Below, in pieces: positions 1 through 64,000 of a DNA stretch of 64,000 nt. Origin of the DNA: a virus (lineage: Duplodnaviria; Caudoviricetes); the IMG/VR virus record IMGVR_UViG_3300028805_000061; one strand, given 5' to 3'. Numbering within the stretch: the stretch's first letter is position 1; each line of letters opens with the position of its first letter. The notes beneath the pieces are model-generated. The model was not told where the DNA came from. It did no database searches and saw nothing but the letters and a program-made list of their open reading frames with translations. The position numbers and the translations under genes were made by a program.

Positions 1-134
1 TTTTAATAAAAACTATATTTGATATAGTTGATAGGCATGGAGAAAATATATCAAATAAAAATATACAAAAATTATTAATTGAAGTATTTAATAATTTAGA
101 AAATGAAATAAAGTCAAGACTAAAAGAGAATAAA

Positions 135-443
135 ATGACTTGGAAAGCTGTTGCAAATAAATATAGAGCAGTAAAAAAGAAATTTGAAACAATTAAAAGA
201 GGATCAACTTTAGAAAATATTTTAAATATGAAACTAAATCATATTGAAACACAGGAATTGTTAAAACTTAGACAAGAGCATAAAAAATTGATGATTGATA
301 AAAGAATTTGTAATAGATGTCAATATTTAGTTTTAAATGATTGCAGTGATAGTTGTATTGAAATAATAGAAAATAATCCAATGGCAGCATGGGACCAATC
401 AATGAGATGGGGAACATTTAATCCCACAATAAAAACTTTCTAA
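135..443 (+). CDS. hypothetical protein with Cys cluster
   Basis: ORF track; CxxC...CxxxC pattern. Confidence 0.6.
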   Translation: MTWKAVANKYRAVKKKFETIKRGSTLENILNMKLNHIETQELLKLRQEHKKLMIDKRICNRCQYLVLNDCSDSCIEIIENNPMAAWDQSMRWGTFNPTIKTF

Positions 444-453
444 GGAGAATAAT

Positions 454-726
454 ATGGAAAAGCAAGAGAGAATGAAAATATTAAAAAATTTTATAGAAAA
501 AGAAATTGCAAATAGTGAAGATAGATATAGTCCTAGTGTAAAAGAAATGCAAACTATATTTGAGAATTCTATTAAAGCAATTGAAGAATTATCTGGAGAA
601 GAAGTTGATTTAGAAAGATTTAATGAATTTTTAAAATTCTATAAAATAATGAAAGTAGTTGAACAAATAACTGAAAATTTAAGATGTGACAAATATATTG
701 AAGATTGTAAGAAAGGTAATAAATAA
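454..726 (+). CDS. hypothetical protein
   Basis: ORF preceded by AAGGAG RBS. Confidence 0.65.
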   Translation: MEKQERMKILKNFIEKEIANSEDRYSPSVKEMQTIFENSIKAIEELSGEEVDLERFNEFLKFYKIMKVVEQITENLRCDKYIEDCKKGNK

Positions 727-893
727 TGAATGCAATTGAACATTTGAAAAATGTTATAGATTTTGTAAATAGTGAATTTTGTGAAGTATGTAGGGAAGAT
801 TGTGATACTTGTACTCATTATGAAAATGGTTCATGCCCTATATTAACTGCAGAAAATTTTTTAACCGAAGAAGGTTATAGTGATGATGAATAA
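726..893 (+). CDS. small Cys-rich hypothetical protein (55 aa, not in ORF track)
   Basis: TAATG stop/start overlap; MNAIEHLKNVIDFVNSEFCEVCREDCDTCTHYENGSCPIL... Confidence 0.55.
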   Translation: MNAIEHLKNVIDFVNSEFCEVCREDCDTCTHYENGSCPILTAENFLTEEGYSDDE

Positions 894-1233
894 TTTACCA
901 GATCAAACAATAATTCAAAAAAGTTTAAATAATAGAGAAATTATTGGTATAGGTAAAGCTTTACAAGATTATAAAAAAGATGTATTAAAACTACAAAAAT
1001 TACCAATGACAGCAGATGCTTTATTAGAAAGTATTGAAATAGAGAAAAGTTTTAGAAAAGCTCTTGTAAATGATCTAAGAACTTTAATAGAAACAAACTG
1101 TGCTAATTGTCCAATGGGTTATGAGAGAAATACTTGTGAAGCAAAATCTTGCCCCTTTCAAACAATAGATAATATAGTTAATGAGAGATTAAAAGAATTA
1201 AATCAAATACTTCCTGGAGGTATAAATGAATAG
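880..1233 (+). CDS. hypothetical protein with CxxC motif
   Basis: ORF track; operonic packing. Confidence 0.6.
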   Translation: MMMNNLPDQTIIQKSLNNREIIGIGKALQDYKKDVLKLQKLPMTADALLESIEIEKSFRKALVNDLRTLIETNCANCPMGYERNTCEAKSCPFQTIDNIVNERLKELNQILPGGINE

Positions 1234-1522
1234 ATATCAACAAATAGTTAAAGAAATAGATGAACTAAAAGCTAAGCAAGAAGCAAGTAAAGAATTTTAT
1301 GACTCAAGAATTGCTGAAAAACAAAGAGAGTTGAATTCTTGTCCCAGTATGCAGTGTTCTGCTGCAGAAGCTTGGTGTAGATTAACAAATGCTTTAATAG
1401 ATAAGTATAAACATTTAGCTGAAGAAAATCCAGAAAAAGTAATTAAAGAAATTACACAAATAGAAGGTTGTTTAATAACTGGAGGATATTTAACTCAAAA
1501 ACAATTAGAGGAAGCTTTATGA
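1226..1522 (+). CDS. hypothetical protein
   Basis: GGAGG RBS; overlaps previous stop. Confidence 0.6.
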   Translation: MNRYQQIVKEIDELKAKQEASKEFYDSRIAEKQRELNSCPSMQCSAAEAWCRLTNALIDKYKHLAEENPEKVIKEITQIEGCLITGGYLTQKQLEEAL

Positions 1523-1770
1523 TTAAAACTTTTGAAAGTAATATTAAAAAAGTTGAAACATTAATAAACAATGAATTTTTTACATGTATAAGAAGTATAG
1601 ATGAAGAAGGCAAAACTGAATATGGTTTAAAAATGAATTCTTCAATAAGTGCAATAGTAGAACACTTAGTAGAATTATATAATAAAGCAAAACTCTATAC
1701 AGAAACAAAATAGATATAAATTAATTTCCTTATAAAATATTATATACATATAATTTATAAGGAGATGTAA

Positions 1771-2427
1771 ATGCAAGAATTACCTAAAGAAAGTTTAAGA
1801 TATGGAATGATACAAGTTCATAGAACTAATTCAACTGGTTCACATTTAGTTGGTAGTGATATAGAACATCAACAATATATAACATTAAAAATAAGTAAAG
1901 CTATTTATGAGAGAAATTTGAAAAATGATTGGTGGTTTGATAGAGACAATATTATAGAAATAAGTATGACATTGTCCCAGTGGGCTGAGTTTATAAGCTC
2001 TCCCAACACGAGTGGAGTACCTTGTACATTAGATAGAATACAAGGTAGATGTTTATGGAAAGAAGAGGAAGTACCTTTTGTAGATAAAATAAAACTTCAT
2101 GATGAGGAATTTAAGAAACAATGGAGAAATAATATTAATGAGATGAAAAATTTGATAGCAAATTTATCAGATTCATTTGAAAATAAAGAAAGTAGAAAAA
2201 CACAAAGAGAATTAATACATCAACTAGATCTTTTAATTAGAAACTTTATACCAAATGAAAAATTTGCTATAAATGAGTTTGAAGAACATATAGAAAGAAG
2301 AGTAAATCAAGCTAAAACAGAAATAAGTAATTATTTAGCAAGATTTCTTCAAAATAATGCTGAACAGTTATCAGTTAATATGTCACAGAATTTATTAGGA
2401 ATAACTACAAAAGGAGAGAAAGAATGA
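1771..2427 (+). CDS. conserved phage hypothetical protein
   Basis: AAGGAG RBS; YGMI..GS.I.H...W....IIEISM..SQWAEFISSPN..GVPCTL pattern recalled from large-phage proteins. Confidence 0.6.
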   Translation: MQELPKESLRYGMIQVHRTNSTGSHLVGSDIEHQQYITLKISKAIYERNLKNDWWFDRDNIIEISMTLSQWAEFISSPNTSGVPCTLDRIQGRCLWKEEEVPFVDKIKLHDEEFKKQWRNNINEMKNLIANLSDSFENKESRKTQRELIHQLDLLIRNFIPNEKFAINEFEEHIERRVNQAKTEISNYLARFLQNNAEQLSVNMSQNLLGITTKGEKE

Positions 2428-3179
2428 ATACAGATTTAGAAAATATTAAAGAAAAAATAAAGAGATTAAAATCTTTAGCTAAAGATGAAGCAGCTTCAGT
2501 AGGAGAAGCAGCAAATGCCATAAAGTTAGCAAAGAAATTATGTGATCAGTATAATTTAGTTCTTTCTGAAATAGACGAAAATGAATTAAATAAAGAATTA
2601 AAAGAAAACATTATTGAAAAGAAAATAGAAACTAGGCATAAAAGAATTAATGCAGCTATTTCTATGAGTACAAGAATATGTAAATTTTTTGAATGTGAAA
2701 CATTTTATAGTTGGAATGATGAATATCAAACTATAATAGGTTTAGAGCCAGATATAGAGTCAGCATTATATGCACTTGATATAGCACATAATAGTATGGA
2801 TTTAGCTTGGAAGAGATATATGAATAGTGAAGAATATGAAGAAGCCATAGATGATGGTTTTTCAAGAAGTCAAATAAGAAGAGATTTTTCTAAAGGTTTT
2901 GCTATAGCAGTAATAGAATTAGTAAAACAAATGCAGGCAGATAAAGATGCATTAAAAGAAATTCAAACAAGTAAGTGTACTTCTTTAATAATAAGAAAAT
3001 CACAAGAAATAAATGAATATAAAGGACAAAATTATCCCAATTTAAAGAGTAGAGCTACAACAATTTTCACAAGATCAAGTGGAGCAACAGTTTCAGGTAA
3101 AATAGAAGGAAGTAAAGTAAGATTTAATAAAGCATTAAATCAAACAGGAGAAAATAATAAATGTCTATTACAAGGATAA
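2424..3179 (+). CDS. DUF2786-domain protein
   Basis: N-terminal KIKRLKSLA...GEAANAIKLAKKLCDQYNL; later F..GFA motif typical of the family. Confidence 0.7.
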   Translation: MNTDLENIKEKIKRLKSLAKDEAASVGEAANAIKLAKKLCDQYNLVLSEIDENELNKELKENIIEKKIETRHKRINAAISMSTRICKFFECETFYSWNDEYQTIIGLEPDIESALYALDIAHNSMDLAWKRYMNSEEYEEAIDDGFSRSQIRRDFSKGFAIAVIELVKQMQADKDALKEIQTSKCTSLIIRKSQEINEYKGQNYPNLKSRATTIFTRSSGATVSGKIEGSKVRFNKALNQTGENNKCLLQG

Positions 3180-3538
3180 TGTTAGATAGATGGTTAATTC
3201 CACAATTACAAGAAATAATTCAAATAAAAATGTCTAAAGGGGATATTCAAGCAGAATTAGATTTAACAGATTCAGAAAATAATAGTGTAATAAGAGTAGA
3301 TTTAAAACAGCTATTTATAATAGTACAAGCATTAATACAAGTACCAGGAGAAATAGGTATAGAAGAAAGAAAAGTTTCTTTAATAGAAAACCCTTTAGGT
3401 AGACAATTATTTATAATAAGAAAATATAGAGATGGGTGGCAATTAGTAAAAGATTTAACTAATTTAGGTGTAACACAACAAGATATAGCAATAAGAGATC
3501 AAGCCAGACTAATAAATCACAATTGGAATAAAGAATAA
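3161..3538 (+). CDS. hypothetical protein
   Basis: ORF with AGGAG RBS. Confidence 0.6.
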   Translation: MSITRIMLDRWLIPQLQEIIQIKMSKGDIQAELDLTDSENNSVIRVDLKQLFIIVQALIQVPGEIGIEERKVSLIENPLGRQLFIIRKYRDGWQLVKDLTNLGVTQQDIAIRDQARLINHNWNKE

Positions 3539-3632
3539 GTCCTTGTAAAGAAATATTAACAGATAAAAACTATTACTATATAAAAATTATAGTAATAATT
3601 TTTTGATATAAAAATAAGAAAGGTAAAGCAAC

Positions 3633-4439
3633 ATGAAAAGAAAATCAGTATGGGATGAGAAACCATTAAAAGACTTAGACTTGTTAAAAGAGGTAGAAAA
3701 AAGACAACATAAAGATAGATGGTTAACTAAAATGGATATTTTTAGAGCATTATCAAAAAAGTATAAAAATATTCTTACACCAGATCAGTTTAATTTTAGA
3801 TACAATTATTTAATTGCTAAACAAAGAAAAGAAACTGTTAATAAAGTGAAAGAAGTAGCTAATAGTTTACCAAGTTATATAAATGATGTTTCAAAATCAG
3901 AAAAATCACAATCACTACCAAATTTAAGAAAATATGAAATAATAAATCATGAATTAAGAGATAAAAATCAAAATTTATTAAATATTAATAAAGCACTTTG
4001 GGAAATGATCGATCCCTATAAATTAGTAAAATTTTGTAATACACAATTAGAATTACAAAAAAGAAGAAAATGTAATGGGGGATTTAATATAATTTTTAAA
4101 ACATTAGCAGAAATATTTGATCAAAAACAAGATACAATAAGTTCTAGATTTTATGTAACAAGAAGACAACAAAAAGATGGCAAAAATGCAAAAGAAATAG
4201 AAAATCAAATTCTCCTTGACAAAGATAATCAGATAAATGAATTACAAAACACTATTATAATTCTTACGACTGACAATAATGATTTAAAGAAGGAGATTAA
4301 AGATTTAGAATTTTCCTTAGCAAAAGAGATAAATAATAGACAAATAGAATCAGAATTAAATTCTTTAAAAAATAGACCACTCGTAAAACTATCTCTATTC
4401 ATTAAAAACATAGAACAATTTTTCAAGAGAGAAGTATAA
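3633..4439 (+). CDS. hypothetical protein, possible DNA-binding domain plus coiled coil
   Basis: Two FxxL(S/A)xx(Y/F)...Q....RF/RY helical units and a C-terminal heptad region. Confidence 0.5.
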   Translation: MKRKSVWDEKPLKDLDLLKEVEKRQHKDRWLTKMDIFRALSKKYKNILTPDQFNFRYNYLIAKQRKETVNKVKEVANSLPSYINDVSKSEKSQSLPNLRKYEIINHELRDKNQNLLNINKALWEMIDPYKLVKFCNTQLELQKRRKCNGGFNIIFKTLAEIFDQKQDTISSRFYVTRRQQKDGKNAKEIENQILLDKDNQINELQNTIIILTTDNNDLKKEIKDLEFSLAKEINNRQIESELNSLKNRPLVKLSLFIKNIEQFFKREV

Positions 4440-4666
4440 GATGTTGTATTTAATAATTTTTATAATTTTTACAATTGGGATATTATTACCTTTTATAATA
4501 GCTTATAAAATAATTGAAGAGATAAAATTTGATAAATCAATAAAGGATCATTTAAAAGGTGATAAATCTTATCTAGATGTTTTTGATTTAGAAGATAAAA
4601 GTTAAAAAAATTAATTAAAAATAGTATATCTCTATTAAGAGTACTATTTGAAAGGCAATCAGAAGA

Positions 4667-4978
4667 ATGACAAATTATAATGAAAAAATTATAGAGATTC
4701 ATAAAAATATCTGGGTAAAATATAAAGATTTACTCCAAGAAATAAATAAAGTAGTAAATAGAAATGAATATAAAGAAACACAAGCAGGAGTAGCGATTCT
4801 TATAAATAAAGAGGAAGCTAATTCAATAAGTCAAAAAGTTAATAAACTTACTGAAGAAATAAATGCTTTTAACTATTATATTACTTTTTACCCAGATAAG
4901 GATAATATTTGGAAACAAGAAATAGAAGATATAAATCATATTCAAATTATTTTAAATAAACTAGAAATAGACAAATGA
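4667..4978 (+). CDS. hypothetical protein
   Basis: ORF track. Confidence 0.55.
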   Translation: MTNYNEKIIEIHKNIWVKYKDLLQEINKVVNRNEYKETQAGVAILINKEEANSISQKVNKLTEEINAFNYYITFYPDKDNIWKQEIEDINHIQIILNKLEIDK

Positions 4979-5279
4979 ATTATAGAATAACTGGAAATAT
5001 TATAATAGAAAAGATAAGTTTAACAGCCCTCGATAAAGTTAAACACTTTTACCCAGTATATAATAACAATATTTATACTGGGTATTATTTTAGGAAATAC
5101 AAAAATAATAAAAATCAATTACAAAATACAATCAAATTATTAATGGAGAAAAACAAGGCATAGCCATTTAGGTGTATAAATATATTAATTTATATAAACA
5201 CTCAATAAAAATAATAAAGGTTCTTAAAAGAGAAAATAGAGTTTCCTTCGAGTGAATATACTTAATAGAGGAGAATCAC

Positions 5280-5495
5280 ATGGAAGTATTAATGATAATA
5301 ATAATGTTTATTTTGATATACATAGCAATATTTACAAGCTTAATTTTAATGTGTTTAATGGAAATAAATGACACGACAAGATTTATTAAAAAACAATTTA
5401 GGGAATTGTTGACAAAGGAATTATTACAACATTTAGAGGAAGCATCAAAGCTGGAAAAACAGTTAGAACAAATAGAGCAGCCACATAATAACTAA
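5280..5495 (+). CDS. small membrane protein
   Basis: GAGGAG RBS; N-terminal hydrophobic helix. Confidence 0.6.
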   Translation: MEVLMIIIMFILIYIAIFTSLILMCLMEINDTTRFIKKQFRELLTKELLQHLEEASKLEKQLEQIEQPHNN

Positions 5496-5524
5496 AATAC
5501 TTATAAATAAGAAGGGAGAATAAT

Positions 5525-5962
5525 ATGGAACAAGATTATGTTAAGATAGACAATAATCGGTTTGATTTAGTTAAGTCTATTCATAGAGAAAGAATAGATC
5601 ATAGTATAAGTACTATAGAAAAGGACTTAGGTTATTTAATGGTTCAACACGATAAAATACATAAGCGTATAGACAAAGCATTATCAGCCAGAATATTTCT
5701 ATTTAATCAAGACAGCAAGTTGAGAGAAATAGAACAAGCAAAAACTAATGAAGCTAAGCAAAAAGCTTATGATGATTTTATGAATGTATTTATTAATCCA
5801 TCAACTCCAGCAAATGTTTCAATGTTAGAATGCTTTTGTAGTAAGAAGATAGTAGAAAGCTGGTTAGACAATTTAATAATGTATGCAGATGATGAAGCAC
5901 AACAAGATTTAAAAACTGTATTGGCAATAATAGATAAGTACTATAATAAGGAGGATAAATAA
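5525..5962 (+). CDS. hypothetical protein
   Basis: GGGAG RBS; ORF track. Confidence 0.65.
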   Translation: MEQDYVKIDNNRFDLVKSIHRERIDHSISTIEKDLGYLMVQHDKIHKRIDKALSARIFLFNQDSKLREIEQAKTNEAKQKAYDDFMNVFINPSTPANVSMLECFCSKKIVESWLDNLIMYADDEAQQDLKTVLAIIDKYYNKEDK

Positions 5963-6750
5963 TGTCAGCAGAAGAAAAGAATGAAGCATTAAATATGTTA
6001 TTCACTGAGAATAATGTAGATCAAAATAAAAATCAAGACTATAAATATAGTTTTCAAGAATTTGATCTACCTGAAAAATATTACTTACTGGAAATGTATA
6101 ATAAACAAAAAGAATTACAACAATTCTTAGCAGATAAAGGTAAAACAGAAACTTTCCCTAATATAGTGACAGATGTAATTCAACCAAATGTACAATTAGC
6201 TATTTATCACTTATTTTGTATGCAAATAGAATTCCAAGAGTTAAAAGTAGAATTACAAAAACTTACAGAACAACCACAAGATAATAACCTAAATACAATA
6301 GACGCAAGATATGAGTTAATAGATATGTTCTTCTTTATGTTTAATGTAGGTATATATACTGGCTTAGATATAATGGCAGTAGTAAATAAGATAGAAGAAT
6401 ATATAAAGACATTTGCTAATACACCAATAGAACAATGGTTAGATGTAAAGTATATTACTTCAGCAATAGAGAACTTAATGAATTATATAGATAAACTTCC
6501 ATGGAAAGCTTGGAAAGATTATGATTTAGCTAATTACAATTTTACTAGTCCCAATATAATAGAGTATTATTCATTAGCACTATATGATATGGTGATATAT
6601 GCAAAGTTTGCATTTAAAGAAACCAATAAAAGTTTATTCGACCTCTATATGAACAAGTGGATCGAAAACAAGCGAAGACAAGAAGATATAAATTCTGGGT
6701 ATGTATTAACAGAAAATATAGAAAACCATTCTCAGGAAGATATTAATTAA
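5962..6750 (+). CDS. dimeric dUTPase / all-alpha NTP pyrophosphatase family protein
   Basis: EFQEL, ELIDMFFF, LPWKAWK and C-terminal Y.NKWIENKRRQ...GY motifs. Confidence 0.7.
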   Translation: MSAEEKNEALNMLFTENNVDQNKNQDYKYSFQEFDLPEKYYLLEMYNKQKELQQFLADKGKTETFPNIVTDVIQPNVQLAIYHLFCMQIEFQELKVELQKLTEQPQDNNLNTIDARYELIDMFFFMFNVGIYTGLDIMAVVNKIEEYIKTFANTPIEQWLDVKYITSAIENLMNYIDKLPWKAWKDYDLANYNFTSPNIIEYYSLALYDMVIYAKFAFKETNKSLFDLYMNKWIENKRRQEDINSGYVLTENIENHSQEDIN

Positions 6751-6800
6751 TAATCTTTTCATACTTTCAAGTTATATAAACTTCTCAATCTTATATAACA

Positions 6801-6850
6801 AAACCTTGTAAATCCACTTCCTAACAACAAAATTTACAAGGTTTTATTTT
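6801..6850 (+). terminator. probable intrinsic terminator
   Basis: aaaccttgtaaat...atttacaaggttt inverted repeat followed by T-rich tract. Confidence 0.55.
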
Positions 6851-6906
6851 GGTTTATTTATTATAATAGGTTAATTAAATAAGTAGAAATTAAGAAGGAG
6901 ATATAA

Positions 6907-7449
6907 ATGAATTATAAAAGTACAATTGGTATTACTTTAAAAGGTATAATATCATTCTTTATATTAGTTTTATTAGCTGATATGCTTGTATATAAAGTGT
7001 TTATAAGTAAAAAACTAAATAAAATGAATTCTACTATTAAAATTATTGAACAATATACAGGTGATCTGTATAAACAATCTAAAGAAGATAGAAACGAAAT
7101 AATACCAGAAAAACAAATATTAGCAAAACATCTATTTCCAGCAAATTATTTAGGAGTATTCAGATTAACATTTTATACACCACATGAATTAGGAGCAAGT
7201 AATGCTAATGCATTAAGAACAGCAACAAGAACTATTCCAAAAGAGGGAAGAACAATAGCAGTAGATCCAAAATTAATTCCAAAAGGTAGTTTAGTATTTA
7301 TAGAAGGCTGGGGATATTATATAGCAGAAGATACTGGATCAGCTATAGAAGGTAAAAGAATAGATATATTCCTTAATAGTCATAGAATGGCAATCCAATT
7401 AGGTAACAAACAACAAGCAAGAGTATATTTATTAAGAAAGGGTGGTTAA
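6907..7449 (+). CDS. membrane-anchored 3D-domain protein (cell-wall binding / MltA-like)
   Basis: N-terminal TM helix; RTIAVDPKLIPKGS..IEGWGYYIAEDTGSAIEGKRIDIF is the canonical 3D motif. Confidence 0.85.
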   Translation: MNYKSTIGITLKGIISFFILVLLADMLVYKVFISKKLNKMNSTIKIIEQYTGDLYKQSKEDRNEIIPEKQILAKHLFPANYLGVFRLTFYTPHELGASNANALRTATRTIPKEGRTIAVDPKLIPKGSLVFIEGWGYYIAEDTGSAIEGKRIDIFLNSHRMAIQLGNKQQARVYLLRKGG

Positions 7450-7605
7450 TAGTGAGACAGCAACTAGATGAAAACTTATTTAGAATAATTGTAAAACCAG
7501 CAATTATTCTGGGGCAAAACTATCCTAATGATAATGTAGATAGTTTAATAGATATACTAATACATGATATATATGAATTAAATATTAAAAGAGAGGATAA
7601 TTAAT

Positions 7606-8106
7606 ATGAAACAACAAATTAAGTTTATAGAAAGACAAATAAAGTCTTTTATAACTATAGGGCAACCTTCAAGTAAAGGTTTTATATATACAAGAGAACT
7701 AATAGAAGATGTATTAAAACAACAGCAACCCTTAATAGATAATAGAACATTATTTGTAACACTAGGATATACTGGAGACAATATTACAGATATTGACTTT
7801 GATAAAGTAGAAGGATTTGTAACTAAAGCTGAAATAACAGAAGATAATAAGGTAACATATACAATACAGTTTTTAGAAAAAGTAGTTAATCTATATCTAT
7901 CTATACATATTCCTATGTTGGTAGAAATACCTATTAAAGCTAAAATAGATACTAAGAATAATATTATTACAGAAATAGAAACTACAAATTACATAGATAT
8001 GATTTTTAAAAATCCCAAAGAAACACTTGATAAAATTACTAAAGCTATAGATCAAATGAAACCTTTAATAAATTCAGTAAAAGGAGAAGCTAATGAAATT
8101 ACATAA
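7606..8106 (+). CDS. hypothetical protein
   Basis: GAGG RBS; ORF track. Confidence 0.6.
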   Translation: MKQQIKFIERQIKSFITIGQPSSKGFIYTRELIEDVLKQQQPLIDNRTLFVTLGYTGDNITDIDFDKVEGFVTKAEITEDNKVTYTIQFLEKVVNLYLSIHIPMLVEIPIKAKIDTKNNIITEIETTNYIDMIFKNPKETLDKITKAIDQMKPLINSVKGEANEIT

Positions 8107-8386
8107 AATAACTACTTTATGGGAATTCTTACCAGTATGTACTAAAGGATATGATGTTCAAGATACTTTTGGCTATTTTCTTTTTACTATTTTAATGGTA
8201 TTTGGAATAGTTATAATAGTATATAAGAATTTATTCTGGTTTTATAATAATTATGGAATCTTTACTATTAAAATAATAAAACAATTGATTATATATTGGC
8301 TTATAATTACTCCACCTACTTTCTATTTTGCAATTAATGAAGTATATAATCAATATGTAAAAGAATTAAATAGAGAGGAAGATTAG
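8093..8386 (+). CDS. two-TM membrane protein
   Basis: Two hydrophobic segments; AAGGAG RBS. Confidence 0.6.
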   Translation: MKLHKITTLWEFLPVCTKGYDVQDTFGYFLFTILMVFGIVIIVYKNLFWFYNNYGIFTIKIIKQLIIYWLIITPPTFYFAINEVYNQYVKELNREED

Positions 8387-8432
8387 TTATATTACTATAA
8401 CTCTCTCTTCTTAATTCTAAATAGTATACAAT

Positions 8433-8464
8433 AAACCCTATTAAAATTAATAGGGTTTTCTTTT
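8433..8464 (+). terminator. intrinsic terminator
   Basis: aaaccctattaa-aa-ttaatagggttt plus T tract. Confidence 0.7.
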
Positions 8465-8499
8465 CGAGTGGGAAAGCTAGAGATTAATTAAAAAAGTTC

Positions 8500-8629
8500 C
8501 ATAATTTTTGGAGACTTCCAAAAATTCAGAATTAATTATTCTGAATTTTTATGTGAGAAGATAAAAATTTGTTCTGAGATTCTTTCTCGAGATCTCATAA
8601 TTTTGGGTGTCTCCAAAATTCAGAATTAA
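8500..8629. repeat. non-coding palindrome / direct-repeat cluster
   Basis: cataatttttggagacttccaaaaattcagaattaa (8500-8535) and cataattttgggtgtctccaaaattcagaattaa (8596-8629), each with an internal hairpin; overlapping aaaattcagaat/attctgaatttt inverted repeat. Confidence 0.8.
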
Positions 8630-8690
8630 ACAAAGAATTTCTTTAAATATGAATAAATTATTATGTAATCAATTTATAGGGAGACAACAA

Positions 8691-8960
8691 ATGATAAATA
8701 CTAAAAAAGAACCACATAATGTTACTTTAATAGTAAGAGGTTGTGAAAATATTTATGTTTGTGATAGATGTGGTAAAGAAGTAAAAGAAGCAGATGTAAT
8801 AAAATCTTCAGGAGGAAGGGATATTAATTATGCATATTGTCCAGAATGTGCAAAAATATTATTCCCTCATTATAAGAGAGTAGCTAAAGTAGCATTTACT
8901 AATCCTATAATGAAAAACATAATGGCCGAAGCTAATACAAGATTCGAAAAATTAAGATAA
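8691..8960 (+). CDS. zinc-ribbon protein
   Basis: CDRC...CPEC; ATG 8691 follows GGGAG RBS (preferred to GTG 8607, which lies in the repeat region). Confidence 0.65.
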   Translation: MINTKKEPHNVTLIVRGCENIYVCDRCGKEVKEADVIKSSGGRDINYAYCPECAKILFPHYKRVAKVAFTNPIMKNIMAEANTRFEKLR

Positions 8961-9223
8961 TGAGTAATTTAAAAGATATAGAAGCTTTACAAATAATAGA
9001 GTTTTATAGAAAATACAATAAGTATGTACCAGATTTTACTAGAAGTCAGTGGGAAACTATAGCAATACATCAAACACTTAAACTATTTATTGTAAATGCA
9101 TTATTAAAAGAAAATCCTTCAAATAAAGTTCTTAAACAAATAATAAAATTAACAGAAGATAATTTACCAGATAAAGAATTACAACAACTATTAGCAGAAG
9201 GTTTAAAGAAAGCAGAAAAGTAA
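8960..9223 (+). CDS. hypothetical protein
   Basis: TAATG coupling. Confidence 0.6.
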   Translation: MSNLKDIEALQIIEFYRKYNKYVPDFTRSQWETIAIHQTLKLFIVNALLKENPSNKVLKQIIKLTEDNLPDKELQQLLAEGLKKAEK

Positions 9224-9531
9224 ATGGAAGAGTTAGGACCTATCTTATCAGTTATTATAATTATTTTAATTTTATTTATAATACTAAAAGGATAAAATTA
9301 ATGGAAAATGCTTTTATAAAAACAGCTTATATAAAGATAAGAGATCATATAATAAAGTTAGATAGTATAGTAGATATTTTTTATGATGAAGTAACTAAAC
9401 AAATGAACTTGTCTTTAGGAGTATCAGGTTCTATGACCTCTAATGTAATAATAATAAATGCTGAAAAAGAATATAATAAATTAGTAGAAATATTACCAAT
9501 AAGAGAATTATAAGTAATAAGGAGGGATATT

Positions 9532-9822
9532 ATGAAATTAATAGAATTTGCATTAACATTAGTAGACCAAATTAAGTTTGGTATAGCAAAATATGAAAAA
9601 GACTATAAAAATTTAAAAGGACCAGAAAAGATGGCTCATTTAAATCAAGAAATTACTGACTATTTTATTTTTAAATGGGAAGAAGTAAAAATCAATTTTA
9701 TTATAAAAACATTTCTTAAAAATAAAATTAAAAAAGCTATTCCTATTATAACACAAAAGGTATATGATCTAATTGCTGTTAGAATAGAGGGGGTAACAGA
9801 AAAGATTTTACTTATTAAATAA
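9532..9822 (+). CDS. hypothetical protein
   Basis: AAGGAGG RBS. Confidence 0.65.
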   Translation: MKLIEFALTLVDQIKFGIAKYEKDYKNLKGPEKMAHLNQEITDYFIFKWEEVKINFIIKTFLKNKIKKAIPIITQKVYDLIAVRIEGVTEKILLIK

Positions 9823-9903
9823 TTTGATAATATTCATGCAATGTTTTATTAGACTCTCTTCTGAATAGCTCTCCACCTTTATAAAATTCAGAAGAGATTT
9901 ATT

Positions 9904-10341
9904 TTGGCTATAATGAATAAAAGAGGGATAATAATGCAACTTACTAATAAAATAAGACAAATATATTTAGATAAAGACTATAATTTAGAAGAAATTCCTA
10001 GATTTGAACCAATAAATGCTTTTAGTTATTTTTATTTAGCACAATCTATTGTGTTTGGTATGGAAGTTTATTTAGCTAAAGTAGTACAAGTAGTAATAGA
10101 TAAGCCAGAATGTAAAGGGGAAGAAAAATTCTGGATTGAATCACAAGTAAATGTTTTTATAAATAAATACTTAATTTGGTTAAGAACTCTAATAGAAGAA
10201 TTCAGTACTAATATAAGTATAAGTAGAATAGCTTCAATGAAACAAATAATGATACAAATAAAATTGAACTTAATATTTAAAGGAGATAAAACTGAATATA
10301 CACACAGTTATTTCTTTATAAGAAAGGTAAATAATAAATGA
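9904..10341 (+). CDS. hypothetical protein
   Basis: ORF track; true start probably the downstream MQLTNK. Confidence 0.55.
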   Translation: MAIMNKRGIIMQLTNKIRQIYLDKDYNLEEIPRFEPINAFSYFYLAQSIVFGMEVYLAKVVQVVIDKPECKGEEKFWIESQVNVFINKYLIWLRTLIEEFSTNISISRIASMKQIMIQIKLNLIFKGDKTEYTHSYFFIRKVNNK

Positions 10342-10811
10342 AAAAAGAGAATTTTATAATAAGAGAAGAGATATATTTAGATAAGTTTAAGTATAAACAA
10401 GAGAAAATTGATTTTGGTAAAATATTTAAAGAATATTATAAATCTATAGAAAGTGATATTGCTGAGTATTTACAATTCATTATAAATAATAATATATCAG
10501 AAGAACAAACTATAGAAGAACAGGAAAACAAAATAAGAACCTCCTTAGAAGAATATAAGGATAGAATAAGATTTAATATAAATTATCAAATTCCATGCAT
10601 TCAAAATATAGATATAGATACTAAGGTATCTACAATGAGTGGATCACAAGAAGAGAATATAGTAAAATTAAAAGAATTAATAATAGTAATAATTAAAATA
10701 GAATTCTTTCAACCAAACTACCCAATAAGTAAATCTCTTGTAAAAGAAAATATTTATAGAGTTCAATTTAATTATATTACTAATTTGAAATCTAATAAGG
10801 GTTGGCATTAG
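10338..10811 (+). CDS. hypothetical protein
   Basis: ORF track; overlaps previous gene end. Confidence 0.55.
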   Translation: MKKENFIIREEIYLDKFKYKQEKIDFGKIFKEYYKSIESDIAEYLQFIINNNISEEQTIEEQENKIRTSLEEYKDRIRFNINYQIPCIQNIDIDTKVSTMSGSQEENIVKLKELIIVIIKIEFFQPNYPISKSLVKENIYRVQFNYITNLKSNKGWH

Positions 10812-10879
10812 GAATATTCTATTTAATAGATATTTATATAAATGTAAACTCTATAAATATAATACTAATTCTATCCATC

Positions 10880-10902
10880 ACCCCTTTGGGGGTTTTCTTT
10901 TG
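10880..10902 (+). terminator. intrinsic terminator
   Basis: acccc-tttg-ggggt plus ttttcttt. Confidence 0.6.
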
Positions 10903-10933
10903 AGAAAATATATCAAAAAATATATTAATAAAT

Positions 10934-11185
10934 ATGAAAAAACCATTAAATAAAGAAGATTTTCCAGGAAGGTGGACTAAACAAGCTACTTTTTGTTATT
11001 GTATTGGGGCACAATGTTCTATATGTAATATTCCAGAAGATTTCAAAACAAAATGCCAAATGAAAAATACCATACTAGACTTAGTTCAATATAAAGATAA
11101 ACCCCCTAAGAGATTCATAGAAAGTTTAAAAGAAGAATTAGATGATATAGGGATAGATCCAAATAAATTTTTAATAGGAGAATAA
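10934..11185 (+). CDS. small Cys-rich protein
   Basis: RWTKQATFCYCIGAQCSICNI...KCQMK pattern. Confidence 0.65.
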   Translation: MKKPLNKEDFPGRWTKQATFCYCIGAQCSICNIPEDFKTKCQMKNTILDLVQYKDKPPKRFIESLKEELDDIGIDPNKFLIGE

Positions 11186-11437
11186 TATGCAAATAATAAA
11201 TGAAATAAAAGAAATAATAGATAATTGGTATAATGGGAGAAACAAAATAGCTAATAAAATGGCTAATAATTCTTTAATTCAAATAGAATATAAAGCTAAA
11301 ATAGAATTAAAATTAAAAAATTTATTAAATTATATAAAAGAAAATTTTGGTGATAATGTCTAACCATTCCTTTCTTTTCTAGGTAGGAATCACTTCCTAC
11401 CTTCTTTCTAGATTTTTAAACTCCGTAATACTATTCA

Positions 11438-11474
11438 TTTCCCAATCTATTTAAACAGATTGGGAATTTTCTTT
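11438..11474 (+). terminator. intrinsic terminator
   Basis: ttcccaatct...agattgggaa plus tttt; a second hairpin aggtaggaa/ttcctacct at about 11380-11402. Confidence 0.6.
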
Positions 11475-11505
11475 AGAATTATAATAAAGAAGAATATTTA
11501 TTTAT

Positions 11506-12459
11506 ATGACAATAAACTTAGAAAAACTGAATAATTATAAACAAGAAATCACTTTTCTTATAAATCGAAAAGGGAAGATCTTTTATCACAAGATAGACTT
11601 ATTTCATGATCATGAAGATTTATTATTTGAAAATAAAGATGAAGTTGGTGAATATGATGTATGCAGATTAGTATATGACCCAAATAGTGATGATGCTAGT
11701 TTTTGTGGAATTCCTGGTATAAGTGCTTCAATGAATGTTAGGTTTAACAACCTTCCTTTTGAATTAAAATCTACACACTTAAATGCTATAGAAAATTGGG
11801 TTAAACAGTATGATGATATAGTTAAATATGCAGAAGAACACAAAGATGAATACAGTTCAGATAATGCTGCACAATTTGTAAGAAGTATGAATAGAATGTA
11901 TGTAGCATTATACAAAAATGATAAAAATAAAAGGGCTTCTTGGGAACAAGTTTGTAAAACTTGGTATAAATGGCAACAACAGTATCCAGTACTTAAATGG
12001 TTAGATGCTGATGAAGAATGTACTAAATTAGATCAATCCGATTTAGTAGGAGTTTTCTTTGAACCTAGAGATCAAGAAGCAATAAATGACTATTTACAAG
12101 ATTGTATTTATAGAGCTGAAGAAAGATATAAAAGAATTTCAATAGAGAAATGCTCATCCTTTATTGAAGAAAAACCAGTTGAAATGCCAGGTAGTACTGA
12201 AACTCATAAAAGTTTTAGAATAGAACAAAAGATGGATCTAGCAAGATTTATTGAAGTAAGTAATCAGATTATACAAGATTCAGGTGAACCAGGTGCTTTG
12301 TATTTCACAATAGGAGGTCAATTACTATATAGTGTAATTACTAGAATTGCTGAAAGAGCTTGTGAAATAAAAGATGAAGAGATTTTACAATTATTACAAA
12401 AACTTAAAATGGTAGAACCTATAGAAGGAGAGGATAGTGAAAAAACAAGAGTATTATAA
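11506..12459 (+). CDS. hypothetical protein
   Basis: 317-aa ORF. Confidence 0.7.
   Translation: MTINLEKLNNYKQEITFLINRKGKIFYHKIDLFHDHEDLLFENKDEVGEYDVCRLVYDPNSDDASFCGIPGISASMNVRFNNLPFELKSTHLNAIENWVKQYDDIVKYAEEHKDEYSSDNAAQFVRSMNRMYVALYKNDKNKRASWEQVCKTWYKWQQQYPVLKWLDADEECTKLDQSDLVGVFFEPRDQEAINDYLQDCIYRAEERYKRISIEKCSSFIEEKPVEMPGSTETHKSFRIEQKMDLARFIEVSNQIIQDSGEPGALYFTIGGQLLYSVITRIAERACEIKDEEILQLLQKLKMVEPIEGEDSEKTRVL
12397..12431 (+). repeat. 35-bp direct repeat, copy 1 (ends in AAGGAGA RBS)
   Basis: caaaaacttaaaatggtagaacctatagaaggaga; 33/35 identical to 14103-14137. Confidence 0.85.
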
Positions 12460-13127
12460 AAGTTTTCTTAAACCAGAACAAAATAAACTTTCCAGAAAAT
12501 TAAAGAAAAAAGCTAGAAATTTATTTAGAGGTGATAATGGTCCAGTAATAGTGACTAATCTTACCCAATTTTTGAATATTTATAAACCAGATTCAGAAAC
12601 ATATAAAGATACTATAGAAAGATAAGGAGAAGGTAATGAATAATTTAGATCCACAAATACATAACTTAGAAGTAAATATTGATAATCAACCATATTCAGA
12701 TAAAGATTATACTTTATTAGCTATAACAAAATTAATATGGGCTAATCAAAAAGAATTATTTCAAAGAGTAGAATCTTTAGAGAATAGAATAATTGCTGTA
12801 GAATAACTGCTGTAGAAAATATGCAGAAGGTATAAAATATAAAGATTATGAATATGTATAGGTAGATAAAACCTATTAAGGACAAGACAATGAATATTAT
12901 ATTTGCCAAACAGAATTCAAACACTATTGTATTTAGGACACCTCTTTTAGTTCCTAAATTTTATACTACAGTAAATGATTATGTAGAATCAAATCTCCCA
13001 TTACCTCTTTTATTGCACAAGAGTATAATTCAAGCACTTCGGCACTCTCCTTGTGTAAGACTTTTACCAGAAAAAATGTTTGACAAAGAATTTGAGGGAG
13101 AACCAGTTATGTGTTTAGAGGCTACTA

Positions 13128-13358
13128 ATGAAAAAGTATAAAAGAGAAGACTGTTTTTATTTTACTGGTGTATATTGTGAAAATACACATGAATATGAAT
13201 GTGCAAGAGGACATTGTGTTTGTCATGCTTGTTTTGAATATATGAATTGGTGGCAAAGGTTTTGTATGAGAATAGAAGTAGAACTTTTACAAAGAGGAAT
13301 TTGGCTAGATTCTATTTTTCATAAAAGAAAATTATTTATTAAAAGGAAAAGAAAATGA
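13128..13358 (+). CDS. small Cys/His-rich protein
   Basis: Seven Cys in 76 aa. Confidence 0.55.
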   Translation: MKKYKREDCFYFTGVYCENTHEYECARGHCVCHACFEYMNWWQRFCMRIEVELLQRGIWLDSIFHKRKLFIKRKRK

Positions 13359-13702
13359 AAATAATACTTAATATATCAGATAAAGTAATTGAAAATTATA
13401 GGAATGAATGGTTTAGTGAAGCAGTTGAACCTTATAAACAAATTCTAGAAGATATAGCCGAAATAATAGCTGAAAGAATTGATTGCATGTATGAAATAGA
13501 TAAAAATTCTAAAAATATAATTAATTATAAATAGGGAGATAAATAATGCCCAGAATAGATAATATATATAAATGTTGTAATTTTAATTGGAATGAAAATC
13601 TTAATAAAACTTGTAACAAAGATAATAAATTCCAAAGATGTATTTTATTAGATGACAACTATTATTGTTATAATTATGAAAATAAAGAAAAAGAGAGAAA
13701 AG

Positions 13703-14113
13703 ATGTATCACATTAAAGAAGATATTGCAGAAATTGTTAAAGATCTACCTCCTAATTTTACAGTAAAACCCATAAAAGAGAAAATATTACAAAAGTGGGG
13801 ATATTGTAGTAATGGTTGGATATCAGAATGTTTAAAAAAATTGGGATATGCTTATAATAGGTCAAGTAAATATTGGTATAAAAAACCAATTATTATAGAC
13901 AGTATTACAATTCAAGCTCATGAGAATATAGTAAAAGGATATAAAGATAAAATAGGTTCTATTATTTCAAGTTTACTAAATAAAGATTACTGTAGTAAAT
14001 GTAAGAAGAAAACCCTTTGTAAATATTATACTGGGTCAAGATTTTCACCTTGTAAAATTTGTATAGGTCATAAAAATTTAATAGAAGAAATAGTAAACTT
14101 AGCAAAAATTTAA
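13703..14113 (+). CDS. winged-helix-like plus Cys4 protein, paralog 1
   Basis: SNGWISECLKKLGYAYNRSSKYW and DYCSKCKKK..CK.Y shared with 14687-15175. Confidence 0.65.
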   Translation: MYHIKEDIAEIVKDLPPNFTVKPIKEKILQKWGYCSNGWISECLKKLGYAYNRSSKYWYKKPIIIDSITIQAHENIVKGYKDKIGSIISSLLNKDYCSKCKKKTLCKYYTGSRFSPCKICIGHKNLIEEIVNLAKI

Positions 14114-14137
14114 AATGATAGAACCTATAGAAGGAGA
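14103..14137 (+). repeat. 35-bp direct repeat, copy 2
   Basis: caaaaatttaaaatgatagaacctatagaaggaga. Confidence 0.85.
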
Positions 14138-14686
14138 CTATACATGGCATATCAGGAATATAAGAAAGGCGGGAATAGTCCTAAATCAAAAAGTTCTAAT
14201 AATCAACGAAGGACAGAAATAAAAGAAAGTTCTTCAAAATTTTATAGAAGAAATGCAAAAGAACAAATAGAACAACAGATAAAGGAGAATTTAGAATGAG
14301 AAGTTATAACAAAAATTGGTCATGGAATAAATTGACTAAAAATGAAAGAAGACTATATTATGAAAAAGAAAAAGAATATAGTCAGAAATATTATAAGGGA
14401 GGTAGCATTGATACAGCAGACAAACTTAGAATATATAATGAAGTCAAAGGTGATAGAGGATTATTCTTTTAATGGGTAAATACATAATAAAGAATTATCC
14501 TACATACAGTGAATGTATTATTGACGAATGTCAAGATTGTACTGACTATGTTATAAAACAGATTGTGGAGTTATGCAAACATTATAAAAAGTATAGTGAT
14601 TGTAGTGACTACATTATCAAAGGTGTTAAAAATGAATTTTTCTTGTAAACCAGATATATTTGAACAAACTTATAGGGAGGTAATTG

Positions 14687-15175
14687 ATGCATAAATTTGT
14701 AAAAGATGCAAAAGATATAGTAGAAGAAACAGTAAAAGAATTAGAAAAAATAGGTTGTAATGAATTTACAGCTAAACAATTAAGAACACATTTTTATGAA
14801 TCAGTACAAATTAGTTCTGGATGGTTAACTGAATGTCTAAATAGTATAGGTTATTATTATAATAGAGTAAAAAGAGTATGGACAAAAAGACCAGTTACAC
14901 AAATTACTAAAACTACTTATATTAAAGAAGAAGTATATCAAAAGGTAAAATTAAAATTAGATAAATTAAAAGATAAAATAGGGGAAATTTTAACAGGAAT
15001 AGCTAATGATGATTACTGTTCTAGATGTAAAAAGAAAATTACTTGTAAACATTATAATTTAGGAGAAAGTTTTATAATTAGATTATTTGCTAGAAAAGAT
15101 ATATGTAAAGCACATAAAGAATTAATAAATGAGATAGTTGATTTAAGTGGGATTTTATTAGAAAATGAACAATAA
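14687..15175 (+). CDS. winged-helix-like plus Cys4 protein, paralog 2
   Basis: SSGWLTECLNSIGYYYNRVKRVW; DYCSRCKKKITCKHY; GGGAGG RBS. Confidence 0.7.
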   Translation: MHKFVKDAKDIVEETVKELEKIGCNEFTAKQLRTHFYESVQISSGWLTECLNSIGYYYNRVKRVWTKRPVTQITKTTYIKEEVYQKVKLKLDKLKDKIGEILTGIANDDYCSRCKKKITCKHYNLGESFIIRLFARKDICKAHKELINEIVDLSGILLENEQ

Positions 15176-15218
15176 TCAATTTAAAAATTTATTAGAGAAA
15201 TAATAGAGGAAGTAAAAA

Positions 15219-15491
15219 ATGAACCCAACAATAAATCTAGAACAATATGTTAAAAATATTATAAAATATCATATTAATGATTTCGGTCTAGTTGAATTAG
15301 GTAGATTAAGATATGAACTAGATTTATATTTAGCAGCAGGACCAAATAATCTAGAATTTTGCCCTTGTGAAATTTCAGATGAGGGAGAATTAAAAATTTT
15401 ATTTAAAGATAAATTAAAAGATTGTTGGCATAGATTAGATATTACTATTCCAGCAGTAATAGCTGAACAAGAAAGGTTAGAGAATGAATAA
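15219..15491 (+). CDS. hypothetical protein
   Basis: ORF with GAGGA RBS. Confidence 0.6.
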   Translation: MNPTINLEQYVKNIIKYHINDFGLVELGRLRYELDLYLAAGPNNLEFCPCEISDEGELKILFKDKLKDCWHRLDITIPAVIAEQERLENE

Positions 15492-15569
15492 CAATGGATA
15501 ATGAAGAATTTGAAATTAGTTTTTTATTAAAAAGATTGCAAAAAGAGAATAAAGAATTAAGGGAGAAAC

Positions 15570-15890
15570 TTGAAAATGAACAACAATCAGTTCAAAAAAG
15601 TAATAAGAACAAAAATTGAAGAAGAAGTAAATGGTAGACAACTAATTTGTTATTATGTAGATATTAACAATAATACAAGAATAATTTATGTATATAATAA
15701 AGATTTTGAAATAAAAGGAACCATTAGTCTTTATTTGAATGATCGAGACTGTTCATTAGAATATTCTTTAAATAAAAACAAATTAGTAAGTATTTGTAAT
15801 TATGAATGCAAGTTTTCTGGTTCGTATTTGGAATTAGATAAGATATTTAATTCTATAGAAATAATGATTGAAGCTATAAAAAGGAATTAA
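15570..15890 (+). CDS. hypothetical protein
   Basis: ORF with GGGAG RBS. Confidence 0.55.
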   Translation: MKMNNNQFKKVIRTKIEEEVNGRQLICYYVDINNNTRIIYVYNKDFEIKGTISLYLNDRDCSLEYSLNKNKLVSICNYECKFSGSYLELDKIFNSIEIMIEAIKRN

Positions 15891-15891
15891 G

Positions 15892-16134
15892 ATGAAAATA
15901 ACTTTTGAATTTGATGATAATGAACCTAGATTTTATGAAAATCATGAATCAACAAAACTTTATGCAATGGAAAATGCTGAAATATTAGGATTTTCATTAC
16001 AACAAATATTTAATAAAATAAAATATTGGGAAAAGAATGAAGATAAATATAATGTTTCTACAGATGAAGTAAGAGATGCTTTAGTAGAAATACTAGATAA
16101 TAATGGTATAAATTTAGAAAGGTTAGGATATTAG
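15892..16134 (+). CDS. hypothetical protein
   Basis: ORF with AAGGA RBS. Confidence 0.6.
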   Translation: MKITFEFDDNEPRFYENHESTKLYAMENAEILGFSLQQIFNKIKYWEKNEDKYNVSTDEVRDALVEILDNNGINLERLGY

Positions 16135-16629
16135 ATGAGTAATGAGAATATTAAAAGTTTAATTAAAGAGATTATTGAGAAAAGAAAAGAAGCTTTTAGT
16201 ACACAAATTATAGCAGATGAACTTACTACTAGAAATATTACAGCTTATAAAAATACTATAACTAAAATACTAAAGGAATTAGGTTATTCTTTTGATAAAA
16301 GCAGTAAAACTTGGAAATGTAAAAAAGAAAAATCTTTAGAATTACCAGAAACAATAAAAGTGTTTACTCCACATATAATTACTTATATTTTTAATGGAAC
16401 TAAATTAGAAAAAATGGATCATCACTTCCTGGGAGTATTCTATAAAAAAGAAGATGCAGAAGCACATTTGAGATTACAAATAGATTTTTATGCAAAAATA
16501 GCTAAAACTATAACTGATAATAATCCTGAAGCTAAATTCAACATTAGTGTCCACTTATATGAAATGGATGCACATAAATCAGATAAAGGATTTATATTTG
16601 CTACAGAATTTATGGGAGAAAATAAATAA
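16135..16629 (+). CDS. winged-helix-like protein, paralog 3 (different C-terminus)
   Basis: FSTQIIADEL...TITKILKELGYSFDKSSKTW matches the N-domain of 13703 and 14687. Confidence 0.6.
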   Translation: MSNENIKSLIKEIIEKRKEAFSTQIIADELTTRNITAYKNTITKILKELGYSFDKSSKTWKCKKEKSLELPETIKVFTPHIITYIFNGTKLEKMDHHFLGVFYKKEDAEAHLRLQIDFYAKIAKTITDNNPEAKFNISVHLYEMDAHKSDKGFIFATEFMGENK

Positions 16630-17132
16630 TGAATAATGAAGAATCACTAGATAAAATGCTTGAAGAATTTTCACAAGAAGAATTAAATTCTAAATCTGAT
16701 AAAGAGAAAATAGCTGATTTAATTGTAGAAAATCAAATGCTAGAACATAAGATGATGGTTTTAGCAGCATTAGCTATAGGGGCTTCTAAAGTACTTGATT
16801 ATTATGCAAGTTCTAGTCTAGCTAAACCCACATTTACTATGGTGGATTATTCAAAAGAAGACCAACCCTTATATAGTAAAGCTAAATATAAAGTAACAGA
16901 AGTATTAGATACAAAAGGTCCAGATAAAGAATTTTTAGTAGGAATGAATATGTATGATCTAAATATAGATACTGAAACTGCACAAAAAACTTCACAACAA
17001 ATTTTAGAAAAAATTAAAGAATTAGGTATTATTATAGAAGAAAAATATGAAGAACCTACAGAAGAATCTTTCGAATCAAAAGATAAACAGTTACACTTAG
17101 ACTTTAATGAAGGTGAAATAGATGAGAACTAA
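16629..17132 (+). CDS. hypothetical protein
   Basis: TAATG coupling. Confidence 0.6.
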   Translation: MNNEESLDKMLEEFSQEELNSKSDKEKIADLIVENQMLEHKMMVLAALAIGASKVLDYYASSSLAKPTFTMVDYSKEDQPLYSKAKYKVTEVLDTKGPDKEFLVGMNMYDLNIDTETAQKTSQQILEKIKELGIIIEEKYEEPTEESFESKDKQLHLDFNEGEIDEN

Positions 17133-17421
17133 ATGGGGTAAAAATTATAATAAACCAACAAAAAGCTTTATTAAAAATCAAGCTATGAATAAATTTAAAG
17201 AGCGTTTAAAGCAAATTCTTATTGCTACATTGGATGTACCTTGTGGGTATATAGATGTTTCTACACATTCAAAAGCTGAAGAAGAATTATTATATAAAGA
17301 AAAAGTTGAACCAGTAAGAAAACAAGTTTTAAATGATTATGGTGAGATAACTAAAGATTTACCAAGAAAAGAGAAAAAGAGACTAAGAAAGACCCATCAG
17401 GAGATTATAGAGATATGGTAA
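17122..17421 (+). CDS. hypothetical protein
   Basis: ORF track. Confidence 0.55.
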   Translation: MRTKWGKNYNKPTKSFIKNQAMNKFKERLKQILIATLDVPCGYIDVSTHSKAEEELLYKEKVEPVRKQVLNDYGEITKDLPRKEKKRLRKTHQEIIEIW

Positions 17422-17732
17422 AAGACAATTGTCATGATTGTAAACATAGAGAATTAGGTATTAATTATACAAATTGTAAAAGAAAATGCTCTTATAAATA
17501 TAAAATGCAAAGATATAGATCTAATAAAGATATAGAAGAGGTAGTTTGTAATCTATATAAAGATGTAAATAATTATTTAAGAGATTGGGTTAAAGAGAAT
17601 TTTCAGACTAGTGAACAAATAAAAGAGAATCAAGAATTATGTGAAACTTTATTTGATTTTGGGGAATTTGTTCTTAGAAAAATAATTCCTTATTCACCTA
17701 AAATGGATTTTATGAATCATGAATTAATGTAA
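17415..17732 (+). CDS. Cys-rich hypothetical protein
   Basis: CHDCKH...CKRKC. Confidence 0.55.
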   Translation: MVKDNCHDCKHRELGINYTNCKRKCSYKYKMQRYRSNKDIEEVVCNLYKDVNNYLRDWVKENFQTSEQIKENQELCETLFDFGEFVLRKIIPYSPKMDFMNHELM

Positions 17733-17747
17733 GAAAGGAGATTAAAC

Positions 17748-18116
17748 ATGAGAAAAGTTGAAATTGGAACAAGTAATTATACTGAAGTATTTGCTATAGG
17801 TGCTAAAATGTATAATGCTAATCATTATTATGAAGTAAGACAAACACCCAGTGAAGGAGCAACTATTTCTGATAAAGGGATTTATGCTAAAATCAAATTT
17901 CAAGAAGGCCCTATTAAAGAACGTGGTATAAATGGTTGTCACAATGAAGATTTAATTGCAATAGTAATAGATAGACTTCAAAGTTTTCAAGAAAGTTCTT
18001 ATGAATGTAAAGAAAATGCCATGGCAATAACAAAACTTGAAGAAGCTTTACTTTGGTTAAGAAAAAGAACTGATGATAGAATCAAAAGAAATGTAGAAGG
18101 AACAAGTCAGTTATGA
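17748..18116 (+). CDS. tad1: Tad1-family anti-defence signal-sponge protein (Thoeris/CBASS inhibitor)
   Basis: ANHYY...IKFQEGP....GINGCHNEDLIAIVIDRLQSFQ...CKENAMAITKLEEALLWLRKRTDDRIKRNVEGT matches the Tad1 consensus as I recall it; AAGGAG RBS. Confidence 0.8.
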   Translation: MRKVEIGTSNYTEVFAIGAKMYNANHYYEVRQTPSEGATISDKGIYAKIKFQEGPIKERGINGCHNEDLIAIVIDRLQSFQESSYECKENAMAITKLEEALLWLRKRTDDRIKRNVEGTSQL

Positions 18117-18296
18117 TGCCACAAGGATGTGTAGATATAGGAAATATAATCTGTCCTAGAAAAGATAAATGTTTAAGAAGGGAATCAGCAATTTGTGCAC
18201 CTTCTGGAGTAACACTTTTAGTTAATATGTATGACTATAAAAATGACTGTTGTGAGTACTATATTGAAAATGAAAATATAGAGAAAGGTAATTAGA

Positions 18297-19022
18297 ATGT
18301 TTAATATAAAAAAGGAGGACCATTTAATGGAAGTAATACATAAGAAAACTCAAAATAGATACTATATTGATGATGTTGTAATTGATTCAACCAATGAATT
18401 AGAACCAGAAAAACAAGTAAAAATTCTTTATAGTAATGATAAAGCCGAAAGATTTGTTAGAGAAGCTCATGAGTTTATCGAAAAATTCTATATACCACAT
18501 GGATTTAATATTTTAAGTAAAGCTTGTGAATTAGCAATGCAAGATGTAGAAGAATTTCATAATAGAGTTGAATCAGTAAATAATATACAACATAATAAAA
18601 TAGAAGAAGGTAAACTTACTTGGGAAGATGTTAAAGAATGTGACTGGAGCAATTCTTCTTGTAATGAATGTCAATGCGAAAAAGAGTATATAGGTGAAAT
18701 GATAGATGTAGATGTTTATAATACTTATAAACAAACAGTAGAAAATAGGTGGTATGCTCCACTATCAATAATTAAACTTTGTGCTTATACTCAATTGAAA
18801 GAATTGTTTACTATAAGATGTTCTGATTTTGATTTAGTTAAGAAAGATTATGATAATGCAACTAGTGAATATTTCTTATTAGGTTACAGGTATTTAAGTG
18901 ATTTTCGCAAAAATCCTTGTCAAGTATGTAAAATACCTTTTAAAGTATTTAATAAGATTCTAGATGCAATAAATACTAGAGTAGAAAAAGGAGAAGATGA
19001 TGACCAATTCTTTGATGACTAA
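18297..19022 (+). CDS. DUF1653-like N-terminal domain protein
   Basis: HKKTQNRY....IDSTNE.....ILYS....FVREAHEFIEKF. Confidence 0.55.
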   Translation: MFNIKKEDHLMEVIHKKTQNRYYIDDVVIDSTNELEPEKQVKILYSNDKAERFVREAHEFIEKFYIPHGFNILSKACELAMQDVEEFHNRVESVNNIQHNKIEEGKLTWEDVKECDWSNSSCNECQCEKEYIGEMIDVDVYNTYKQTVENRWYAPLSIIKLCAYTQLKELFTIRCSDFDLVKKDYDNATSEYFLLGYRYLSDFRKNPCQVCKIPFKVFNKILDAINTRVEKGEDDDQFFDD

Positions 19023-19311
19023 TAGCGAAGATGTTCAATCAGAAATTTTTAAACAATTAGAAGAAATTCTAACTCCTTATTACAAAGAATTAATAAACGA
19101 GTCTAATTGGAGGGTATTATCATATAGTATAATAAATAAATTTGATTTTTGGCAATGGGAAAATTCTATATTAAATTATAAAATAATATGTAATAATAAT
19201 TGTTCAGATCTTATTTTAGAATATGACATACCCTTTTCTGAAGGATGGTTTCTTTATTGTCATTTAAGAAAAGGTCATTTAATGTTAAAATTTGTACCAA
19301 AAGAATTCTAA
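18997..19311 (+). CDS. hypothetical protein
   Basis: ORF with AAGGAG RBS. Confidence 0.55.
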   Translation: MMTNSLMTNSEDVQSEIFKQLEEILTPYYKELINESNWRVLSYSIINKFDFWQWENSILNYKIICNNNCSDLILEYDIPFSEGWFLYCHLRKGHLMLKFVPKEF

Positions 19312-19399
19312 TACTTTTGTTTAGCTCTAGAACAATTAAAAGTACTTGTTTTATTTAATTATTCAATTAATAATATAAGTACTTTTTAATGAGGTAAAT

Positions 19400-19654
19400 A
19401 TGATTGTTCAAGATTATTATGTAGATGGTACAGATTTTGAAATAATTAATTGTCCAGCTTATGATAAAAATATTACAGAAGGGGCTTGTAGAGCACGATA
19501 TTGTGAGATTACTTGTAGAAAAAATAAAGATTGTATAATCAAATCTCACATGGTAGCTTTATCAGCATTAGTAAATGTAGCTAAAAGAACACCAATAAGT
19601 GCTGAATATATTGGTGCAATGGCTTGTTTTAATAGTTTTATTATTCAGAGATAA
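19400..19654 (+). CDS. Cys-rich hypothetical protein
   Basis: GAGG RBS; NCPAY...C....C...C.....C. Confidence 0.6.
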   Translation: MIVQDYYVDGTDFEIINCPAYDKNITEGACRARYCEITCRKNKDCIIKSHMVALSALVNVAKRTPISAEYIGAMACFNSFIIQR

Positions 19655-19725
19655 TAATAATTTTACGAGATTTCTTTTCTACAATATTAAATTATACTGT
19701 ATAACTTAAAATAAGGAGAAATATT

Positions 19726-19872
19726 ATGGCAGTATTTGAATACGACACTCTAGATTTACCTGGAACAGCAGCTCTTGATCCAGAAAAAACGCTTAAAGAT
19801 ATTGGAGTTACTTTAACTAAAGATGATATAGTTGAAGCTGGTGGTGTAGTAGAAGATAATCAAGAAGGTTAA
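19726..19872 (+). CDS. 48-aa protein paralogous to the N-terminus of the next gene (putative virion anchor/decoration module; not in ORF track)
   Basis: AAGGAG RBS; MAVFEYDTLDLPGTAALDPEKTLKDIGVTLTKDDIVEAGGVVEDNQEG*. Confidence 0.8.
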   Translation: MAVFEYDTLDLPGTAALDPEKTLKDIGVTLTKDDIVEAGGVVEDNQEG

Positions 19873-19970
19873 GAGATATGATACTAGGATATAATACATT
19901 GAATCTGCCTAATATCGATGCTCTTGATCCAGAAAAAACGCTTAAAGATATCGGAGTTACTTTAACTAAA
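19771..19970 (+). repeat. 51-bp direct repeat (19771-19821 and 19920-19970)
   Basis: gctcttgatccagaaaaaacgcttaaagatat(t/c)ggagttactttaactaaa, 1 mismatch. Confidence 0.9.
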
Positions 19971-21023
19971 CAGGATCTGATAGATGCTGGAGGTAAAGTA
20001 AAACCCGATGAACCAGAACCACCCTATGTGGAAGTAGAATCTTTAGAAGATTTAAGTAATTTAATTTCTGGAGAAGAAGCAAAAATATATGCAGAAATAA
20101 AACAAGAATTAGCACTTGCTGCTAATGATAGAATAGTTATTCCAGCTGGTAAAGAAGTAAATCTAAAGATAGATAATAAAATCTCTTGTACTAAAACTGG
20201 TTTCTATGTTGAAGATGGCGGTACTTTGAACTTATCTGGAGAAGGTACTATACAAACTTCAAATAAAAGTACTTCTGGAGCAATGATAGAAGTTAAAGGG
20301 GCAAATGCTATTGTAAATATAGAAGATGTTACACTTGATGCTATTACAGTAAATGGTAAATCTACAAATAATCAAGCTTATGGGATTTATGCAATGGATG
20401 ATGCTTCAATTAATTTTAAATCTGGTACTATTAAATGTGCTTATGGATCTTGTATAAGTACAAATAATACTACTGAAGGAGCTACTGTAATTAATGTAGA
20501 AGGTGGGGAATTATTATGTGATGGTTCTTATGCAATTTACCTCCCTTCACAATCTACAGTAAATATTAAAGGCGATGCTAAAGTACAAGGTATTAATGCT
20601 AGAATGGGCAAATTTAATATTAGTGAAAATGCTCAAATACTACCTACAACCATTACAGAAGCTGATTATGATAATATTGGAAGTAATTTCAATACATCAG
20701 GCTGTGTATGGTTAGGTGATACAATAGCAATAATGGCTGGTACATATACTGATGTAGATGGTACTGAATGTATTTTCAATATTAAAGATAATGCAACGGT
20801 TACAAGCAACTTTAGATCAGCAATTGGTATTTATGAAGTAGATACTAAAGAAGCTCAAGTAGTTACATTCAATGTAGCTAATGCAGCAAATGTTACTACT
20901 AGTGATCAAGGATTTGAAAATATTACAGTTTATAATCATGAATATATAGCTGAACAAGCTCAAGCTGCTGGTAAAACCTACAATCCTTCTGTTCAATCTG
21001 ATGTTACTGTCAATGTAGCTTAG
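19878..21023 (+). CDS. putative surface/adhesin protein: N-terminal anchor, Pro linker, beta-helix-like domain
   Basis: KPDEPEPP linker then repeated short beta strands (GTLNLSGEGTI, INFKSGTI, VINVEGGEL, YAIYLP..STVNIKG). Confidence 0.65.
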   Translation: MILGYNTLNLPNIDALDPEKTLKDIGVTLTKQDLIDAGGKVKPDEPEPPYVEVESLEDLSNLISGEEAKIYAEIKQELALAANDRIVIPAGKEVNLKIDNKISCTKTGFYVEDGGTLNLSGEGTIQTSNKSTSGAMIEVKGANAIVNIEDVTLDAITVNGKSTNNQAYGIYAMDDASINFKSGTIKCAYGSCISTNNTTEGATVINVEGGELLCDGSYAIYLPSQSTVNIKGDAKVQGINARMGKFNISENAQILPTTITEADYDNIGSNFNTSGCVWLGDTIAIMAGTYTDVDGTECIFNIKDNATVTSNFRSAIGIYEVDTKEAQVVTFNVANAANVTTSDQGFENITVYNHEYIAEQAQAAGKTYNPSVQSDVTVNVA

Positions 21024-21052
21024 TCTCATCCTCTACTTTTCTTTCTATTAAT

Positions 21053-21089
21053 ATAAGAGAAACAGTTTAAATAATTGTTTCTCTTATTT
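21053..21089 (+). terminator. intrinsic terminator
   Basis: ataagagaaaca...tgtttctcttat inverted repeat. Confidence 0.6.
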
Positions 21090-21325
21090 GTGCCTATAAT
21101 TTTAATAGTTAAAAATAATAAATAGGAAACTATATATGACTAAAGATAATATATGTCCTTTTAGAAATTATAATATTATGTTACCAGGACCTCCTATACC
21201 TAATAATTATTGTGATGTTACTCATAGTTATTGTATATGGCCTTGTGAATATGATAGATGTGATCACTATAAAAAAGCTATTAGGGCTAGAGAAATGTTA
21301 GAGAATATTAAGAAAGAAAACAGTA

Positions 21326-21850
21326 ATGCTTAGAAAAAGATTACAAATACTAGAAAAATCTACAACATTAAAAAGTATAGAAGAGATTGATGATTTTATT
21401 AAAAAAGTGATTACTACTACAAATGGTTGGTTTGATCCAGAAACACTATGGGAAGTAGAAAACCCATATAAAGTAATGAATAGATTACATGAATTAGGAC
21501 TAAAAGTTGATACTTATAAGAAAAAAGATAATAAATTTTCCTTAATAGATTTATCTGTACCTTACAAATTAGTAGAAGTATTAGAAGATGATACTTATAT
21601 AAGTGTTTGTCAATATAATAAAGATAATAAAGATGACAATTTTATGCAAGATTTATTTTTATCACATTGGTTAGATAGACAATGTTATTTTTCTAAGATT
21701 GGACCTCACAATGTTTGCTTTATTTGTAACAAAGGAGGAACTTTAAAAGCTTTTCCAGCAAGTTATATAGTAAAAATAGGATTACAAAATCCTAAAATAT
21801 TTGTAAGTACAAAAGAAGGGATAGAAGAAAAGTATAGAAAGGTTTGTTAA
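21326..21850 (+). CDS. hypothetical protein
   Basis: ORF track. Confidence 0.6.
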   Translation: MLRKRLQILEKSTTLKSIEEIDDFIKKVITTTNGWFDPETLWEVENPYKVMNRLHELGLKVDTYKKKDNKFSLIDLSVPYKLVEVLEDDTYISVCQYNKDNKDDNFMQDLFLSHWLDRQCYFSKIGPHNVCFICNKGGTLKAFPASYIVKIGLQNPKIFVSTKEGIEEKYRKVC

Positions 21851-22165
21851 ATGAAATTAAGACGATTAACAGATAAAATAGGAATTTTTATTTGGGTTAT
21901 AGGTATATTTGTTGTACTATTAACTATAGTGGACATAGTATTTAAACCATTTTCACAATTTTGTATAATCCCTATTCAAGTATTAGGAGTAGCTATACAG
22001 TTGTTATTAATTATAGTAGGGTGTAGAGCTTTTGATAAAAGATGGAAGTTTTCTTCAAAAGTAAGTGATGCTGTATTAACTTGTTATTTTGTTCAAAATG
22101 CTATGCCTACATTAAAAGCTATAGAAGACTATAAAGAGGAGTTAAGAAAGAAGAAAGATGAATAA
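21851..22165 (+). CDS. membrane protein
   Basis: Two hydrophobic helices. Confidence 0.6.
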   Translation: MKLRRLTDKIGIFIWVIGIFVVLLTIVDIVFKPFSQFCIIPIQVLGVAIQLLLIIVGCRAFDKRWKFSSKVSDAVLTCYFVQNAMPTLKAIEDYKEELRKKKDE

Positions 22166-22362
22166 GTATAAAAATTTAGAGATGTATAAAAAATGTTTTG
22201 TAGAATTTGTTAACAGTTCTGGTAAAAAGTTAGCATTATCTACTCATAATCAAAATAAATATCCTTATTTATTAATTGAATCAGGAGAAGGTAAATATAA
22301 TATTGTAGGAAGAGTAACTAAACCAGAAAAATTAGTAGAATGGTTGAAAGGAGCTAGTTTTA

Positions 22363-22767
22363 ATGAACAAGGGTAATAGTCCAGAGAATTATATATTTGT
22401 ACCAGGTACAAAAGCTTATGCTATTCATTTAGGGAGAAGAGATTTAAAAGAAAAATGTAAAGCTTGTAATGGTAAAGGTGAAATAATTTTAGATGGGAAA
22501 AGTTATACTTGTCCAGCTTGTTCTGGTTGGGGCTTCCATCATGTTAAGACACCTGATGAATGGTTACTTACTTATGAAATGCCTAAGGAAATTACTCAGA
22601 TAAATATTAGAGAAAAAGAAATACATTATTTTTTCGGTTGTAATGGTTATAATCAAACTGATGTTTTCCTCACTAGAAAAGAAGCTATAAAAGAAATAAA
22701 TAAAAGAAATAAAAAATTGCAACAAATTCAAGATGCAAAGGAGGCACTAAAAGTATATGAAAACTAA
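22363..22767 (+). CDS. DnaJ-type zinc-finger protein
   Basis: CKACNGKG...CPACSGWG (CxxCxGxG twice). Confidence 0.75.
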   Translation: MNKGNSPENYIFVPGTKAYAIHLGRRDLKEKCKACNGKGEIILDGKSYTCPACSGWGFHHVKTPDEWLLTYEMPKEITQINIREKEIHYFFGCNGYNQTDVFLTRKEAIKEINKRNKKLQQIQDAKEALKVYEN

Positions 22768-23418
22768 AATGGGTATTGATTATATTATGAGAGTAAAAAA
22801 TATAGTTAGATATGCTATTAAAGAACTCTCAGATGGAAAAACTTTTTATAATGAATATTTTAAAGGTAATGAATATTCTATATTAAGTAGAGCTGATAGA
22901 GCTTTATTCATTCTTTCACAAATAGATGGTAATTCTGAATTAGGTCAACCAGAAAATATACCAGCAAGATTAGAACATTTGATAAAAGGATTGAATAATG
23001 AATAGAAATAAGAGAATAATAGATTGCACTCCAAATGAAATATTTAATTTAGGTAAACAGCTTATTGATTATTATTTTGAGAAGAAAAATTATGTAGTAA
23101 GTCAAGATCCTATGGATATATTAAGAAAAATAACACAACATAAACCACAATTTAGAGAAGGAGAAATAGTATGCCAAGATCAAAAGGGACTTTAAATTTA
23201 TATTTTGGATTTCTTCATGAGTCCATATCAAAACAAGTAAAAGAAGAAGGTTATTATTTACCAGAAGAAAAATCTAAATATTTTGATAAATGTTTTGATG
23301 CTATAAATCAATTAAAGTTTTTAATAACTGATTCACAATATTCAGCTATATGTAAAAGACTAAATAAAGAAGTCCATAAAACGGTGGAACAATATTTAAT
23401 GGATGAGAAATTAAAATA

Positions 23419-23835
23419 ATGTATAAAATATATACTAGTTATTTTAGACACAAACAAGTAAAGAAATGGCAACAACCTTCTAGTGATAGACCTTTATTAA
23501 TTCCTATTTGTAGAGGACTAACTAGACTAGATACAGATTTATATTATAGTTGGTATAGGGAATTAGCACCCTCAGAGGAATTACTTACCAGATACAATAA
23601 TGTAAGAATCAAATGCCCTAAAATAAGAAAATGGTTTACTGAGAAATATTTAGAAGAGCTTGATGAGCTTAGATATAATGGACTCTTAGAAAAATTTGTA
23701 AAAGAATTTCAGCATTTAGTAAAATATAATGATGTGATTTTACTATGTTATGAAAAAAGTTCAGAATTCTGTCATAGACATATTTTAGCTTCTTATCTGA
23801 AGAAATATTACAATTTAGATATCCTAGAATATTAA
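23419..23835 (+). CDS. DUF488-family protein
   Basis: KIYTSYF start, ELAPSEELL, VILLCYEKSSEFCHRHILA. Confidence 0.8.
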   Translation: MYKIYTSYFRHKQVKKWQQPSSDRPLLIPICRGLTRLDTDLYYSWYRELAPSEELLTRYNNVRIKCPKIRKWFTEKYLEELDELRYNGLLEKFVKEFQHLVKYNDVILLCYEKSSEFCHRHILASYLKKYYNLDILEY

Positions 23836-23873
23836 ATTTATTTATAAAATATTTTAAAGGTTAAGGGAAATAA

Positions 23874-24302
23874 ATGTCAGAACAAGATAGTGAGTGCAGA
23901 ATAGATCATAATATGTTAGAGTATTCAATAAATAGACTAACAGAAAAAATAGACGGTATTACTTCTTCTCTAGCAGAAATGAATACTGGCTTACGAGTAA
24001 TGGACTCTAAAGTAGATGATTTTTCTTATAGATTGAAAAAAGTTGAAGAAAGAGATGCTCAAGTACAAAGTTTAATACAAAAAGTAGACATTATTGTGAA
24101 AAAACTTGAGCCAGATGTAGATAGAATTGCTGAAAAACAAAGAAATTTTGAAGATTTGACTAAAGAAGAAGAACATAAATTTGATACCAGATTAACAAAG
24201 ATTGAGAATAATTGGGGTTGGGTAGTAGCTATAGCTGGTATTAGTTCTGGTATAATAGTTGCTGTTGCTCAACATATAATACTACAAATATTTTTTAAAT
24301 AG
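23874..24302 (+). CDS. coiled-coil protein with C-terminal TM helix (XhlA/holin-like)
   Basis: Heptad repeats then WGWVVAIAGISSGIIVAVA. Confidence 0.55.
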   Translation: MSEQDSECRIDHNMLEYSINRLTEKIDGITSSLAEMNTGLRVMDSKVDDFSYRLKKVEERDAQVQSLIQKVDIIVKKLEPDVDRIAEKQRNFEDLTKEEEHKFDTRLTKIENNWGWVVAIAGISSGIIVAVAQHIILQIFFK

Positions 24303-24310
24303 GAGAAATA

Positions 24311-24694
24311 ATGGATAATAGAACTTTGATTGAATCTTTAGAATACCATGTTAATATTTTTGAAGAAGAGTCTAAATTGAAAAATGTTGCTGTAGTAGGG
24401 GGTGGAGCAGTTACTGGAGGTTTAGCCGGTAGAGCTATAGGGAGGGGTATAGGTAAACTCCAAGGTGCTAATAAAATAGCTAATACTGTAGCAAAAAATA
24501 GAACTGCTGATATAGCCAAAAAAGCAGTTGGACTAAGTGCTAAAAGTTCTATTAAAGGCCAAATCTTAAAACAGGCTCCTACTATAGGTAAAGGTATACA
24601 AAAACTAGGTAAAGCAGGAGCATTAGGAGGAGCTATAGCTGGAGGAGTTTTAGCAAAGAAAGCTTATGATCACTTTAAGAATAAAAAGAAATAA
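24311..24694 (+). CDS. cationic glycine-zipper protein with acidic leader (putative internal head protein)
   Basis: LIESLEYHVNIFEE leader; GGLAG..IG; C-terminal GGAIAGGVLAKKAYDHFK shared with the 32.7-36.8 kb family. Confidence 0.7.
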   Translation: MDNRTLIESLEYHVNIFEEESKLKNVAVVGGGAVTGGLAGRAIGRGIGKLQGANKIANTVAKNRTADIAKKAVGLSAKSSIKGQILKQAPTIGKGIQKLGKAGALGGAIAGGVLAKKAYDHFKNKKK

Positions 24695-24872
24695 TAAACA
24701 ATGCTAGAACAAGACAAAATTAATTATTCTACACCTGATTTAGAAAAAATAAATTCTAAATCTCTTTTATTAGATAGTGAAAAACCTAAACAAAAGAAAA
24801 GATTCGGCTTTTCATTTTTCTATAATATATTTAATAAATCCTTCAAAATTAATTTTAAATGGAGAATTTAAT

Positions 24873-25550
24873 ATGCCAACAGATAAATCTTTAGTTAAAG
24901 ACTATTTATATCAACAATATGAAATGGCTCCAGAAGAAGCTGAAAGACATGAAATATTTGTTGAACGTGAATTAGCTAGATTAGAAAAAGAGTTTTGGCG
25001 TAAACATAAAAAATTACCAAAAAGAGAAACAGTAGTGGGAGTTGCTTTTTCTCCAGTACCTATATCAAGACACAGAATTATAGAACCACAAGATTATAAA
25101 AATATTTTAAATTATAAAACTAGATACTCTTTAGCAGATGATAAAAAAGAATTTCCTTCAATATTTGACAATGAGTTTGTATTTGGAATAAAAACTACTA
25201 AAAGAGTATTAATTGGTAGAGTTTATAAAAGGTATAGATGGAACAATGCTGATATTATAGGAATTATTCAACTTATTGCAATGTGTTCTAAAGATGATAG
25301 AAGAATAATTCTTGCTTCAGGTTTACATGATTTCCTTTTAGAATATAAATATGAGATATATAATAAGTGGTTTGAACAAGACAGTTCATTAAGTGTTGAT
25401 GAATTTAGGTGGATTACAAGTGATACATTTAGATGGCTTTGTGAAGAACAGGGTTTTAGACACAGTAAAGCTGTTGCTATGGCTAATATAATGGATTGTT
25501 TTCAAAAACATATAGAGAAAAAGAAATGGGACATAGAAATTGAATCCTAA
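24873..25550 (+). CDS. DUF1353-like protein
   Basis: YRWNNADI...ASGLHDFL...SDTF pattern; ATG 24873 follows GGAG RBS. Confidence 0.55.
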   Translation: MPTDKSLVKDYLYQQYEMAPEEAERHEIFVERELARLEKEFWRKHKKLPKRETVVGVAFSPVPISRHRIIEPQDYKNILNYKTRYSLADDKKEFPSIFDNEFVFGIKTTKRVLIGRVYKRYRWNNADIIGIIQLIAMCSKDDRRIILASGLHDFLLEYKYEIYNKWFEQDSSLSVDEFRWITSDTFRWLCEEQGFRHSKAVAMANIMDCFQKHIEKKKWDIEIES

Positions 25551-25827
25551 AATTGAAAAAGAAATAAAGAAAGCAGTAGACAATAAAATAATAAGTTGGG
25601 CTTTTATCGAATATCTAAAACATTGTGAAAGAGAAATAAGAGCTAAAATTGTAGAAAAAATTATAATGTATACTTTAGGTTCATTTTTTACATTTAATAT
25701 TCTTAATTTTATTTTCAGAAAAGAAATAGCTGAGATGATAGATGATGTTCAGAACTTAACTAAAGATAAGTTATCTGCTTTTATTGATAAATTAAAGAGA
25801 TTTAGAGCTAAAAAACATAGTAAATAA
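25540..25827 (+). CDS. membrane protein
   Basis: Single hydrophobic segment. Confidence 0.5.
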   Translation: MNPKIEKEIKKAVDNKIISWAFIEYLKHCEREIRAKIVEKIIMYTLGSFFTFNILNFIFRKEIAEMIDDVQNLTKDKLSAFIDKLKRFRAKKHSK

Positions 25828-25846
25828 AAAGTATAGGGAGAATTTC

Positions 25847-26383
25847 ATGAATTATCATGATATTACTAAGTGTGATATGCTTAATGGGGATGGTTTAAGA
25901 GTAGTTTTATGGGTTTCTGGTTGTAGTCATCATTGTAAAGGTTGTCAAAATCCACAAACTTGGGATGGAAATTCTGGAATTCTCTTTGATGAAAAAGCTA
26001 AACAAGAATTAATTGAAGCTTTAAAACCAGATTATATTAGTGGTATTACCTTTTCTGGGGGTGATCCACTATATTTATACCACAGAAGAGAAATTTTAGA
26101 GCTAATTAAGGAGCTTAAAATTTTATTTCCTATTAAAACTATATGGCTTTATACTGGTTTTACTTTAGAAGAAATAATACAGTGGCCTATAGGAAAAGAA
26201 TTACTTTCTTTAATTGATGTTTTAGTAGATGGAAGATTTATTTTAGAAGAAAGAGATCCTAATTTACAATGGGTGGGGTCACCTAATCAAAGAGTTATTG
26301 ATGTACAAAAAACTCTCCAATCTTCACATATAATAAAACATTGTGAAGTATACTACGATAGTTATAAGGGTAAGAGATATTAA
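25847..26383 (+). CDS. nrdG: anaerobic ribonucleotide reductase activating protein (radical SAM)
   Basis: NGDGLRVVLWVSGCSHHCKGCQNPQTW (CxxxCxxC), ITFSGGDPL, DVLVDGRF, GSPNQRVID. Confidence 0.95.
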   Translation: MNYHDITKCDMLNGDGLRVVLWVSGCSHHCKGCQNPQTWDGNSGILFDEKAKQELIEALKPDYISGITFSGGDPLYLYHRREILELIKELKILFPIKTIWLYTGFTLEEIIQWPIGKELLSLIDVLVDGRFILEERDPNLQWVGSPNQRVIDVQKTLQSSHIIKHCEVYYDSYKGKRY

Positions 26384-26392
26384 ATAAAAAGA

Positions 26393-26445
26393 GGAAGTAG
26401 ATAATTATCTACTTCCAAAGAAGTTTGGTAAAATATTTTGAAGTT
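26393..26445. terminator. cassette A downstream end: 24-bp palindrome (probable bidirectional terminator) plus conserved 29-mer
   Basis: ggaagtagataattatctacttcc then aaagaagtttggtaaaatattttgaagtt (28/29 identical to 54320-54348). Confidence 0.8.
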
Positions 26446-26450
26446 CCTCC

Positions 26451-27080
26451 TTAATTTCGCTTTGTGAAGGTTAAAATATCTGTTGTATCACCATTACCCT
26501 GCTGACTATAGCGATTATATCCACAACCATAAAGTTCACCATCGTTAGTTAAGTACCATGTTGTTGTATTTGAACAAGCAAAATCTTTTACATTACTTGC
26601 TCTTTGAGTAAACCTTGTAACATCTGTTGTATCGCCTGAACCTTGTTGACCGTAATTATTCCATCCACAACCATAAAGTTCACCATCGTTAGTTAGATAC
26701 CATGTAACGCTACTTGAACAAGCAACTTGTGCTACATTACTTGCTCTTTGAGTAAAATGTCTAACACTTGATGTATTTCCTGAACCTTGTTGGCCATAGT
26801 TATTACCTCCACAACCATATAATTCACCGTTGTTAGTTAGATACCATGTTGTTATATCTTGGCCAATAATTTGTGCTACGTTACTTGCACGTTGGGTAAA
26901 GGTTAAAACATTCGCTGAACTTCCTGAACCTTGTTGATAATAGTAACTATATCCACAACCATAAAGTTTACCATCGTTAGTTACATACCAAGTTGTATAA
27001 TCTGAGCAAGCAAAATCTTTTACACCACCGGCAATTTTTCGAAATCCTCCAAGGGGTTCCAATTTTGTTTTTATACCCAT
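26451..27080 (-). CDS. RCC1/BLIP-II-like repeat protein (four 48-aa blades) with MGIKTKLEPLGG tag
   Basis: Four repeats of V..(F/V)ACS...TWYLTNDGELYGCG.N.Y.QQGSG....V..FTQRASN; AGGAGG RBS on the minus strand. Confidence 0.85.
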   Translation of the reverse strand: MGIKTKLEPLGGFRKIAGGVKDFACSDYTTWYVTNDGKLYGCGYSYYYQQGSGSSANVLTFTQRASNVAQIIGQDITTWYLTNNGELYGCGGNNYGQQGSGNTSSVRHFTQRASNVAQVACSSSVTWYLTNDGELYGCGWNNYGQQGSGDTTDVTRFTQRASNVKDFACSNTTTWYLTNDGELYGCGYNRYSQQGNGDTTDILTFTKRN

Positions 27081-27112
27081 AATAATTCACCTCCTAAAAT
27101 ATTTTATCAACA

Positions 27113-27156
27113 TAAAAATACCAGTTAAAAAAAATCCTATATAGGACACTCGAAAA
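27113..27156 (-). promoter_or_regulatory. cassette A upstream element (A8 tract plus TCCTATATAGGA palindrome)
   Basis: taaaaataccagtt-A8-tcctatataggacactcgaaaa; identical to 55800-55845 except tract length. Confidence 0.75.
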
Positions 27157-27236
27157 AGCTTTATCTTTTTAACAAAAAGAAAACATTTTTTTCATTTCTA
27201 TATATACTTATAAATAATTCAAATAGGAGAAAAGAA

Positions 27237-28037
27237 ATGAAGATAGATAAATTTCCATCTAGAATTCAAAGTATAATAGAAGAATTTGAATCAAAAGAAA
27301 ATCAGAAAAGATGGAGATATCTTTTAAAGATAGGTAATAAGACATTAGTAGCATCAAGAATAGAATTCAATGAAAATACAAATGAAGCATTTGTAAAATA
27401 TTCAGCGTCATCTTCAAATGGTTATAAAATAAATCCTTTATTCATTGAAAAGCTTTCTGATATACAAATAGAAAAAACAAATATTATTAGAAAGAAATTA
27501 GGATTAAGAGCACCATTAAAAAGAAGACCGATAGAAAGAGATGAATTAGGAATTCCCATTAAAAAACCAAGAAGAGAGAAAAAGAATAAAGAATTATCAG
27601 AATTAGAATTTAAAGCAATGTTTGACCCAAGATTTATTTCTAGTGAAACAAGAGATGAATTATTTGAAGAGAAAAATCTTTCTGGAGGAGCAAGATTACC
27701 AAAGAAAGCATTTAAAAAGATAAAACCTGAATTTAGAGAAGCCGTAAAATCTTTCCTTTCTAAATATATAGATTTACATACTATTACAGCTGATTATAAA
27801 AGAGATAATTATGGAACACTTTCATTAATAGTAGGAAAAACTTTTACTAATAATGGACAAATTGATCCCAGATTTAAAACATATAAAAGCTTTACTTTAA
27901 TACATAGACAAGGTAAACCTTATGTAAAAGTAATTCAGAATTCAGTGAAAACTGGAACAGATACTATATTTTATTTAATAAATGAAGATACTTTATTACA
28001 AGTTAGTAAAAGTCTTAGGTACAGAAATCGTGGTTAA
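27237..28037 (+). CDS. basic hypothetical protein
   Basis: AGGAG RBS; Lys/Arg-rich. Confidence 0.7.
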   Translation: MKIDKFPSRIQSIIEEFESKENQKRWRYLLKIGNKTLVASRIEFNENTNEAFVKYSASSSNGYKINPLFIEKLSDIQIEKTNIIRKKLGLRAPLKRRPIERDELGIPIKKPRREKKNKELSELEFKAMFDPRFISSETRDELFEEKNLSGGARLPKKAFKKIKPEFREAVKSFLSKYIDLHTITADYKRDNYGTLSLIVGKTFTNNGQIDPRFKTYKSFTLIHRQGKPYVKVIQNSVKTGTDTIFYLINEDTLLQVSKSLRYRNRG

Positions 28038-28200
28038 AGGAGGGTAAACAATGTCAAATGAACAAAATAATTTAAACATTAGAGAAATTGTAAAAGAAGT
28101 TGTTAAAGAAGAAATTAAACCCGAATTAGAAAAAATGAAACAACAACAAACTCAACATTTACAAGAAGGTAATATGTATTTGAATGAATAAAGGAATTTT

Positions 28201-28557
28201 ATGGAAGAAAAACAATTAGTTCCAGTACAAGAAAGAACTCTTAGGATATATAAACCCTTTATAAGATGTGCTACTTGTGTTAGAAATATAGATGGACAAA
28301 AAATGCAACATGGTTTTTATTCTAAGACATATTGTAATCAATTTAAAGAAACGAGACAAGATCAATACAGTGCCGATTATAATATAGAAAAAGATAGAAA
28401 ACTTGCACAACATTGTAAATATTATTTACCAGAAATAGGTACTATTGCTGATTTAACATATCTTGAACCTTACGAAATAGTAGATGATATGTTTAAATTA
28501 GATAAAGAACATGCTAAAAATTTAAGTGATTTATTTGGTAATAAGTTAAATAATTAG
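28201..28557 (+). CDS. Cys-containing hypothetical protein
   Basis: CATC...C...CKYY. Confidence 0.6.
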   Translation: MEEKQLVPVQERTLRIYKPFIRCATCVRNIDGQKMQHGFYSKTYCNQFKETRQDQYSADYNIEKDRKLAQHCKYYLPEIGTIADLTYLEPYEIVDDMFKLDKEHAKNLSDLFGNKLNN

Positions 28558-28621
28558 ATTTTAATATATTTAATAATATTTATATAAATAATAATGATTA
28601 AATATAAGGAGTTAATTTATA

Positions 28622-29401
28622 ATGACTATTTTTAATGGCTTACTAATAATAGCAACTATTTTATTTGTAGATCTTATTATAAACTATTTTTTAATAAATT
28701 ATAGTAATAAAAAATTTGAGAAATATCAAAATAAAATAGATGAATTAGAAAAAGATAATAGAAAATGTTTTGAACAAATTTCAGGTTTGTTAAATACTTC
28801 TGGTAAAACTATAAAATTAATTCAAAAATTTAAAAATCAATCAGGAAATAAATTTCAGAAAATAGATGAAGATTTAAAATCTATTATGAGAATGCATAAT
28901 GATTTAGTAGATATAGTTTATGAAAGTTTTGCTAATGTATATTGTGATCTTAATGAAGAAGATTGTTCTATTTGTGAATATTATGATAGATGTTCTAAAA
29001 GAGATTCCAGTAAAGAAAATGGATTTATAACTTATACAAAAGAACATCCCTCTGAAGATTCTTGTATAGCTTGTAATAGACCTATTAGTTATTCTTCAAT
29101 AATAATAGACCCAAATGATAAAGATTATTTGACTAAGTTAAAATCTACAATGTATAATTCAGGAGTACCAGAACAAGTAATTAGTCATTATTTAACATAT
29201 ATTAAGGCTCTATTAGAAAAATTGAATCTAGAAGGAAAATATATGGAAATTGCTTGGAATTTTAAAGAAACTGATGTAGTCAAAGGGGCTGGAATTATTA
29301 CTAATAAACCTATAGATAAAAATGAAATAGATAAAGAAAAACTAATAGATCCTAATTCAAAAATAGTTAAATCTTTAAATAAACTATATAAACAAGATTG
29401 A
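28622..29401 (+). CDS. membrane-anchored coiled-coil / Cys protein
   Basis: N-terminal TM helix, heptads, CSICEYYDRC and CIAC. Confidence 0.65.
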   Translation: MTIFNGLLIIATILFVDLIINYFLINYSNKKFEKYQNKIDELEKDNRKCFEQISGLLNTSGKTIKLIQKFKNQSGNKFQKIDEDLKSIMRMHNDLVDIVYESFANVYCDLNEEDCSICEYYDRCSKRDSSKENGFITYTKEHPSEDSCIACNRPISYSSIIIDPNDKDYLTKLKSTMYNSGVPEQVISHYLTYIKALLEKLNLEGKYMEIAWNFKETDVVKGAGIITNKPIDKNEIDKEKLIDPNSKIVKSLNKLYKQD

Positions 29402-29440
29402 TTTATCATTACACTAAAATTCAGAATTCCAGCAATAATA

Positions 29441-29472
29441 AAACCCTCTATAATATTAAAGGGTTTTTCTTT
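29441..29472 (+). terminator. intrinsic terminator
   Basis: aaaccct...agggttt plus ttctt. Confidence 0.55.
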
Positions 29473-29525
29473 GTGTTAACTATAAAAAATTCATAAATAC
29501 ATATATAAATTATAAGGAGAAATAA

Positions 29526-30101
29526 ATGACTTTAGAAGAAAATTTTAGTCTTGAACCTGATGAAATTCTAAAAGCTATAGAATTTTCAGTAGAGTCAAGA
29601 ATGAATTTAGAAAGTGATGAACAAGTTACAATAATAACACATCCTTTAACAATAAAAGCTATTAAAATAGGAATTGCTCAAGGTAAAATATTTAAAAATA
29701 TTTATTCAAGAATAATATTTTCTCCAGATAGTAATAGTAAACTTAGTGATTTAGTAATTATTCCAGACCATTTGATAGATGAAGTAGTTCAAGAAGAAAT
29801 AAAAAATCATTTAAATGTTGATAATGAAGTAAAAGAGAAATTGAAAATATTAAATGAAAAAATGGATATCCCTGAAGAAATATTAAATAGAATATCTACT
29901 CTTGAAGACAAAGACCTTACTAATGAAGAATTACAATTAAAATGTGAAATTCAAAATCTAATGTTAGATGTAGGAATGAATATTGATTTACATTTTTCTA
30001 ATACAGATAGTAAAGAACAAAAAGTAAATGAAATAGTAGATAAATTATTAAAAAATAATAAAATACAAAAAGTAGGATTAGAAGGAATTAATAATGACTA
30101 A
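29526..30101 (+). CDS. hypothetical protein
   Basis: AAGGAG RBS. Confidence 0.65.
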   Translation: MTLEENFSLEPDEILKAIEFSVESRMNLESDEQVTIITHPLTIKAIKIGIAQGKIFKNIYSRIIFSPDSNSKLSDLVIIPDHLIDEVVQEEIKNHLNVDNEVKEKLKILNEKMDIPEEILNRISTLEDKDLTNEELQLKCEIQNLMLDVGMNIDLHFSNTDSKEQKVNEIVDKLLKNNKIQKVGLEGINND

Positions 30102-30687
30102 GAAAAGAAAGAGTGAACTTAAAATAGGTTATAATGAACTAAAAAATGGTTGCCCTACTGGAGAAAATGTTTTAGATTTAAAGAACACACCAATCCCTAT
30201 AGAATCACTAAAAGTATTAATGACTGGAGACTCTAATCAAAAGTTTAGAGTATTATCAAAGAAGATAAATAGGGAAAATGTTAAACTAGTATTAAAACAT
30301 AGAGAAACCAATGAAAAACTAAAAATAGTTGCACCAATAGAATTTTTAGAATTTCACAAAATCCCTTATAAAAATCCCAAAATACCTACTAATAAATTAA
30401 TTGAAGGTGTTTTACAAGATAGAGTAAGAAATTGGGAATGTGAAGTAATAATTAAAGATCTATCACAAGAATATGACTTAGTTATTCTAATTGATATAGA
30501 TTCACAAAAAAGAATAGCTTGTAAAGTTCCTATAAAAGAGATTGAAAAAACTAAATTATATATAGAAAAATGTAAAACTTATAAACAAGCTAATTATTAT
30601 GATTATAATAAAATAAATATATGGAGGGAGAATGAATGGCAAAGAGAAGTAATGACTCGCCTAAACTTATTAAAATTAACCCGTTAA
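30094..30687 (+). CDS. hypothetical protein
   Basis: ORF track. Confidence 0.6.
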   Translation: MTKKRKSELKIGYNELKNGCPTGENVLDLKNTPIPIESLKVLMTGDSNQKFRVLSKKINRENVKLVLKHRETNEKLKIVAPIEFLEFHKIPYKNPKIPTNKLIEGVLQDRVRNWECEVIIKDLSQEYDLVILIDIDSQKRIACKVPIKEIEKTKLYIEKCKTYKQANYYDYNKINIWRENEWQREVMTRLNLLKLTR

Positions 30688-31268
30688 ATAATTCAGATGA
30701 AAGTTTGATTGCTATTGCAATTCTTAATGCTTTAATTATACTAAGAGCTAAAGAAAACAATTTAATAAAAATTCCAGAAAGAAAAGAATTAACTAAATTA
30801 CTAAAAAATGCAAAGTTAGATAATATATTAAAAGCTTTAGATGAGGTTAATGGTATTAAAATAAAAAAAGTATTAGGAGTAGAAGATACATCTCTCACTG
30901 GAATTGTTTATATAAACCATCCTTTAAAGGTATTACCTTGTTTAGTATATAGAAACCCCTCTATAAAAGACGGTCAAATAAAATTAGTTAATTCTGGTTT
31001 AGGAGATGATGAAGTTTTAATAAGTGAACAACTCTTTAATGAAAAATTGTTTGTAGATAATATATTTGCTTATCAGATATTTCTAAATACAGGCACTAAA
31101 GAATTTTTTAAAGATAAAGAATTAAGTTGTAATGATTGTAATCATTATAGTTTTAATTCAGAAGGAGAAGATATTTGTTTATATGATGATATGAACATAA
31201 AAGATTGTAATCAATGTTGTAATAAATTTATTGATTGTTTTAAATGGAGAATACCGAAAGGAGAATAA
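30636..31268 (+). CDS. hypothetical protein with C-terminal Cys cluster
   Basis: GGAGG RBS; CNDCNHY...C...CNQCCNKF. Confidence 0.6.
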   Translation: MAKRSNDSPKLIKINPLNNSDESLIAIAILNALIILRAKENNLIKIPERKELTKLLKNAKLDNILKALDEVNGIKIKKVLGVEDTSLTGIVYINHPLKVLPCLVYRNPSIKDGQIKLVNSGLGDDEVLISEQLFNEKLFVDNIFAYQIFLNTGTKEFFKDKELSCNDCNHYSFNSEGEDICLYDDMNIKDCNQCCNKFIDCFKWRIPKGE

Positions 31269-31269
31269 A

Positions 31270-31956
31270 ATGTCAACAATTCCTGCATTTATAAATGCAA
31301 TTTTTACTCTTAACAAAAAAGGAGAATACCCTTTATATGAAGGTAATATTGATGGTGGTTATACAAAAGTTCTTATAGTTTCTAAAATAGCTTCTGGCTA
31401 TAATACTAGATATTTTAAAGTTAAACAAATTATTGCTTTAGAAGGACAACAAGCTATAATTCAAACTTTTGATCTCCCTTCTCAAGAATTTGCTTATAGA
31501 TTGATTGAAAAATCTATTACTGAAAATGCATATATACAAGGAGGAAATGATGAAGAAAATATACCCATCGTTATTACAGGACAACAACAGCAACAATCAA
31601 AACAACCAGCAAGAATATCAAAGCCTAATATTATTGATCCAGAAAGAATTGGAGAAGATACAGTTTACGCAGAATACAACAATAATAACGTTAATACCTA
31701 TCAGCCAGTTGTCACAGCACAGTCTAGAAAACTTGTTGAAGGACATTCAAAAAGACAAAATATGGACCTCCCAGATTACAATGACGCCGGATTTGATCAA
31801 CTTGCAGCCTTCACCGGTACCCAGTCAGATGAATTCTCCAGTGGAGAAATTAAGATTGCCAACATGTCCAGTTTTGGAAATGGATCAAGCTCAAATAGAA
31901 ATAGAACTAAAGGCAACTACTCTTCCCTTGAAGATGCACTTGACTCTGGATTCTAG
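31270..31956 (+). CDS. hypothetical protein with long disordered region and acidic C-terminal tail
   Basis: ATG 31270 after AAGGAG; Q/N-rich linker; ends SSLEDALDSGF. Confidence 0.65.
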   Translation: MSTIPAFINAIFTLNKKGEYPLYEGNIDGGYTKVLIVSKIASGYNTRYFKVKQIIALEGQQAIIQTFDLPSQEFAYRLIEKSITENAYIQGGNDEENIPIVITGQQQQQSKQPARISKPNIIDPERIGEDTVYAEYNNNNVNTYQPVVTAQSRKLVEGHSKRQNMDLPDYNDAGFDQLAAFTGTQSDEFSSGEIKIANMSSFGNGSSSNRNRTKGNYSSLEDALDSGF

Positions 31957-32114
31957 ATTACCTAATACAATTTTAATAGATACTAATATAAAGATAGTAA
32001 AAGAAAATAATATTGAAGTAATAGTTAAAAGATTAGTAATATCTAGTCTTTTTTCTAATCTTTTAATAATACCAGAAAGTTTTGCTGATTTTATAAGAAA
32101 GAGAGAAGGTATAA

Positions 32115-32339
32115 ATGTCTGATTTTGATAAAGATTGGGGATTTGAATGTGATCAATGTGGTCAAACAGTTGGTGGTGGGATTTATGATTTTGATGAATC
32201 TCTTGAACTAAGAAAACAAGAAGGTTGGATTAATAGAAAGATAGATGGTGAATGGTATTCCTTTTGTTGTGAAGAATGTTATCAAGACTGGGTAGCAGAT
32301 CATCAATATAGACCGACTCCGAGAAAAATTCATAAATAA
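32115..32339 (+). CDS. small zinc-binding protein
   Basis: FECDQCG...GW...W.SFCCEEC. Confidence 0.65.
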   Translation: MSDFDKDWGFECDQCGQTVGGGIYDFDESLELRKQEGWINRKIDGEWYSFCCEECYQDWVADHQYRPTPRKIHK

Positions 32340-32382
32340 GTTAAATTTACAATAAATACTTATATTTTCTGGAGTAATATTT

Positions 32383-32697
32383 ATGAATAATAGACAACTA
32401 ATTGAATCTCTTGAAAAATATACTAAGAAAATTCAGGAAGTTTCTGTGAATAAATGGCAAAGAGGTGCTAAAAATTCTTTACCAGGTAGAGAATTTGTTA
32501 ATCTAAAAAATACAGAACTAACATTAGACCCTGACTATTATTCTGATGAACAGAAGCAAAAGATTTTAAATAAAAGATTTAAAGATGCTCAAAGATATAC
32601 TTATGCCAATAAAATAGCTGGATTAGATTTAAAAGATTTTGACACTAATAAAATACCAGCTAGAACAATGCAAAAAGCTTTAAGGAGTTATAAATAA
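32383..32697 (+). CDS. putative internal head protein
   Basis: MNNRQLIESLE...IQE leader nearly identical to MDNRTLIESLE of 24311. Confidence 0.6.
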   Translation: MNNRQLIESLEKYTKKIQEVSVNKWQRGAKNSLPGREFVNLKNTELTLDPDYYSDEQKQKILNKRFKDAQRYTYANKIAGLDLKDFDTNKIPARTMQKALRSYK

Positions 32698-34094
32698 TGA
32701 GATTTAATGAAGTTGATATAGAAGTTAAACATTCTGGTTTACTTGAAGTACCTGCTGGTAAAGAAGTAGACCAATTACCACAATCACATTTTCAAAAATT
32801 GATTGATAAAAAAGGTTATGAAGCTATTATTAGAGGACTTACTAATTTAGAAGTTTGGAATAAGAATAAAAATCCTAAACTTAGTCAGTGGGCTTCTAAT
32901 ATGGCAGATAAATTAAAAGTAGTTAATAAGAAAGATGAAGCTTATTCTGGTAAGCTTTTTGAAATGAATGCTAAATTAGCTAAAAAACTAGGTATTAAAA
33001 CAGTAACTGGTCTAAAGAAAGCTGGACAATATGCTAAAGATACAGTTGCTAAATCAGCTGATACTGCAAGAAATGCAATTGTAGCTGGTGCTGTAGCTCC
33101 AGTAGGAGCAGCTATAGCTCAAAAATATAGTCATAAGGATAAAAAGAAAGAACCAAGATATACTGCTGCAGAGGTAGCTGCTCTAGCTGCTGCAATGAAA
33201 AACAAAAATGAATCCCTTTCTAATAAATTATTTTCTTATTTGACTATATTAGAAAAAGAACAAAAAGAAGAATCTGGAGTTAAAAAAGTTGCAAAAGGAG
33301 CTGCTAAAGGAGCTGGTATAGGTTTAGCTGGAGGAACAGCTTTAGGAGCTGGGGTAGGACATACAGTAGGAAAGGCTTTGACTGGTGGACTCAAAGGTAA
33401 TTATGCCACTGGATTAGCTGGTGCTGCTACTAAAGGGGTTAGAGCTTTATCAACTGGAGCTGGTGCTGCTGGTGGAGCAGCATTAGGTTTAACAAGAGGT
33501 TTAGTTGGGGGAGCTTTAATAGCTGGAGGAAAACATTTATATGATAAACACAAAGCTAAAAAAGAAATTTCTAAAAAGAATGAATCCTTAATTGAAGCTT
33601 TAAATAGATTAAAAAGTATTTATGAAGAAGAAGGAATCCCTAAAAAGAAAAGAGTTTTAACTCCTGAACAAAAAGCAAGAAGACAAGAAAGAAGGAGATT
33701 GAGAAGACAATTAGAAAAACAAGGTATTTCTACTTCTAAACCTCGTTCTGGTCCAGTTAAAACCATACAAGGAGAACCTAATTTAGCTAAATCTATTGAA
33801 AATGCTAAAAAAGCAAAACAAACTACTAATACAGCAAAAACTGCTGGAGCTGCTTCATCAACAGTAAATAAGACTGCCGAAACTACTAAGAAATTTGTTT
33901 CAGATGGGGTTAAAAAAGCTACAGGAGCTACTAAAAATACAGTTAATAAAACTCTTAGACATTCACAAGCTTTAAAGAAAGTTTTAAACCGAGCTTCTTT
34001 AAGAGGGGGATTAGCTGGTGCTGCTATTACAGCTGGAGTAGGAGCTGCTGGATTAGCTGCTAAGAAAATGTATGATAAAAACAAAAAGAAATAA
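32697..34094 (+). CDS. cationic glycine-zipper polyprotein (putative internal head protein)
   Basis: MRFNE start; two KNESL...(L/Y)E(E) linkers separating K/A/G-rich modules ending in YDK motifs. Confidence 0.7.
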   Translation: MRFNEVDIEVKHSGLLEVPAGKEVDQLPQSHFQKLIDKKGYEAIIRGLTNLEVWNKNKNPKLSQWASNMADKLKVVNKKDEAYSGKLFEMNAKLAKKLGIKTVTGLKKAGQYAKDTVAKSADTARNAIVAGAVAPVGAAIAQKYSHKDKKKEPRYTAAEVAALAAAMKNKNESLSNKLFSYLTILEKEQKEESGVKKVAKGAAKGAGIGLAGGTALGAGVGHTVGKALTGGLKGNYATGLAGAATKGVRALSTGAGAAGGAALGLTRGLVGGALIAGGKHLYDKHKAKKEISKKNESLIEALNRLKSIYEEEGIPKKKRVLTPEQKARRQERRRLRRQLEKQGISTSKPRSGPVKTIQGEPNLAKSIENAKKAKQTTNTAKTAGAASSTVNKTAETTKKFVSDGVKKATGATKNTVNKTLRHSQALKKVLNRASLRGGLAGAAITAGVGAAGLAAKKMYDKNKKK

Positions 34095-34105
34095 GGAGAT
34101 CAAAA

Positions 34106-34759
34106 ATGCAATTTAATGAAATATTTTCTAATACCCCAATAGATGAATCTATCAAGGGTGAAGCTATTAAACAAGGTGCTAAAAAAGCTGCAAGATATGC
34201 TAGAGTAATGAGTAAGAAAGCAATAAATAAAACTAAAAAATATTTAAAACAACCTGCTACTAAAGGACAAGTAATAGGGGCTGCTTTAGTAGGGTCAGCT
34301 GTAAGAGGTAAAGCTGAAAAGATTCATCAAGCTAAATTAGCTAAAAAACAAAAGAATGAATCGTTAACTCCCTTTAAAGAAAAGAAAACAGTAATAGCTA
34401 AAAAATACAAAGGAAAAGATTTTAAGAAAATATTTGGTAAAAATAATATAGCTAAAAAAGCTACTAAAAATGAATCATTAGTAGAAAAACTTGAAAGAGT
34501 TACAAATAATGTTAGAACAACTAATGAAGCTAATTTAGCTGGAATAGGTAAATCAGCAGTAAATGGTTTAAAAACATTTGGTAAAAATATTGGTGATACA
34601 GCTAAAACAGTAGGAGGAGCAATTAAAAAACACCCAGTAAGAACAGCAGCAATTGCAGGTACTGGTTTAGCTGGTTATGGAGCTTATAAAGGAGTTAAGA
34701 AAGCAGTAAATGGAGCTAAGAAAGCTGGTAAAGCTGCTTATCAAGATTGGAAAGTATAA
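34106..34759 (+). CDS. cationic polyprotein (putative internal head protein)
   Basis: MQFNE start; two KNESL linkers; ends GKAAYQDWKV. Confidence 0.7.
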   Translation: MQFNEIFSNTPIDESIKGEAIKQGAKKAARYARVMSKKAINKTKKYLKQPATKGQVIGAALVGSAVRGKAEKIHQAKLAKKQKNESLTPFKEKKTVIAKKYKGKDFKKIFGKNNIAKKATKNESLVEKLERVTNNVRTTNEANLAGIGKSAVNGLKTFGKNIGDTAKTVGGAIKKHPVRTAAIAGTGLAGYGAYKGVKKAVNGAKKAGKAAYQDWKV

Positions 34760-36156
34760 TGATATTAGATGACATTCTAAATAAAATAAGATATAAACAA
34801 TCAGTAGATATTCCTAGACAAGATTTAGTAATGTTGTCTTTAGCATTGTGGAAAGAAGCTAATTTAATTGAAGAAGATAGTACCGAAGCACCTGGTAAAG
34901 CTGCTATAGAATATTTACTAAATCAAAAATATATGATTATAGAAAATCCAAAATTAGTAGATTCTGTAATAGATGTTCTTCTTAAAGAAATAGATGGAGT
35001 AATTAAAAAAGTGGTAGCAAAATATCATGTTAAAAGAAAAGGTAAAAATTTCTATTTTGATGAAGCCCTTGAGTTTGCTATTATTTCTCCAGATAAAATG
35101 AGTGATTGTGAAGATGCTAATCAATTAATAGCTAATCTATATGCTGCACAAGTTGAATTAGAAACTTTAAGAGTACAATTAACTAGGACAAATCTTCAAA
35201 ATACTTCTCAAACTATATTGGCTAAACAAGCAGTATTAGATAAAGAACAAGAAATAAAAGAGATGAAAAAGAGACTAAGACTGTTTAGTTATTTTGATTC
35301 CGTTAGTGATCAAAATAATTTATATAGAAGATCTCTTGGAGAAGCTAAAAAAGAAGTTACTACTGGAGCTATAGCTGGTGGGGTTGTTGGTAGTAAAATT
35401 GGTTCAGACAAATTTAAGAAAAAAGCTAATTTTGTTACTAAACAACAAAAGTTTCAACAAAATGTAAAGAACTTAAATAATTCTAAAAAAGAAATGCAAG
35501 GTTTAGCTTCAGAAATAAAACATATTTACAATACTGGTCTAAGTCCAAATAAACAAAAGAAAGTAAATAAATTAGTAGGCAAAATGAAACAAACTCTTAA
35601 AGACCAAAGACTTCTTAGAAATTCTGTTAAAAAAGGTGGAAAACAAGTAGTTGGTTTATCTAGAGAAGCTGCTAAAAGAGGTTTAAAAACTGGACTTAAA
35701 GGAGCTGCTATTGGAGCTGGTATTGGTTTAGGAACTGCTGCAATTCATAAAGCTCTTAATAAAAATGAATCATTAACAGAAAGACTAAATCAACATTTGA
35801 GTAGATTAGAGGAAAAAACCTCTACTTTAAATACTTTTAAGGATAATAAGGGGATATATCAACTAGACACTTTTAGAAATAGAGCAAAGAATTTTTTACT
35901 CTCTCCTAAAGTAAATAATAGAACTACAATTTCTGCTGCTTTACTTGTAGGAGGAGTTGGTATTAGTTTATTATTGAAAAAGGCTAAAGAAAAAGGAGCA
36001 GGAACTACTATAGGTTCTATTAAAAGAGCTGTAAGTAGAGTTCAAAAATCTAGTAAATATACTAATACACAAAAAGCTAAAATAAAAAATTCTGGAGATT
36101 TAGCAATAAGAAGAATAAATCAAGTATTTAAGAATAAAAAGGAGATTAACAAATGA
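34759..36156 (+). CDS. polyprotein with helical N-domain and glycine-zipper modules
   Basis: TAATG coupling; GAIAGGVVG, GAAIGAGIGLG, KNESLTERLNQHLSRLEE linker. Confidence 0.7.
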   Translation: MILDDILNKIRYKQSVDIPRQDLVMLSLALWKEANLIEEDSTEAPGKAAIEYLLNQKYMIIENPKLVDSVIDVLLKEIDGVIKKVVAKYHVKRKGKNFYFDEALEFAIISPDKMSDCEDANQLIANLYAAQVELETLRVQLTRTNLQNTSQTILAKQAVLDKEQEIKEMKKRLRLFSYFDSVSDQNNLYRRSLGEAKKEVTTGAIAGGVVGSKIGSDKFKKKANFVTKQQKFQQNVKNLNNSKKEMQGLASEIKHIYNTGLSPNKQKKVNKLVGKMKQTLKDQRLLRNSVKKGGKQVVGLSREAAKRGLKTGLKGAAIGAGIGLGTAAIHKALNKNESLTERLNQHLSRLEEKTSTLNTFKDNKGIYQLDTFRNRAKNFLLSPKVNNRTTISAALLVGGVGISLLLKKAKEKGAGTTIGSIKRAVSRVQKSSKYTNTQKAKIKNSGDLAIRRINQVFKNKKEINK

Positions 36157-36770
36157 AAAATGAATCAGTAGGTCTTAGACTTTTGAATAAGTTAGATATG
36201 CTTTCTCAAGGTCAACATATTTTTGAAGAAGTAGATGCACCAGAAAATGATGGGACAGCTGAAGATGCTGCAGAAGCTACAGAAGAAACTTCTGAAACCC
36301 TTAAAAGATTAAGAGGTCATTTATATAGATTCCAAGAAGCTGAAGGTGATAAAAAAGCTGTTGGAGCTGGTGCTTTAACTGGAGCTGTTGCTGGGACTGC
36401 TTTAGCTAGAAGATCAGCAGAAAAAGCTTATGGATTAAAAAATGCTGCTAAAGGTTTTGCTAAAAAAGGAGCAGAAGCTTCAAAAAATGCTGAATATTTT
36501 GCTAATAAAGCAATAGCAAAAGATGCAATGGCAAAAGCTAATAAAGTTGTTGGAAATAAAGCTACTGCTAAAGGTTTTGCCAAATCAGCAGCAGCTTCAG
36601 CAGGAGCAGCAGAAAAAGCAGCTAAGGGGGCTAAAGGGTTTGGTAAAGCAGCAAAAGAAGTAATGAAACCTATTACCTCCAAAGGTTTCAAAGGTGGACT
36701 TAAGGGGGCAGCAATTGGGGCTGGAGCTGCTTATTTAGGTAAAAAAGCTTATGACTACTTTAAAAATTAA
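36153..36770 (+). CDS. cationic glycine-zipper protein with acidic propeptide
   Basis: MKNESV...IFEE...FQE then A/K/G-rich module ending GAAIGAGAAYLGKKAYDYFKN. Confidence 0.7.
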   Translation: MKNESVGLRLLNKLDMLSQGQHIFEEVDAPENDGTAEDAAEATEETSETLKRLRGHLYRFQEAEGDKKAVGAGALTGAVAGTALARRSAEKAYGLKNAAKGFAKKGAEASKNAEYFANKAIAKDAMAKANKVVGNKATAKGFAKSAAASAGAAEKAAKGAKGFGKAAKEVMKPITSKGFKGGLKGAAIGAGAAYLGKKAYDYFKN

Positions 36771-36806
36771 TAACTAAAAAAATTCTAACTGGTGATGGCA
36801 ATACAG

Positions 36807-36847
36807 AAGAGAGAATAGATTATTTTCTATTCTCTCTTTATTTTTTT
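36807..36847 (+). terminator. intrinsic terminator
   Basis: aagagagaataga...tctattctctctt plus T tract. Confidence 0.7.
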
Positions 36848-37146
36848 GAATTTGAAAGTATTAAAAATCTTCTAATAATTTATGTTTTTATTAAATTAAG
36901 GAGATTATATAAAATGGAAATTGCAAATGATCCATCAAACAGAATTATTTTGGAAGAGGGAAAAGATAGAAGAAGAAAATTATTAAATCTTTTTTATAAA
37001 TATGTTAGAGAAGATGTAGTAATAGTACCCAAATTTGAATATGATAGACTTCTTAAAGAAAATCATACTTTAGAAGTTCAAAATAAATTATTGAATGAAA
37101 TGAGACAAGCTGAGATAGATAGAAGAGATATACATAGGCCAGTGTA

Positions 37147-37653
37147 ATGACTAATTTATTTTTATTAGAAAAGATCCCTTTAATAGAAAATATTAACTTA
37201 AATCTTTTATTTGACAAAGAAATGAATTTAAGAGAATTAGTTGATGCATATATTCAAATAGAAGCACAATTGAATGAAAAAGAAACTTATAAAATAACAA
37301 AAAAGTTAAGATATGTCTATGAAGATAAAATAATTAGTTTTGATAGATTATTAAATTTTGTTATTAAATTTTTAAATGAAATAATCTATCAAATAGAAGC
37401 TATTGACTCTGGTTTAAACTTATCTCCAGAATTTTATTTGAATTTTCCAGGTTTAAGTAATGTTAATATAAAAATTAGGAAAAATTTAAAAAAGTCCATT
37501 GGAAATATTACAGAGTATAAATTACAGCCTTATATAATTAAACTATATACAATATTAACAAGTTATAAAGGAACTGATATTTTGCAAAAGAAAAAATACC
37601 AAAAAATGATAGAAGCTCAAGAAGATTCAATGAAATACCAAGGAGGTTATTAA
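37147..37653 (+). CDS. hypothetical protein
   Basis: TAATG coupling. Confidence 0.6.
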   Translation: MTNLFLLEKIPLIENINLNLLFDKEMNLRELVDAYIQIEAQLNEKETYKITKKLRYVYEDKIISFDRLLNFVIKFLNEIIYQIEAIDSGLNLSPEFYLNFPGLSNVNIKIRKNLKKSIGNITEYKLQPYIIKLYTILTSYKGTDILQKKKYQKMIEAQEDSMKYQGGY

Positions 37654-37857
37654 ATGGAAACATTTTTATTGTTATTATTAGGAGCTGTTATTTATGCTAT
37701 TTATTTAATAATAGAATTTGCAATTCCTATAGCATTAATATATTTAATACTATCACATCCTCATAATACTACTATTTGGGTTTGGGCAATATTACTTTTA
37801 GTATGGTTTATTACTAGAATGACAGTTTATATAATTAAAGAGGTTAAGAAGAAATGA
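37654..37857 (+). CDS. small membrane protein
   Basis: Highly hydrophobic; GGAGG RBS. Confidence 0.6.
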   Translation: METFLLLLLGAVIYAIYLIIEFAIPIALIYLILSHPHNTTIWVWAILLLVWFITRMTVYIIKEVKKK

Positions 37858-39800
37858 ATGATCTAAGTTTAGGTGAACAAGGAGAAGCTTTGTTCAATGG
37901 TAAATCTTTAGATGATATTACATTAGATGATGTAGAAGAATTTAAAGAAGCTTACTATGAAGGAGACCCAAAGATATCAGATGAAGAATATGATGAGATA
38001 ATTCAAAAGAAATTCGAAGGAAAAGATCCAACATTAGGCTACCAAGTAAATAAATCTTCTGGGTTAAGATTTGAAGTTAAACAACATGAAATAAGAATGA
38101 AGGGTCAAGACAAAATTCTTTCTTGGGAAGAATATTTGAATTGGATTGATGAGACCGATACTTATTTTGGTAAAAAATTAGAATATTTAGTTCAATATAA
38201 GTTAGATGGTTTATCTCTTTCATTAACTTATGAAAAAGGGCAATTAAAAGAAGCTTTACTTAGAGGAGATGGTTCACAAGGTGAAAACATATTAAATTCT
38301 GCAGTACTATTTAAAGGGGTTAAAAAACTAATTCCTTATAAGGATTCAAAAATATATGTAAGAGGTGAAATAGTATTAACACAAGAAGATTTTGAGAAAA
38401 TCCCTTTAGAGAAAAAATCAAATAGAAGAAATGTTGCAGCTGGAGTAGCAAGAAGAATTGATCCAGAATTTGCACCTTATTTAAGTTTTGTTGCTTGGGG
38501 TATTGAGGGAGATATAGAATTTGATACAGAAGCAGATAAAATAAAATTTCTTCAAAGAACTTTAGGTTTTAATACAGTAAAAACAATAAGAAGTTCACAA
38601 TTTACAGAAGAGGTATATAAGGATTATGGTGATAAAAGAGACAAATTAGATCTATTAATAGATGGTATGGTTATTAAGATAAATGATTTATCACTAAGAA
38701 ATCAATTAGATGAAAATCCAGATACACAACATGGTCAAGTAGCTTTAAAATTTCCTGCAATGAGAAAAGCTTCAACACTTAAAAAAGTAGAATGGATTAC
38801 TGGTAAAACTGGTAAAGTAGCTCCTACAGCAGTAATTGAGCCTATAGAATTACTGGGTAGTGTTATTGGTAGAGTTACATTATGTAGTTTACAAGAAATA
38901 GAAAGACTTGATCTACAATTAAATGAGAAGATTTGGGTAGAAAAAAGAGGAGACGTAATTCCAAAAATATATGCTTATGATGATGAAATATCTACAGCAA
39001 ATAATCAAATCCCTTTAGAAATACCAGATAGGTGCCCAAGTTGTGGTAGTAGATTAAAACGTATAGGAGCTGACTTATATTGTACAAATGATAATTGTAA
39101 AGCTCAATTAGGTGGTAGAGTTGAATCAGTATTTAAAGCTTTAGATATAAAAGGTTTTGGAGAAGTTGTTTGTGATCAACTTGTAGAAGCTGATTGTATA
39201 AAAAAGATTTCAGATATATTTACTTTAGATACTTATCATTTAGAAACAGCTTGTGGCTATAGATTAGATAACTCTAAAAATTTAATTAATAGAATTAAAG
39301 AAAGAATAGATAAGGGTATTACTTTATCAGAATTAATACAGATATTACAAATACCCAATGTAGGAAGATCTGCTGGAGATAAAATACAAGATGTATATGA
39401 TGATATAGATGAATTAATATTCTTTGCTGAACAAGGAGAAGTTAATAAATTTACTAAAGTACTAGGAGAAGCTGCTGGTTTAGCTTTATATAAGGGTTTA
39501 CTTAATATGTCAGATCAAATAGACGATATTCTTCAAGTAGTAAAAATAGTAAAACCCACTAAAGATGATTCAGAATATCATGGAGCTTTTTGTTTTACAG
39601 GTTTTAGAGATAAAGATTTAGCTAAACAATTAGATGACTTAGGTTATAAAGAATTATCTTCTGTAACTAAAGCTTGTACATTATTAGTTAGTAAGGAAAT
39701 GTCATTAACAGGTAAACTAAAGAAAGCACAAGAAAGAGGAGTTAAAGTAATTTCCTTATCTCAATTGAAACAAATGCTAGCAGATGGAACTTTAGTTTAA
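37854..39800 (+). CDS. ligA: NAD-dependent DNA ligase
   Basis: AYYEGDPKISDEEYD (domain Ia), YKLDG (KxDG), RGDG.QGE, VRGE, DGMVIK, CPSC..C....C zinc finger, HhH, C-terminal BRCT (FCFTG...K.KKAQERGV). Confidence 0.95.
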   Translation: MNDLSLGEQGEALFNGKSLDDITLDDVEEFKEAYYEGDPKISDEEYDEIIQKKFEGKDPTLGYQVNKSSGLRFEVKQHEIRMKGQDKILSWEEYLNWIDETDTYFGKKLEYLVQYKLDGLSLSLTYEKGQLKEALLRGDGSQGENILNSAVLFKGVKKLIPYKDSKIYVRGEIVLTQEDFEKIPLEKKSNRRNVAAGVARRIDPEFAPYLSFVAWGIEGDIEFDTEADKIKFLQRTLGFNTVKTIRSSQFTEEVYKDYGDKRDKLDLLIDGMVIKINDLSLRNQLDENPDTQHGQVALKFPAMRKASTLKKVEWITGKTGKVAPTAVIEPIELLGSVIGRVTLCSLQEIERLDLQLNEKIWVEKRGDVIPKIYAYDDEISTANNQIPLEIPDRCPSCGSRLKRIGADLYCTNDNCKAQLGGRVESVFKALDIKGFGEVVCDQLVEADCIKKISDIFTLDTYHLETACGYRLDNSKNLINRIKERIDKGITLSELIQILQIPNVGRSAGDKIQDVYDDIDELIFFAEQGEVNKFTKVLGEAAGLALYKGLLNMSDQIDDILQVVKIVKPTKDDSEYHGAFCFTGFRDKDLAKQLDDLGYKELSSVTKACTLLVSKEMSLTGKLKKAQERGVKVISLSQLKQMLADGTLV

Positions 39801-39817
39801 ATTATTTATAATAACAT

Positions 39818-40723
39818 TTGGAGAAAAAATTGTATAATCGATTTAATAATTTTCAGCTAGATTTACAAGAAAGAGTTTCTGTGGCAAGATCATTTAGTAT
39901 TGCTACTGGGGTTAATTCAGCTGAAAAACTAAAAGAGTATCTATGGAAAGTAATTCATAATGAAAATGCTAATAGGAAATTATATTATAGATTATTAGAT
40001 GCTGGTTTAAATAAGCCAGTGTTGATAAGAGATCAAGCTTTAGAAATTCTACCTGGTAAGTTTATTGATATTTATTTTGTTCTTAGAGACGCTAATAAAT
40101 CAGCACCAAGAGGACAACAAGGAGTAGATAATTCTATTTTTAAAAAATCCAGAATAAATATTTCATTATATGCTAATTTAGAAGACGATTATATTGAATG
40201 GAGAGATACTTATCCAGCTACAATAGATCATGAATTAACTCACACCTTTCAATCTATGGATATAGCTGTAAGATATCTTTTACAGAAAAATAGAAAATTT
40301 CCAAATTATCAACCAAATTATGATGATATTATCAAATTAATGACTAGAATAAATGATAAAAATAGGAAATTCAATACTAAATTTAAAGGACTTAATACAG
40401 ATTTTAATATAGCTTTAGATTATATTTCTTCAGATAGAGAAATGGGAGCAAGAGCTCATGCATTTCTTAGACAGTTGTATAGTAAAGATAAAAATCTTTT
40501 TAATGATGTAATTAGTTATTGTGAACATGGTTGGCCTACTTTTGATTATTTGAATAGAAAATTAAGTAAGGGTAATTGGCATGGTTGGTCAGATTTAGAT
40601 AATTTAAGTAGAAATGAAATAAAGGCTTTAGGTTATAAAGAAGAAGAAACAAATGGTTTTGCTTTAAAATATGATTTTTTAGATAAAGCGTATGATTGGT
40701 ATACAACACAATACAAACAGTAG
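39818..40723 (+). CDS. HExxH zincin-like metalloprotein
   Basis: IDHELTHTFQ with downstream Y..S.REMGA.A. Confidence 0.55.
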   Translation: MEKKLYNRFNNFQLDLQERVSVARSFSIATGVNSAEKLKEYLWKVIHNENANRKLYYRLLDAGLNKPVLIRDQALEILPGKFIDIYFVLRDANKSAPRGQQGVDNSIFKKSRINISLYANLEDDYIEWRDTYPATIDHELTHTFQSMDIAVRYLLQKNRKFPNYQPNYDDIIKLMTRINDKNRKFNTKFKGLNTDFNIALDYISSDREMGARAHAFLRQLYSKDKNLFNDVISYCEHGWPTFDYLNRKLSKGNWHGWSDLDNLSRNEIKALGYKEEETNGFALKYDFLDKAYDWYTTQYKQ

Positions 40724-40732
40724 GAGAAGAAA

Positions 40733-42313
40733 ATGAATACAAATTTTGATAACCTAGTATCTATAAATGATTTTCGTGATCCTGGTGATTTCATATATAA
40801 TTCTGATTTAGTTGTTTTTACAGAGTATGGAGCCCAGTTAAAAAATTTAATTCCTAAAAATGTTGCTTTAGGAGCTACTTATTGGAAATCAGTTGATGCT
40901 AATTATGGAAATGGTGATATAACTTTATCAGCTATAATAGCTGGGAATGTCAATGTACAAAGTCATAAACTTTGTTTAGTGGGAGGACAATATCCAAAAT
41001 TATTAGAATACTATTTAACTAACTTAAATACTTTTGCAGATTGTATTCCTTCTGGTTCTATAGTTTTTCAATTTCATCCAAATTATTCAGGAACTCCAAA
41101 ACAAACACAATATATTTTTCATTGGGGTATAGGTGATTCAGATAATGAAGATGTAGAAAATGAAGAAACACATCAATTAGAAGAACCTTATTCTAGAAAG
41201 AATTATTTAGAAATTCTTCATACTGTTACTGGAGATATTATTTATAATATTTATGATAAATCTGGTAATGTTTATCAATCTAAAGTAGAATCGGTATTAA
41301 TAGAAGAAGCATTAAGACCATACGAATTTAAGTTTTTATGGGATTATACTACTGATATAAATAATGAAACAAGAATCAAAATATATTTATACTTTGAAGG
41401 TGAACTATTAGATGTTTTTGATTTTGATGGTGAAAATTTCAATTTAGGAAAAATAGTTAATTTAGGTTTTGGTCAATCTGATCCAAAATTACCTTTTCCA
41501 AATTATTACATATCTAGTTTATTAGTAGATAAACTTCCTTCTGATTTTGATAAAGAGTATTATTGTCCTCAAGTATATAGCACAAGAGGTTATATTCCTA
41601 TGTTTGAGACAAGATATACTATTTCTCCACAAAAAATAGAGCCTATAAGTCACATTACTTTAGAAGCTCTTCAAGATATTAAAGTAATAGTAAATGAATC
41701 TACTATTGCAGAAGGTTATAAAGAATATATTGGTTATACTTTTAAACTAGGTTGTAAAGAATACTTTTTTGATAGATCTACTCTAACATGGAAAGAACAT
41801 ATTTATCCAGAAGATATTTCAGATTTACCTCACATGTTATTATATAAAGATCAACTTATTACTGAAGGGGTTACTTTTAAGTGCATTCCCTATCTAAGAT
41901 CAGTTGATGGTAAAGGTACTCCTCAAATATTATCTATGACTACAACTTATAATGAGTATGTACCATGTAAAGAAAATCCCCCTGTAGCATTAATATATGG
42001 CTATATCAAAGATGTTTTAGGTAATCCTGTATGTAATGCTAAAATCATGATTTCTCCTTCTAAAGCAAGTGTAGCTGGTACAGGAAATTATATTTTACCA
42101 CAAATGACTAAAATTATTAGAAGTGGGCAAAATGGTTATTGGGATGCTGAATTAGCTTTATCAGATATATTTGATCCAGAAATATTATATAATATTCAAA
42201 TAATTATTAGAGAAAAAGTTGTATATCAAAGAGCTAATATAAGAATAATGAGAGAGGGTACTATTAGATTTGAAGAGTTGATTGAGGAGAATAATCGTGA
42301 CTGTTATTGTTAA
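40733..42313 (+). CDS. virion structural protein (LamG-like region and C-terminal beta sandwich)
   Basis: GSIVFQFHPNYSG, IYLYFEGEL, IYGYIKDVLGNPV.NAKI; position in the structural region. Confidence 0.5.
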   Translation: MNTNFDNLVSINDFRDPGDFIYNSDLVVFTEYGAQLKNLIPKNVALGATYWKSVDANYGNGDITLSAIIAGNVNVQSHKLCLVGGQYPKLLEYYLTNLNTFADCIPSGSIVFQFHPNYSGTPKQTQYIFHWGIGDSDNEDVENEETHQLEEPYSRKNYLEILHTVTGDIIYNIYDKSGNVYQSKVESVLIEEALRPYEFKFLWDYTTDINNETRIKIYLYFEGELLDVFDFDGENFNLGKIVNLGFGQSDPKLPFPNYYISSLLVDKLPSDFDKEYYCPQVYSTRGYIPMFETRYTISPQKIEPISHITLEALQDIKVIVNESTIAEGYKEYIGYTFKLGCKEYFFDRSTLTWKEHIYPEDISDLPHMLLYKDQLITEGVTFKCIPYLRSVDGKGTPQILSMTTTYNEYVPCKENPPVALIYGYIKDVLGNPVCNAKIMISPSKASVAGTGNYILPQMTKIIRSGQNGYWDAELALSDIFDPEILYNIQIIIREKVVYQRANIRIMREGTIRFEELIEENNRDCYC

Positions 42314-43070
42314 TGAAGATATAATAGCTTTAGAAAGAACTACTGAAGGAAAATTTCAAAATCTAATAAATGACCTAAATAAATATGCTGGACTAATAAA
42401 TGATTTAGAAGCACAATTTGGTCAATTAGGTATGGTTTCTAGAATAGAGAAATTACTAGAAAGAAGTATGGCTAAAAGATTAGGTTGGAATGTAAGAATA
42501 ATTTCTGAAATAGACAAAGACTATATTAGAAATATTTCTATTTCAACAATTATTCCTACTTTAATATTATCTAGAAAATTTACTACAGATTTTATTAAAG
42601 CTATTAAACAAGGTGATTGTAAAAATATTTTATTGAAATTGAAAAATGATTTAAAAGCTAAAGCAAAAGAAGTAGTTAGAGAAGGGAATGACCCTTTCGA
42701 AGAAAGTATGATTAAACAAAATTATATAGTAATAGAGGCTTCTACTGTTGGGGGCTGTTTTCATGCTGCTTTACCGGTGAACGCTTTATCATTAGTTGAT
42801 ACAGATGATGCCAATAATGCTTATATAGCTAAAGAGACTAAGAAAAACCATTTTATTTTAAAATCAACTAAAGAACAAATGAAAGCTGCTGTAATAAAAG
42901 CTTTATACAATAAAGGCTTGTCAGAAGATCAATTAAATAAATATTTAAAAATAGCTATGTTAGGAAATTATAAAATAATTAAAGAACACATACAAGAAAA
43001 CATTAATAAAAACTATAAAATATTAGGAAGCAAGATAATTGTTTCATCTATTTATAATAAAGGGGAATAA
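42282..43070 (+). CDS. hypothetical (probably head-associated) protein
   Basis: ORF immediately upstream of portal; start uncertain. Confidence 0.55.
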   Translation: MRRIIVTVIVNEDIIALERTTEGKFQNLINDLNKYAGLINDLEAQFGQLGMVSRIEKLLERSMAKRLGWNVRIISEIDKDYIRNISISTIIPTLILSRKFTTDFIKAIKQGDCKNILLKLKNDLKAKAKEVVREGNDPFEESMIKQNYIVIEASTVGGCFHAALPVNALSLVDTDDANNAYIAKETKKNHFILKSTKEQMKAAVIKALYNKGLSEDQLNKYLKIAMLGNYKIIKEHIQENINKNYKILGSKIIVSSIYNKGE

Positions 43071-43072
43071 GA

Positions 43073-45121
43073 ATGTTCTATACAAATAATCCTATAACAA
43101 ATTTTTTAAACTCATTTTATGATAGAGCTGATATAGGTGTTCAACAATTAGACCCACAATCTCAATTTGCATCAGTTAAATCAGGAGTTAGAGAATTTGA
43201 TCAGTATTATAAACAATCTGTATTTGCGCAAATATTAGAAAGAATTGCTGGAACAATTGACTCAAGGGGAAACTTATTTAGCCGTTTAAGAAATTTTAAA
43301 GATGACCCATTAGCAATTACTATGATTGATATTTTTATAGAAGATGGTTTTTCACAAACACAAAATAAAGATTTTTATGAAGTAACTTACTCCCCCATAA
43401 ATAATTCTGCTGAAGAAGATGATCTTGAGCCAGAAGATGAAGAAACAGAAATTATTGAAGATGAAAAAATAAAAGAAATACAAGATGTAATAAATGCTTG
43501 TGAAAAGAAATTTCTTTTAAAATCAAAATTTAAAAATATTTTATTTGATCTATTTCTTTTAGGTGAATGGATGTGGGAAACAAAGTATGAAAAAAATGGA
43601 GATCCAAAAACAGGTGGTTTACAGTCTATAAAAGATAATAAGCTAGTTGATAATATTATAGGTATATATGAAGATGAAGTAGTATCTTCCTATATTGAAA
43701 TTTGTCAATCTAGTATGGGTGAACCTAATGGAGGAATTAGAGAAATTGATAAAGATAATATACTTCATCTGGTGCTAAATCCTGGTACAATTCGTTTTTA
43801 TATAAATGAGAACTATGGTCTTTCTGGTTATAATTACAATACTGGTTTTAATAGGAGTTCAAGTTATGTAGCTGGTTGGAATAGTAATACTTCTGGTTTT
43901 AATAGTTCAAATACAATAGATGACCCAGCTAATAATTATAGAACTCCCTTAGATCAACCTACTAAAGGTTCTAAAATGCTTTCTAAATATATTAGAACTG
44001 GTAGATCAGTATTATATAGTTCACTTAAAACACTTGAGAAGTTGGCTTTATTAGATATGACTAATTTAGCTTTACTCTTAAAAAGAGCTTTAAGTCCAAC
44101 TATAATGAATGTTCAAGTACCAGAAAGTTATTCATACAAGAAAGCATTAGAAGCTGCTACAGCTTATGAACAATGGTTTTATGATTCTACAGAAGAAACA
44201 AGAAATACTTTTTCACAAACTGGAGTTGATAATATCAACTTTAATAGAATATTAGAATTATCTCAAAAATTCAAATGTATGCCAGTATGGGGAGATTCCA
44301 AAGGTGCATTACAAACTCTTGACTTAGCTGATACAAGAGATAATAGAGATGCTATTAATGATATTAAAGATGAACTTTCACTTACTTCAGGAATCCCTTA
44401 TTATTATTTTAACCCTCAAGCAGGAGGGATGGAAAAGAAAGAGATGTTAAAAACTTATGCAAAATATGCAAGGAAATTACATATTTTGCAACAGTCTATA
44501 GCTAATTCAGTAATAGAACTTCATTATAAAAATTTGAAATATAAAGGTTATAAAGTTAACAGAGAAGATATAGCAGTTAAATTTAAAGCTATTGTTAATG
44601 CTGATTCACTTGAATCTATTGAAGAAATAATTAATTTGTTTACAGCATTGACAGAAATAGTTGGTTCATTAGATGCATTTGCTTCTTCACAAGCATTACA
44701 TGTAAGAGTAGTAACAAAAGCATTTATGAAATACTTTAGATTTATTACTCAATCATATCCATTTATACAAGATATGCTAGAAGAAGCTCCAGAACAAACT
44801 CTAACTGATAACCCTGATTTATTAGTTGGTAATATGGGACCAGGTATGATGGGTTATGCTGATCCTAATATGAATCCAGAAGATGTAGTTGCAATGCAAC
44901 AACCACAAATAGATCCACAAACTGGACAACCTTTACAGCTTTCAGCAACACCACAACAAGCTGAGTATGCTGAAGCTTATGAATTATTTGGTACAACAGA
45001 TTTGAATGAAGGTATGTCAAGGTTTAAATATAAATTAGCAAAGAAAATGTCCAAAAAAGTAGAAAGTTTAGATGAAGCCATAACTAATAAACCATATAGA
45101 TATAGTCAGACTTCTTTCTAG
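43073..45121 (+). CDS. portal protein (T4 gp20-like)
   Basis: RTGRSVLYSSLKTLEKLALLD...R.L.P.I.NV.VP, ELSLTSGIPYYYF, KYARKLHILQ; size and context. Confidence 0.75.
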   Translation: MFYTNNPITNFLNSFYDRADIGVQQLDPQSQFASVKSGVREFDQYYKQSVFAQILERIAGTIDSRGNLFSRLRNFKDDPLAITMIDIFIEDGFSQTQNKDFYEVTYSPINNSAEEDDLEPEDEETEIIEDEKIKEIQDVINACEKKFLLKSKFKNILFDLFLLGEWMWETKYEKNGDPKTGGLQSIKDNKLVDNIIGIYEDEVVSSYIEICQSSMGEPNGGIREIDKDNILHLVLNPGTIRFYINENYGLSGYNYNTGFNRSSSYVAGWNSNTSGFNSSNTIDDPANNYRTPLDQPTKGSKMLSKYIRTGRSVLYSSLKTLEKLALLDMTNLALLLKRALSPTIMNVQVPESYSYKKALEAATAYEQWFYDSTEETRNTFSQTGVDNINFNRILELSQKFKCMPVWGDSKGALQTLDLADTRDNRDAINDIKDELSLTSGIPYYYFNPQAGGMEKKEMLKTYAKYARKLHILQQSIANSVIELHYKNLKYKGYKVNREDIAVKFKAIVNADSLESIEEIINLFTALTEIVGSLDAFASSQALHVRVVTKAFMKYFRFITQSYPFIQDMLEEAPEQTLTDNPDLLVGNMGPGMMGYADPNMNPEDVVAMQQPQIDPQTGQPLQLSATPQQAEYAEAYELFGTTDLNEGMSRFKYKLAKKMSKKVESLDEAITNKPYRYSQTSF

Positions 45122-45158
45122 AAAAATTAGATTAAAATAAAGTTGAAAGAGAAAAGTT

Positions 45159-46292
45159 GTGAACCCTTTAAGAATATTCAATCAAGTTATATCTGATTTC
45201 AAAACTAGAATTAGAAAAAAGTTTGCTAAAACTTTAGGGATTAAAGATATAGGAGCTTATAAAAAAGAAATTCAAGAAATGTTAGATGATCTTGAATCAG
45301 TAGCTCAACCAGAAGTAATAGAAGAGTTAGTAGAACAATATGGTATACAAGGGGCTGCACAACATTATATAGAACTAAATAAATATTATAGAGAGTATTA
45401 TTTCTTTATAATTAAAGAAGTGAAAAAAGCTGAAAATACAACTAATGAATTTAAGAATTTTGCTAGAAGAGCTGAGGCTGAGTGGGAAAGTACTTATAAA
45501 GAGATTATTCAATATTTGTATGATAAAAAACAAAGAATGCTTTATGGTGATACTAATGAAGATGTAAAAACATATAAAGCAAATTCTTTTGCTGATCAAC
45601 CATTACCCTGGCTTAGAAAAGAAGAATTAAATGAAGAAGATATATTTAATTCAGACTATATTCCAGAAGGATTATTTGGTGCTTCAGTTGGTGTTGCTGG
45701 AGGAGCAGCAGTTGCGGTAGCTATATCCTCTTTATCGGCAGCATTTCATATTCATCCTAAAGTATTTACTGGTATTTCTACTGCAGTAGGAGCTTTGATA
45801 GGGCATTTTATTCAAAAACACTATTTTATAGATTTTACTAATTATGTAAAATTAAAAAGATATATAACACATTACCCAGAATCATTTGAAGTTATTTGTG
45901 ATTTAATGGCAAAGAATGCAGTTAAGTTTCAACAAAAAGACCCAGTAAAATATAAAAAGATTTTAATGAATTTAAAGAGACTTCAACAAAATCCTCCAGA
46001 AATATATAAGAATTATTTGGATGATGAAATAGAAGCTGAAGAATCTAATTTAGATAGTGGTCTATTTGATGTAAAGGATAGAGAAGGTAATTTAATTAAG
46101 TCAGGTACAAGTCAAATAGTAAATAATAATTATTATAATAGAGATTCTAGAATATCTAGAAGAGACAGATTCTCCTCTAGAAGAGCTCTTTCCAGAAGAA
46201 GAGATTACGATATGGATGACTTAACTAATAATAAGAGTATATCACATGATCAATTAGCTATACAAACAAAAGATTTGTTAGGAGATTTATAA
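45159..46292 (+). CDS. hypothetical protein with internal glycine-zipper hairpin
   Basis: LNEE then GASVGVAGGAAV...TAVGALIG. Confidence 0.65.
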   Translation: MNPLRIFNQVISDFKTRIRKKFAKTLGIKDIGAYKKEIQEMLDDLESVAQPEVIEELVEQYGIQGAAQHYIELNKYYREYYFFIIKEVKKAENTTNEFKNFARRAEAEWESTYKEIIQYLYDKKQRMLYGDTNEDVKTYKANSFADQPLPWLRKEELNEEDIFNSDYIPEGLFGASVGVAGGAAVAVAISSLSAAFHIHPKVFTGISTAVGALIGHFIQKHYFIDFTNYVKLKRYITHYPESFEVICDLMAKNAVKFQQKDPVKYKKILMNLKRLQQNPPEIYKNYLDDEIEAEESNLDSGLFDVKDREGNLIKSGTSQIVNNNYYNRDSRISRRDRFSSRRALSRRRDYDMDDLTNNKSISHDQLAIQTKDLLGDL

Positions 46293-46293
46293 T

Positions 46294-46611
46294 ATGCAAC
46301 AAGTAGGTCAAAGAAGATTAAAACCAAAAAGAACTCCTGAACAAATTAAACAGGATAAAATAAATAAGCTTAAAAATGATATTACAAAATTGAGACAAAA
46401 GAAAGCTGTATTAAGATTAGAATTAGCACAACAAAGACAAAATGCTAAATCAGCTGAATATAAGGCAAGGCTAGATGCAATAGATCAAAAAGTTACAGAA
46501 AAGATGCAACAAATGAGAGATATTGCTACTGGAGTAGTACATAAAGTAGGACAAGTAGCTGCAAGTCCAGTTACTTTAGCTAAAAGAGTTTGGGATGATT
46601 GGCAGGTATAG
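46294..46611 (+). CDS. basic coiled-coil protein related to the polyprotein family
   Basis: KPKRTPEQ (cf. KKRVLTPEQ in 32697) and C-terminal AKRVWDDWQV (cf. KAAYQDWKV). Confidence 0.6.
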   Translation: MQQVGQRRLKPKRTPEQIKQDKINKLKNDITKLRQKKAVLRLELAQQRQNAKSAEYKARLDAIDQKVTEKMQQMRDIATGVVHKVGQVAASPVTLAKRVWDDWQV

Positions 46612-47472
46612 ATGAATTTATCAGAAAAACTAAATAAAGTAATAGAAAAACTAAATAATAAAATAGAAGCAATTCAAGTAAGTTATTATGATAAACTGAA
46701 TGAAGATGCTACATTGTATTATTTCTATTACAATCAAAACAATGATCCTACTATAGTAAGTTGTCCTATAGGAGGAAAACCAACTAGTGAGTCTTTAGCA
46801 ATATCTTTACCTAGTTCAGTACATCAAGATTTAGACTTTAGACCAAATTCAACTATTTCAGAAAGTCAACTTGAATCAGTAATTAAGACATTTAAGATTT
46901 TGACTGAAAACGTGTTAAGAAAAAATGTAGAAAATGGTAGAGTAATTCGTAAAAGAGTTACTACTATAGAAAAACCAAATACTATAAAACCCTTAGTAAA
47001 TAAGATTAAAAGTAAAAAAGCTGGCTTATATGCACAAACTGCAGCAGCAAGAATTAAAAGGGAACGTTCTAATAACGTTAGAGATATATTAAATTTAGAT
47101 AAACAGGCTAAGAAAGATAAGTCCGTTTTAGAGAATAAGGAGAATATAATGAATAGAAATGACTTTAATCGTCGTACTTATAAGTTACATGAAACTTATA
47201 TGACGTATCCTCAAGCTCGTTCAATTGCTGATGATATTGTAAATACATTATATACAAAGAAACTTGCTTCTTACAATATTAAATACCCACAAACAGGTAC
47301 TTGTGTTGTAGATCAAAAAGGTTTCTCCATTGATTTTGGAATGATGAATCGTAAATATATGGCAAAAGAACAACTCCTAGACTATATTGCTAAAGATATT
47401 CTAGGAAGATGTTCTAGAGGCGAAGAATTACCTGAAGAAGTTGCAAAGAAAATTACGCTTCATCAGGTTTAA
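46612..47472 (+). CDS. putative prohead core protein with possible internal start at 47149
   Basis: Directly upstream of protease; multiple LxE sites; basic ARIKRERS segment; in-frame ATG 47149 after AAGGAG. Confidence 0.55.
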   Translation: MNLSEKLNKVIEKLNNKIEAIQVSYYDKLNEDATLYYFYYNQNNDPTIVSCPIGGKPTSESLAISLPSSVHQDLDFRPNSTISESQLESVIKTFKILTENVLRKNVENGRVIRKRVTTIEKPNTIKPLVNKIKSKKAGLYAQTAAARIKRERSNNVRDILNLDKQAKKDKSVLENKENIMNRNDFNRRTYKLHETYMTYPQARSIADDIVNTLYTKKLASYNIKYPQTGTCVVDQKGFSIDFGMMNRKYMAKEQLLDYIAKDILGRCSRGEELPEEVAKKITLHQV

Positions 47473-47486
47473 GGAGATAATGTTAA

Positions 47487-48989
47487 ATGGGACTAATTTC
47501 ATTAAATGAAGTATGGGACTTCAATAGTTCTGATATAGCAGCTATTGGATCAGATACTCCTTATAAATTAACTGAAGATTATCTAGTAGAAGGAGCTACT
47601 GCTCCAGAAGTAGATGGTAAAATAATACTAGGAAAAGTAATGGGCCCTAGCTTTTTTGGAGATGGAGTTTCACGTAATCAGAGATTTTACCCTAGATCTC
47701 TTTGGGAAAGACAATTATCTTTACCAAGAATTAAAGAAAGATTAGCTAATCGTACAATGTTAGGTACAATTGGGCATGATGATGGTCCAGTAACCGAACA
47801 AGATATCTCTTCTGGTAGAGTATCTCATATTATTACTAATCTTTATTTAAAAGAGAATAATCAAGGTATTTCTGAATTACTTATATTGAATACTCCAGCC
47901 GGTAGAAATCTTTATACTTTGATGAAAGCTGGTAGTCGGTTAAAGATTTCCACTAGAGCGCAAGGGCAATTTCTAGAAGGAGAAACTCATAATGGGCTTC
48001 CTATAGTAGATCCAAAAACTTTTGTGTTAGAAGGTCTAGATATTGTTATTGAACCAGGATTTATAGAAACTGACCCAAGACTTCAAGAGTCCTTGAACAG
48101 AGTTACTCAGAGAGTTACTTCTATTTTAGAATCTAGAAGAAATATTACCAGCAACGTTAATAATACAAAATCAATAAAAGAAAACAAAGGAGAAAACATT
48201 ATGGAAATTACAGAACAACTATTACAAGAAGTTAGATCAGCTTCTAATGTTTACAAAACAATGTATGAAGAACAAAAGAAATTAAGAGAAGAAGCTGAAG
48301 ATGACAAAAAAGAAGCTGAAAAAGAATGTGAAGAATGCAAAAAAGAATTAGAAGAATGCAAAAAACAATTATCAGCTTATAGAATGCTTGGAGAAGCTGC
48401 TGACTTATCACAAACTATTCAAGAATATGCAGAATTAGGTTTCTCTTCTCCCACAGAAGCAGCATTTATTCTTAATTCTTTAAAAGAAGAAGCAGAAGAT
48501 GCTATAGATAAAGAAGAAGTAGAAGACATTAAAAAAGATGTAAAAGAAGCTGCTGAACTTTTGGCTCAATATGAATCTTTAGGTACAGTAGATGAACTTA
48601 AAGCTATTAAAGAAAAAGCAGAAGAATTAGTTGATGAACTTGATAAAAAAGAAGAAGATGAAGTTACTGAAAGACTTTGCAGAAAATATCAACTTCCCGA
48701 ATCTATTGTTCGTAAATTCGTTGAAACTTCAGAAGATGAAGAAGAAGCTGAAAAAGAAATTGAAGAAGCTTTAGAAGGTATGCCTGATCCAGAAGTAGAT
48801 GATAAATCTGGTACTGATTTAGATGACTTCGAAAACGATCACGAACTTCCTAACAAAGTAAATAATAATGATGTAGAAGCAGTTCCTGATGTAGTTGAAG
48901 AGTCTTTGAAAAAATTAGCTAGTAAACCTAAATCAGCAATCTTAGAAGGCTATAAACCTGGTTCATTAGTTAAATCTATGTTTGATTAA
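47487..48989 (+). CDS. prohead protease (T4 gp21-like) fused to acidic scaffold region
   Basis: SRNQRFYPR, LGTIGH, VSHII, ILNTPAGR, ISTRAQG, LDIVIEPG; C-terminal half is Glu-rich coiled coil. Confidence 0.9.
   Translation: MGLISLNEVWDFNSSDIAAIGSDTPYKLTEDYLVEGATAPEVDGKIILGKVMGPSFFGDGVSRNQRFYPRSLWERQLSLPRIKERLANRTMLGTIGHDDGPVTEQDISSGRVSHIITNLYLKENNQGISELLILNTPAGRNLYTLMKAGSRLKISTRAQGQFLEGETHNGLPIVDPKTFVLEGLDIVIEPGFIETDPRLQESLNRVTQRVTSILESRRNITSNVNNTKSIKENKGENIMEITEQLLQEVRSASNVYKTMYEEQKKLREEAEDDKKEAEKECEECKKELEECKKQLSAYRMLGEAADLSQTIQEYAELGFSSPTEAAFILNSLKEEAEDAIDKEEVEDIKKDVKEAAELLAQYESLGTVDELKAIKEKAEELVDELDKKEEDEVTERLCRKYQLPESIVRKFVETSEDEEEAEKEIEEALEGMPDPEVDDKSGTDLDDFENDHELPNKVNNNDVEAVPDVVEESLKKLASKPKSAILEGYKPGSLVKSMFD
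48201..48989 (+). CDS. nested scaffolding protein (in-frame internal start)
   Basis: AAAGGAGAAAACATT-ATG in frame at codon 239, at the start of the acidic coiled coil. Confidence 0.6.
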   Translation: MEITEQLLQEVRSASNVYKTMYEEQKKLREEAEDDKKEAEKECEECKKELEECKKQLSAYRMLGEAADLSQTIQEYAELGFSSPTEAAFILNSLKEEAEDAIDKEEVEDIKKDVKEAAELLAQYESLGTVDELKAIKEKAEELVDELDKKEEDEVTERLCRKYQLPESIVRKFVETSEDEEEAEKEIEEALEGMPDPEVDDKSGTDLDDFENDHELPNKVNNNDVEAVPDVVEESLKKLASKPKSAILEGYKPGSLVKSMFD

Positions 48990-49014
48990 TCATTTTTCTT
49001 CTTATATAAACTAA

Positions 49015-49052
49015 TAAATAACCCTTTGATTAAAAAATCAAAGGGTTATTTA
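49015..49052 (+). terminator. intrinsic terminator
   Basis: taaataaccctttgatt-aaaa-aatcaaagggttattta. Confidence 0.75.
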
Positions 49053-49098
49053 ATGTAAATTCTTATTATATCATATATAAAATCAAAAGGAGGAAGTA

Positions 49099-49737
49099 AT
49101 GTCAATATTTTTCAAAAATACTAGTAAAACTAAATCAATTAGTTTAAGATATGGTGATGGTAATAATAATATGATTCAATTAAAACCTGGCCAACAACAA
49201 CCCATACCTTCAATATTTAATAAACAAAAACTACAATCTTATTTACGTTTATTTAAAGATTTGAAAATAGTAGAAGAACTTGAAGAAATAAAAGAAGAAA
49301 ATAATGATATAACAGGAGAAGTAAATGGAGATTCTATTAAAGATAATTCAGAAAGTCAATTATCTACACCAGACGATACCTCAGGAGAACAGCAAGATAA
49401 TCTTAATTCACAAGATGATAATCAACAGACAGAAAATCAAGAGGGAAACAATGATCCAGTAGTAAATGGACCTGTTGAAGGGGAACAGCCAGAAAATCAA
49501 GAAGGGGACAATGATCCAGTAATAAATGGGTCTGTTGAAGGAGAACAGACAGAAAATAGAAATACTGAAGATCAAGAAAAAGATAAACTTCCTATATATA
49601 CTGAAAAAGAATTAAATAAATTATCTGCTGGAGAAATAAAAGAGATTGCTAAAAAATTAGGTATTGAAGTTACAGAAGATTCTACTAAAAAAGCATTAAT
49701 ACCTGTTATATTAAATAAACAAGGAAAATTAGAATAA
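49099..49737 (+). CDS. acidic low-complexity protein with C-terminal Rho-N/HeH domain
   Basis: YTEKELNKLSAGEIKEIAKKLGI....TKKALI. Confidence 0.7.
   Translation: MSIFFKNTSKTKSISLRYGDGNNNMIQLKPGQQQPIPSIFNKQKLQSYLRLFKDLKIVEELEEIKEENNDITGEVNGDSIKDNSESQLSTPDDTSGEQQDNLNSQDDNQQTENQEGNNDPVVNGPVEGEQPENQEGDNDPVINGSVEGEQTENRNTEDQEKDKLPIYTEKELNKLSAGEIKEIAKKLGIEVTEDSTKKALIPVILNKQGKLE
49425..49557 (+). repeat. 60-bp in-frame tandem repeat (about 2.2 copies)
   Basis: QTENQEGNNDPVVNGPVEGE / QPENQEGDNDPVINGSVEGE / QTEN. Confidence 0.85.
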
Positions 49738-50648
49738 TGAATAATATGACAAAATATTCTAAAGAGATTATAGAAGAATTGTATATTAATCAAAATAAAA
49801 CTAGAAAAGAGATTTGTGAAATTTTAAAAATTTCTTGTAAAAAGTTTTGTAAGATGATAAAAGATTATGATATATATAAATCTAAAGATAAAATAATTTC
49901 TAGAATAAAACAGTCTAACATAAATACTTATGCTACTGGGAAACCTCAAGAAAAAATAAAACAAACTTTTATAAAAAATTGGGGAGTTGAAAACCCCAAT
50001 AAATTACTTACAATTCAGAATAAGAAAATTAATACTTCTTTAGAAAGATATGGAGAATCCCATCCCAATAAATCTAAAGAAGTAAAAATTAAAATTTCTC
50101 AAAGTAATAAAAAAGTATATGCTACTGGAAAACCTCAAATAAAACAACAAGAAACTTTTCAAAAAAAATATGGATATAATACCCCTCTATTAATTCCTAA
50201 AATTAGAGATAAGATTAGAGAAGGTTTTGATTCAGGTATTACACAACTGAAAGACTATAAAACCAAAAAGAAAAATAAATCTTTTAATAAATCAAAACCA
50301 GAAGAAGAAGCTTATCAATTACTCTTAACAAAATTTCCAGTAGAAGATATTGAGAGACAATATAGATCTGAATTATACCCATTTAATTGTGATTTTTATA
50401 TCAAATCCTTAGATCTATTTATAGAATGTAATTTTCATTGGACACATGGGAAATACCCCTATACGAATATTAAAGACCCTTTATTAGAAAAATGGGAAAC
50501 AAGAAAAGATAAAAAATTCTATCAAAAAGCAATTGAAGTATATACTAGATTCGATCCTTTAAAAAGAAAAATGGCTCAACAAAATAATCTTAATTGGATT
50601 GAATTCTTTACTTTAGCTGATATTTACAATTATATAAAGGAGTTATAA
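49737..50648 (+). mobile_element. free-standing homing endonuclease (PD-(D/E)XK / Vsr-DUF559-like)
   Basis: N-terminal HTH, repeated K.KQT....(W/Y)G...P units, SKPEEE...RQY...YPFNCDFYI..LDLFIECNFHWTHG. Confidence 0.7.
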
Positions 50649-51544
50649 TGTTATTATTAGAAGAAGCAATAAGAACAGTTGTTACTTCTCTGGGTAATCA
50701 GATCATTCCACTAGAAGCTTTTTCTCTAGATAAAGATACAATACAGCAGGATATGTTTTTACCTACATTAAGAGAATATCAAGAGTATTTTCCAAACATA
50801 AAGACTAAAACTATTACTGCAAATTCATTAGGAGGATCTGATATAGTAATTAATTTACCTGATTGTATTGGATCTCCTTTGAGTATGAGATTTGGGGGCT
50901 ATCCTAATGTACCTCCTTTGAATAGTCTTTATTCTAAACCAGATTGGAGTTGGGATTTTCAAACTAAAACTCTTCATACTGTAATGGGAGGAGGCCCCTG
51001 GATACTTACTTATGCAGCTAATTATACTTTAGAAAATGCTCAAGTAATAGAGTCTTTCCAGACTCTTAAAGATGAAGATGAAATCTCCTTTAAAATAAGA
51101 GGTGAGTTCAAGGGTAAATCTTTAAAGATTACTAGGAAGAAAGATAAACTTTCAATGAAAGTAGTTGATGTTTATAAAAAAGATGGACTCACGTATGGGG
51201 AATTAGAAGGTCAATTAGGAGCTGGTAGAATTTGTTTAAATGATTTAAGATGTAAACTTGAATTAGATTCTACTAGAGACGATGAGCTTATTATAGAATA
51301 CATTTCTAAATATAAAGCTATACAAGAGTTAACTTTTCAAAATATGGAATTTCTTATTTGGTTTGCAAGTAAATTACTTACTTCAATAGGTTCTCTTAAA
51401 CTAATGACTCAATTAGATGGTATGCCATTTAATATTGCAATTGATGATCTAAGAACAAGAGGTCTTGAATTAGTTAATCAAGTAGAAACTGATTTAAAAG
51501 TACAAAAACAAGAATTTTATTCTTGGACAGGAAGTAAATATTAG
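50648..51544 (+). CDS. neck protein (T4 gp13-like)
   Basis: N-terminal LG.......E..LD...I motif and C-terminal IG..K...QL.G.P..I..DDL..RG.E....VE..L resemble gp13. Confidence 0.55.
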   Translation: MLLLEEAIRTVVTSLGNQIIPLEAFSLDKDTIQQDMFLPTLREYQEYFPNIKTKTITANSLGGSDIVINLPDCIGSPLSMRFGGYPNVPPLNSLYSKPDWSWDFQTKTLHTVMGGGPWILTYAANYTLENAQVIESFQTLKDEDEISFKIRGEFKGKSLKITRKKDKLSMKVVDVYKKDGLTYGELEGQLGAGRICLNDLRCKLELDSTRDDELIIEYISKYKAIQELTFQNMEFLIWFASKLLTSIGSLKLMTQLDGMPFNIAIDDLRTRGLELVNQVETDLKVQKQEFYSWTGSKY

Positions 51545-51553
51545 GAGTAGATA

Positions 51554-52207
51554 ATGCCAGATAATTTTAAAGAATCACCTGATTATAAAGCTGATCAACA
51601 TATTTCAAAAGAGAATCTAAAAGATTTAGCATTATCTACAACCGATGTAGTTGATGCTTATAATTCTGATAGGGCTGATAGACTAGAGAATAATTGGACA
51701 GCTAAGTCTCTTTATGCTTCTACTATTAGTTTTAAAGCTTGGAGAAAGAAATATTCTAAGCCAGGAAATATAGTTTTAAAGAAACCTACTCCCTTTGCTG
51801 GTACTTCTTCTATAATGTTTAATGCTACAATGAAGGGTGTTACACAGTATCCAGATTTACATAGAGTAGTAATTATGTTTTCAGGTTTGAAATTTGCTAA
51901 AGAACCTTTTAAAAATTGTATTGATGTTGAATATAAGGGCAAAGTTTATTATGTAGAAAAACCCAGTCTTAATAAAACTACTATAAGAGTTAGATGTTCT
52001 TGTAAAGATTTTTATTTCTGTTTTAGTTTATGGGATTATTTGAATAGAGCAATAGTAGGTCCTAAACCTAAAAAATATACAAGAAAAACACCTCCTCCAA
52101 GTCAAGGAGGTAGACCTTATGTAAATCCTGGAAAGATACCTGGTTTATGTAAACATATATTTTGGTTAATGAGATATTTAAAACAAAAGGGTTGGGTAAG
52201 AACATAA
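51554..52207 (+). CDS. SWIM zinc-finger protein
   Basis: RVRCSCKDF...GLCKHI. Confidence 0.75.
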   Translation: MPDNFKESPDYKADQHISKENLKDLALSTTDVVDAYNSDRADRLENNWTAKSLYASTISFKAWRKKYSKPGNIVLKKPTPFAGTSSIMFNATMKGVTQYPDLHRVVIMFSGLKFAKEPFKNCIDVEYKGKVYYVEKPSLNKTTIRVRCSCKDFYFCFSLWDYLNRAIVGPKPKKYTRKTPPPSQGGRPYVNPGKIPGLCKHIFWLMRYLKQKGWVRT

Positions 52208-52227
52208 AATTTTAAGGAGCAAATAAG

Positions 52228-52602
52228 ATGAATAATACAGACTTAACAGAGAAACTTTGTCTACATATAATTAGAAATTCCAACCCTTCAGAAATATCAG
52301 AAGGAATAGCTGGTAAAGAAGCTATAAGATTTTTAAAAGACTCTGGTATACTTATTCTTCAAATTAAGAAATTAAAAGAAAATCAGGAACTGTTTTTAGA
52401 CTTGATTGAACCTGTAGGGTTTGTTTCCATATTAAAAGAAGATAATAAATATGTAATAACAATAGTTATTAAAGGTCAAAAAAGTAAAGTTATAATAGTA
52501 GAAAAACCATTAGAAGTTTATAAAAAGATTTTTGATATATTTAAAGATCAAATGACTACTGGTATTAAGAATTTGAAATTAAAATATGAAGTCCATAATT
52601 AA
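52228..52602 (+). CDS. hypothetical protein
   Basis: AAGGAG RBS. Confidence 0.6.
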   Translation: MNNTDLTEKLCLHIIRNSNPSEISEGIAGKEAIRFLKDSGILILQIKKLKENQELFLDLIEPVGFVSILKEDNKYVITIVIKGQKSKVIIVEKPLEVYKKIFDIFKDQMTTGIKNLKLKYEVHN

Positions 52603-52614
52603 TAAAGGCACAAT

Positions 52615-52920
52615 ATGCTAAATAATACACTTAATGAAATATTTAATGAAGTAGATAAAATAGACACACATACAAATAACCAATGTATGAATTGTGGAGC
52701 TAATTTACCCAATGAATATGCTACTAAATGTGAAGTATGTGGTTATGATTGTATAAGTGAATTTAGTTGCCCATACAAAGTAATAAAACAAATCCCTATA
52801 CAAAATTCTCCAGTTACTTTAGCATTTTGTGAATTATCTAAAAAACAATGTAATGTACAAGGGTTAGACTTTGAAATCTGTTCAGTATTTAGAAGTTTAG
52901 ATTCATTAAAGGATGATTAA
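52615..52920 (+). CDS. zinc-ribbon protein
   Basis: CMNCG...CEVCG plus further Cys. Confidence 0.65.
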   Translation: MLNNTLNEIFNEVDKIDTHTNNQCMNCGANLPNEYATKCEVCGYDCISEFSCPYKVIKQIPIQNSPVTLAFCELSKKQCNVQGLDFEICSVFRSLDSLKDD

Positions 52921-53614
52921 TATGTTTAATAATTATGATAGTTTTTTTCATTTAGATTTATGGGAAAGCTGTGAAAATGAAACTACTGGCTTTCCCATAA
53001 AAAGAAATAATTCTCTTAATAGAATAAATCAAATAATAGAAAAATTTGATAGCTTAAATGAAGCAATTGAAGTAGATGGTAAATGGTATAATAATTTAGA
53101 AGATGTATATCATGTAGGGTCAGCTAAGAAATTTGATGATGCCAGATTTTTATTAAATACCACTAATCCCATGAATTTGAAAAAGAAATATTCTAAAGAT
53201 AATCAATATCCTATAGATTTCTTTATTCAGTTCATTGATCCAAAAACTCTTAAAGTAGTTTCCTTTATGATAGTATATGAACAAAATCCTTTTGGGGAAG
53301 GTTCTTTTGGTGGACAAAAAAATTGTTGTAGATTGATTCTTTATAAAACAAAAGCTTTTGCAATGGAAAAAACTGATACAAAACATAGATTTGCTTTCAT
53401 AGTAAAAAATGCAAAAGATATTAAAAATATTAAAGAAGATCCTTCTTTAAGAATATTATGGCAAGATGAACCAAGAAAAACTATCTCCAATCTTAAACCT
53501 TCTGAGATTCATAATGAACTATTAGCTGCTGTAAAAACACTCAATTCAGCTGGTTATATAGTAATAGATGATTTTGATGATACTATAGAAAGAATTTTAA
53601 ATGCCACAAGATAA
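52913..53614 (+). CDS. hypothetical protein
   Basis: ORF track; SLNE/AIE site. Confidence 0.6.
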   Translation: MINMFNNYDSFFHLDLWESCENETTGFPIKRNNSLNRINQIIEKFDSLNEAIEVDGKWYNNLEDVYHVGSAKKFDDARFLLNTTNPMNLKKKYSKDNQYPIDFFIQFIDPKTLKVVSFMIVYEQNPFGEGSFGGQKNCCRLILYKTKAFAMEKTDTKHRFAFIVKNAKDIKNIKEDPSLRILWQDEPRKTISNLKPSEIHNELLAAVKTLNSAGYIVIDDFDDTIERILNATR

Positions 53615-54032
53615 AAGAACAGCTACATATAAAATCTTAAAAGCTAATATCCCTATAATTGAATCCTTATTAGCTGTAAAAGAAAAATCAGAAGGCTATA
53701 GATGTTTAGTATATTTTCCAATAGGTACTGATTCTGTTTATGGAGTATTAGATCAATATACTTACTATAAGAAACCTGATTTAGATAAACTATTTGTTTG
53801 TTTGTCTGCTGTTCAAGAATCCTGGCAAGGTACAATAGATGGTACACAATATGATCCATTTTTAAGTGATCCTCCAGTAATATTAACTACATTTGAAAAG
53901 AAATTACCTATAATGAGTAAAGTAGTTCTTTATTATAATGAAGGAATTAGAATTTTTAGAGTAGCTTTTCATAGATCTTATGATGGTGCTAAACCTTATT
54001 TAATAAGAAATATGTTACAACCATTAAGTTAA
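53601..54032 (+). CDS. hypothetical, possible head-closure protein
   Basis: Size and context only. Confidence 0.4.
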   Translation: MPQDKRTATYKILKANIPIIESLLAVKEKSEGYRCLVYFPIGTDSVYGVLDQYTYYKKPDLDKLFVCLSAVQESWQGTIDGTQYDPFLSDPPVILTTFEKKLPIMSKVVLYYNEGIRIFRVAFHRSYDGAKPYLIRNMLQPLS

Positions 54033-54093
54033 TTTTAAAGTTATAAGCTTACATCCCTTATTAAAATATGAAATTAATAGGAGAAAATTTAAT

Positions 54094-54297
54094 ATGGATG
54101 AAGAATTAGAGAATAATTATAATACTTCTTATATAGTTATTCAGGAAATTGATACAATGGTAACAAAATCTATTACTGTTTTAGGAGAATTTGAAAATGA
54201 AGAAGAGGCTAAAGAATTTATAAAGTATTATAAAACTATTCAAAAGCCTGTTTCTGGCTATATAAAATATAGAATATCTCTTTTTTATAGAAAATAA
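54094..54297 (+). CDS. small hypothetical protein
   Basis: AGGAG RBS; LGEFENEEEAKEFIK. Confidence 0.6.
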   Translation: MDEELENNYNTSYIVIQEIDTMVTKSITVLGEFENEEEAKEFIKYYKTIQKPVSGYIKYRISLFYRK

Positions 54298-54299
54298 AA

Positions 54300-54348
54300 G
54301 GAGAACATAAATGTTCTCCAAAGAAGTTTGATAAAATATTTTGAAGTT
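54300..54348. terminator. cassette B downstream end: hairpin plus conserved 29-mer
   Basis: ggagaacat-aa-atgttctcc then aaagaagtttgataaaatattttgaagtt. Confidence 0.8.
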
Positions 54349-54352
54349 TAAA

Positions 54353-54442
54353 CTAATATTTCTTAGTAAAAGTCCAGACATTAGCAGTACTACTATCACC
54401 TTGCTGACTATAAAAATATTTCTTATATAATTTCTTTTTCAT
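54353..54442 (-). pseudogene. 29-codon mini-ORF carrying the last half-blade of an RCC1-repeat gene (remnant)
   Basis: MKKKLYKKYF-YSQQGDSSTANVWTFTKKY*; last 19 aa align with YSQQGNGDTTDILTFTKRN* of 26451-27080; AAAGGA RBS. Confidence 0.75.
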
Positions 54443-54458
54443 AATTTATATCCTTTCG

Positions 54459-55769
54459 TTAATAAGGTTTGCAAGAGAGGGAAGCACCAAAGTTACTATA
54501 GGTAGAAGGACTATCGCTTAAAGGGCTGTTGTAAGCCAGATACACAGAGAAAAGACCACCATTGGATATGGCATTGTAGTAGCCACCAAAATAAGCACAA
54601 CCAACGAGCGAGCTGGAAGAGCTCAGGGCGCAGCCGACTTGGTCGCAGTAGTAAGTATAATTTGAACCAGGGGTTGGATAGCCTGAAGAAGGAAAGTACC
54701 ACATAATACCATCTGAAGTATTAGGCACTCCTAAATTGCATAAATTTATACCTCCAACTCCATTATATCCAGTATACGATTTATAACCTGGGCTACTACT
54801 TGTTGGGTCATAACTAATAGCAGTGGTTCCATCTGCTGTATAATTACACAACTTATAAAATATTTTTGATTGATAACAAGTTAAACCATTTATCCATTTA
54901 TTACAATTACCCCATAAGTTTTCCATACCAAAGAATTTAACAGGTGTAGTGCTTGATGAAGTATTATTTGTAGAATAGAACATAGGCTTATCTTTTAATG
55001 AACCAGTAGAAGTCGTTTTTGTACCGCCTACAACTCCACCTCCACATTTACTTTGGCTATCTCTTGATTTAAACATTAAAATAAATAACATCTGTATCAT
55101 TTGTAATGTTCCTAAGTCAAGAAAATCCCAACCGTTACCATTTGCTTGAGCATAAGTTCTCATTGTAGTACCAGCAACTGTATTTACTAGAACAGTCCGT
55201 CCTGCTAAACTTCTTAATGTACTACCTGTCAATGATGGTTCAAAAGCTGCTGTATAAATTTCATCAAGTAAAATACCATTATTGTTATAATGTGAATAAC
55301 AATGGTATTTGCCATCTACATTTTCAGGAGCTATAAAAACATATTGATATCTGCCTGTTGCGTCGGTGCTTAAATTAGTACCATCTGCTGAATTTGAAGT
55401 TCTAAATTTAAGCCAAACTTGTGGAAAACCTATCATGCAGTTTCCTTTGTATTGTCTATTACTTATATCACTTTCAGTTCCATCAAGTTTCTTTGTAAAA
55501 TCATTATGATCTAATTCGTAATCAACTGTTCCATCATACTTTAACATTACAGGTCTTGGCTGAAAGAAAGCATTTTCCCAACTACCATAATCTAATTGAC
55601 CTGTTGTAAAATCCATGCTCGCAGGGGTATAATCAGCGTTATTGCCAAAATATGTTACTGCTGTTGTGGGATCAGAATTTGTGGTGTCTATTATAAAGCA
55701 ATATTCTTCTGCGTTTCCACCTCTTTTTATTAAACCCCCTAAAGGTTCCAATTTTGTTTTTATACCCAT
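54459..55769 (-). CDS. receptor-binding / tail-fibre-type protein with C-type lectin (DGR-target-like) C-terminus and MGIKTKLEPLGG tag
   Basis: VKFFGMENLWGNCNKWING and terminal GG.Y.....GGLF...L.....S....NFGASLSCKP are typical of CLec-fold DGR targets; AAGGAG RBS. Confidence 0.8.
   Translation of the reverse strand: MGIKTKLEPLGGLIKRGGNAEEYCFIIDTTNSDPTTAVTYFGNNADYTPASMDFTTGQLDYGSWENAFFQPRPVMLKYDGTVDYELDHNDFTKKLDGTESDISNRQYKGNCMIGFPQVWLKFRTSNSADGTNLSTDATGRYQYVFIAPENVDGKYHCYSHYNNNGILLDEIYTAAFEPSLTGSTLRSLAGRTVLVNTVAGTTMRTYAQANGNGWDFLDLGTLQMIQMLFILMFKSRDSQSKCGGGVVGGTKTTSTGSLKDKPMFYSTNNTSSSTTPVKFFGMENLWGNCNKWINGLTCYQSKIFYKLCNYTADGTTAISYDPTSSSPGYKSYTGYNGVGGINLCNLGVPNTSDGIMWYFPSSGYPTPGSNYTYYCDQVGCALSSSSSLVGCAYFGGYYNAISNGGLFSVYLAYNSPLSDSPSTYSNFGASLSCKPY
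54462..54700 (-). other. DGR variable-region-like segment
   Basis: GC spike (34/60 G+C at 54601-54660) and many NNC codons for Y/S/N/G/C at the 3' end of the CLec gene; no template repeat or RT seen in window. Confidence 0.5.
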
Positions 55770-55799
55770 TTTACTAATCTCCTTTTTAAAAGTATTTTT

Positions 55800-55845
55800 T
55801 AAAAATACCAGTTAAAAAAAAAATCCTATATAGGACACTCGAAAA
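55800..55845 (-). promoter_or_regulatory. cassette B upstream element (A10 tract plus TCCTATATAGGA palindrome)
   Basis: taaaaataccagtt-A10-tcctatataggacactcgaaaa. Confidence 0.75.
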
Positions 55846-55942
55846 GGATAAAAACAACAGAACTTCAAGAAAACTAGTAGTCACCTTTTTAAATTTTAAA
55901 TTATAATAAACTTAGAACAATGATTAAAGGAGACATATATTT

Positions 55943-56491
55943 ATGAGACCTACGATTAACCAGCTTAGAGCTCTAACTGATTTCGCTCCCTCATATAGGT
56001 GGGATATGAATGCTGCATTACCAGCACAAGTTGCTCAAGCTATCAATTCTTATGAATTGAATTTAAGAACTACTTCATTCACTATTCCAAAAAGAACCGT
56101 TGATCCAATAGAAGTTGCAAATAGAGGCCACAAAATTTATAGAGAAGGGATTACTTCATTCTCTCAACAAATATCTCTTTCTACTATTGGTACAATAGAT
56201 GCAATGGCTCATAAAGCAATTAGGAATTGGCACATGATGCAATGGTCAGATGATGGTCAAACTGTTTATGGTAGAATGTCTTCTAATAATCCATTAGATA
56301 GACAAGCTATTATTACATTAACTGCTTTAAATAATACTGACCAACCTTATTGGAGCTATACTATTATGGGCTGCTGGTTACAAGATAGTGATTTTGGAGA
56401 ATATGGTTCAGATTCTTCAGATATTATTAGACCCTCTATGACTATCAATTATGATTACTTTATTGATGGACCAGCTTCAACTGCAGCTTAA
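55943..56491 (+). CDS. tail tube protein (T4 gp19-like)
   Basis: F.IPKR....IEV..RG..IY..G, I.NW, Y.I.GCW......GEY........ .TINYDYF. Confidence 0.8.
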   Translation: MRPTINQLRALTDFAPSYRWDMNAALPAQVAQAINSYELNLRTTSFTIPKRTVDPIEVANRGHKIYREGITSFSQQISLSTIGTIDAMAHKAIRNWHMMQWSDDGQTVYGRMSSNNPLDRQAIITLTALNNTDQPYWSYTIMGCWLQDSDFGEYGSDSSDIIRPSMTINYDYFIDGPASTAA

Positions 56492-56511
56492 TAATTTTTA
56501 CTTGTTACTTT

Positions 56512-56543
56512 AGGAATTCCTATAAAAATATAGGGATTCTTTT
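56512..56543 (+). terminator. intrinsic terminator
   Basis: ggaattcctata...tatagggattct plus ttt. Confidence 0.6.
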
Positions 56544-56613
56544 AGTGGAATTTAGTAAACTCATTGATAGTTTATATTATTAATAAAACTTATATAATTT
56601 AAGGAGAATAAAA

Positions 56614-57159
56614 ATGGCACAAAAAAGATTTGCAAAACTTATTGATGAACATCATATAGAATTTGCACCGAAAAATAAAGGTAATATTTTTAATTATGAC
56701 CTAGATGAAGATTTAATGAGAGCTGATGGTTATAAAGAATTTGTTCCAGCTACTCAAGAAGAAGGAAAAACTTATACAAATTATAGATATCAAGAAACAA
56801 GTACTAAAATTAAAGAACTTTGTGATGAAGTACCCCCTCCTACTCCAGAAGAATTATATCAACAAAGATATGAACAATTCCATAGAGAATTTTTCAATAC
56901 TTCATTAGGATATATTAGAAGAATCGTTACTAAAGCTGATGGTTCTACAGCTGATTTTCTTTTAGATTATGTATCACTAATTAATAAAGCAGTTGAATCT
57001 GGTTTACAGTATCCTATAATTACTTATGATGAACCAGACTTTAATGAAGATGTTACTGACTGGACACAATATCAACATCATGTTTATGCTACAAACCAAT
57101 TCATTTTGGAATGCTTAACTCAAGCTGGTAATGACTTTATTCCAGTAAATCCCGCTTAA
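56614..57159 (+). CDS. hypothetical, possible tail-fibre assembly-type protein
   Basis: AAGGAG RBS; DGYKEF..A and EVPPPTPEE linker pattern. Confidence 0.55.
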   Translation: MAQKRFAKLIDEHHIEFAPKNKGNIFNYDLDEDLMRADGYKEFVPATQEEGKTYTNYRYQETSTKIKELCDEVPPPTPEELYQQRYEQFHREFFNTSLGYIRRIVTKADGSTADFLLDYVSLINKAVESGLQYPIITYDEPDFNEDVTDWTQYQHHVYATNQFILECLTQAGNDFIPVNPA

Positions 57160-57173
57160 TAGGAGTGTATTAA

Positions 57174-57653
57174 ATGCCTACTAATATTAATACAAAAAGA
57201 GATATTTTCAAATTCCTTAAATGGTTTAAGAAAGATGAAAAGAATTATAAAGGTCAACCTGCATGGGGTGATTTGCAACAGGTAAATGGCCTTCTCCTTA
57301 GAATTTTAGATGAGTGGAGAGATGCTGTAGGTAAATCTTGTATTATACATGCTGCTTATGAAACTTCTGGACATGGAACATATTCTGAACATTGTAGGGG
57401 AGACGCTATAGATTGTCATTTTGACAGATCAGTTTCCCTTTGGAAATGTTATGAATGTCTTCAAAAAGTGTTAGCTAAATATAATTTGCAAAATAGAGTT
57501 GGTATTGGAGTTTATACATGTTGGAATAATCCAGGTTTCCATCTTGATTTAAGAGGTTTTGAACTTACTTGGCTTTGTGAAAAATCTGGTACTTATATAT
57601 ATGATAAAGCAAAAACAATTGCAAAAATGAAAGCCTTAGCTGGTATAAAATAA
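57174..57653 (+). CDS. peptidase M15-family protein (candidate endolysin)
   Basis: SEHCRGDAID (SxHxxGxAxD) and GIGVY...GFHLDLR. Confidence 0.8.
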   Translation: MPTNINTKRDIFKFLKWFKKDEKNYKGQPAWGDLQQVNGLLLRILDEWRDAVGKSCIIHAAYETSGHGTYSEHCRGDAIDCHFDRSVSLWKCYECLQKVLAKYNLQNRVGIGVYTCWNNPGFHLDLRGFELTWLCEKSGTYIYDKAKTIAKMKALAGIK

Positions 57654-57687
57654 TTTGTAGGTCCTTTTAACTCCATTAATATAATAC

Positions 57688-57723
57688 AAAATGATAACTA
57701 AATTAATTTAGTTATCATTTTTT
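57688..57723 (+). terminator. intrinsic terminator
   Basis: aaaatgataactaaa...tttagttatcatttt. Confidence 0.7.
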
Positions 57724-57838
57724 ACATATTATCAAGTTATTTTCCTTCTTCATATAATCTATATTTGATTTTAAATTGTATTAAATACAGTCGTATTTTT
57801 ATGTTTATACAATTAAATCAGAAAAGGAGATTAACAAG

Positions 57839-59818
57839 ATGCAATCAGCAAAAGTTATTGAATCTATCGTCGATCTTTCTGGTAGAGTAGGGACAGCCGA
57901 AGGTATATATGCTTATATTGCACTTCCTGGAGCTAAAAAAGGCCCAATGGGTAAACCTTATTTTATCACTAATGTAGATGAACTCTTAGACATTTTTACA
58001 ACAGAACAAACCATTAAACCTTCTGACAATTTAGCATTTTTCGATGCTCTTACTTATTTATCAAGAGCAAACAAACTTTATTGTGTAAGACCAAATAATG
58101 GAGCTGGCTTTGGAGGTTTAGCAGTTCCTAAAGAACAACCTTCTGTAGTATGGACTAAACAAACTGAAGTAACTTTAAATACTCAAGTAAGACCTACTAA
58201 TTTCCCAGCAACAAGAATGGCTGGTACTTATTATGCAGTAGGTGAAACAATGAGACCTTCAGCAACAGCTAAATTCAAATTTGTTTGTACAACCGCTGGT
58301 ACTACTTCTTCAACAGCAGTAGACTTCTCAGGAATTACAGCAGCTGGTCAAACAATTGAAGATGGTTCTTGTGTATGGACTTCTGCAGATATGAACCATC
58401 CTCTAGGATTTGTATATAAATGTACAACTGCTGGAACTACTGGAACAACTGAACCAACATGGCCCACTATAGCTACTGGAGAAGGTTCTACCGTTCAAGA
58501 TGGTACTGCAGTATGGCAAGCTGTTGCAGTAGATACAGCTACACCCGCTACTACTTATGAGTTAGATCCAGATGTAGACCATGTATTTGGTGAAAATGAA
58601 ACAATGTATATATATGGTAAATACCCTGGTAAAGATAATGACAATATAGGAATTAGACTTTATACTTATCAAAATTATCCAGATGTAGTTAATGAACCTG
58701 ATGCATTTTTAATTGAAGTATATTATAGAGGAACCGGACAACCTCTAGAAACATTTATATGTTCTAGATCATTGACTAAAAAAGACGGTTATGGTCAAAA
58801 TATCTATGTAGAAAATGCAGTAGCTTCTTCTAATTATATCAACGTAATAGATAACCCTGCAATAGATGAAATAATAGACCCTGTAGATATTATTGAAACT
58901 ACTTATATGGGTGGAGGTTATGATGGTATTGAAACTATTACAGACGGCATGATGATGGCAGCAGCTGATTTAATTAATAATAGAACTACTTTTCCAGTAA
59001 AATTATTAATAGATGGTAACTGGACTACTCCAAATTATCATAGAAAATTAAATGCTATTGCTGCTTCTAGACAAGACTGTATAGCTTTACTTTCTACTCC
59101 TTATTCAGTAGAAAATTCTAAAGCATTTACTCAGGAAATAGTAAACTATAGAAAAGAAACATTAAATCTTAATTCATACTGGTCAGCAATGTATACTCCT
59201 CATATTCAGATCTATGATCAATACAACGATAGAAATATCTGGATAGGAGCTTCTTCTTCAGCAGCAGCTACAATATCTGAAATAGCTGTAAGCTTTGCGC
59301 CATGGTATCCTCCAGCTGGTCTTAATAGGGGTATACTACCTTCTGTATCAGATGTAAAACATAGATTCAATGAACCTCAAATGGATATGTTAGCTGAAAA
59401 CCAAATCAATCCAGTAGCATTCTTCTCTGGAGAAGGTATTGTTCTTTGGGGTAACATGACTTTATATAGTAGACCTTCTGCTTTACAGTCTTTGAATGTT
59501 ATGTTATTAATTATTACGGTAATGCCTCAAATAGCTAAAGCATTAAAATACTATTTATTTGAATTTAATGATAGTGATACTAGAGGTTTAATTAAGACTA
59601 TAGTAGATGATTATATGACAACTGTTAAAACTAATAAGGGTGTATATGATTTCCAAACTTCAGTACACTCTACAGATGATGATATTGATAATGGAAGATT
59701 ATACGTAGATCTTATAATCAAACCTACATTAGCAATCAATGAAATCAAATTTAGAATTGTTCCGATTAGAACTGGTGGATCATTCACTACTGCTCTTCAA
59801 ATTCTTGGAGCTGAGTAA
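57839..59818 (+). CDS. contractile tail sheath protein (T4 gp18-like)
   Basis: KGPMGKP, RQDCIALL, PWYPPAGLNRG, QINPV, LWGNMTL, LFEFNDSDTR, IKPTLAINEI. Confidence 0.95.
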   Translation: MQSAKVIESIVDLSGRVGTAEGIYAYIALPGAKKGPMGKPYFITNVDELLDIFTTEQTIKPSDNLAFFDALTYLSRANKLYCVRPNNGAGFGGLAVPKEQPSVVWTKQTEVTLNTQVRPTNFPATRMAGTYYAVGETMRPSATAKFKFVCTTAGTTSSTAVDFSGITAAGQTIEDGSCVWTSADMNHPLGFVYKCTTAGTTGTTEPTWPTIATGEGSTVQDGTAVWQAVAVDTATPATTYELDPDVDHVFGENETMYIYGKYPGKDNDNIGIRLYTYQNYPDVVNEPDAFLIEVYYRGTGQPLETFICSRSLTKKDGYGQNIYVENAVASSNYINVIDNPAIDEIIDPVDIIETTYMGGGYDGIETITDGMMMAAADLINNRTTFPVKLLIDGNWTTPNYHRKLNAIAASRQDCIALLSTPYSVENSKAFTQEIVNYRKETLNLNSYWSAMYTPHIQIYDQYNDRNIWIGASSSAAATISEIAVSFAPWYPPAGLNRGILPSVSDVKHRFNEPQMDMLAENQINPVAFFSGEGIVLWGNMTLYSRPSALQSLNVMLLIITVMPQIAKALKYYLFEFNDSDTRGLIKTIVDDYMTTVKTNKGVYDFQTSVHSTDDDIDNGRLYVDLIIKPTLAINEIKFRIVPIRTGGSFTTALQILGAE

Positions 59819-59856
59819 TAACTCCTTTCTATACTTTTTAAATAATAGTACTAATT

Positions 59857-59893
59857 AATCCCTTCTGATTTTTATTAGAAGGGATTTTATTTT
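59857..59893 (+). terminator. intrinsic terminator
   Basis: aatcccttctgat...attagaagggatt plus T tract. Confidence 0.7.
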
Positions 59894-60078
59894 AATAAAG
59901 ATGAGAAAACTATGTTGCACAGATATTATTTTGTGTAAAAACAGTCCAGAACTGTTTATATTTAATTGTAGTATTAATATATGCTTACAGTCTAGGTAAA
60001 ACAATCACAAAGATGATTTCAATACTCCTAGTTTTCATATATTAAAGGTATTAGTAAAAACAAAAGGAGAAAAGATCT

Positions 60079-61545
60079 ATGTTATTTAACTTAGAAGAAA
60101 TGGATCATCCTAGTATTAAGAACTATGCTACAAAATTGTACGAAAGATATCGTCCTTTCTGTGAAGCATACAAAAGTTCACCTTATGCTAGAATGAAAAA
60201 CTTGAAAATGTATGATTTTATTGCACTAGGAGAACAATTATTTCAATTTGAACGTTATTGTAAACGTCACAATATGAAAATGTTCGAAAATATGAATGAA
60301 GGTTCAACTCTTGCTTCAGTTGGTGTTCCCCCAGTAGTAGTTCTTGATTTAATCACAGCTTCTCATGGTTCTAACATCATGCCAATGGTTGCTTCTGTTC
60401 AACCTATTAGAGAAAGAATTGGAGCTATTTACTTCAAGAAATTAATTGCAGCTACTACTCGTGGTAATGTAACAGCTGGTCAACAGTTAGCTTACATTAA
60501 AGATATGCCAGAAGTATTCCCCGTTGGTTATGCTGGAGAAAAAGTTACTGAAACTTTAGCAACTACTGCTGATGGTACTCTTACTTACAATGGAACATTT
60601 GCTAAATCTCCTGTTCGTCAACGTTCTATCAGAATTTCTGTAGAAGGTGATGAAGCTGTAAAAGGTGAAGATAATGGAGAAGGCGATATTCTAGGTATTG
60701 GATGCTATGGTACAGTAAAATATGGTAATGCTTCTGAACCTGGTACTATTGAATTAACTTTCCTTAAACAACCTGAAGCAGGTAAAAAGATTGTTGTTTC
60801 TTATGGTACTGACTTTGAACAAAATGGTCAACTTCCTGAAATTACTACTGAAATTGTTTCTGAACCAATTGAAGCAGAAATCTTTGGTATTAAAACTAAA
60901 GTTGGTCGTTTCCAAGAATTTGAATTGAAAAACAGATTTGGTATGATTGCCGCTGAAGAAATGATTCAAGATCTTACTAATGAAGTTAACAATGAACTTG
61001 CTAACACATTAATTGATAGAGTTTCTAAAGCAGCAGTTGGTACTACAGTTTGGAATTATTACCCCCCATCTTCTACTATTCCAGAAGCTACTCACAGAAT
61101 TTCATTCCTATACAAGATATCTAAAGCAGAAGCTACAATCTTAATGGGAACTGGACGTGGCGTAGTTAATGTAATGTTAGTAGACCCCCAAACAGCATAT
61201 ATACTTGATGATATGCCTGAATTCAATAAATCAGGTTTAGGTGGAGCTGGAGCTACTTTCTATGGTACATTGAAAAATACTATTACAGTAATTCGTTGTC
61301 CTCAACTTCCGGCTTGGACTTCATACTGTATTTATAAAGGAGATGGACCTTTCAATACTCCTATAGTATATGCTCCTTATATGCCATTTATGTTGGTTGA
61401 TCACTTACCTGTATTAGATAATGTTCTTAAACATCAAGCATTCGCTGCTTTATGGTCTGGTTTAAAAACAGTAGTTCAAAAATATATTACTAAATTAGTA
61501 ATTGATACAACTACTAACAAACCCGATGGTGTTCCTGAACTATAA
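60079..61545 (+). CDS. major capsid protein (T4 gp23-like)
   Basis: NMNE propeptide end, VASVQPI...GAIYF, EE....LT.EVN.E, YKG......IVYAPYMP; high-expression codon usage (CGT, TTC). Confidence 0.9.
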   Translation: MLFNLEEMDHPSIKNYATKLYERYRPFCEAYKSSPYARMKNLKMYDFIALGEQLFQFERYCKRHNMKMFENMNEGSTLASVGVPPVVVLDLITASHGSNIMPMVASVQPIRERIGAIYFKKLIAATTRGNVTAGQQLAYIKDMPEVFPVGYAGEKVTETLATTADGTLTYNGTFAKSPVRQRSIRISVEGDEAVKGEDNGEGDILGIGCYGTVKYGNASEPGTIELTFLKQPEAGKKIVVSYGTDFEQNGQLPEITTEIVSEPIEAEIFGIKTKVGRFQEFELKNRFGMIAAEEMIQDLTNEVNNELANTLIDRVSKAAVGTTVWNYYPPSSTIPEATHRISFLYKISKAEATILMGTGRGVVNVMLVDPQTAYILDDMPEFNKSGLGGAGATFYGTLKNTITVIRCPQLPAWTSYCIYKGDGPFNTPIVYAPYMPFMLVDHLPVLDNVLKHQAFAALWSGLKTVVQKYITKLVIDTTTNKPDGVPEL

Positions 61546-61574
61546 TTTAGTATAGTTATAAGATACTAATATTG

Positions 61575-61614
61575 AATAATTCCCTACTAAGCTTATTTAG
61601 TAGGGAATTATTTT
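61575..61614 (+). terminator. intrinsic terminator
   Basis: aataattccctactaa...ttagtagggaattatt plus tt. Confidence 0.8.
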
Positions 61615-61632
61615 GTGTTCATATTTATAAAT

Positions 61633-63000
61633 ATGAATGAAATAGAAATACTAATAGAAAACATTAAAAAGCTATACTTAGAAGAAGATTTAGCTTATAG
61701 AAAGGTTTGTAAAATATTAGGTATATCCAAAGGTCGATTTGAAAGATTAGCTAAAAAATACAATATTAAAAAAGTTAAAGAATATAGAAGTAAATTAAAA
61801 TCTACTATTAGCAAAGAAGAGTTAGAAGATTTATATGTAAATAAAAAATTAGATAGTATACAAATTTCTAAATTACCTATAGCTAAAGGATATAGTAAAG
61901 GTAAAATATTAGAACTAATACACTTATATAATATAAAAAGACCAAAAGATTGGTACACCCCTTCTCAATTAGCTATTCCTAAAGAAACTAGAAATCTTTT
62001 AGAATGTAAAGAAAGATTAGAAAATTTTATAAAAGTTCAAGATAAACCTGTTGCTGTAGGTGCTTTAAGTAAAAAACTTCACATAAGTGCTTCTTATTTA
62101 AGAACATATCTTAATAAATATAGTTTATGGAATTATATAACTCCTAGTGCTTCTAAATATGAAGTTGAAATAAAAGAAACATTTTCTAATTTAGGTATAG
62201 AATTAGCAAAAAATAAAAAGATACTTGGAAGTGGTAAAGAAATAGATTTATACAATGAACAACACAAATTAGGTGTAGAATTCAATGGGAATCATTGGCA
62301 TAGAATAGATAATAAAGGTAGGAATTACCATCAAAATAAAAGTTTATTAGCTATTGAAAAAGGAGTATTTCTTTATCATATATTTGAATATGATTGGAAA
62401 TCTCCCTATAAGAAAACTAAAATAATAAATCAACTAAAAAATCTTTTTGGATTAAATGAGTATAAAGTATTTGCTAGAAAATGCAAAATCAAAGAAGTTG
62501 TTTCTAAAGAAGCTAAAGACTTTTTAGACCAAAATCATTTACAGGGAGCAGATAAAGCCTTAGTTAGATTGGGTTTATACTTTAATAATGAATTAGTAGC
62601 AATAATGACTTTCTGTAAGCCTAGGTTTAATAAAAAGTTTGAATGGGAACTATCGAGATTTTGTTGTAAAGCCAATACTAGTGTAGTAGGTGGAGCTTCT
62701 AAATTATTTCAATATTTTATTAAAAACTATAATCCTGAAAATATAATTTCTTATTCAGATATAGCTCATACAAAAGGGAGTTTATACGAAAAATTAGGGT
62801 TTGAATATAGATCTATATCTCATCCTAATTATGTTTGGGTAAAAGATGAAGAAGTTTTAACTAGGTATCAATGTCAAAAAAGTAAACTTATAAAACAATT
62901 TCCAGAATATAAAGATTTGACTGAAAATGAAATTATGACAAAATTAGGATATATAAAAATAGAAGATGCTGGAAATATTTTATGGGTATTTAGGAGATGA
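61633..63000 (+). mobile_element. Hef-like free-standing homing endonuclease
   Basis: N-terminal HTH repeats; EIDLY...LGVEFNGNHWH, HIFEYDW, ARKC.IKEV...FLDQNHLQG, WELSRFC..VVGGASKL, ISYSD. Confidence 0.75.
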
Positions 63001-63001
63001 G

Positions 63002-63265
63002 ATGAAACCAATAGATTATTATACAACTTGTTCTAACACACAAATACAACAAAGTGAAATAAAGAAATTATTGAATAGAAAAAGAGCAATAGATTATATA
63101 GAAGATGATTTAAATGATTTAGCAATAACAATTGCATATTGTTGTAAAAATTATAAATCTGAAATAAATTGTCAATGTAAAAATTTACCAGAATGCAAAT
63201 TATTCAATGCATTAATATTAAAATATGCTAATTTATTAAAGAAATATAAGGAAGTTGAAGAATGA
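63002..63265 (+). CDS. hypothetical protein
   Basis: ATG 63002 after AGGAG RBS. Confidence 0.55.
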   Translation: MKPIDYYTTCSNTQIQQSEIKKLLNRKRAIDYIEDDLNDLAITIAYCCKNYKSEINCQCKNLPECKLFNALILKYANLLKKYKEVEE

Positions 63266-63674
63266 ATAAAGAAGAAGCTAAACATTGGGAAGATCTATAT
63301 TATAAAGAGAATGCTTTAGTAGGATTATTAAAACAACACATAAAAGCTTTAAAAGAACAAGTAGATTATCTAAATAGTAAAATAACATATATAAAGAAAT
63401 ATGAGGTAAATAATGAAAATAACTAAAATAGAACATTTACAAAACCCATCTGAAAGAGAAATAGAGGTAGCTGTTATGGAAAAAGAAAAATTAGGTTTTG
63501 AAGTAGTTCAAGTAAGTACTGCTGCTTGTAAAGGGGTAGGACTTACTTTTTTTGTTACAATAGTTTTTCAAAAGGAGAAAGAATGAATAATATTGGGTTC
63601 TATATACTTTTATATAGTTTAGGTTATCTTTTAGGTTTAATTTTTTGGGATTGGTTATTTAAAAGGAGGAAATA

Positions 63675-64000
63675 ATGTCTAAACAAGTACAACTTATAAT
63701 GGTTACAGACAAGAATAATAACAAATTCTATAACATGATTGAAGAAGGAGATCATATTAGAATAGAATATGGTAGGGTTGGTGCTGCTGTTAGAACTTGT
63801 ACAAAACCCTTAAGTAAATGGGACTCTATTTATAGAGAAAAAACTGGTAAAGGATATCAAGATATTACAGCTTTAAAACAAGAAGTAAGAATGGTAGGCT
63901 ATAAAGAAGTTCAAAATCCCGGTATAAAATATATTATAGATAAACTTATTAGTAGAGCAAGACAAACAATTGCAAATAACTATAGAGTTTCTTATAATCA
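63675..64000 (+). CDS. WGR-domain protein, probable PARP-like ADP-ribosyltransferase (partial, runs off window)
   Basis: AAGGAGG RBS; LIMVTDKNNNKFYNM...IEYGRVG...W...Y.EK..KGY.D. Confidence 0.7.
   Translation, partial: MSKQVQLIMVTDKNNNKFYNMIEEGDHIRIEYGRVGAAVRTCTKPLSKWDSIYREKTGKGYQDITALKQEVRMVGYKEVQNPGIKYIIDKLISRARQTIANNYRVSYN

Follow-up and report, generated by a model that had tools for sequence, protein, structure and literature searches.

What does it mean that a phage carries two genes for unrelated proteins, each on the strand opposite to its neighbours, which begin with the same twelve codons? The question is raised by a window of 64,000 nucleotides (the whole stretch analysed, to which all positions refer unless given as genome positions) from an AT-rich, 145-kb, contractile-tailed gut phage with a genome of 144,741 bp and 27.7 % GC. 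A preliminary description had presented these units, A and B, as the only convincing ones on the minus strand, which holds within the window but not genome-wide since other minus-strand genes exist. All features that it described were found where it had placed them. The reading preferred here, at a probability of roughly 0.6, is that the common start is a family-wide N-terminal docking peptide (tag), that the C-terminal domain of tail fibres is its likeliest socket and that the heads behind the tag are exchangeable. The probable socket, a parent gene and the direction in which a payload was swapped go beyond the earlier account.

The antisense units and their frame

A and B are paralogues, and each forms a transcription unit complete in itself. 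In order, such a unit comprises a promoter/operator-like element, a ribosome-binding site, the tag of 12 codons, a payload, the 3' element and an intrinsic terminator. Gene A (26451..27080, minus strand) codes for 209 amino acids, made up of the tag, a short linker and four RCC1-like blades of 48 residues each; the RCC1-like repeats reported earlier were confirmed by a Pfam RCC1_2 match (E 6.7e-23). Gene B (54459..55769, minus strand) codes for 436 amino acids, made up of the tag, the residues LIKR and a receptor-binding protein that is Mtd/TaqVP-like and has its C-lectin fold at the C-terminus. As had been noted, both proteins start with MGIKTKLEPLGG (codons 1-12; 27045..27080 in A and 55734..55769 in B, both minus strand) and the first 26 coding nucleotides are identical; the same 26 nucleotides start a third gene, C. 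Codons 9-12 of the tag in A, B and C differ at synonymous sites only.

The shared upstream element is present at 27113..27156 in unit A and at 55800..55845 in unit B (both minus strand). It consists of TTTTCGAGTGTCCTATATAGGA, a run of T8 (A) or T10 (B) and AACTGGTATTTTTA, and the two copies are the same except for the length of the T-run. In A it can be divided into TTTTCGAGTG, the 12-bp palindrome TCCTATATAGGA, T8 and AACTGGTATTTTTA. A hairpin had been placed at this end of the units, which is really the palindrome and is unable to form a stable stem-loop. The element may act as promoter or operator; a sigma-70 consensus scan found no match in it above shuffled expectation. The 3' element (26414..26445 in A, 54317..54348 in B, both minus strand) had been given as a 29-mer with 28 identical positions. 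The shared element is real, but it is a 32-mer with 31 of 32 positions identical. Next to it the GGA...TCC hairpins differ in sequence between the units, as reported, and together with the T-runs that follow them both score as intrinsic terminators (A: 26393..26416, minus strand, 10-bp stem, MFE -14.9 kcal/mol, z -2.85; B: 54300..54319, minus strand, 8-bp stem, MFE -11.1 kcal/mol, z -3.38).

The genome harbours four tagged genes, A to D, of which C and D lie outside the window. Gene C (genome 31391-32611, plus strand) encodes an 8-blade RCC1 protein and is located directly 3' of the gene for a 579-aa tail fibre. Gene D (genome 128039-129223, minus strand) encodes an Ig-like plus Hint protein, and its 5' and 3' elements are both present in diverged form. 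Its tag is internal, behind an N-terminal extension of 122-124 residues, which a strictly N-terminal plug does not predict; from this tag onward D aligns with a tag-initiated Hint protein of metagenomic locus L006 (38 % identity, E 5e-51). An untagged HNH endonuclease gene (genome 126294-126872, minus strand) has a partial 5' element (21/22) upstream. The preliminary description had considered that A and B might be the only two copies; in addition to genes C and D, the extra 5' element before the HNH gene speaks otherwise.

The tag peptide and its candidate socket

The search for the tag that had been proposed, through the genome and metagenomes, yielded besides C and D a set of 11 unrelated metagenomic loci in which the tag stands before at least six payload types. 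The payloads catalogued (foreign loci L006-L017 and P0003, P0006, P0007 and P0013) comprise RCC1 propellers, Mtd-like C-lectins, BspA-type LRR/DUF285 proteins, Ig-like plus Hint proteins and two or three unknown folds. The consensus of the tag is M-G-I-[KR]-T-[KR]-[LF]-[NE]-P-[LMF]-G-G, with G2, I3, T5, P9, G11 and G12 invariant; 15 copies were aligned in all. Among 13 independent copies, pairwise amino acid identity is 75 % over codons 2-12 versus 9 % over codons 13-24, and codons 2-12 show 331 synonymous versus 215 non-synonymous differences. The synonymous differences exclude that the loci are recent recombinants of one DNA segment. Judged by these codon comparisons, selection acts on the tag at the level of the peptide. 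Of the 12-residue docking peptide with interchangeable domains proposed earlier, the discrete selected peptide, the flexible linker and the swapped binding domains thus stand, with docking as its presumed function.

Tagged genes are linked to genes encoding a particular tail-fibre domain. As a rule, a tagged gene is directly preceded by a gene whose product ends in a conserved fibre C-terminal domain of ~105 residues, which is also present in the gene right before C. In loci selected by the tag, the directly upstream gene ends in this domain in 6 of 7 cases. In the reverse test, with fibres picked by the domain alone, the next gene was tag-initiated in three of the five informative loci and started with a diverged form of the tag (TSFTPLG) in a fourth. 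Exceptions are units A and B and the tagged gene of L011, which are not located beside a fibre gene. The domain is unannotated and occurs on thousands of tail fibres of gut phages, which form 3,775 clusters at 50 % identity.

A model of the domain (pLDDT 90.5) has as its ten best PDB matches only phage spike, baseplate or connector domains. These include residues 80-180 of CBA120 TSP4-N (Z 5.3-5.4), the T4 baseplate (Z 5.3), T4 gp9 (Z 5.0) and other phage spikes (Z up to 7.4), all with middling Z (5-7.4) and, for the TSP4-N and T4 matches, 9-14 % identity, while the first unrelated match has Z 2.5. Sequence and HMM searches with the domain found no relation to T4gp10-like domains. The modelled domain thus resembles the connector domains of CBA120 (Ackermannviridae) TSP4-N and T4 gp9/gp10, which join fibres or spikes to each other, but its position in the protein differs. 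Co-folding of three socket domains with residues 1-40 of B scored 0.52 (best of three controls 0.02), a value to be read against the finding that passes at or below 0.60 comprise only 7 of 80 solved complexes but both passing mismatches; the mark as such was passed by 58 of these 80 complexes and, among 110 mismatched pairs, by 2. One of the three runs scored 0.03, contact agreement was at least 46 % and partner pLDDT at least 33. These values hint at contact between tag and socket.

It is proposed that the 12-residue tag would plug into this beta-sandwich domain at the end of long tail fibres, with the C-termini of the 579-aa fibre and a 1281-aa fibre as sockets in this phage. Behind the tag would follow a flexible linker and one of several unrelated binding domains. 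Because the socket would be at the fibre C-terminus, the fibre tip would bear exchangeable host-binding heads. In the B model residues 1-19 have pLDDT < 50, consistent with a free peptide and linker.

A rather unlikely alternative is that the tag docks onto or recognises another partner, such as a DUF4376/tail-fibre-assembly-like protein, or another site on baseplate or fibre. DUF4376-like genes are located 3' of the tagged genes in L006, L007, L010 and L016, and in L020 such a gene rather than a tagged one directly follows a socket-bearing fibre. The window itself harbours a homologue ~850 bp from unit B (56614..57159, plus strand), which is related to the gene that L007 carries behind its tagged RCC1 gene (BLASTP E 4e-22) and whose homologue in L016 matches DUF4376. 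Gene order by itself fits this partner as well as the fibre domain, and co-folding adds little in favour of the latter. However, it is the fibre-domain gene that is joined to the tagged gene by a TAATG stop/start overlap in several loci, not the DUF4376 gene. Stand-alone 127-aa fibre-domain proteins are encoded directly 5' of the tagged genes in L012 and L014. In prophage L013, moreover, the typical fibre end and the tag were lost together: the fibre end is diverged and the B homologue is without tag.

Origin of units A and B

The 3' UTR of B contains the remains of an RCC1 gene, comprising its last 19 codons and stop (YSQQGDSSTANVWTFTKKY plus stop; 54353..54412, minus strand). This fossil aligns gap-free with the last 20 codons of A, stop on stop, with TATAGTCAGCA common at the nucleotide level; counted from an ATG further upstream (54442-54440), the fossil is part of a mini-ORF of 29 codons. 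B is therefore a duplicate of an A-like gene whose body was replaced, which establishes the duplication and the direction of the swap. An untagged B homologue (P0010) starts with MKKKGGNAEEYCF, while B itself reads tag, LIKR and GGNAEEYCF, which places the fusion point after codon 16. Gene B matches phrog_5302 'tail protein' (E 6.6e-51). Its model (pTM 0.87) gave Foldseek matches to the DGR variable proteins TaqVP (5vf4, E 4.7e-9, probability 1.0, 414 aligned columns) and Mtd (1yu0, E 0.024), on which the assignment of the C-lectin fold, already suggested in the preliminary description, rests.

A and C share 84 % DNA identity across the N-terminal 29 codons and 70-81 % across the blades. The RCC1 gene C, right after the gene for the 579-aa fibre, would represent the parental type. 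A shortened copy of C would have gained the antisense frame and become A. In another copy of the frame the body would have been swapped for the untagged Mtd-like gene of another phage, resulting in B. Copying of the unit within the genome, as proposed earlier, is borne out by the fossil and by the four 5' and three 3' element copies (the latter in A, B and D).

The idea that A and B are a non-autonomous mobile cassette, mobilised at shared ends by a nuclease or recombinase, for instance through repair after HNH cleavage, is now very improbable. The element copies are dispersed across 58 kb, every one antisense to the neighbouring genes, the edges of homology are sharp, an HNH endonuclease gene lies behind the same 5' element, and A, B and C are ~2 SD GC-richer than the genome's genes. 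However, terminal inverted repeats or target-site duplications common to the units are absent; the borders of A and B match only in short AT-rich stretches, no more than chance would give, and what stands at the two ends is a regulatory region and a terminator of the ordinary kind. The four assemblies that contain B all have it at the same locus, and searches of IMG/VR and INPHARED found neither element outside this genome. In the ORF map and the genes examined no transposase, integrase, other recombinase or reverse transcriptase was recognised, the only nuclease gene nearby being the HNH gene behind the same 5' element. It is hardly credible that the common start is kept solely for expression, with a one-off duplication and gene replacement having left a translation-initiation region that encodes a functionless peptide. 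The 26 identical nucleotides in A, B and C do fit recent duplication or gene conversion no less than selection. Across the 13 independent copies, however, the peptide persists despite many synonymous changes, whereas the 12 codons after it vary freely; it is fused to unrelated payloads on unrelated contigs and, being internal in D, has no possible role in initiation there.

Relation to known phage systems

The architecture had been regarded as undescribed, but short N-terminal docking peptides on secondary receptor-binding proteins are known (PMC6872550; PMC13352976). Such proteins dock onto a T4gp10-like branching domain via conserved N-terminal peptides, of 7 and 11 residues in K1-5 and 29 residues in KP32 (PMC6872550). 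Docking in KP32 was validated experimentally: incorporation requires the peptide, and the peptide is able to carry a domain of foreign origin (PMC13352976). By this comparison, the shared-tag system is most likely a variant of the docking principle that phages of Klebsiella and E. coli are known to use. As in the K1-5/SP6 adapter gp37, G7C gp66/gp63.1 and KP32 RBP1/RBP2, a short conserved N-terminal peptide (here 12 residues) is located on unrelated receptor-binding proteins, a separate protein has a beta-sandwich docking domain (here a candidate), payloads are exchangeable between phages and the partner genes are linked in a tail-fibre module. The differences are that the candidate socket is found at the extreme C-terminus of the fibre or as a stand-alone 127-aa protein, instead of as an N-proximal T4gp10-like tailspike domain, and that neither tag nor socket shows sequence similarity to the known peptides or domains. 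Furthermore, the payloads are lectin-, propeller- or LRR-type binders instead of depolymerases, two of the tagged genes are dispersed as antisense units, each behind a promoter-like element and before a terminator of its own, and binding, shown in KP32, is predicted here.

A broader and distinctly more tentative reading takes the ~105-residue domain as a general socket and N-terminal peptides of the T-x-[FL]-x-P-[LM]-G type as a universal plug. This phage would also have taken extra heads out of the fibre operon and placed them under separate control in antisense units, each of which has its palindromic operator and variable T-tract. If so, which mix of heads the fibre tips bear, and hence the host range, could be controlled or altered separately from the synthesis of the fibres.

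T2/S16 gp38 and Mu/P2 Tfa are small proteins encoded right after the fibre gene, which bind the C-terminal end of the fibre and supply or modulate receptor binding. These attach via a folded conserved N-terminal domain, whereas here a 12-residue peptide would serve, and no homology was detected. The payload of B has the same overall architecture as Mtd of Bordetella phage BPP-1 and TaqVP along its whole length. Mtd is a separate protein which the tail fibres bear at their distal ends; B differs in bearing the tag and in its genome context, which has no RVT_1 match for a reverse transcriptase and, as to a template repeat, no further copy of B's final 320 nt, so that B is not being diversified here. 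Phage morons are independent units of promoter, gene and terminator that are inserted among phage genes. Like them, A and B hold one gene each, run antisense between unrelated genes of the plus strand, have their own intrinsic terminator and are GC-richer than the genome. Morons usually encode lysogenic-conversion functions, while A and B are probably accessory proteins of the virion, encoded by paralogous copies of one frame behind a putative promoter.

Tagged units and their copies in the genome

The window covers bases 43849-107848 of a 144,741-bp IMG/VR record (GC 27.7%), and its plus strand carries almost all of its genes. Gene A (window 26451-27080, minus strand) codes for a protein of 209 aa, consisting of the tag (the 12-residue N-terminal peptide shared with B), a short linker and four RCC1-type blades. 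Gene B (window 54459-55769, minus strand) codes for a protein of 436 aa that matches a phage 'tail protein' family (phrog_5302). Both proteins have the common start MGIKTKLEPLGG, and 26 bases of the two genes are identical. Upstream of both genes TTTTCGAGTGTCCTATATAGGA is followed by a T-run (8 or 10) and AACTGGTATTTTTA. Downstream lies a 32-mer (31/32 identical), followed by GGA...TCC hairpins of differing sequence with T-runs, which score as intrinsic terminators. The preliminary description of two minus-strand units was borne out in these features, and is extended here by further copies in the genome.

A third copy of the tag DNA was found in gene C (genome 31391-32611, plus strand), which encodes an eight-blade RCC1 protein of 406 aa and starts 60 bp beyond the stop codon of the gene for a 579-aa tail fibre. 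DNA identity between A and C is 84% in their first 29 codons and 70-81% in the blades, the ribosome-binding region of B is like that of C, and the GC content of A, B and C is ~2 SD above that of the genome's genes. With exactly four blades in A, a dimer of this protein would equal the number in C.

Gene D (genome 128039-129223, minus strand; 7040-8224 in locus L005) has diverged copies of the 5' element and of the 3' element with its hairpin. In D the motif GIRTKFNPMGG is internal, preceded by an N-terminal extension of 122-124 residues of unknown family. The motif was first found in a loose-threshold scan and on that score alone could be due to chance; it was accepted as a tag because it agrees at 11/11 positions with the tags of two other loci (L008 and L010) and because, from there onward, D aligns with an Ig-like plus Hint protein that begins with the tag in another phage (L006; 38% identity, E 5e-51). 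The C-terminus of D is a Hint/intein-like domain (Pfam Intein_splicing, E 3e-6), which would place a self-cleaving or self-ligating domain on a fibre accessory protein. The T-run that separates the palindrome from the GGTATTTTT box counts 8 in A (window 27127-27134), 10 in B (55814-55823) and 11 in D (L005 near 8260).

A fourth copy of the 5' element (21/22) precedes an untagged gene for a 192-aa HNH endonuclease (genome 126294-126872, minus strand), placed just after a 1281-aa fibre gene. Gene and element together (genome 126294-126914, minus strand; L005:5295-5915) show no visible Shine-Dalgarno sequence and no 3' element. The HNH gene may be a replacement for another cassette body, or may have been the source of the 5' element. 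Between it and D, within the fibre-accessory region, sits a family-2 glycosyltransferase gene (genome 126968-127969, plus strand; L005:5969-6970; Pfam E 3e-17) with a GtrB-like PHROG.

The frame is thus present in three full copies (A, B and D) and its 5' part alone in a fourth, which shows that the unit has been copied inside this genome. The proposal that it is a mobile element found no support: A and B share no terminal inverted repeats or target duplications, and no transposase or reverse transcriptase was seen in the ORF map of the genome or the genes examined. Four assemblies carry B; the gene order returned for one of them gave the same context, and for the other three similar places were reported. 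Nucleotide searches with both units gave no match among INPHARED phages, the 5' element gave no hit when searched for exactly in IMG/VR, and searches with single proteins (B; tail tube) found no related loci.

Since sigma-70 scans of A, B and the HNH gene did not exceed shuffled expectation and revealed no common -35/-10, and Rfam held no RNA family for either unit, it is from position and conservation that a promoter or operator role of the 5' element is suggested. In unit A the 3' element (window 26425-26439) shows 14/15 complementarity to the 5' UTR (27096-27110) around the palindrome AAAATATTTT. This complementarity was rejected as a feature because it is not kept in B, and probably reflects chance in AT-rich DNA.

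A peptide kept in front of unrelated domains

Close metagenomic homologues of B start with MGIRTKLNPLGG, MGIKTRLNPMGG or MGIRTKFNPMGG, while others are untagged. All occurrences of a degenerate DNA pattern for the tag were at the start of a gene; they come from IMG/VR, JGI metagenomes and a single Gastranaerophilales MAG contig. The payloads behind it comprise RCC1 propellers, Mtd-like proteins, BspA-type LRR/DUF285 proteins, Ig-like plus Hint proteins and at least two unannotated families. Among 13 independent tag copies, pairwise amino-acid identity is 75% over codons 2-12, where 331 codon differences are synonymous, and 9% over codons 13-24. Residues G2, I3, T5, P9, G11 and G12 are invariant, and the linker that follows is Gly/Ser/Lys-rich and variable in length. 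By these comparisons the tag is a selected peptide, and it occurs far outside this phage. Comparative data also support the earlier reading of a putative docking tag with interchangeable payloads.

Double-glycine secretion leaders have a consensus with set hydrophobic positions, and such a leader was considered as another reading of the tag. It was rejected, as the hydrophobic positions of the tag are out of register with that consensus; among the genes of the loci examined, none for a C39 peptidase or an ABC transporter was noted.

The 3' UTR of B (window 54353-54412, minus strand) holds 19 codons and a stop that align without gaps to the end of gene A, stop on stop. An ATG and GAAAGGA ahead of this fossil yield a mini-ORF of 29 codons (MKKKLYKKYF plus fossil; window 54353-54442, minus strand). 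An untagged B homologue (P0010) starts with MKKKGGNAEEYCF, and B itself reads as tag, LIKR and GGNAEEYCF. The RCC1 fossil and the untagged start of P0010 show that B was formerly an RCC1 unit like A; an Mtd-like gene took the place of its body and gained the tag in the process. If docking is true, the fossil makes unit B a clean, dated example of the swap of a receptor-binding head inside a fixed frame.

In Foldseek the predicted model of B (pTM 0.87), in which residues 1-19 are disordered, aligned along its entire length with TaqVP, a variable protein of a diversity-generating retroelement (DGR) (E 4.7e-9); Mtd was also matched. The last 250 nt of the gene (window 54459-54708) have a GC content of 44.8%, compared to 33.4% for the rest of the gene and 27.7% for the genome, and encode the C-lectin segment, which in proteins of the Mtd/TaqVP type forms the variable region. 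A reverse transcriptase and a template repeat were sought in the genome and neither was found, so the DGR reading of B was rejected and its 3' end may be an orphaned former DGR target.

A candidate socket at the fibre end

At six of the seven loci selected by the tag, the directly upstream gene ends in a conserved domain of ~105 residues, the candidate socket (consensus ...YTFEL..MST..LTFP..V.WQDG..PD.S..G.Y..FRT.D.G..W.GNLQG.W). It is found at the C-terminal end of a long fibre, or by itself as a 127-aa protein. In this phage it terminates both long fibres, and the gene of one of them precedes gene C. A profile search yielded 3,775 clusters at E <= 0.001; in the 150 best hits listed, the matched region reaches the C-terminus or stops a few residues short of it, except for three or four in which it is further in. 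PDB sequence and profile searches with the B family and the socket domain returned nothing meaningful, and Pfam has no family for the latter.

In the reverse direction, fibres were picked by the socket domain alone and the start of the next gene was inspected. This gene starts with MGIRTKLNPLGG in L015, MALRTKLNPMGA in L016, MSIKTKYNPLGG in L017 and MSTLVTSFTPLGS in the more distant L019, with a TAATG stop/start overlap in three of these four loci (L015, L016 and L019). One further contig ends before the next gene is readable. A prophage with a diverged fibre end has a B homologue that lacks the tag. At L020 a DUF4376 gene takes the place of the tagged gene; the DUF4376 protein, encoded in the window at 56614-57159, is a candidate alternative partner of the tag. 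A 'Rosetta-stone' fusion of socket and tag in D was dismissed: the N-terminal 122 residues are not socket-like (hhalign probability 0.1%) and have no PHROG match.

The socket domain was modelled with confidence (pLDDT 90.5). The ten top-ranking PDB matches are without exception phage domains from spikes, baseplates or connectors, among which the Pa223 spike (Z 7.4), the Solidus tailspike (Z 6.4), the KP1 baseplate (Z 6.2), residues 80-180 of CBA120 TSP4-N (Z 5.3-5.4), the T4 baseplate (Z 5.3) and T4 gp9 (Z 5.0); after these comes an unrelated match (Z 2.5). These Z values are middling and no proof of homology. Co-folding of three socket copies with B residues 1-40 scored 0.52, against 0.02 for the best of three controls, and one of the three runs gave 0.03. 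Contact agreement between runs was at least 46% and partner pLDDT at least 33. Of 80 solved complexes, 58 attain the mark used, as do 2 of 110 mismatched pairs; among these passes, scores of 0.60 or under belong to only 7 of the 80 complexes and to both mismatches. The co-fold weakly supports docking of the tag on the socket.

Stand-alone sockets and a neighbouring tail-collar protein (L014:1230-2080, proteins P0122 and P0121; L012:1090-1470) have a common N-terminal motif of their own, M.F.DTI..VG..II.LV, and for this reason the fibre may be an assembly of several small parts that each have a docking end of their own.

Known docking peptides and a possible host

The architecture had been presented as undescribed, but its logic is already known. 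In the systems described by Latka et al., secondary receptor-binding proteins attach by a conserved N-terminal peptide to an adapter or primary receptor-binding protein with a T4gp10-like branching domain; this peptide has 7 and 11 residues in K1-5 and 29 in KP32 (PMC6872550). The KP32 peptide is required for incorporation and can carry a foreign enzymatic domain (PMC13352976). The heads proposed here would be peptide-docked in the same way. However, the sequence and the payload types differ, the candidate socket is a fibre tip or a stand-alone protein, and two heads are dispersed as antisense, terminator-bounded units. The system is probably a variant of moderate novelty within the known peptide-docking logic.

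If docking is true, both halves of a plug-and-socket system can be named for a large, little-studied group of gut phages, and a very common unannotated fibre domain is given a function. It would also explain the route of RCC1 propellers, Mtd-like lectins, LRR and Hint-domain proteins into the virion, and offer a 12-residue handle for fixing chosen binding domains on phage fibres.

On a bacterial contig (L012, CANQCO010000058.1, 1-1470, minus strand), the gene of a stand-alone socket protein and that of a tagged Mtd-like protein have a DUF2130-like gene and accB/accC as neighbours; this is a prophage remnant or edge. Because this contig belongs to a Gastranaerophilales MAG, it gives one lead to Gastranaerophilales as hosts of these phages.

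Follow-up and report, generated by a model that had tools for sequence, protein, structure and literature searches.

The locus considered here raises the question of what becomes of a set of very basic proteins, encoded by five adjacent genes of an uncultured phage (genome 144.7 kb), in which a K-N-E-S motif recurs between modules. An earlier note had proposed that the phage's prohead protease cuts them inside the head into about ten cationic amphipathic peptides. We analysed the window, i.e. the whole 64-kb stretch of DNA presented, and, where indicated, the whole genome. The five genes were found at the positions and on the strand first reported, and are called g0 to g4. For g3, the start is most likely the ATG at 34759 and not the TTG at 34747, because the homologues point there.

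32383-32697, plus strand: g0, first gene of the operon (104 aa, basic, net charge +9).
32697-34094, plus strand: g1 (465 aa, net charge +54; starts M-R-F-N-E).
34106-34759, plus strand: g2 (217 aa, net charge +36; starts M-Q-F-N-E).
34759-36156, plus strand: g3 (465 aa from the ATG at 34759, net charge about +41).
36153-36770, plus strand: g4 (205 aa, net charge +13; starts M-K-N-E/S, the slash marking here and below a putative cut).
36806-36849, plus strand: intrinsic terminator (14-bp stem and T run), which ends the operon.

The genes bearing K-N-E-S (g1-g4) contained 14-20% Lys and 14-35% Ala plus Gly, with net charges of +13 to +54, and were the top outliers among 226 ORFs for charge density and Ala+Gly content. 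Their products have 2.2 G-x-x-x-G per 100 residues, where their Gly content alone would give 0.9 and the proteome has 0.38, in agreement with the zippers described before. The picture of Lys/Ala/Gly-rich modules with few acidic residues was thus borne out by composition and charge, but the first ~75 residues of g1 and ~200 of g3 are conserved domains of ordinary composition, and g4 has an acidic spacer. In g1, residues 6-75 form a highly conserved N-domain and residues 322-343 an Arg-rich helix; both of its Gly-zipper modules end in K-x-x-Y-D-K-x-K. The order in g3 is a conserved helical N-domain of ~200 residues, a module homologous to that of the g4 body, a K-N-E/S-L joint, and a C-module with a helix more hydrophobic (KD 2.15) than any other in the set. 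In g4, the acidic spacer follows the start; then come a second helix of the leader type and an Ala/Gly/Lys body that closes with K-K-A-Y-D-Y-F-K. The module ending K-x-x-Y-D-x-x-K noted previously was present, as K-K-x-Y-D-x-x-K, on four or five modules, but not on the rest of about ten.

A six-frame count of K-N-E-S over the window yielded six copies in g1-g4, the number noted before, and one elsewhere, at 57623, out of frame with the local ORF. These six are also the only K-N-E-S of the whole genome that fall in real reading frames. In the called ORFs of the whole 144.7-kb genome, N-E-S followed by Leu, Val, Ile, or Met was found six times, always in g1-g4; composition predicts 1.25 N-E-S-L for the whole genome. 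Both the motif and the composition of the operon are far beyond chance. An N-E within the first 11 residues (19 of 226 ORFs against ~12 expected by our own composition estimate) carries little weight alone, because it is common in an AT-rich genome such as this one. The internal joints are as follows.

33204-33254, plus strand: first joint cassette of g1, K-N-E/S-L ... I-L-E (joint E172/S173).
33576-33629, plus strand: second joint cassette of g1, K-N-E/S-L ... I-Y-E-E (joint E296/S297).
34352-34381, plus strand: first joint cassette of g2 (joint E85/S86), a lineage-specific insertion.
34466-34501, plus strand: second joint cassette of g2 (joint E123/S124).
35761-35814, plus strand: joint cassette of g3, K-N-E/S-L ... 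R-L-E-E.

The cassette would consist of a hydrophobic residue or Lys, any residue, and Glu, followed after the cut by Ser-Leu and ~10-20 mostly helical residues ending in Ile/Leu-x-Glu. For six of the nine linker helices, amphipathicity was clear, exceeding the 80th percentile of 14-mers from the proteome; it had been stated for all, and the other three did not show it clearly. Even in metagenomic homologues of only 45-50% identity, K-x-E-S-L was strictly or almost strictly kept, with N, S, Q, D, or P as its second residue. At the g3 joint, Lys and Glu were invariant and Ser and Leu nearly so (11 sequences, down to 45% identity). Among g1 homologues, E172, S173, L185, and E186 were conserved in the first cassette; in the second, K294 and E310 were invariant, E296 and L298 nearly so, and position 297 was Ser, Gln, or Ala. 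The syntenic locus L006 lacks g0, and its g2 homologue has the second joint only. Since the Ser codon at the six joints varies (TCC, TCG, or TCA) while K-x-E-S-L is kept, selection acts on the protein.

Further evidence on the nature of the joints was obtained with g4, whose homologues in a full HMMER scan were proteins of 296-375 aa. Residue 1 of g4 aligned to an internal joint behind an upstream module of these proteins, which itself starts M-x-x-N-E, with E4 and S5 invariant. As g4 is fused behind another module in relatives, gene start and internal joint are equivalent. Profile comparison indicated that the modules are paralogous (hhalign 97%, 95%, and 89%), and a further member lies upstream.

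24311-24694, plus strand: single-module paralogue (127 aa) with the leader M-D-N-R-T-L-I-E/S-L-E...I-F-E-E.

This protein has a Gly-zipper body and the tail K-K-A-Y-D-H-F-K-N-K-K-K; in its family, invariance is confined to the leader and the C-terminal tail, the body drifting to 32-36% identity. Its gene adjoins one encoding a C-terminal membrane helix. g0, correctly described as having an IESLE leader (M-N-N-R-Q-L-I-E/S-L-E...I-Q-E), has a paralogue at genome positions 3003-3326. The leaders of g0, 24311, g4, g1, and g2 are conserved in homologues and end in a putative protease motif with Glu at P1. No relative of the cargo family was found in Pfam, PHROG, or PDB, nor did g1 match any of 50,697 phage records by tblastn. 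Structure predictions were of low confidence (pLDDT 38 and 61) and a fold search (BFVD) gave no match. A tail tape measure is one long gene of the tail module, placed between the tube/chaperone and the baseplate genes, a pattern that the operon does not follow. We rejected g3 as a tape measure, its BFVD matches to such proteins being generic long helices (E > 0.001, TM <= 0.23); a separate 1219-aa tape-measure-like gene, called from size and composition only, is found at genome positions 111798-115457 and speaks against such a role for the operon.

The joints were also compared with the presumed processing sites of the head proteins.

47487-48989, plus strand: prohead protease (S77/gp21-like, protease residues ~9-201) with a scaffold-like tail.
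60079-61545, plus strand: major capsid protein, with the candidate maturation site N-M-N-E74/G directly before the conserved core.
43073-45121, plus strand: portal protein, with K-V-E/S-L-D 18 residues from the C-terminus.

By sequence, the protein at 47487 is a prohead protease of the gp21 type (S77). It matched phrog_207 (E 3e-21) and, below the 27-bit cutoff, Pfam PF03420 (E 6e-5, 23 bits); tblastn retrieved annotated prohead core scaffold/protease genes, and PDB gave no direct sequence match. Its tail (residues 202-500) is acidic (net -37), and its candidate self-cut sites are S-L-N-E8/V, L-Q-E201/S-L-N, and V-E-E/S-L-K. When it was aligned with four cultured relatives (28-31% identity, i.e. 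five distant proteins), His97, Ser113, His114, and Ser155 were invariant, and so were P197, E201, S202, and N204 (L-x-E-S-L-N) at the C-terminal edge of the protease domain, ahead of the scaffold tail. In the capsid alignment, N-M-N-E/G stood opposite V-N-E/N, V-N-E/S, E-E/D, and E/S of the relatives, three of which have x-N-E-S-L-S inside the capsid propeptide. Cleavage at the capsid maturation point is a known event in T4-type heads. The NMNE and SLNE to which the earlier note had drawn attention are indeed there, at residues 71-74 of the capsid protein and 5-8 of the protease. A point against cutting of the joints by this protease is that P3 is Lys there, as at the portal site, but a hydrophobic residue at the sites presumed for the protease and the leaders, and Met at the capsid site.

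Cultured relatives had several times more N-E-S-L than expected, with copies in the tails of scaffolds, the propeptides of capsid proteins, and N-terminal leaders shared between proteins. Acinetobacter phage Ab1-TPeters had nine copies against 1.07 expected; three fall in the tail of the scaffold and one in the propeptide of the capsid protein, and another three close an N-terminal leader shared by small proteins with seemingly dissimilar bodies; similar cases were found in IME392 and RP13. No homologue of the cargo family was found in the four cultured relatives, and these statistics therefore bear on the protease, not on the cargo proteins. The sites resemble those of characterised enzymes. 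T4 gp21 cuts after L/I-x-E, removing propeptides of 7-65 residues, including a 10-residue capsid targeting sequence (PMC9026906), and SPN3US gp245 cuts after A-x-E with a preference for Ser at P1', one measured peptide starting S-L after Glu (PMC10052503).

As the joints agree with the site at which the head protease of this phage would be expected to cut, the proteins are probably loaded into the capsid and cut. We consider it fairly likely that g0-g4 and 24311 are precursors of internal head proteins comparable to T4 IPI-III, Alt, and core proteins. Cleavage at K-N-E-S is partly supported, by the conservation of the motif, the equivalence of gene start and joint, E-S-L at the protease/scaffold boundary, N-E at the capsid site, and the enrichment of N-E-S-L; the cut motif of the joints is inferred from conservation and position only. 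The operon lies ~6 kb from the portal gene, and since DNA ligase and unknown genes intervene, its synteny with the head module is loose.

Each precursor would carry one or more leader/joint cassettes, which would bring it into the assembling prohead core, aided by the attraction of very basic modules to the acidic tail of the protease protein. The gp21-like serine protease would then cut after Glu residues, yielding nine products in the case of g1-g4 and one apiece for g0 and 24311. These predicted products, 9-11 in number, agree with the "about ten" of the original proposal, but each would be a basic protein (pI 9.7-10.9) 38-337 residues long rather than a short peptide. Finally, the acidic scaffold fragments would exit and the basic products would stay with the packaged DNA and offset part of its charge; when the phage infects, they would probably be released together with the DNA. 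It is conceivable, though rather doubtful as a whole, that the modules form a "protamine plus pilot" class: their Lys/Ala-rich and Arg-rich parts would condense or neutralise DNA in the head; on infection of a Gram-positive (Clostridia-type) host the modules would be the first to be ejected, and their zipper helices with the conserved K-K-x-Y-D-x-x-K tails would insert into the cytoplasmic membrane and open or stabilise a path for DNA entry, the chaining in polyproteins fixing their stoichiometry.

Conservation alone cannot tell a cut site from a binding motif, and T4 leaders act through affinity for the core (PMC9026906). The helical and often amphipathic cassettes (six of nine) could thus be kept because E-S-L...hydrophobic-x-E binds the scaffold or the capsid interior, the chains being head-core or scaffold accessories that stay whole or are trimmed at their N-termini only. 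We hold this to be improbable: the protease/scaffold boundary shows an invariant E-S-L, which also occurs at the capsid maturation point, Glu at P1 with Ser at P1' matches measured S77 sites, and a gene start corresponds to an internal joint in relatives.

The fate of the fragments is a separate matter. T4 gp21 cuts core proteins into several pieces, and most fragments (of gp22, gp67, and gp68) leave the head (PMC9026906). The acidic scaffold tail of the present phage (net -37) could pair with basic partners during assembly. On this reading, the products would serve purely in assembly or head-size control and be expelled, none remaining with the DNA. This seems quite unlikely, as known expelled scaffold fragments are acidic, the T4 internal proteins that are retained are described as basic (PMC9026906), and the basic fragments, which reach 337 residues, would bind the DNA as it comes in and be large for exit through pores of the shell. 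A non-virion role, membrane-active or host-directed (lysis regulation, exclusion, bacteriocin-like), with the motif inherited along with the repeat family, is very unlikely: the Gly-zipper segments are moderately hydrophobic (KD 1.0-2.15), there is a weak match to Pfam Glycine zipper 2TM (PF05433, E 0.022), and 24311 has its membrane-helix neighbour, but most of these segments are less hydrophobic than true membrane helices, the operon proteins have no signal peptide, N-terminal membrane helix, or double-glycine leader, no peptidase or transporter was found among the neighbouring genes scanned, and the motif is common to protease, scaffold, and capsid processing points.

Internal head cargo, the reading that we favour, finds its closest counterpart in T4 IPI, IPII, IPIII, and Alt, which are likewise basic and begin with a short leader that ends in hydrophobic-x-Glu, in a phage with a gp21-type protease (MEROPS S77); the capsid protein here is a distant T4-like one. 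In both cases leaders are conserved, cargo bodies diverge, and the genes need not sit in the head cluster. Pfam and PHROG gave no significant homology to these proteins, and the g1 search of phage records was empty. The present proteins differ in that several cargo modules are chained per reading frame with internal leader-like cassettes, in the cut context (x-E/S-L, with Lys at P3), and in a Gly-zipper, Ala/Lys-rich cargo predicted mostly with low confidence (possibly disordered), unlike T4's compact folded inhibitors and enzymes. T4 gp22, gp67, and gp68 share the principle of one precursor with several cuts after Glu inside the prohead (predicted here), but they are acidic scaffold whose fragments mostly leave, whereas all fragments predicted here are strongly basic and the tail of the protease protein already fills the acidic scaffold role.

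phiKZ (substrates of gp175) and SPN3US (gp53 and gp54, cut by gp245) also have paralogous head-internal families that a protease related to S77 cuts at several x-x-Glu sites, with a preference for Ser at P1' and one measured product starting Ser-Leu. There, however, long propeptides are taken apart by the cuts and a single mature part remains, whereas the present joints would separate several comparable cargo modules; the genome (145 kb) shows no sign of an inner body, and no match to inner-body or E-proteins was found in PHROGs, phage records, or the BFVD fold search. Polyvalent proteins (Iyer et al. 2017, PMC5512222) are similarly multi-module and thought to enter the host with DNA, but their mark is two or more enzymatic or anti-defence domains in one polypeptide; Pfam and PHROG detected none in the operon proteins, which we therefore do not assign to this class. 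A related phage contig from a Clostridia MAG has an ART-PolyVal domain behind a leader ending in N-E. The resemblance to glycine-zipper membrane proteins and Gly-rich bacteriocins is one of composition (G-x-x-x-G runs in small-residue helices flanked by Lys) and went no further, PF05433 scoring 15.1 bits against a cutoff of 24.2 and the neighbours scanned containing no export or processing genes such as a leader peptidase or transporter.

The operon is thus probably a variation on the T4 scheme of capsid-targeting leaders and internal proteins. If this is true, the T4 rule of a short leader and a cut after Glu would extend to a broad, little-studied clade of myoviruses with protease-scaffold fusion proteins, whose cultured members infect Acinetobacter, E. 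coli, Ralstonia, and Rhizobium, and hydrophobic-N-E/S-L would be a concrete cut signal for it. Head cargo could then be encoded as polyproteins with copies of the targeting leader as joints, a simple way of loading several proteins in a fixed ratio. The T4 capsid targeting sequence has served for packaging foreign proteins, and the present cassette might be reusable in the same manner. What neutralises the charge of DNA in phage heads and what assists its entry are long-standing questions, and the very basic Gly-zipper cargo would be a candidate for neutralising this charge and for helping DNA entry.

The window corresponds to bases 43849-107848 of a 144,741-bp IMG/VR phage record, which CheckV rates complete, and has a GC content of ~27%. 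The five basic, Lys/Ala/Gly-rich operon genes, named g0-g4, are laid out as follows.

The g0-g4 block, all five genes co-oriented (window coordinates)
32383-32697, g0
32697-34094, g1
34106-34759, g2
34759-36156, g3, start set by homologues
36153-36770, g4
36806-36839, terminator with a 14-bp stem, closing the block

For g3, the ATG at 34759 was used rather than the TTG at 34747, which gives the longest frame, because homologues show it. The description of this block in the earlier note, as a K-N-E-S-jointed operon of cationic glycine-zipper proteins, was confirmed by motif counts and by composition, with corrections such as that to the start of g3. In a six-frame count of the window, all six K-N-E-S motifs in real frames fell inside g1-g4, and the sole other match (57623) was out of frame with the ORF there. 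Over the whole genome, called ORFs contained N-E-S-[LVIM] six times, every time in g1-g4; the number of N-E-S-L expected from composition was 1.25. The five proteins were the strongest outliers among 226 ORFs in net charge and in Ala+Gly content, and G-x-x-x-G was 2.5-fold more frequent in them than predicted from their own Gly content. The resemblance to bacteriocins that the same note had mentioned held for composition and for nothing beyond it. No late-promoter motif common to the operon and the head genes was recognisable in this AT-rich DNA. Outside the window (genome 3003-3326) lies a gene for a basic 107-aa g0 paralogue (net +19) with a similar leader.

The joints between modules and the N-terminal leaders have the form of a cassette, x-x-Glu↓Ser-Leu (the arrow marks the putative cut), followed by ~10-20 mostly helical residues and ending in Ile/Leu-x-Glu. 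Joints of the g3 family always had the K and the E and nearly always the S and the L; N, S, Q or D stood between K and E. In the g1 family, E172 and S173 of the first joint were invariant, the second joint was lost only in the most distant member, and the Glu closing each cassette (E186, E310) was also conserved. The family of 24311, an outlying single-module paralogue gene (24311..24694), kept fixed only its leader (M1, N3, L6, I7, E8, S9, L10, E18) and its C-terminal tail, the body drifting to 32-36% identity. Five of the six g4 homologues found by an exhaustive HMMER scan are 296-375 residues long, and residue 1 of g4 aligns to an internal joint in them, preceded by a module with membrane-like helices that starts M-x-x-N-E; E4 and S5 were invariant in this family. 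The g4 gene start is therefore an internal joint in its relatives, and joint and N-terminal leader are one element. This apparent equivalence is the most telling conservation evidence. The serine codons at the six joints (TCC, TCC, TCG, TCA, TCA, TCA) vary, which indicates that selection acts on the protein. These differing codons, and an embedded ATG that is not in frame, led us to reject a DNA-level signal. An N-glycosylation sequon was rejected too, since homologues keep E, S and L but have S, Q, D or P in place of the Asn.

The phage is a myovirus with T4-like head building, as seen from its structural genes.

Structural genes (window coordinates)
43073, portal, 23-29% identical over ~245 residues to annotated portals of cultured relatives
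47487, protease-scaffold protein of 500 residues, the first ~200 a gp21-type prohead protease, then an acidic scaffold-like tail (net -37)
55943, tail tube
57839, sheath
60079, major capsid protein, faintly similar to T4-type capsid proteins

The protease matched phrog_207 (E 3e-21) and scored just under the cutoff for Pfam S77; it had no match in the PDB. The nearest cultured phages (Rhizobium RHph_TM21B/TM30, Ralstonia RP13, E. coli IME392 and EP_H11, Acinetobacter Ab1-TPeters) share 28-38% identity in the capsid protein and 28-31% in the protease (in alignment), and all carry the same protease-scaffold fusion adjoining the capsid gene. In the window, a homing-endonuclease-like gene (49737-50648; phrog_3339, DUF7487) sits with the tail genes between the protease and capsid genes, and a second one, recognised by eye only (61615-63000), directly follows the capsid gene. 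The gene at 45159-46292, between portal and protease, encodes, after E-L-N-E, a pair of membrane-like Gly-zipper helices (KD 1.9 and 1.7); its product is possibly another protease substrate. A 1219-aa tape-measure-like protein encoded outside the window (genome 111798-115457) contains a long Gly/Ala/Lys zipper stretch, much as in the cargo modules, and its C-terminal region was judged peptidase-like by eye. Several of the capsid and protease relatives figure in papers on phages with hypermodified thymidine, RP13 in the text and Carin-5 in a title. By title and abstract, head processing was not a subject of the papers mentioning the cultured relatives.

Four independent lines of observation agree on E↓S-L as the putative cut site of the prohead protease. 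Among five aligned protease-scaffold proteins (28-31% identity), P197, E201, S202 and N204 were invariant; these residues stand where the protease domain ends. A self-cut at E201↓S202 would release the enzyme from its scaffold tail; T4 gp21 and SPN3US gp245, both S77-type prohead proteases, process their own ends (PMC9026906; PMC10052503). When the capsid proteins were aligned, N-M-N-E74↓G of the window shared its position with V-N-E↓N, V-N-E↓S, E-E↓D and E↓S, just a few residues upstream of where the conserved core of the mature protein starts; capsid residue 66 is also where the PHROG model starts. Three relatives have x-N-E-S-L-S further up the capsid propeptide.

N-E-S-L was also over-represented in the cultured relatives. 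The Ab1-TPeters proteome contains nine (1.07 expected), three of them in the scaffold tail and one in the capsid propeptide; three more close an N-terminal leader shared by neighbouring small proteins with seemingly dissimilar bodies. In IME392, N-E-S-L lies in the scaffold tail and the capsid propeptide, with V-N-E-S-M at the capsid maturation point; the capsid propeptide of RP13 contains N-E-S-L as well.

Measured S77 sites are in agreement. T4 gp21 cuts after L/I-x-E (PMC9026906), and the window's leaders fit this pattern: g0 and 24311 carry L-I-E8↓S, the protease carries L-N-E8↓V, and T4 gp21 has an L-I-E of its own at residue 9 (PMC9026906). For SPN3US gp245 the cut follows A-x-E, Ser is the favoured P1' residue, and a product starting Ser-Leu was measured (PMC10052503). 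Two points are weaker. The joints have Lys at P3, and N-E at the N-terminus, taken by itself, is frequent in this AT-rich genome (19/226 ORFs); it was rejected as general evidence, being too common.

Two loci in the cultured relatives are worth recording. In Ab1-TPeters (PP763253.1, 20814-25606), the leader M-(S/T)-T-R-I-(G/S)-x-(I/L)-L opens six adjacent small genes and mostly runs to (I/V)-N-E↓S, with one V-T-E↓S and another ending differently; the set looks like an uncharacterised, putatively leader-tagged internal-protein array in a cultured phage. ORF75 of RP13 (LC554890.1; 894-1079 of the extracted locus), a 61-aa gene in the portal-protease interval, starts M-V-A-I-N-E-S-L-N.

We predicted cuts after each Glu followed by Ser-Leu/Val and, in g1 and g2, also after their conserved N-E at the N-terminus.

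Predicted fragments
g0, 96 residues
g1, 167, 124 and 169 residues
g2, 80, 38 and 94 residues
g3, 337 and 128 residues
g4, 201 residues
24311, 119 residues

All have a pI of 9.7-10.9 and a net charge of +9 to +29. If the closing Ile/Leu-x-Glu were also cut, three cassettes would be freed as 14-residue peptides. Profile comparisons show the cargo modules to be paralogues, matching the middle of g3 to the g4 body (95%, 124 columns), the g1 tail to the 24311 tail (89%), and the 24311 leader region to a second leader-like helix in g4 (97%). A moderately hydrophobic Gly-zipper helix (KD 1.0-1.7; 2.15 in g3) closes most modules, and in four or five of them K-K-x-Y-D-x-x-K comes after it. AlphaFold2 gave a pLDDT of 38 for g1 and an all-helical model of g3 with a pLDDT of 61, for which BFVD returned only generic long-helix matches (E > 0.001). 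The sole part of g1 above a pLDDT of 70 was a conserved Arg-rich helix (residues 322-343; 33660-33725), a candidate nucleic-acid-binding element that weakly resembles, below threshold, the ribosomal S21 and ProQ-C-like models.

Metagenome assemblies were the only source of homologues of g0-g4 and 24311; g3 had ten (94-45% identity), g1 about twenty, g4 six and 24311 four. Pfam and PHROG gave sub-threshold matches only (Glycine zipper 2TM, ribosomal S21, ProQ-C-like, holin). There was no match for three cargo families in PDB profile searches, for g1 in tblastn against 50,697 phage records, for g0-g4 in tblastn of the four cultured relatives with the low-complexity filter off, or for the g4-family profile in those relatives or in the genome of CAMEMA010000002.1, an uncultured Clostridia MAG. 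A scan of IMG/VR with the g3 alignment did not find its relatives, the ESM Atlas search gave no usable match, and profile scans of genomes and of metagenomes yielded one locus from each. A 4.1-kb JGI contig keeps the order g1-g2-g3, with g0 absent and a single joint in g2. The strongly conserved g1 N-domain (residues 6-75) recurs in a phage contig of the Clostridia MAG, with a different leader before it and a nucleotidyltransferase-like domain after it. Because the MAG holds this relative and a 138.6-kb contig binned as Romboutsia sp. carries one g1 homologue, a low-GC Gram-positive host is suggested. At 9495-20200 of CAMEMA010000002.1, at least five genes share at their start an almost identical leader of ~20 residues that ends N-E, and in two more this leader lies at or near the C-terminal end. 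The tagged bodies are varied (an ART-PolyVal ADP-ribosyltransferase, PF18760, above cutoff; nucleotidyltransferase-like domains), and the g1 N-domain lies in a further gene, behind its different leader.

On balance, we think it probable that the g0-g4 family are head-internal proteins processed by the prohead protease, a reading that is built on sequence comparison. Leader and joint cassettes would bring the precursors into the prohead core, with some help from the attraction between the acidic scaffold tail and the precursors' basic bodies. The main rival, in which the mostly helical cassette is a binding helix and stays uncut, seems unlikely to us. In the processing scheme, cuts by the protease would fall behind the Glu residues, the acidic pieces of the scaffold would exit and the basic products would remain with the DNA; that g0-g4 are instead core proteins that are expelled is quite improbable. 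That they are membrane-active proteins outside the virion is very improbable. We infer packaging, cutting and retention of the products, which may have a role in DNA condensation or membrane passage.

As far as sequence tells, the scheme works like the capsid-targeting-sequence/internal-protein system of T4 (PMC9026906), and resembles the multi-site processing of T4 core proteins (PMC9026906) and of phiKZ/SPN3US head proteins (PMC9026906; PMC10052503), although the cargo proteins are not members of the T4 internal, T4 core or phiKZ/SPN3US head-protein families by sequence. A full-text literature search found no paper linking the glycine zipper, ejection proteins and a prohead protease. What is new is the linking of several cargo modules into one chain by internal leader copies, the conserved C-terminal tail, the type of cargo, and the putative cut context x-E↓S-L, which would be common to the clade, cultured phages included.

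Follow-up and report, generated by a model that had tools for sequence, protein, structure and literature searches.

Mosaicism of distal tail-fibre and adhesin genes is well known from T-even gp37/gp38, from the P2 H/G, Mu S/U and P1 S/U family and from lambdoid stf/tfa. It is achieved through a crossover in a conserved proximal segment, by which one receptor-binding part is exchanged for another; a neighbouring gene with an assembly or accessory role is often carried along, and illegitimate junctions leave partial genes behind. Other arrangements to be considered here are the invertible fibre segments (Mu G, P1 C, p15B Min and the shufflons) and the phage morons, which are autonomous promoter-gene-terminator units inserted between core genes.

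The head exchange described in this study is a known process and belongs to ordinary phage mosaicism, which at this locus is unusually cleanly mapped. It concerns a 29-codon open reading frame (the mini-ORF) located directly behind a CLec gene, and this frame is very probably a by-product of recombination, formed when the CLec gene together with the start of its neighbour replaced the body of an RCC1 gene, rather than a gene in its own right. Less usual are the free-standing antisense frame in which the exchange took place, the apparent passage of DNA from temperate Clostridia phages to a large AT-rich myophage, and the presence of an orphan DGR target.

Two antisense cassettes and their shared frame

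The window, that is, the whole stretch of 64,000 nucleotides that was analysed, corresponds to bases 43849-107848 of a 144,741-bp IMG/VR phage record rated complete; positions given below are those of the window unless they are marked as genome positions. The phage is contractile-tailed, encoding both a tail tube (PHROG 45) and a sheath (PF04984), and its genome has a GC content of 27.7%. Nearly all of its genes are carried by the plus strand, against which two minus-strand units, cassettes A and B, are conspicuous (Table 1). RCC1-type heads are encoded three times in the phage genome, one of them at the fibre locus.

Table 1. Coordinates of the cassettes, their parts and related genes (window positions unless marked as genome positions)
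Feature	Position	Strand	Description
Cassette A gene	26451-27080	-	209 aa, four RCC1 repeats (Pfam PF13540, PF00415, above Pfam cut-offs); the remnant corresponds to its last 60 nt
Gene C, third paralogue	genome 31391-32611 (outside the window)	+	406 aa, seven to eight RCC1 repeats
Block missing in the three closest relatives	54034-55884		1.85 kb; carries all of cassette B and a 67-aa gene on the plus strand
Upstream element	55800-55845	-	46 nt with palindrome TCCTATATAGGA; common to 27113-27156 (96%)
Leader	55744-55769	-	first 26 coding nt (MGIKTKLEP), identical in cassettes A and B and gene C
Cassette B gene (CLec)	54459-55769	-	436 aa; the mini-ORF comes next
VR-like region	54459-54649	-	47% GC; cognate TR and RT not found in the genome
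Imported segment	54440-55701	-	84% DNA identity (1015/1205) to L009 4039-5246, Clostridia MAG contig JAZNSA010000032.1
Spacer and ATG	54440-54458	-	16-nt spacer with RBS; together with the CLec stop, 22 nt that L009 has unchanged at its CLec/next-gene junction
Mini-ORF	54353-54442	-	29 codons, MKKKLYKKYFYSQQGDSSTANVWTFTKKY and stop; foreign start signal, 27 nt and RCC1 tail
Codons 2-10 of the mini-ORF	54413-54439	-	27 A/T-rich nt (KKKLYKKYF); 3' junction somewhere inside
RCC1 remnant	54353-54412	-	last 19 codons and stop; homologous to 26451-26510
32-mer	54317-54348	-	31/32 identical to 26414-26445
Intrinsic terminator hairpin of the cassette B transcript	54300-54319	-	mini-ORF lies upstream
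Resident homologue of the donor neighbour	56614-57159	+	181 aa, 54% identity, E 1e-56 (tblastn)

Three blocks, namely the 46-nt upstream element, the 26-nt leader and the 32-mer, are still 96-100% identical between cassettes A and B, and are presumably functional or homogenised by conversion. Within the phage genome the 32-mer is found at the two cassettes only. It follows the stop codon after 4 nt in B and after 5 nt in A, and is the conserved downstream block for which this very spacing had been given in the original prediction, which was made from the sequence alone. An intrinsic terminator is found 3' of each 32-mer, the stems of A and B being completely different. On either side, cassette B is bordered by sequence of the resident RCC1-cassette type, with the 46-nt element, the RBS region and the first 26 coding nt at one end, and the RCC1 tail, the 32-mer and the terminator at the other.

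Some further occurrences of these sequences were recorded. The 32-mer carries the motif AAACTTC twice, the two copies starting 20 nt apart around the palindrome AAAATATTTT. A diverged third copy of the palindromic upstream element (25/28) is present at genome 126885-126912 (L026:886-913), and the 192-aa gene behind it (genome 126294-126872, minus strand) has weak HNH endonuclease matches. Another minus-strand gene (genome 128039-129223) encodes a 394-aa protein with an internal GIRTKFNPMGG, which is similar to the cassette leader, and with a Hint/intein-like domain at its C-terminus (PF14890, below cut-off).

The three closest relatives, which were found via the tube protein (89-90% identity), lack a block that includes the whole of cassette B, and in these genomes a 143-aa gene directly adjoins the tube gene; one of them (76 kb) is also without the stretch 25754-27178, in which cassette A and a radical-SAM gene are located. 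Their absence from relatives makes it possible to recognise the cassettes as accessory indels, each of which also contains a convergent plus-strand gene: a radical-SAM/4Fe-4S gene (25847-26383) in the A indel and the 67-aa gene (54094-54297) in the B indel. The B indel is bounded on either side by a near-identical AT-only 13/14-mer (54033-54046, 55894-55906). In a more distant relative, whose tube protein shows 63% identity, the homologue of the 143-aa gene is directly followed by a pair of unrelated genes on the minus strand (L022:1915-2934), coding for a protein of 150 aa and a helix-turn-helix-like protein of 175 aa; given these unrelated insertions, the intergenic site looks like a recurrent insertion point.

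An RCC1 remnant in the small open reading frame

A 29-codon frame with its own RBS had been predicted between the CLec gene and the conserved end of the cassette, and this is what the locus contains: the frame starts 16 nt past the stop codon of the 436-aa gene, with the RBS AAAGGA located 8 nt 5' of the ATG. The claim that its last 19 residues match the end of the cassette A protein also proved correct, as the two C-termini align without gaps over these residues with 10/19 identical, and the corresponding DNA is identical at 40/60 nt including the stop codon, both stretches opening with TATAGTCAGCA. When both strands of the whole 144.7-kb genome were scanned with the remnant 60-mer, its best ungapped match was the end of gene A, other RCC1 repeats scoring 31-36 and the top non-RCC1 site 34, over a background with a mean of 17.1 and an sd of 3.4. 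A score of 40 was attained by none of 200,000 shuffles of the 60-mer, and BLASTN of B against A over 96 nt, with the downstream 32-mer block included, gave E = 5.7e-11.

A similarity of 19 residues could in principle be due to chance, or be a low-complexity artefact of an AT-rich genome, all the more so at 27.7% GC and with RCC1 repeats giving 12 possible registers. However, 40/60 is 6.8 sd above background, and the match falls exactly on the terminal repeat, is in frame, has an equal stop and is contiguous with the 31/32 block, leaving chance a practically negligible explanation; the objection foreseen in the original prediction, that the similarity might be non-significant, is thereby ruled out. 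The remnant ends in TFTK-x-x-stop, which is the terminal-repeat type (TFTKRN-stop in A, TFTKRK-stop in gene C), whereas internal RCC1 repeats have FTQRA(S/T). What is present is the second half of a terminal repeat, homologous in frame and with the stop at the equivalent position; a complete propeller-blade repeat of ~48 aa is absent, the RCC1-derived residues number 19, and the preceding 10 match nothing. As a separate observation, the tail of gene C and the 12 nt past its stop resemble those of cassette A.

The remnant has diverged from A by 33% and the adjoining 32-mer by 3%, which indicates that the remnant DNA was not kept as a conserved element. Over the 19 codons, pN against the cassette A tail is 0.23 and pS is 0.77 (saturated). 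A divergence of 33%, with pS saturated and pN only 0.23, suggests on sequence grounds that the RCC1 gene now lost had separated long before from its paralogue A, and had been under selection until the swap.

The same values have to be considered when asking whether the mini-ORF encodes a functional small protein, or is a translated element aiding expression or stability of the CLec mRNA, made of recycled pieces that are now selected. Its RBS is intact with 8-nt spacing, its 29-codon frame is open and upstream of the terminator, and its pN is lower than its pS relative to the cassette A tail; that the frame is intact, in frame and provided with a good RBS indeed counts against seeing it as a scar, and with the pN and pS values of these 19 codons, the peptide may have been under some selection or the event may be recent. 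Nevertheless, the frame is clearly a composite of two unrelated genes, the chance of an in-frame fusion is 1 in 3, pN < pS is expected anyway since the A and pre-swap B lineages were both selected, and no homologue of the whole peptide was found at any donor-type locus inspected. A functional mini-ORF is therefore regarded as improbable, and with the frame seen as a product of recombination, annotations should list the 29-codon ORF as a gene only if expression data support this.

The 11-nt direct repeat reported in the original prediction at the two ends of the remnant does exist (TAAGAAATATT, 54415-54425 and 54355-54365), but its significance did not hold up: 64 local repeats of this kind are found in this AT-rich genome, and 4% of its 110-nt windows hold one. 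Because such repeats are common in this genome, the pair was given no evidential weight.

Relatives of cassette B itself were searched for in several collections. A blastn search against 50,697 GenBank phages found no close one, IMG/VR searches with the CLec protein, the tube protein, the 32-mer and the upstream element gave no relative of the cassette, and nothing was found when JGI metagenomes were scanned with the 32-mer.

The CLec gene, its donor-type locus and the junctions

The 436-aa protein of cassette B has no Pfam match but matches PHROG 5302 'tail protein' (E 7e-51), and as a sequence search of the PDB returned nothing, a fold search was needed. With an AlphaFold2 model built on 36 homologues (pLDDT 87.8), the best Foldseek matches in the PDB were TaqVP (5vf4, E 3e-9) and Mtd (1yu0, E 2e-3), and the next-ranked ones were formylglycine-generating enzymes (FGE) and PvdO. 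The label 'CLec', which the gene had received from its sequence alone, therefore holds, in that the model predicts, for the C-terminal part, the CLec fold known from DGR variable proteins. A distant sequence match is provided by the 'BPP-1-like major tropism determinant' of Faecalibacterium phage FP_Epona.

Comparison of the CLec gene with its counterpart at the donor-type locus L009 gave a dS of 0.51, with an omega of 0.21 in the body of the gene, indicating purifying selection, and of 0.78 in the VR-like region. Against the foreign TR of L011, another CLec locus, the VR-like region differs at 20/37 adenines (54%) vs 22/102 other positions (22%). The CLec gene of L011 belongs to a complete DGR, whose VR/TR pair (L011:3060-3223 and 3438-3601) has 20/22 of its mismatches at template adenines; the downstream copy lies 215 nt past the gene end, a GC hairpin is found 3' of the VR and an RT with YVDD is encoded downstream. 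Judged from these sequences, the CLec family is a genuine DGR target. In the 144.7-kb genome of our phage, a second copy (TR) of the VR-like stretch was not found, the RT profile PF00078 had no match (control genomes being positive), and the GC hairpin seen 3' of the VR in L010, L011 and L015 is missing. The VR of this phage is accordingly an orphan, once diversified and apparently frozen, in a gene that is elsewhere under purifying selection.

The closest homologue of the CLec protein (P0002, 75% identity) is encoded on a 32.6-kb Clostridia MAG contig, with an endolysin and an integrase as neighbours. GC content, at 35.5% for CLec compared with 35.2% for the L009 locus and 27.7% for the phage genome, makes a weak argument for foreign origin, because the resident RCC1 genes also have 36-39%. 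The DNA homology to L009 stops exactly at the ATG of the gene behind CLec there, which codes for 172 aa. The string from the stop codon through the spacer to the ATG is the same in both, so that the mini-ORF can be seen to use the RBS and start codon of the donor neighbour, and the earlier proposal that CLec arrived together with the start of its neighbour is upheld by this boundary and the identical 16-nt spacer.

The gene behind CLec belongs to a family that trails CLec genes in L009, L010, L013 and L014, with an N-terminal KLINE..I.YPPKNKG and, in L013 and L014, PF14301 (DUF4376); over the first 78 residues, the L009 protein shares 60% identity with that of L013. The start of the mini-ORF coincides with the start of a member of this family. 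Coding sequence of the family past the start codon was not retained, codons 2-10 showing non-significant similarity to the four members, and the demonstrably foreign part of the neighbour is, as far as the alignments go, the RBS and ATG only. The 27 nt that follow were compared with the 5' ends of the four neighbour-family genes and with the RCC1 sequence 5' of the remnant (shuffle p 0.38-0.98), and no second copy of them was found in the phage genome. As these 27 nt match nothing, the 3' junction must lie somewhere within them. The search for a donor proposed originally led to the L009-type CLec locus; the junction string TAACGAAAGGATATAAATTATG had no IMG/VR match. A JGI match of this string (L027) was rejected, being an unrelated RBS region 5' of a small gene that adjoins an integrase.

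A homologue of the donor neighbour is resident in the phage itself, between the tail tube gene and an endolysin-like gene. It has no Pfam or PHROG match and is kept in relatives without cassette B. Should proteins of the neighbour family help CLec heads, the phage might have lost the imported copy at no cost.

At the other end of the import, the proteins of A and C continue from codon 9-10 with L-G-G-F-x-K-I-A-G-G-V, and that of B with L-G-G-L-I-K-R-G-G-N, in the manner of the L011 and L015 CLec genes; the 5' crossover was placed immediately past the 26-nt leader. The CLec genes of L010 and L013 start with MGI(K/R)T(K/R)LNP(L/M)GG, and those of L011 and L015 with MSLRTKIKPLG, a more diverged version of the leader. 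The shared leader, ~80% identical in DNA, is a substrate for homologous crossover. In L010, L011, L013 and L015 the CLec gene is preceded by a protein ending in NLQG(K/V)W, the last ~85 aa of which are 57-75% identical to the C-terminus of the phage fibre protein before gene C. This common fibre C-terminal domain implies that RCC1 and CLec heads fill the same slot in different phages. Gene C itself stands directly behind a 579-aa fibre protein that ends in NLQGKW, and its RBS region resembles that of cassette B.

With both junctions placed, the direction of the exchange can be considered. In the reverse case, CLec and its neighbour would have been the residents, and the RCC1 tail, 32-mer, terminator and 5' frame would have been grafted on later by gene conversion. 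Patchy conversion could fit the observation that the leader, the 46-nt element and the 32-mer are so much more alike in A and B than the rest, which has diverged. Against this, two separate grafts are required, one per side, and the source of the grafted tail must be a cassette 33% diverged from A; furthermore, it is the CLec interior that has relatives outside the lineage and donor-like GC, while RCC1 heads are the type present three times in the genome, including the fibre locus. We consider this reverse order highly improbable, and a change from RCC1 to CLec is the parsimonious direction as read from the sequences. The original prediction, that cassette B once held an RCC1 gene which was exchanged for CLec, stands as regards resident flanks and a foreign interior; an RCC1 gene at the B site was found in none of the relatives examined, the closest ones included. 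We infer an RCC1 predecessor at this locus, which may have sat elsewhere at the time of the swap.

Course of the exchange and comparison with known systems

According to the scheme that we propose, the ancestral state would have been an antisense cassette comprising the 46-nt promoter/operator-like element, an RBS, the MGIKTKLEPLGG leader, an RCC1 head, the 32-mer and the terminator, and the RCC1 body would have been exchanged for DNA that a Clostridia-type prophage carried at a tail-fibre locus. Leader homology would have served for the 5' crossover, CLec head genes having their own version of this sequence, and the 3' join would have been illegitimate, linking the first few codons of the donor neighbour to a point 19 codons before the RCC1 stop. 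The product would then carry CLec, followed by the donor spacer, RBS and ATG in frame with the RCC1 tail, inside the cassette transcript and upstream of its terminator. A single double crossover and an insertion followed by a deletion result in the same product and are indistinguishable; a single interior replacement explains both the resident flanks and the foreign interior. We infer this order of events, along with a mini-ORF product that has no function and a leader that serves as a fibre-docking peptide.

It is tempting to extend this to cassettes A and B as a portable expression frame, consisting of the 46-nt element, the 26-nt leader and the 32-mer with its terminator, by means of which a virulent-type myophage captures foreign heads via the leader, among them CLec heads pre-diversified by DGRs in temperate Clostridia phages, and displays them as extra heads on the same fibre as the resident RCC1 head. 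We regard this extension as doubtful, though worth stating: if true, the scar would be a snapshot of head capture, and the resident homologue of the neighbour would make the truncated copy dispensable.

The locus offers a case of head replacement in which both junctions are mapped almost to the nucleotide, with a probable direction from RCC1 propeller to CLec. It also points to Clostridia prophages as a source of genes for a 145-kb AT-rich myophage, and to the persistence of a DGR-type variable protein without its retroelement. The MGIKTKLEPLGG leader and the ~85-aa fibre C-terminal domain together form a candidate universal joint for head swaps.

When set beside the systems described above, the locus differs from fibre mosaicism in its setting, an independent antisense unit that is equipped with a promoter-like element and a terminator and is remote from the main fibre operon. 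It also differs in that the heads are an RCC1 propeller and a CLec, and in that the co-travelling gene has been reduced to an RBS and an ATG. The CLec protein is similar to the DGR variable proteins (Mtd of Bordetella phage BPP-1, 1yu0; Thermus TaqVP, 5vf4) in its fold and in a C-terminal GC-rich variable stretch ending in G-A-S-L-S-C, but unlike in DGR systems, the genome is without RT, TR or a GC hairpin after the VR.

As with invertible segments, alternative fibre ends are present in opposite orientation, and their variable parts begin with the same short sequence. In contrast to them, start codon, RBS and promoter-like element are provided separately for each cassette, and the copies are 29-68 kb apart. 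A shufflon or invertase reading was ruled out, the serine invertase PF00239 being absent from the genome (controls were positive in 12/14 genomes).

The cassettes resemble morons in having an upstream element and terminator of their own, in their location on the opposite strand, in their higher GC and in being missing from close relatives. Unlike morons, they are two units with a common frame and with the N-terminal leader of a fibre-locus gene, and cassettes A and B look like extra receptor-binding heads rather than host-directed morons.
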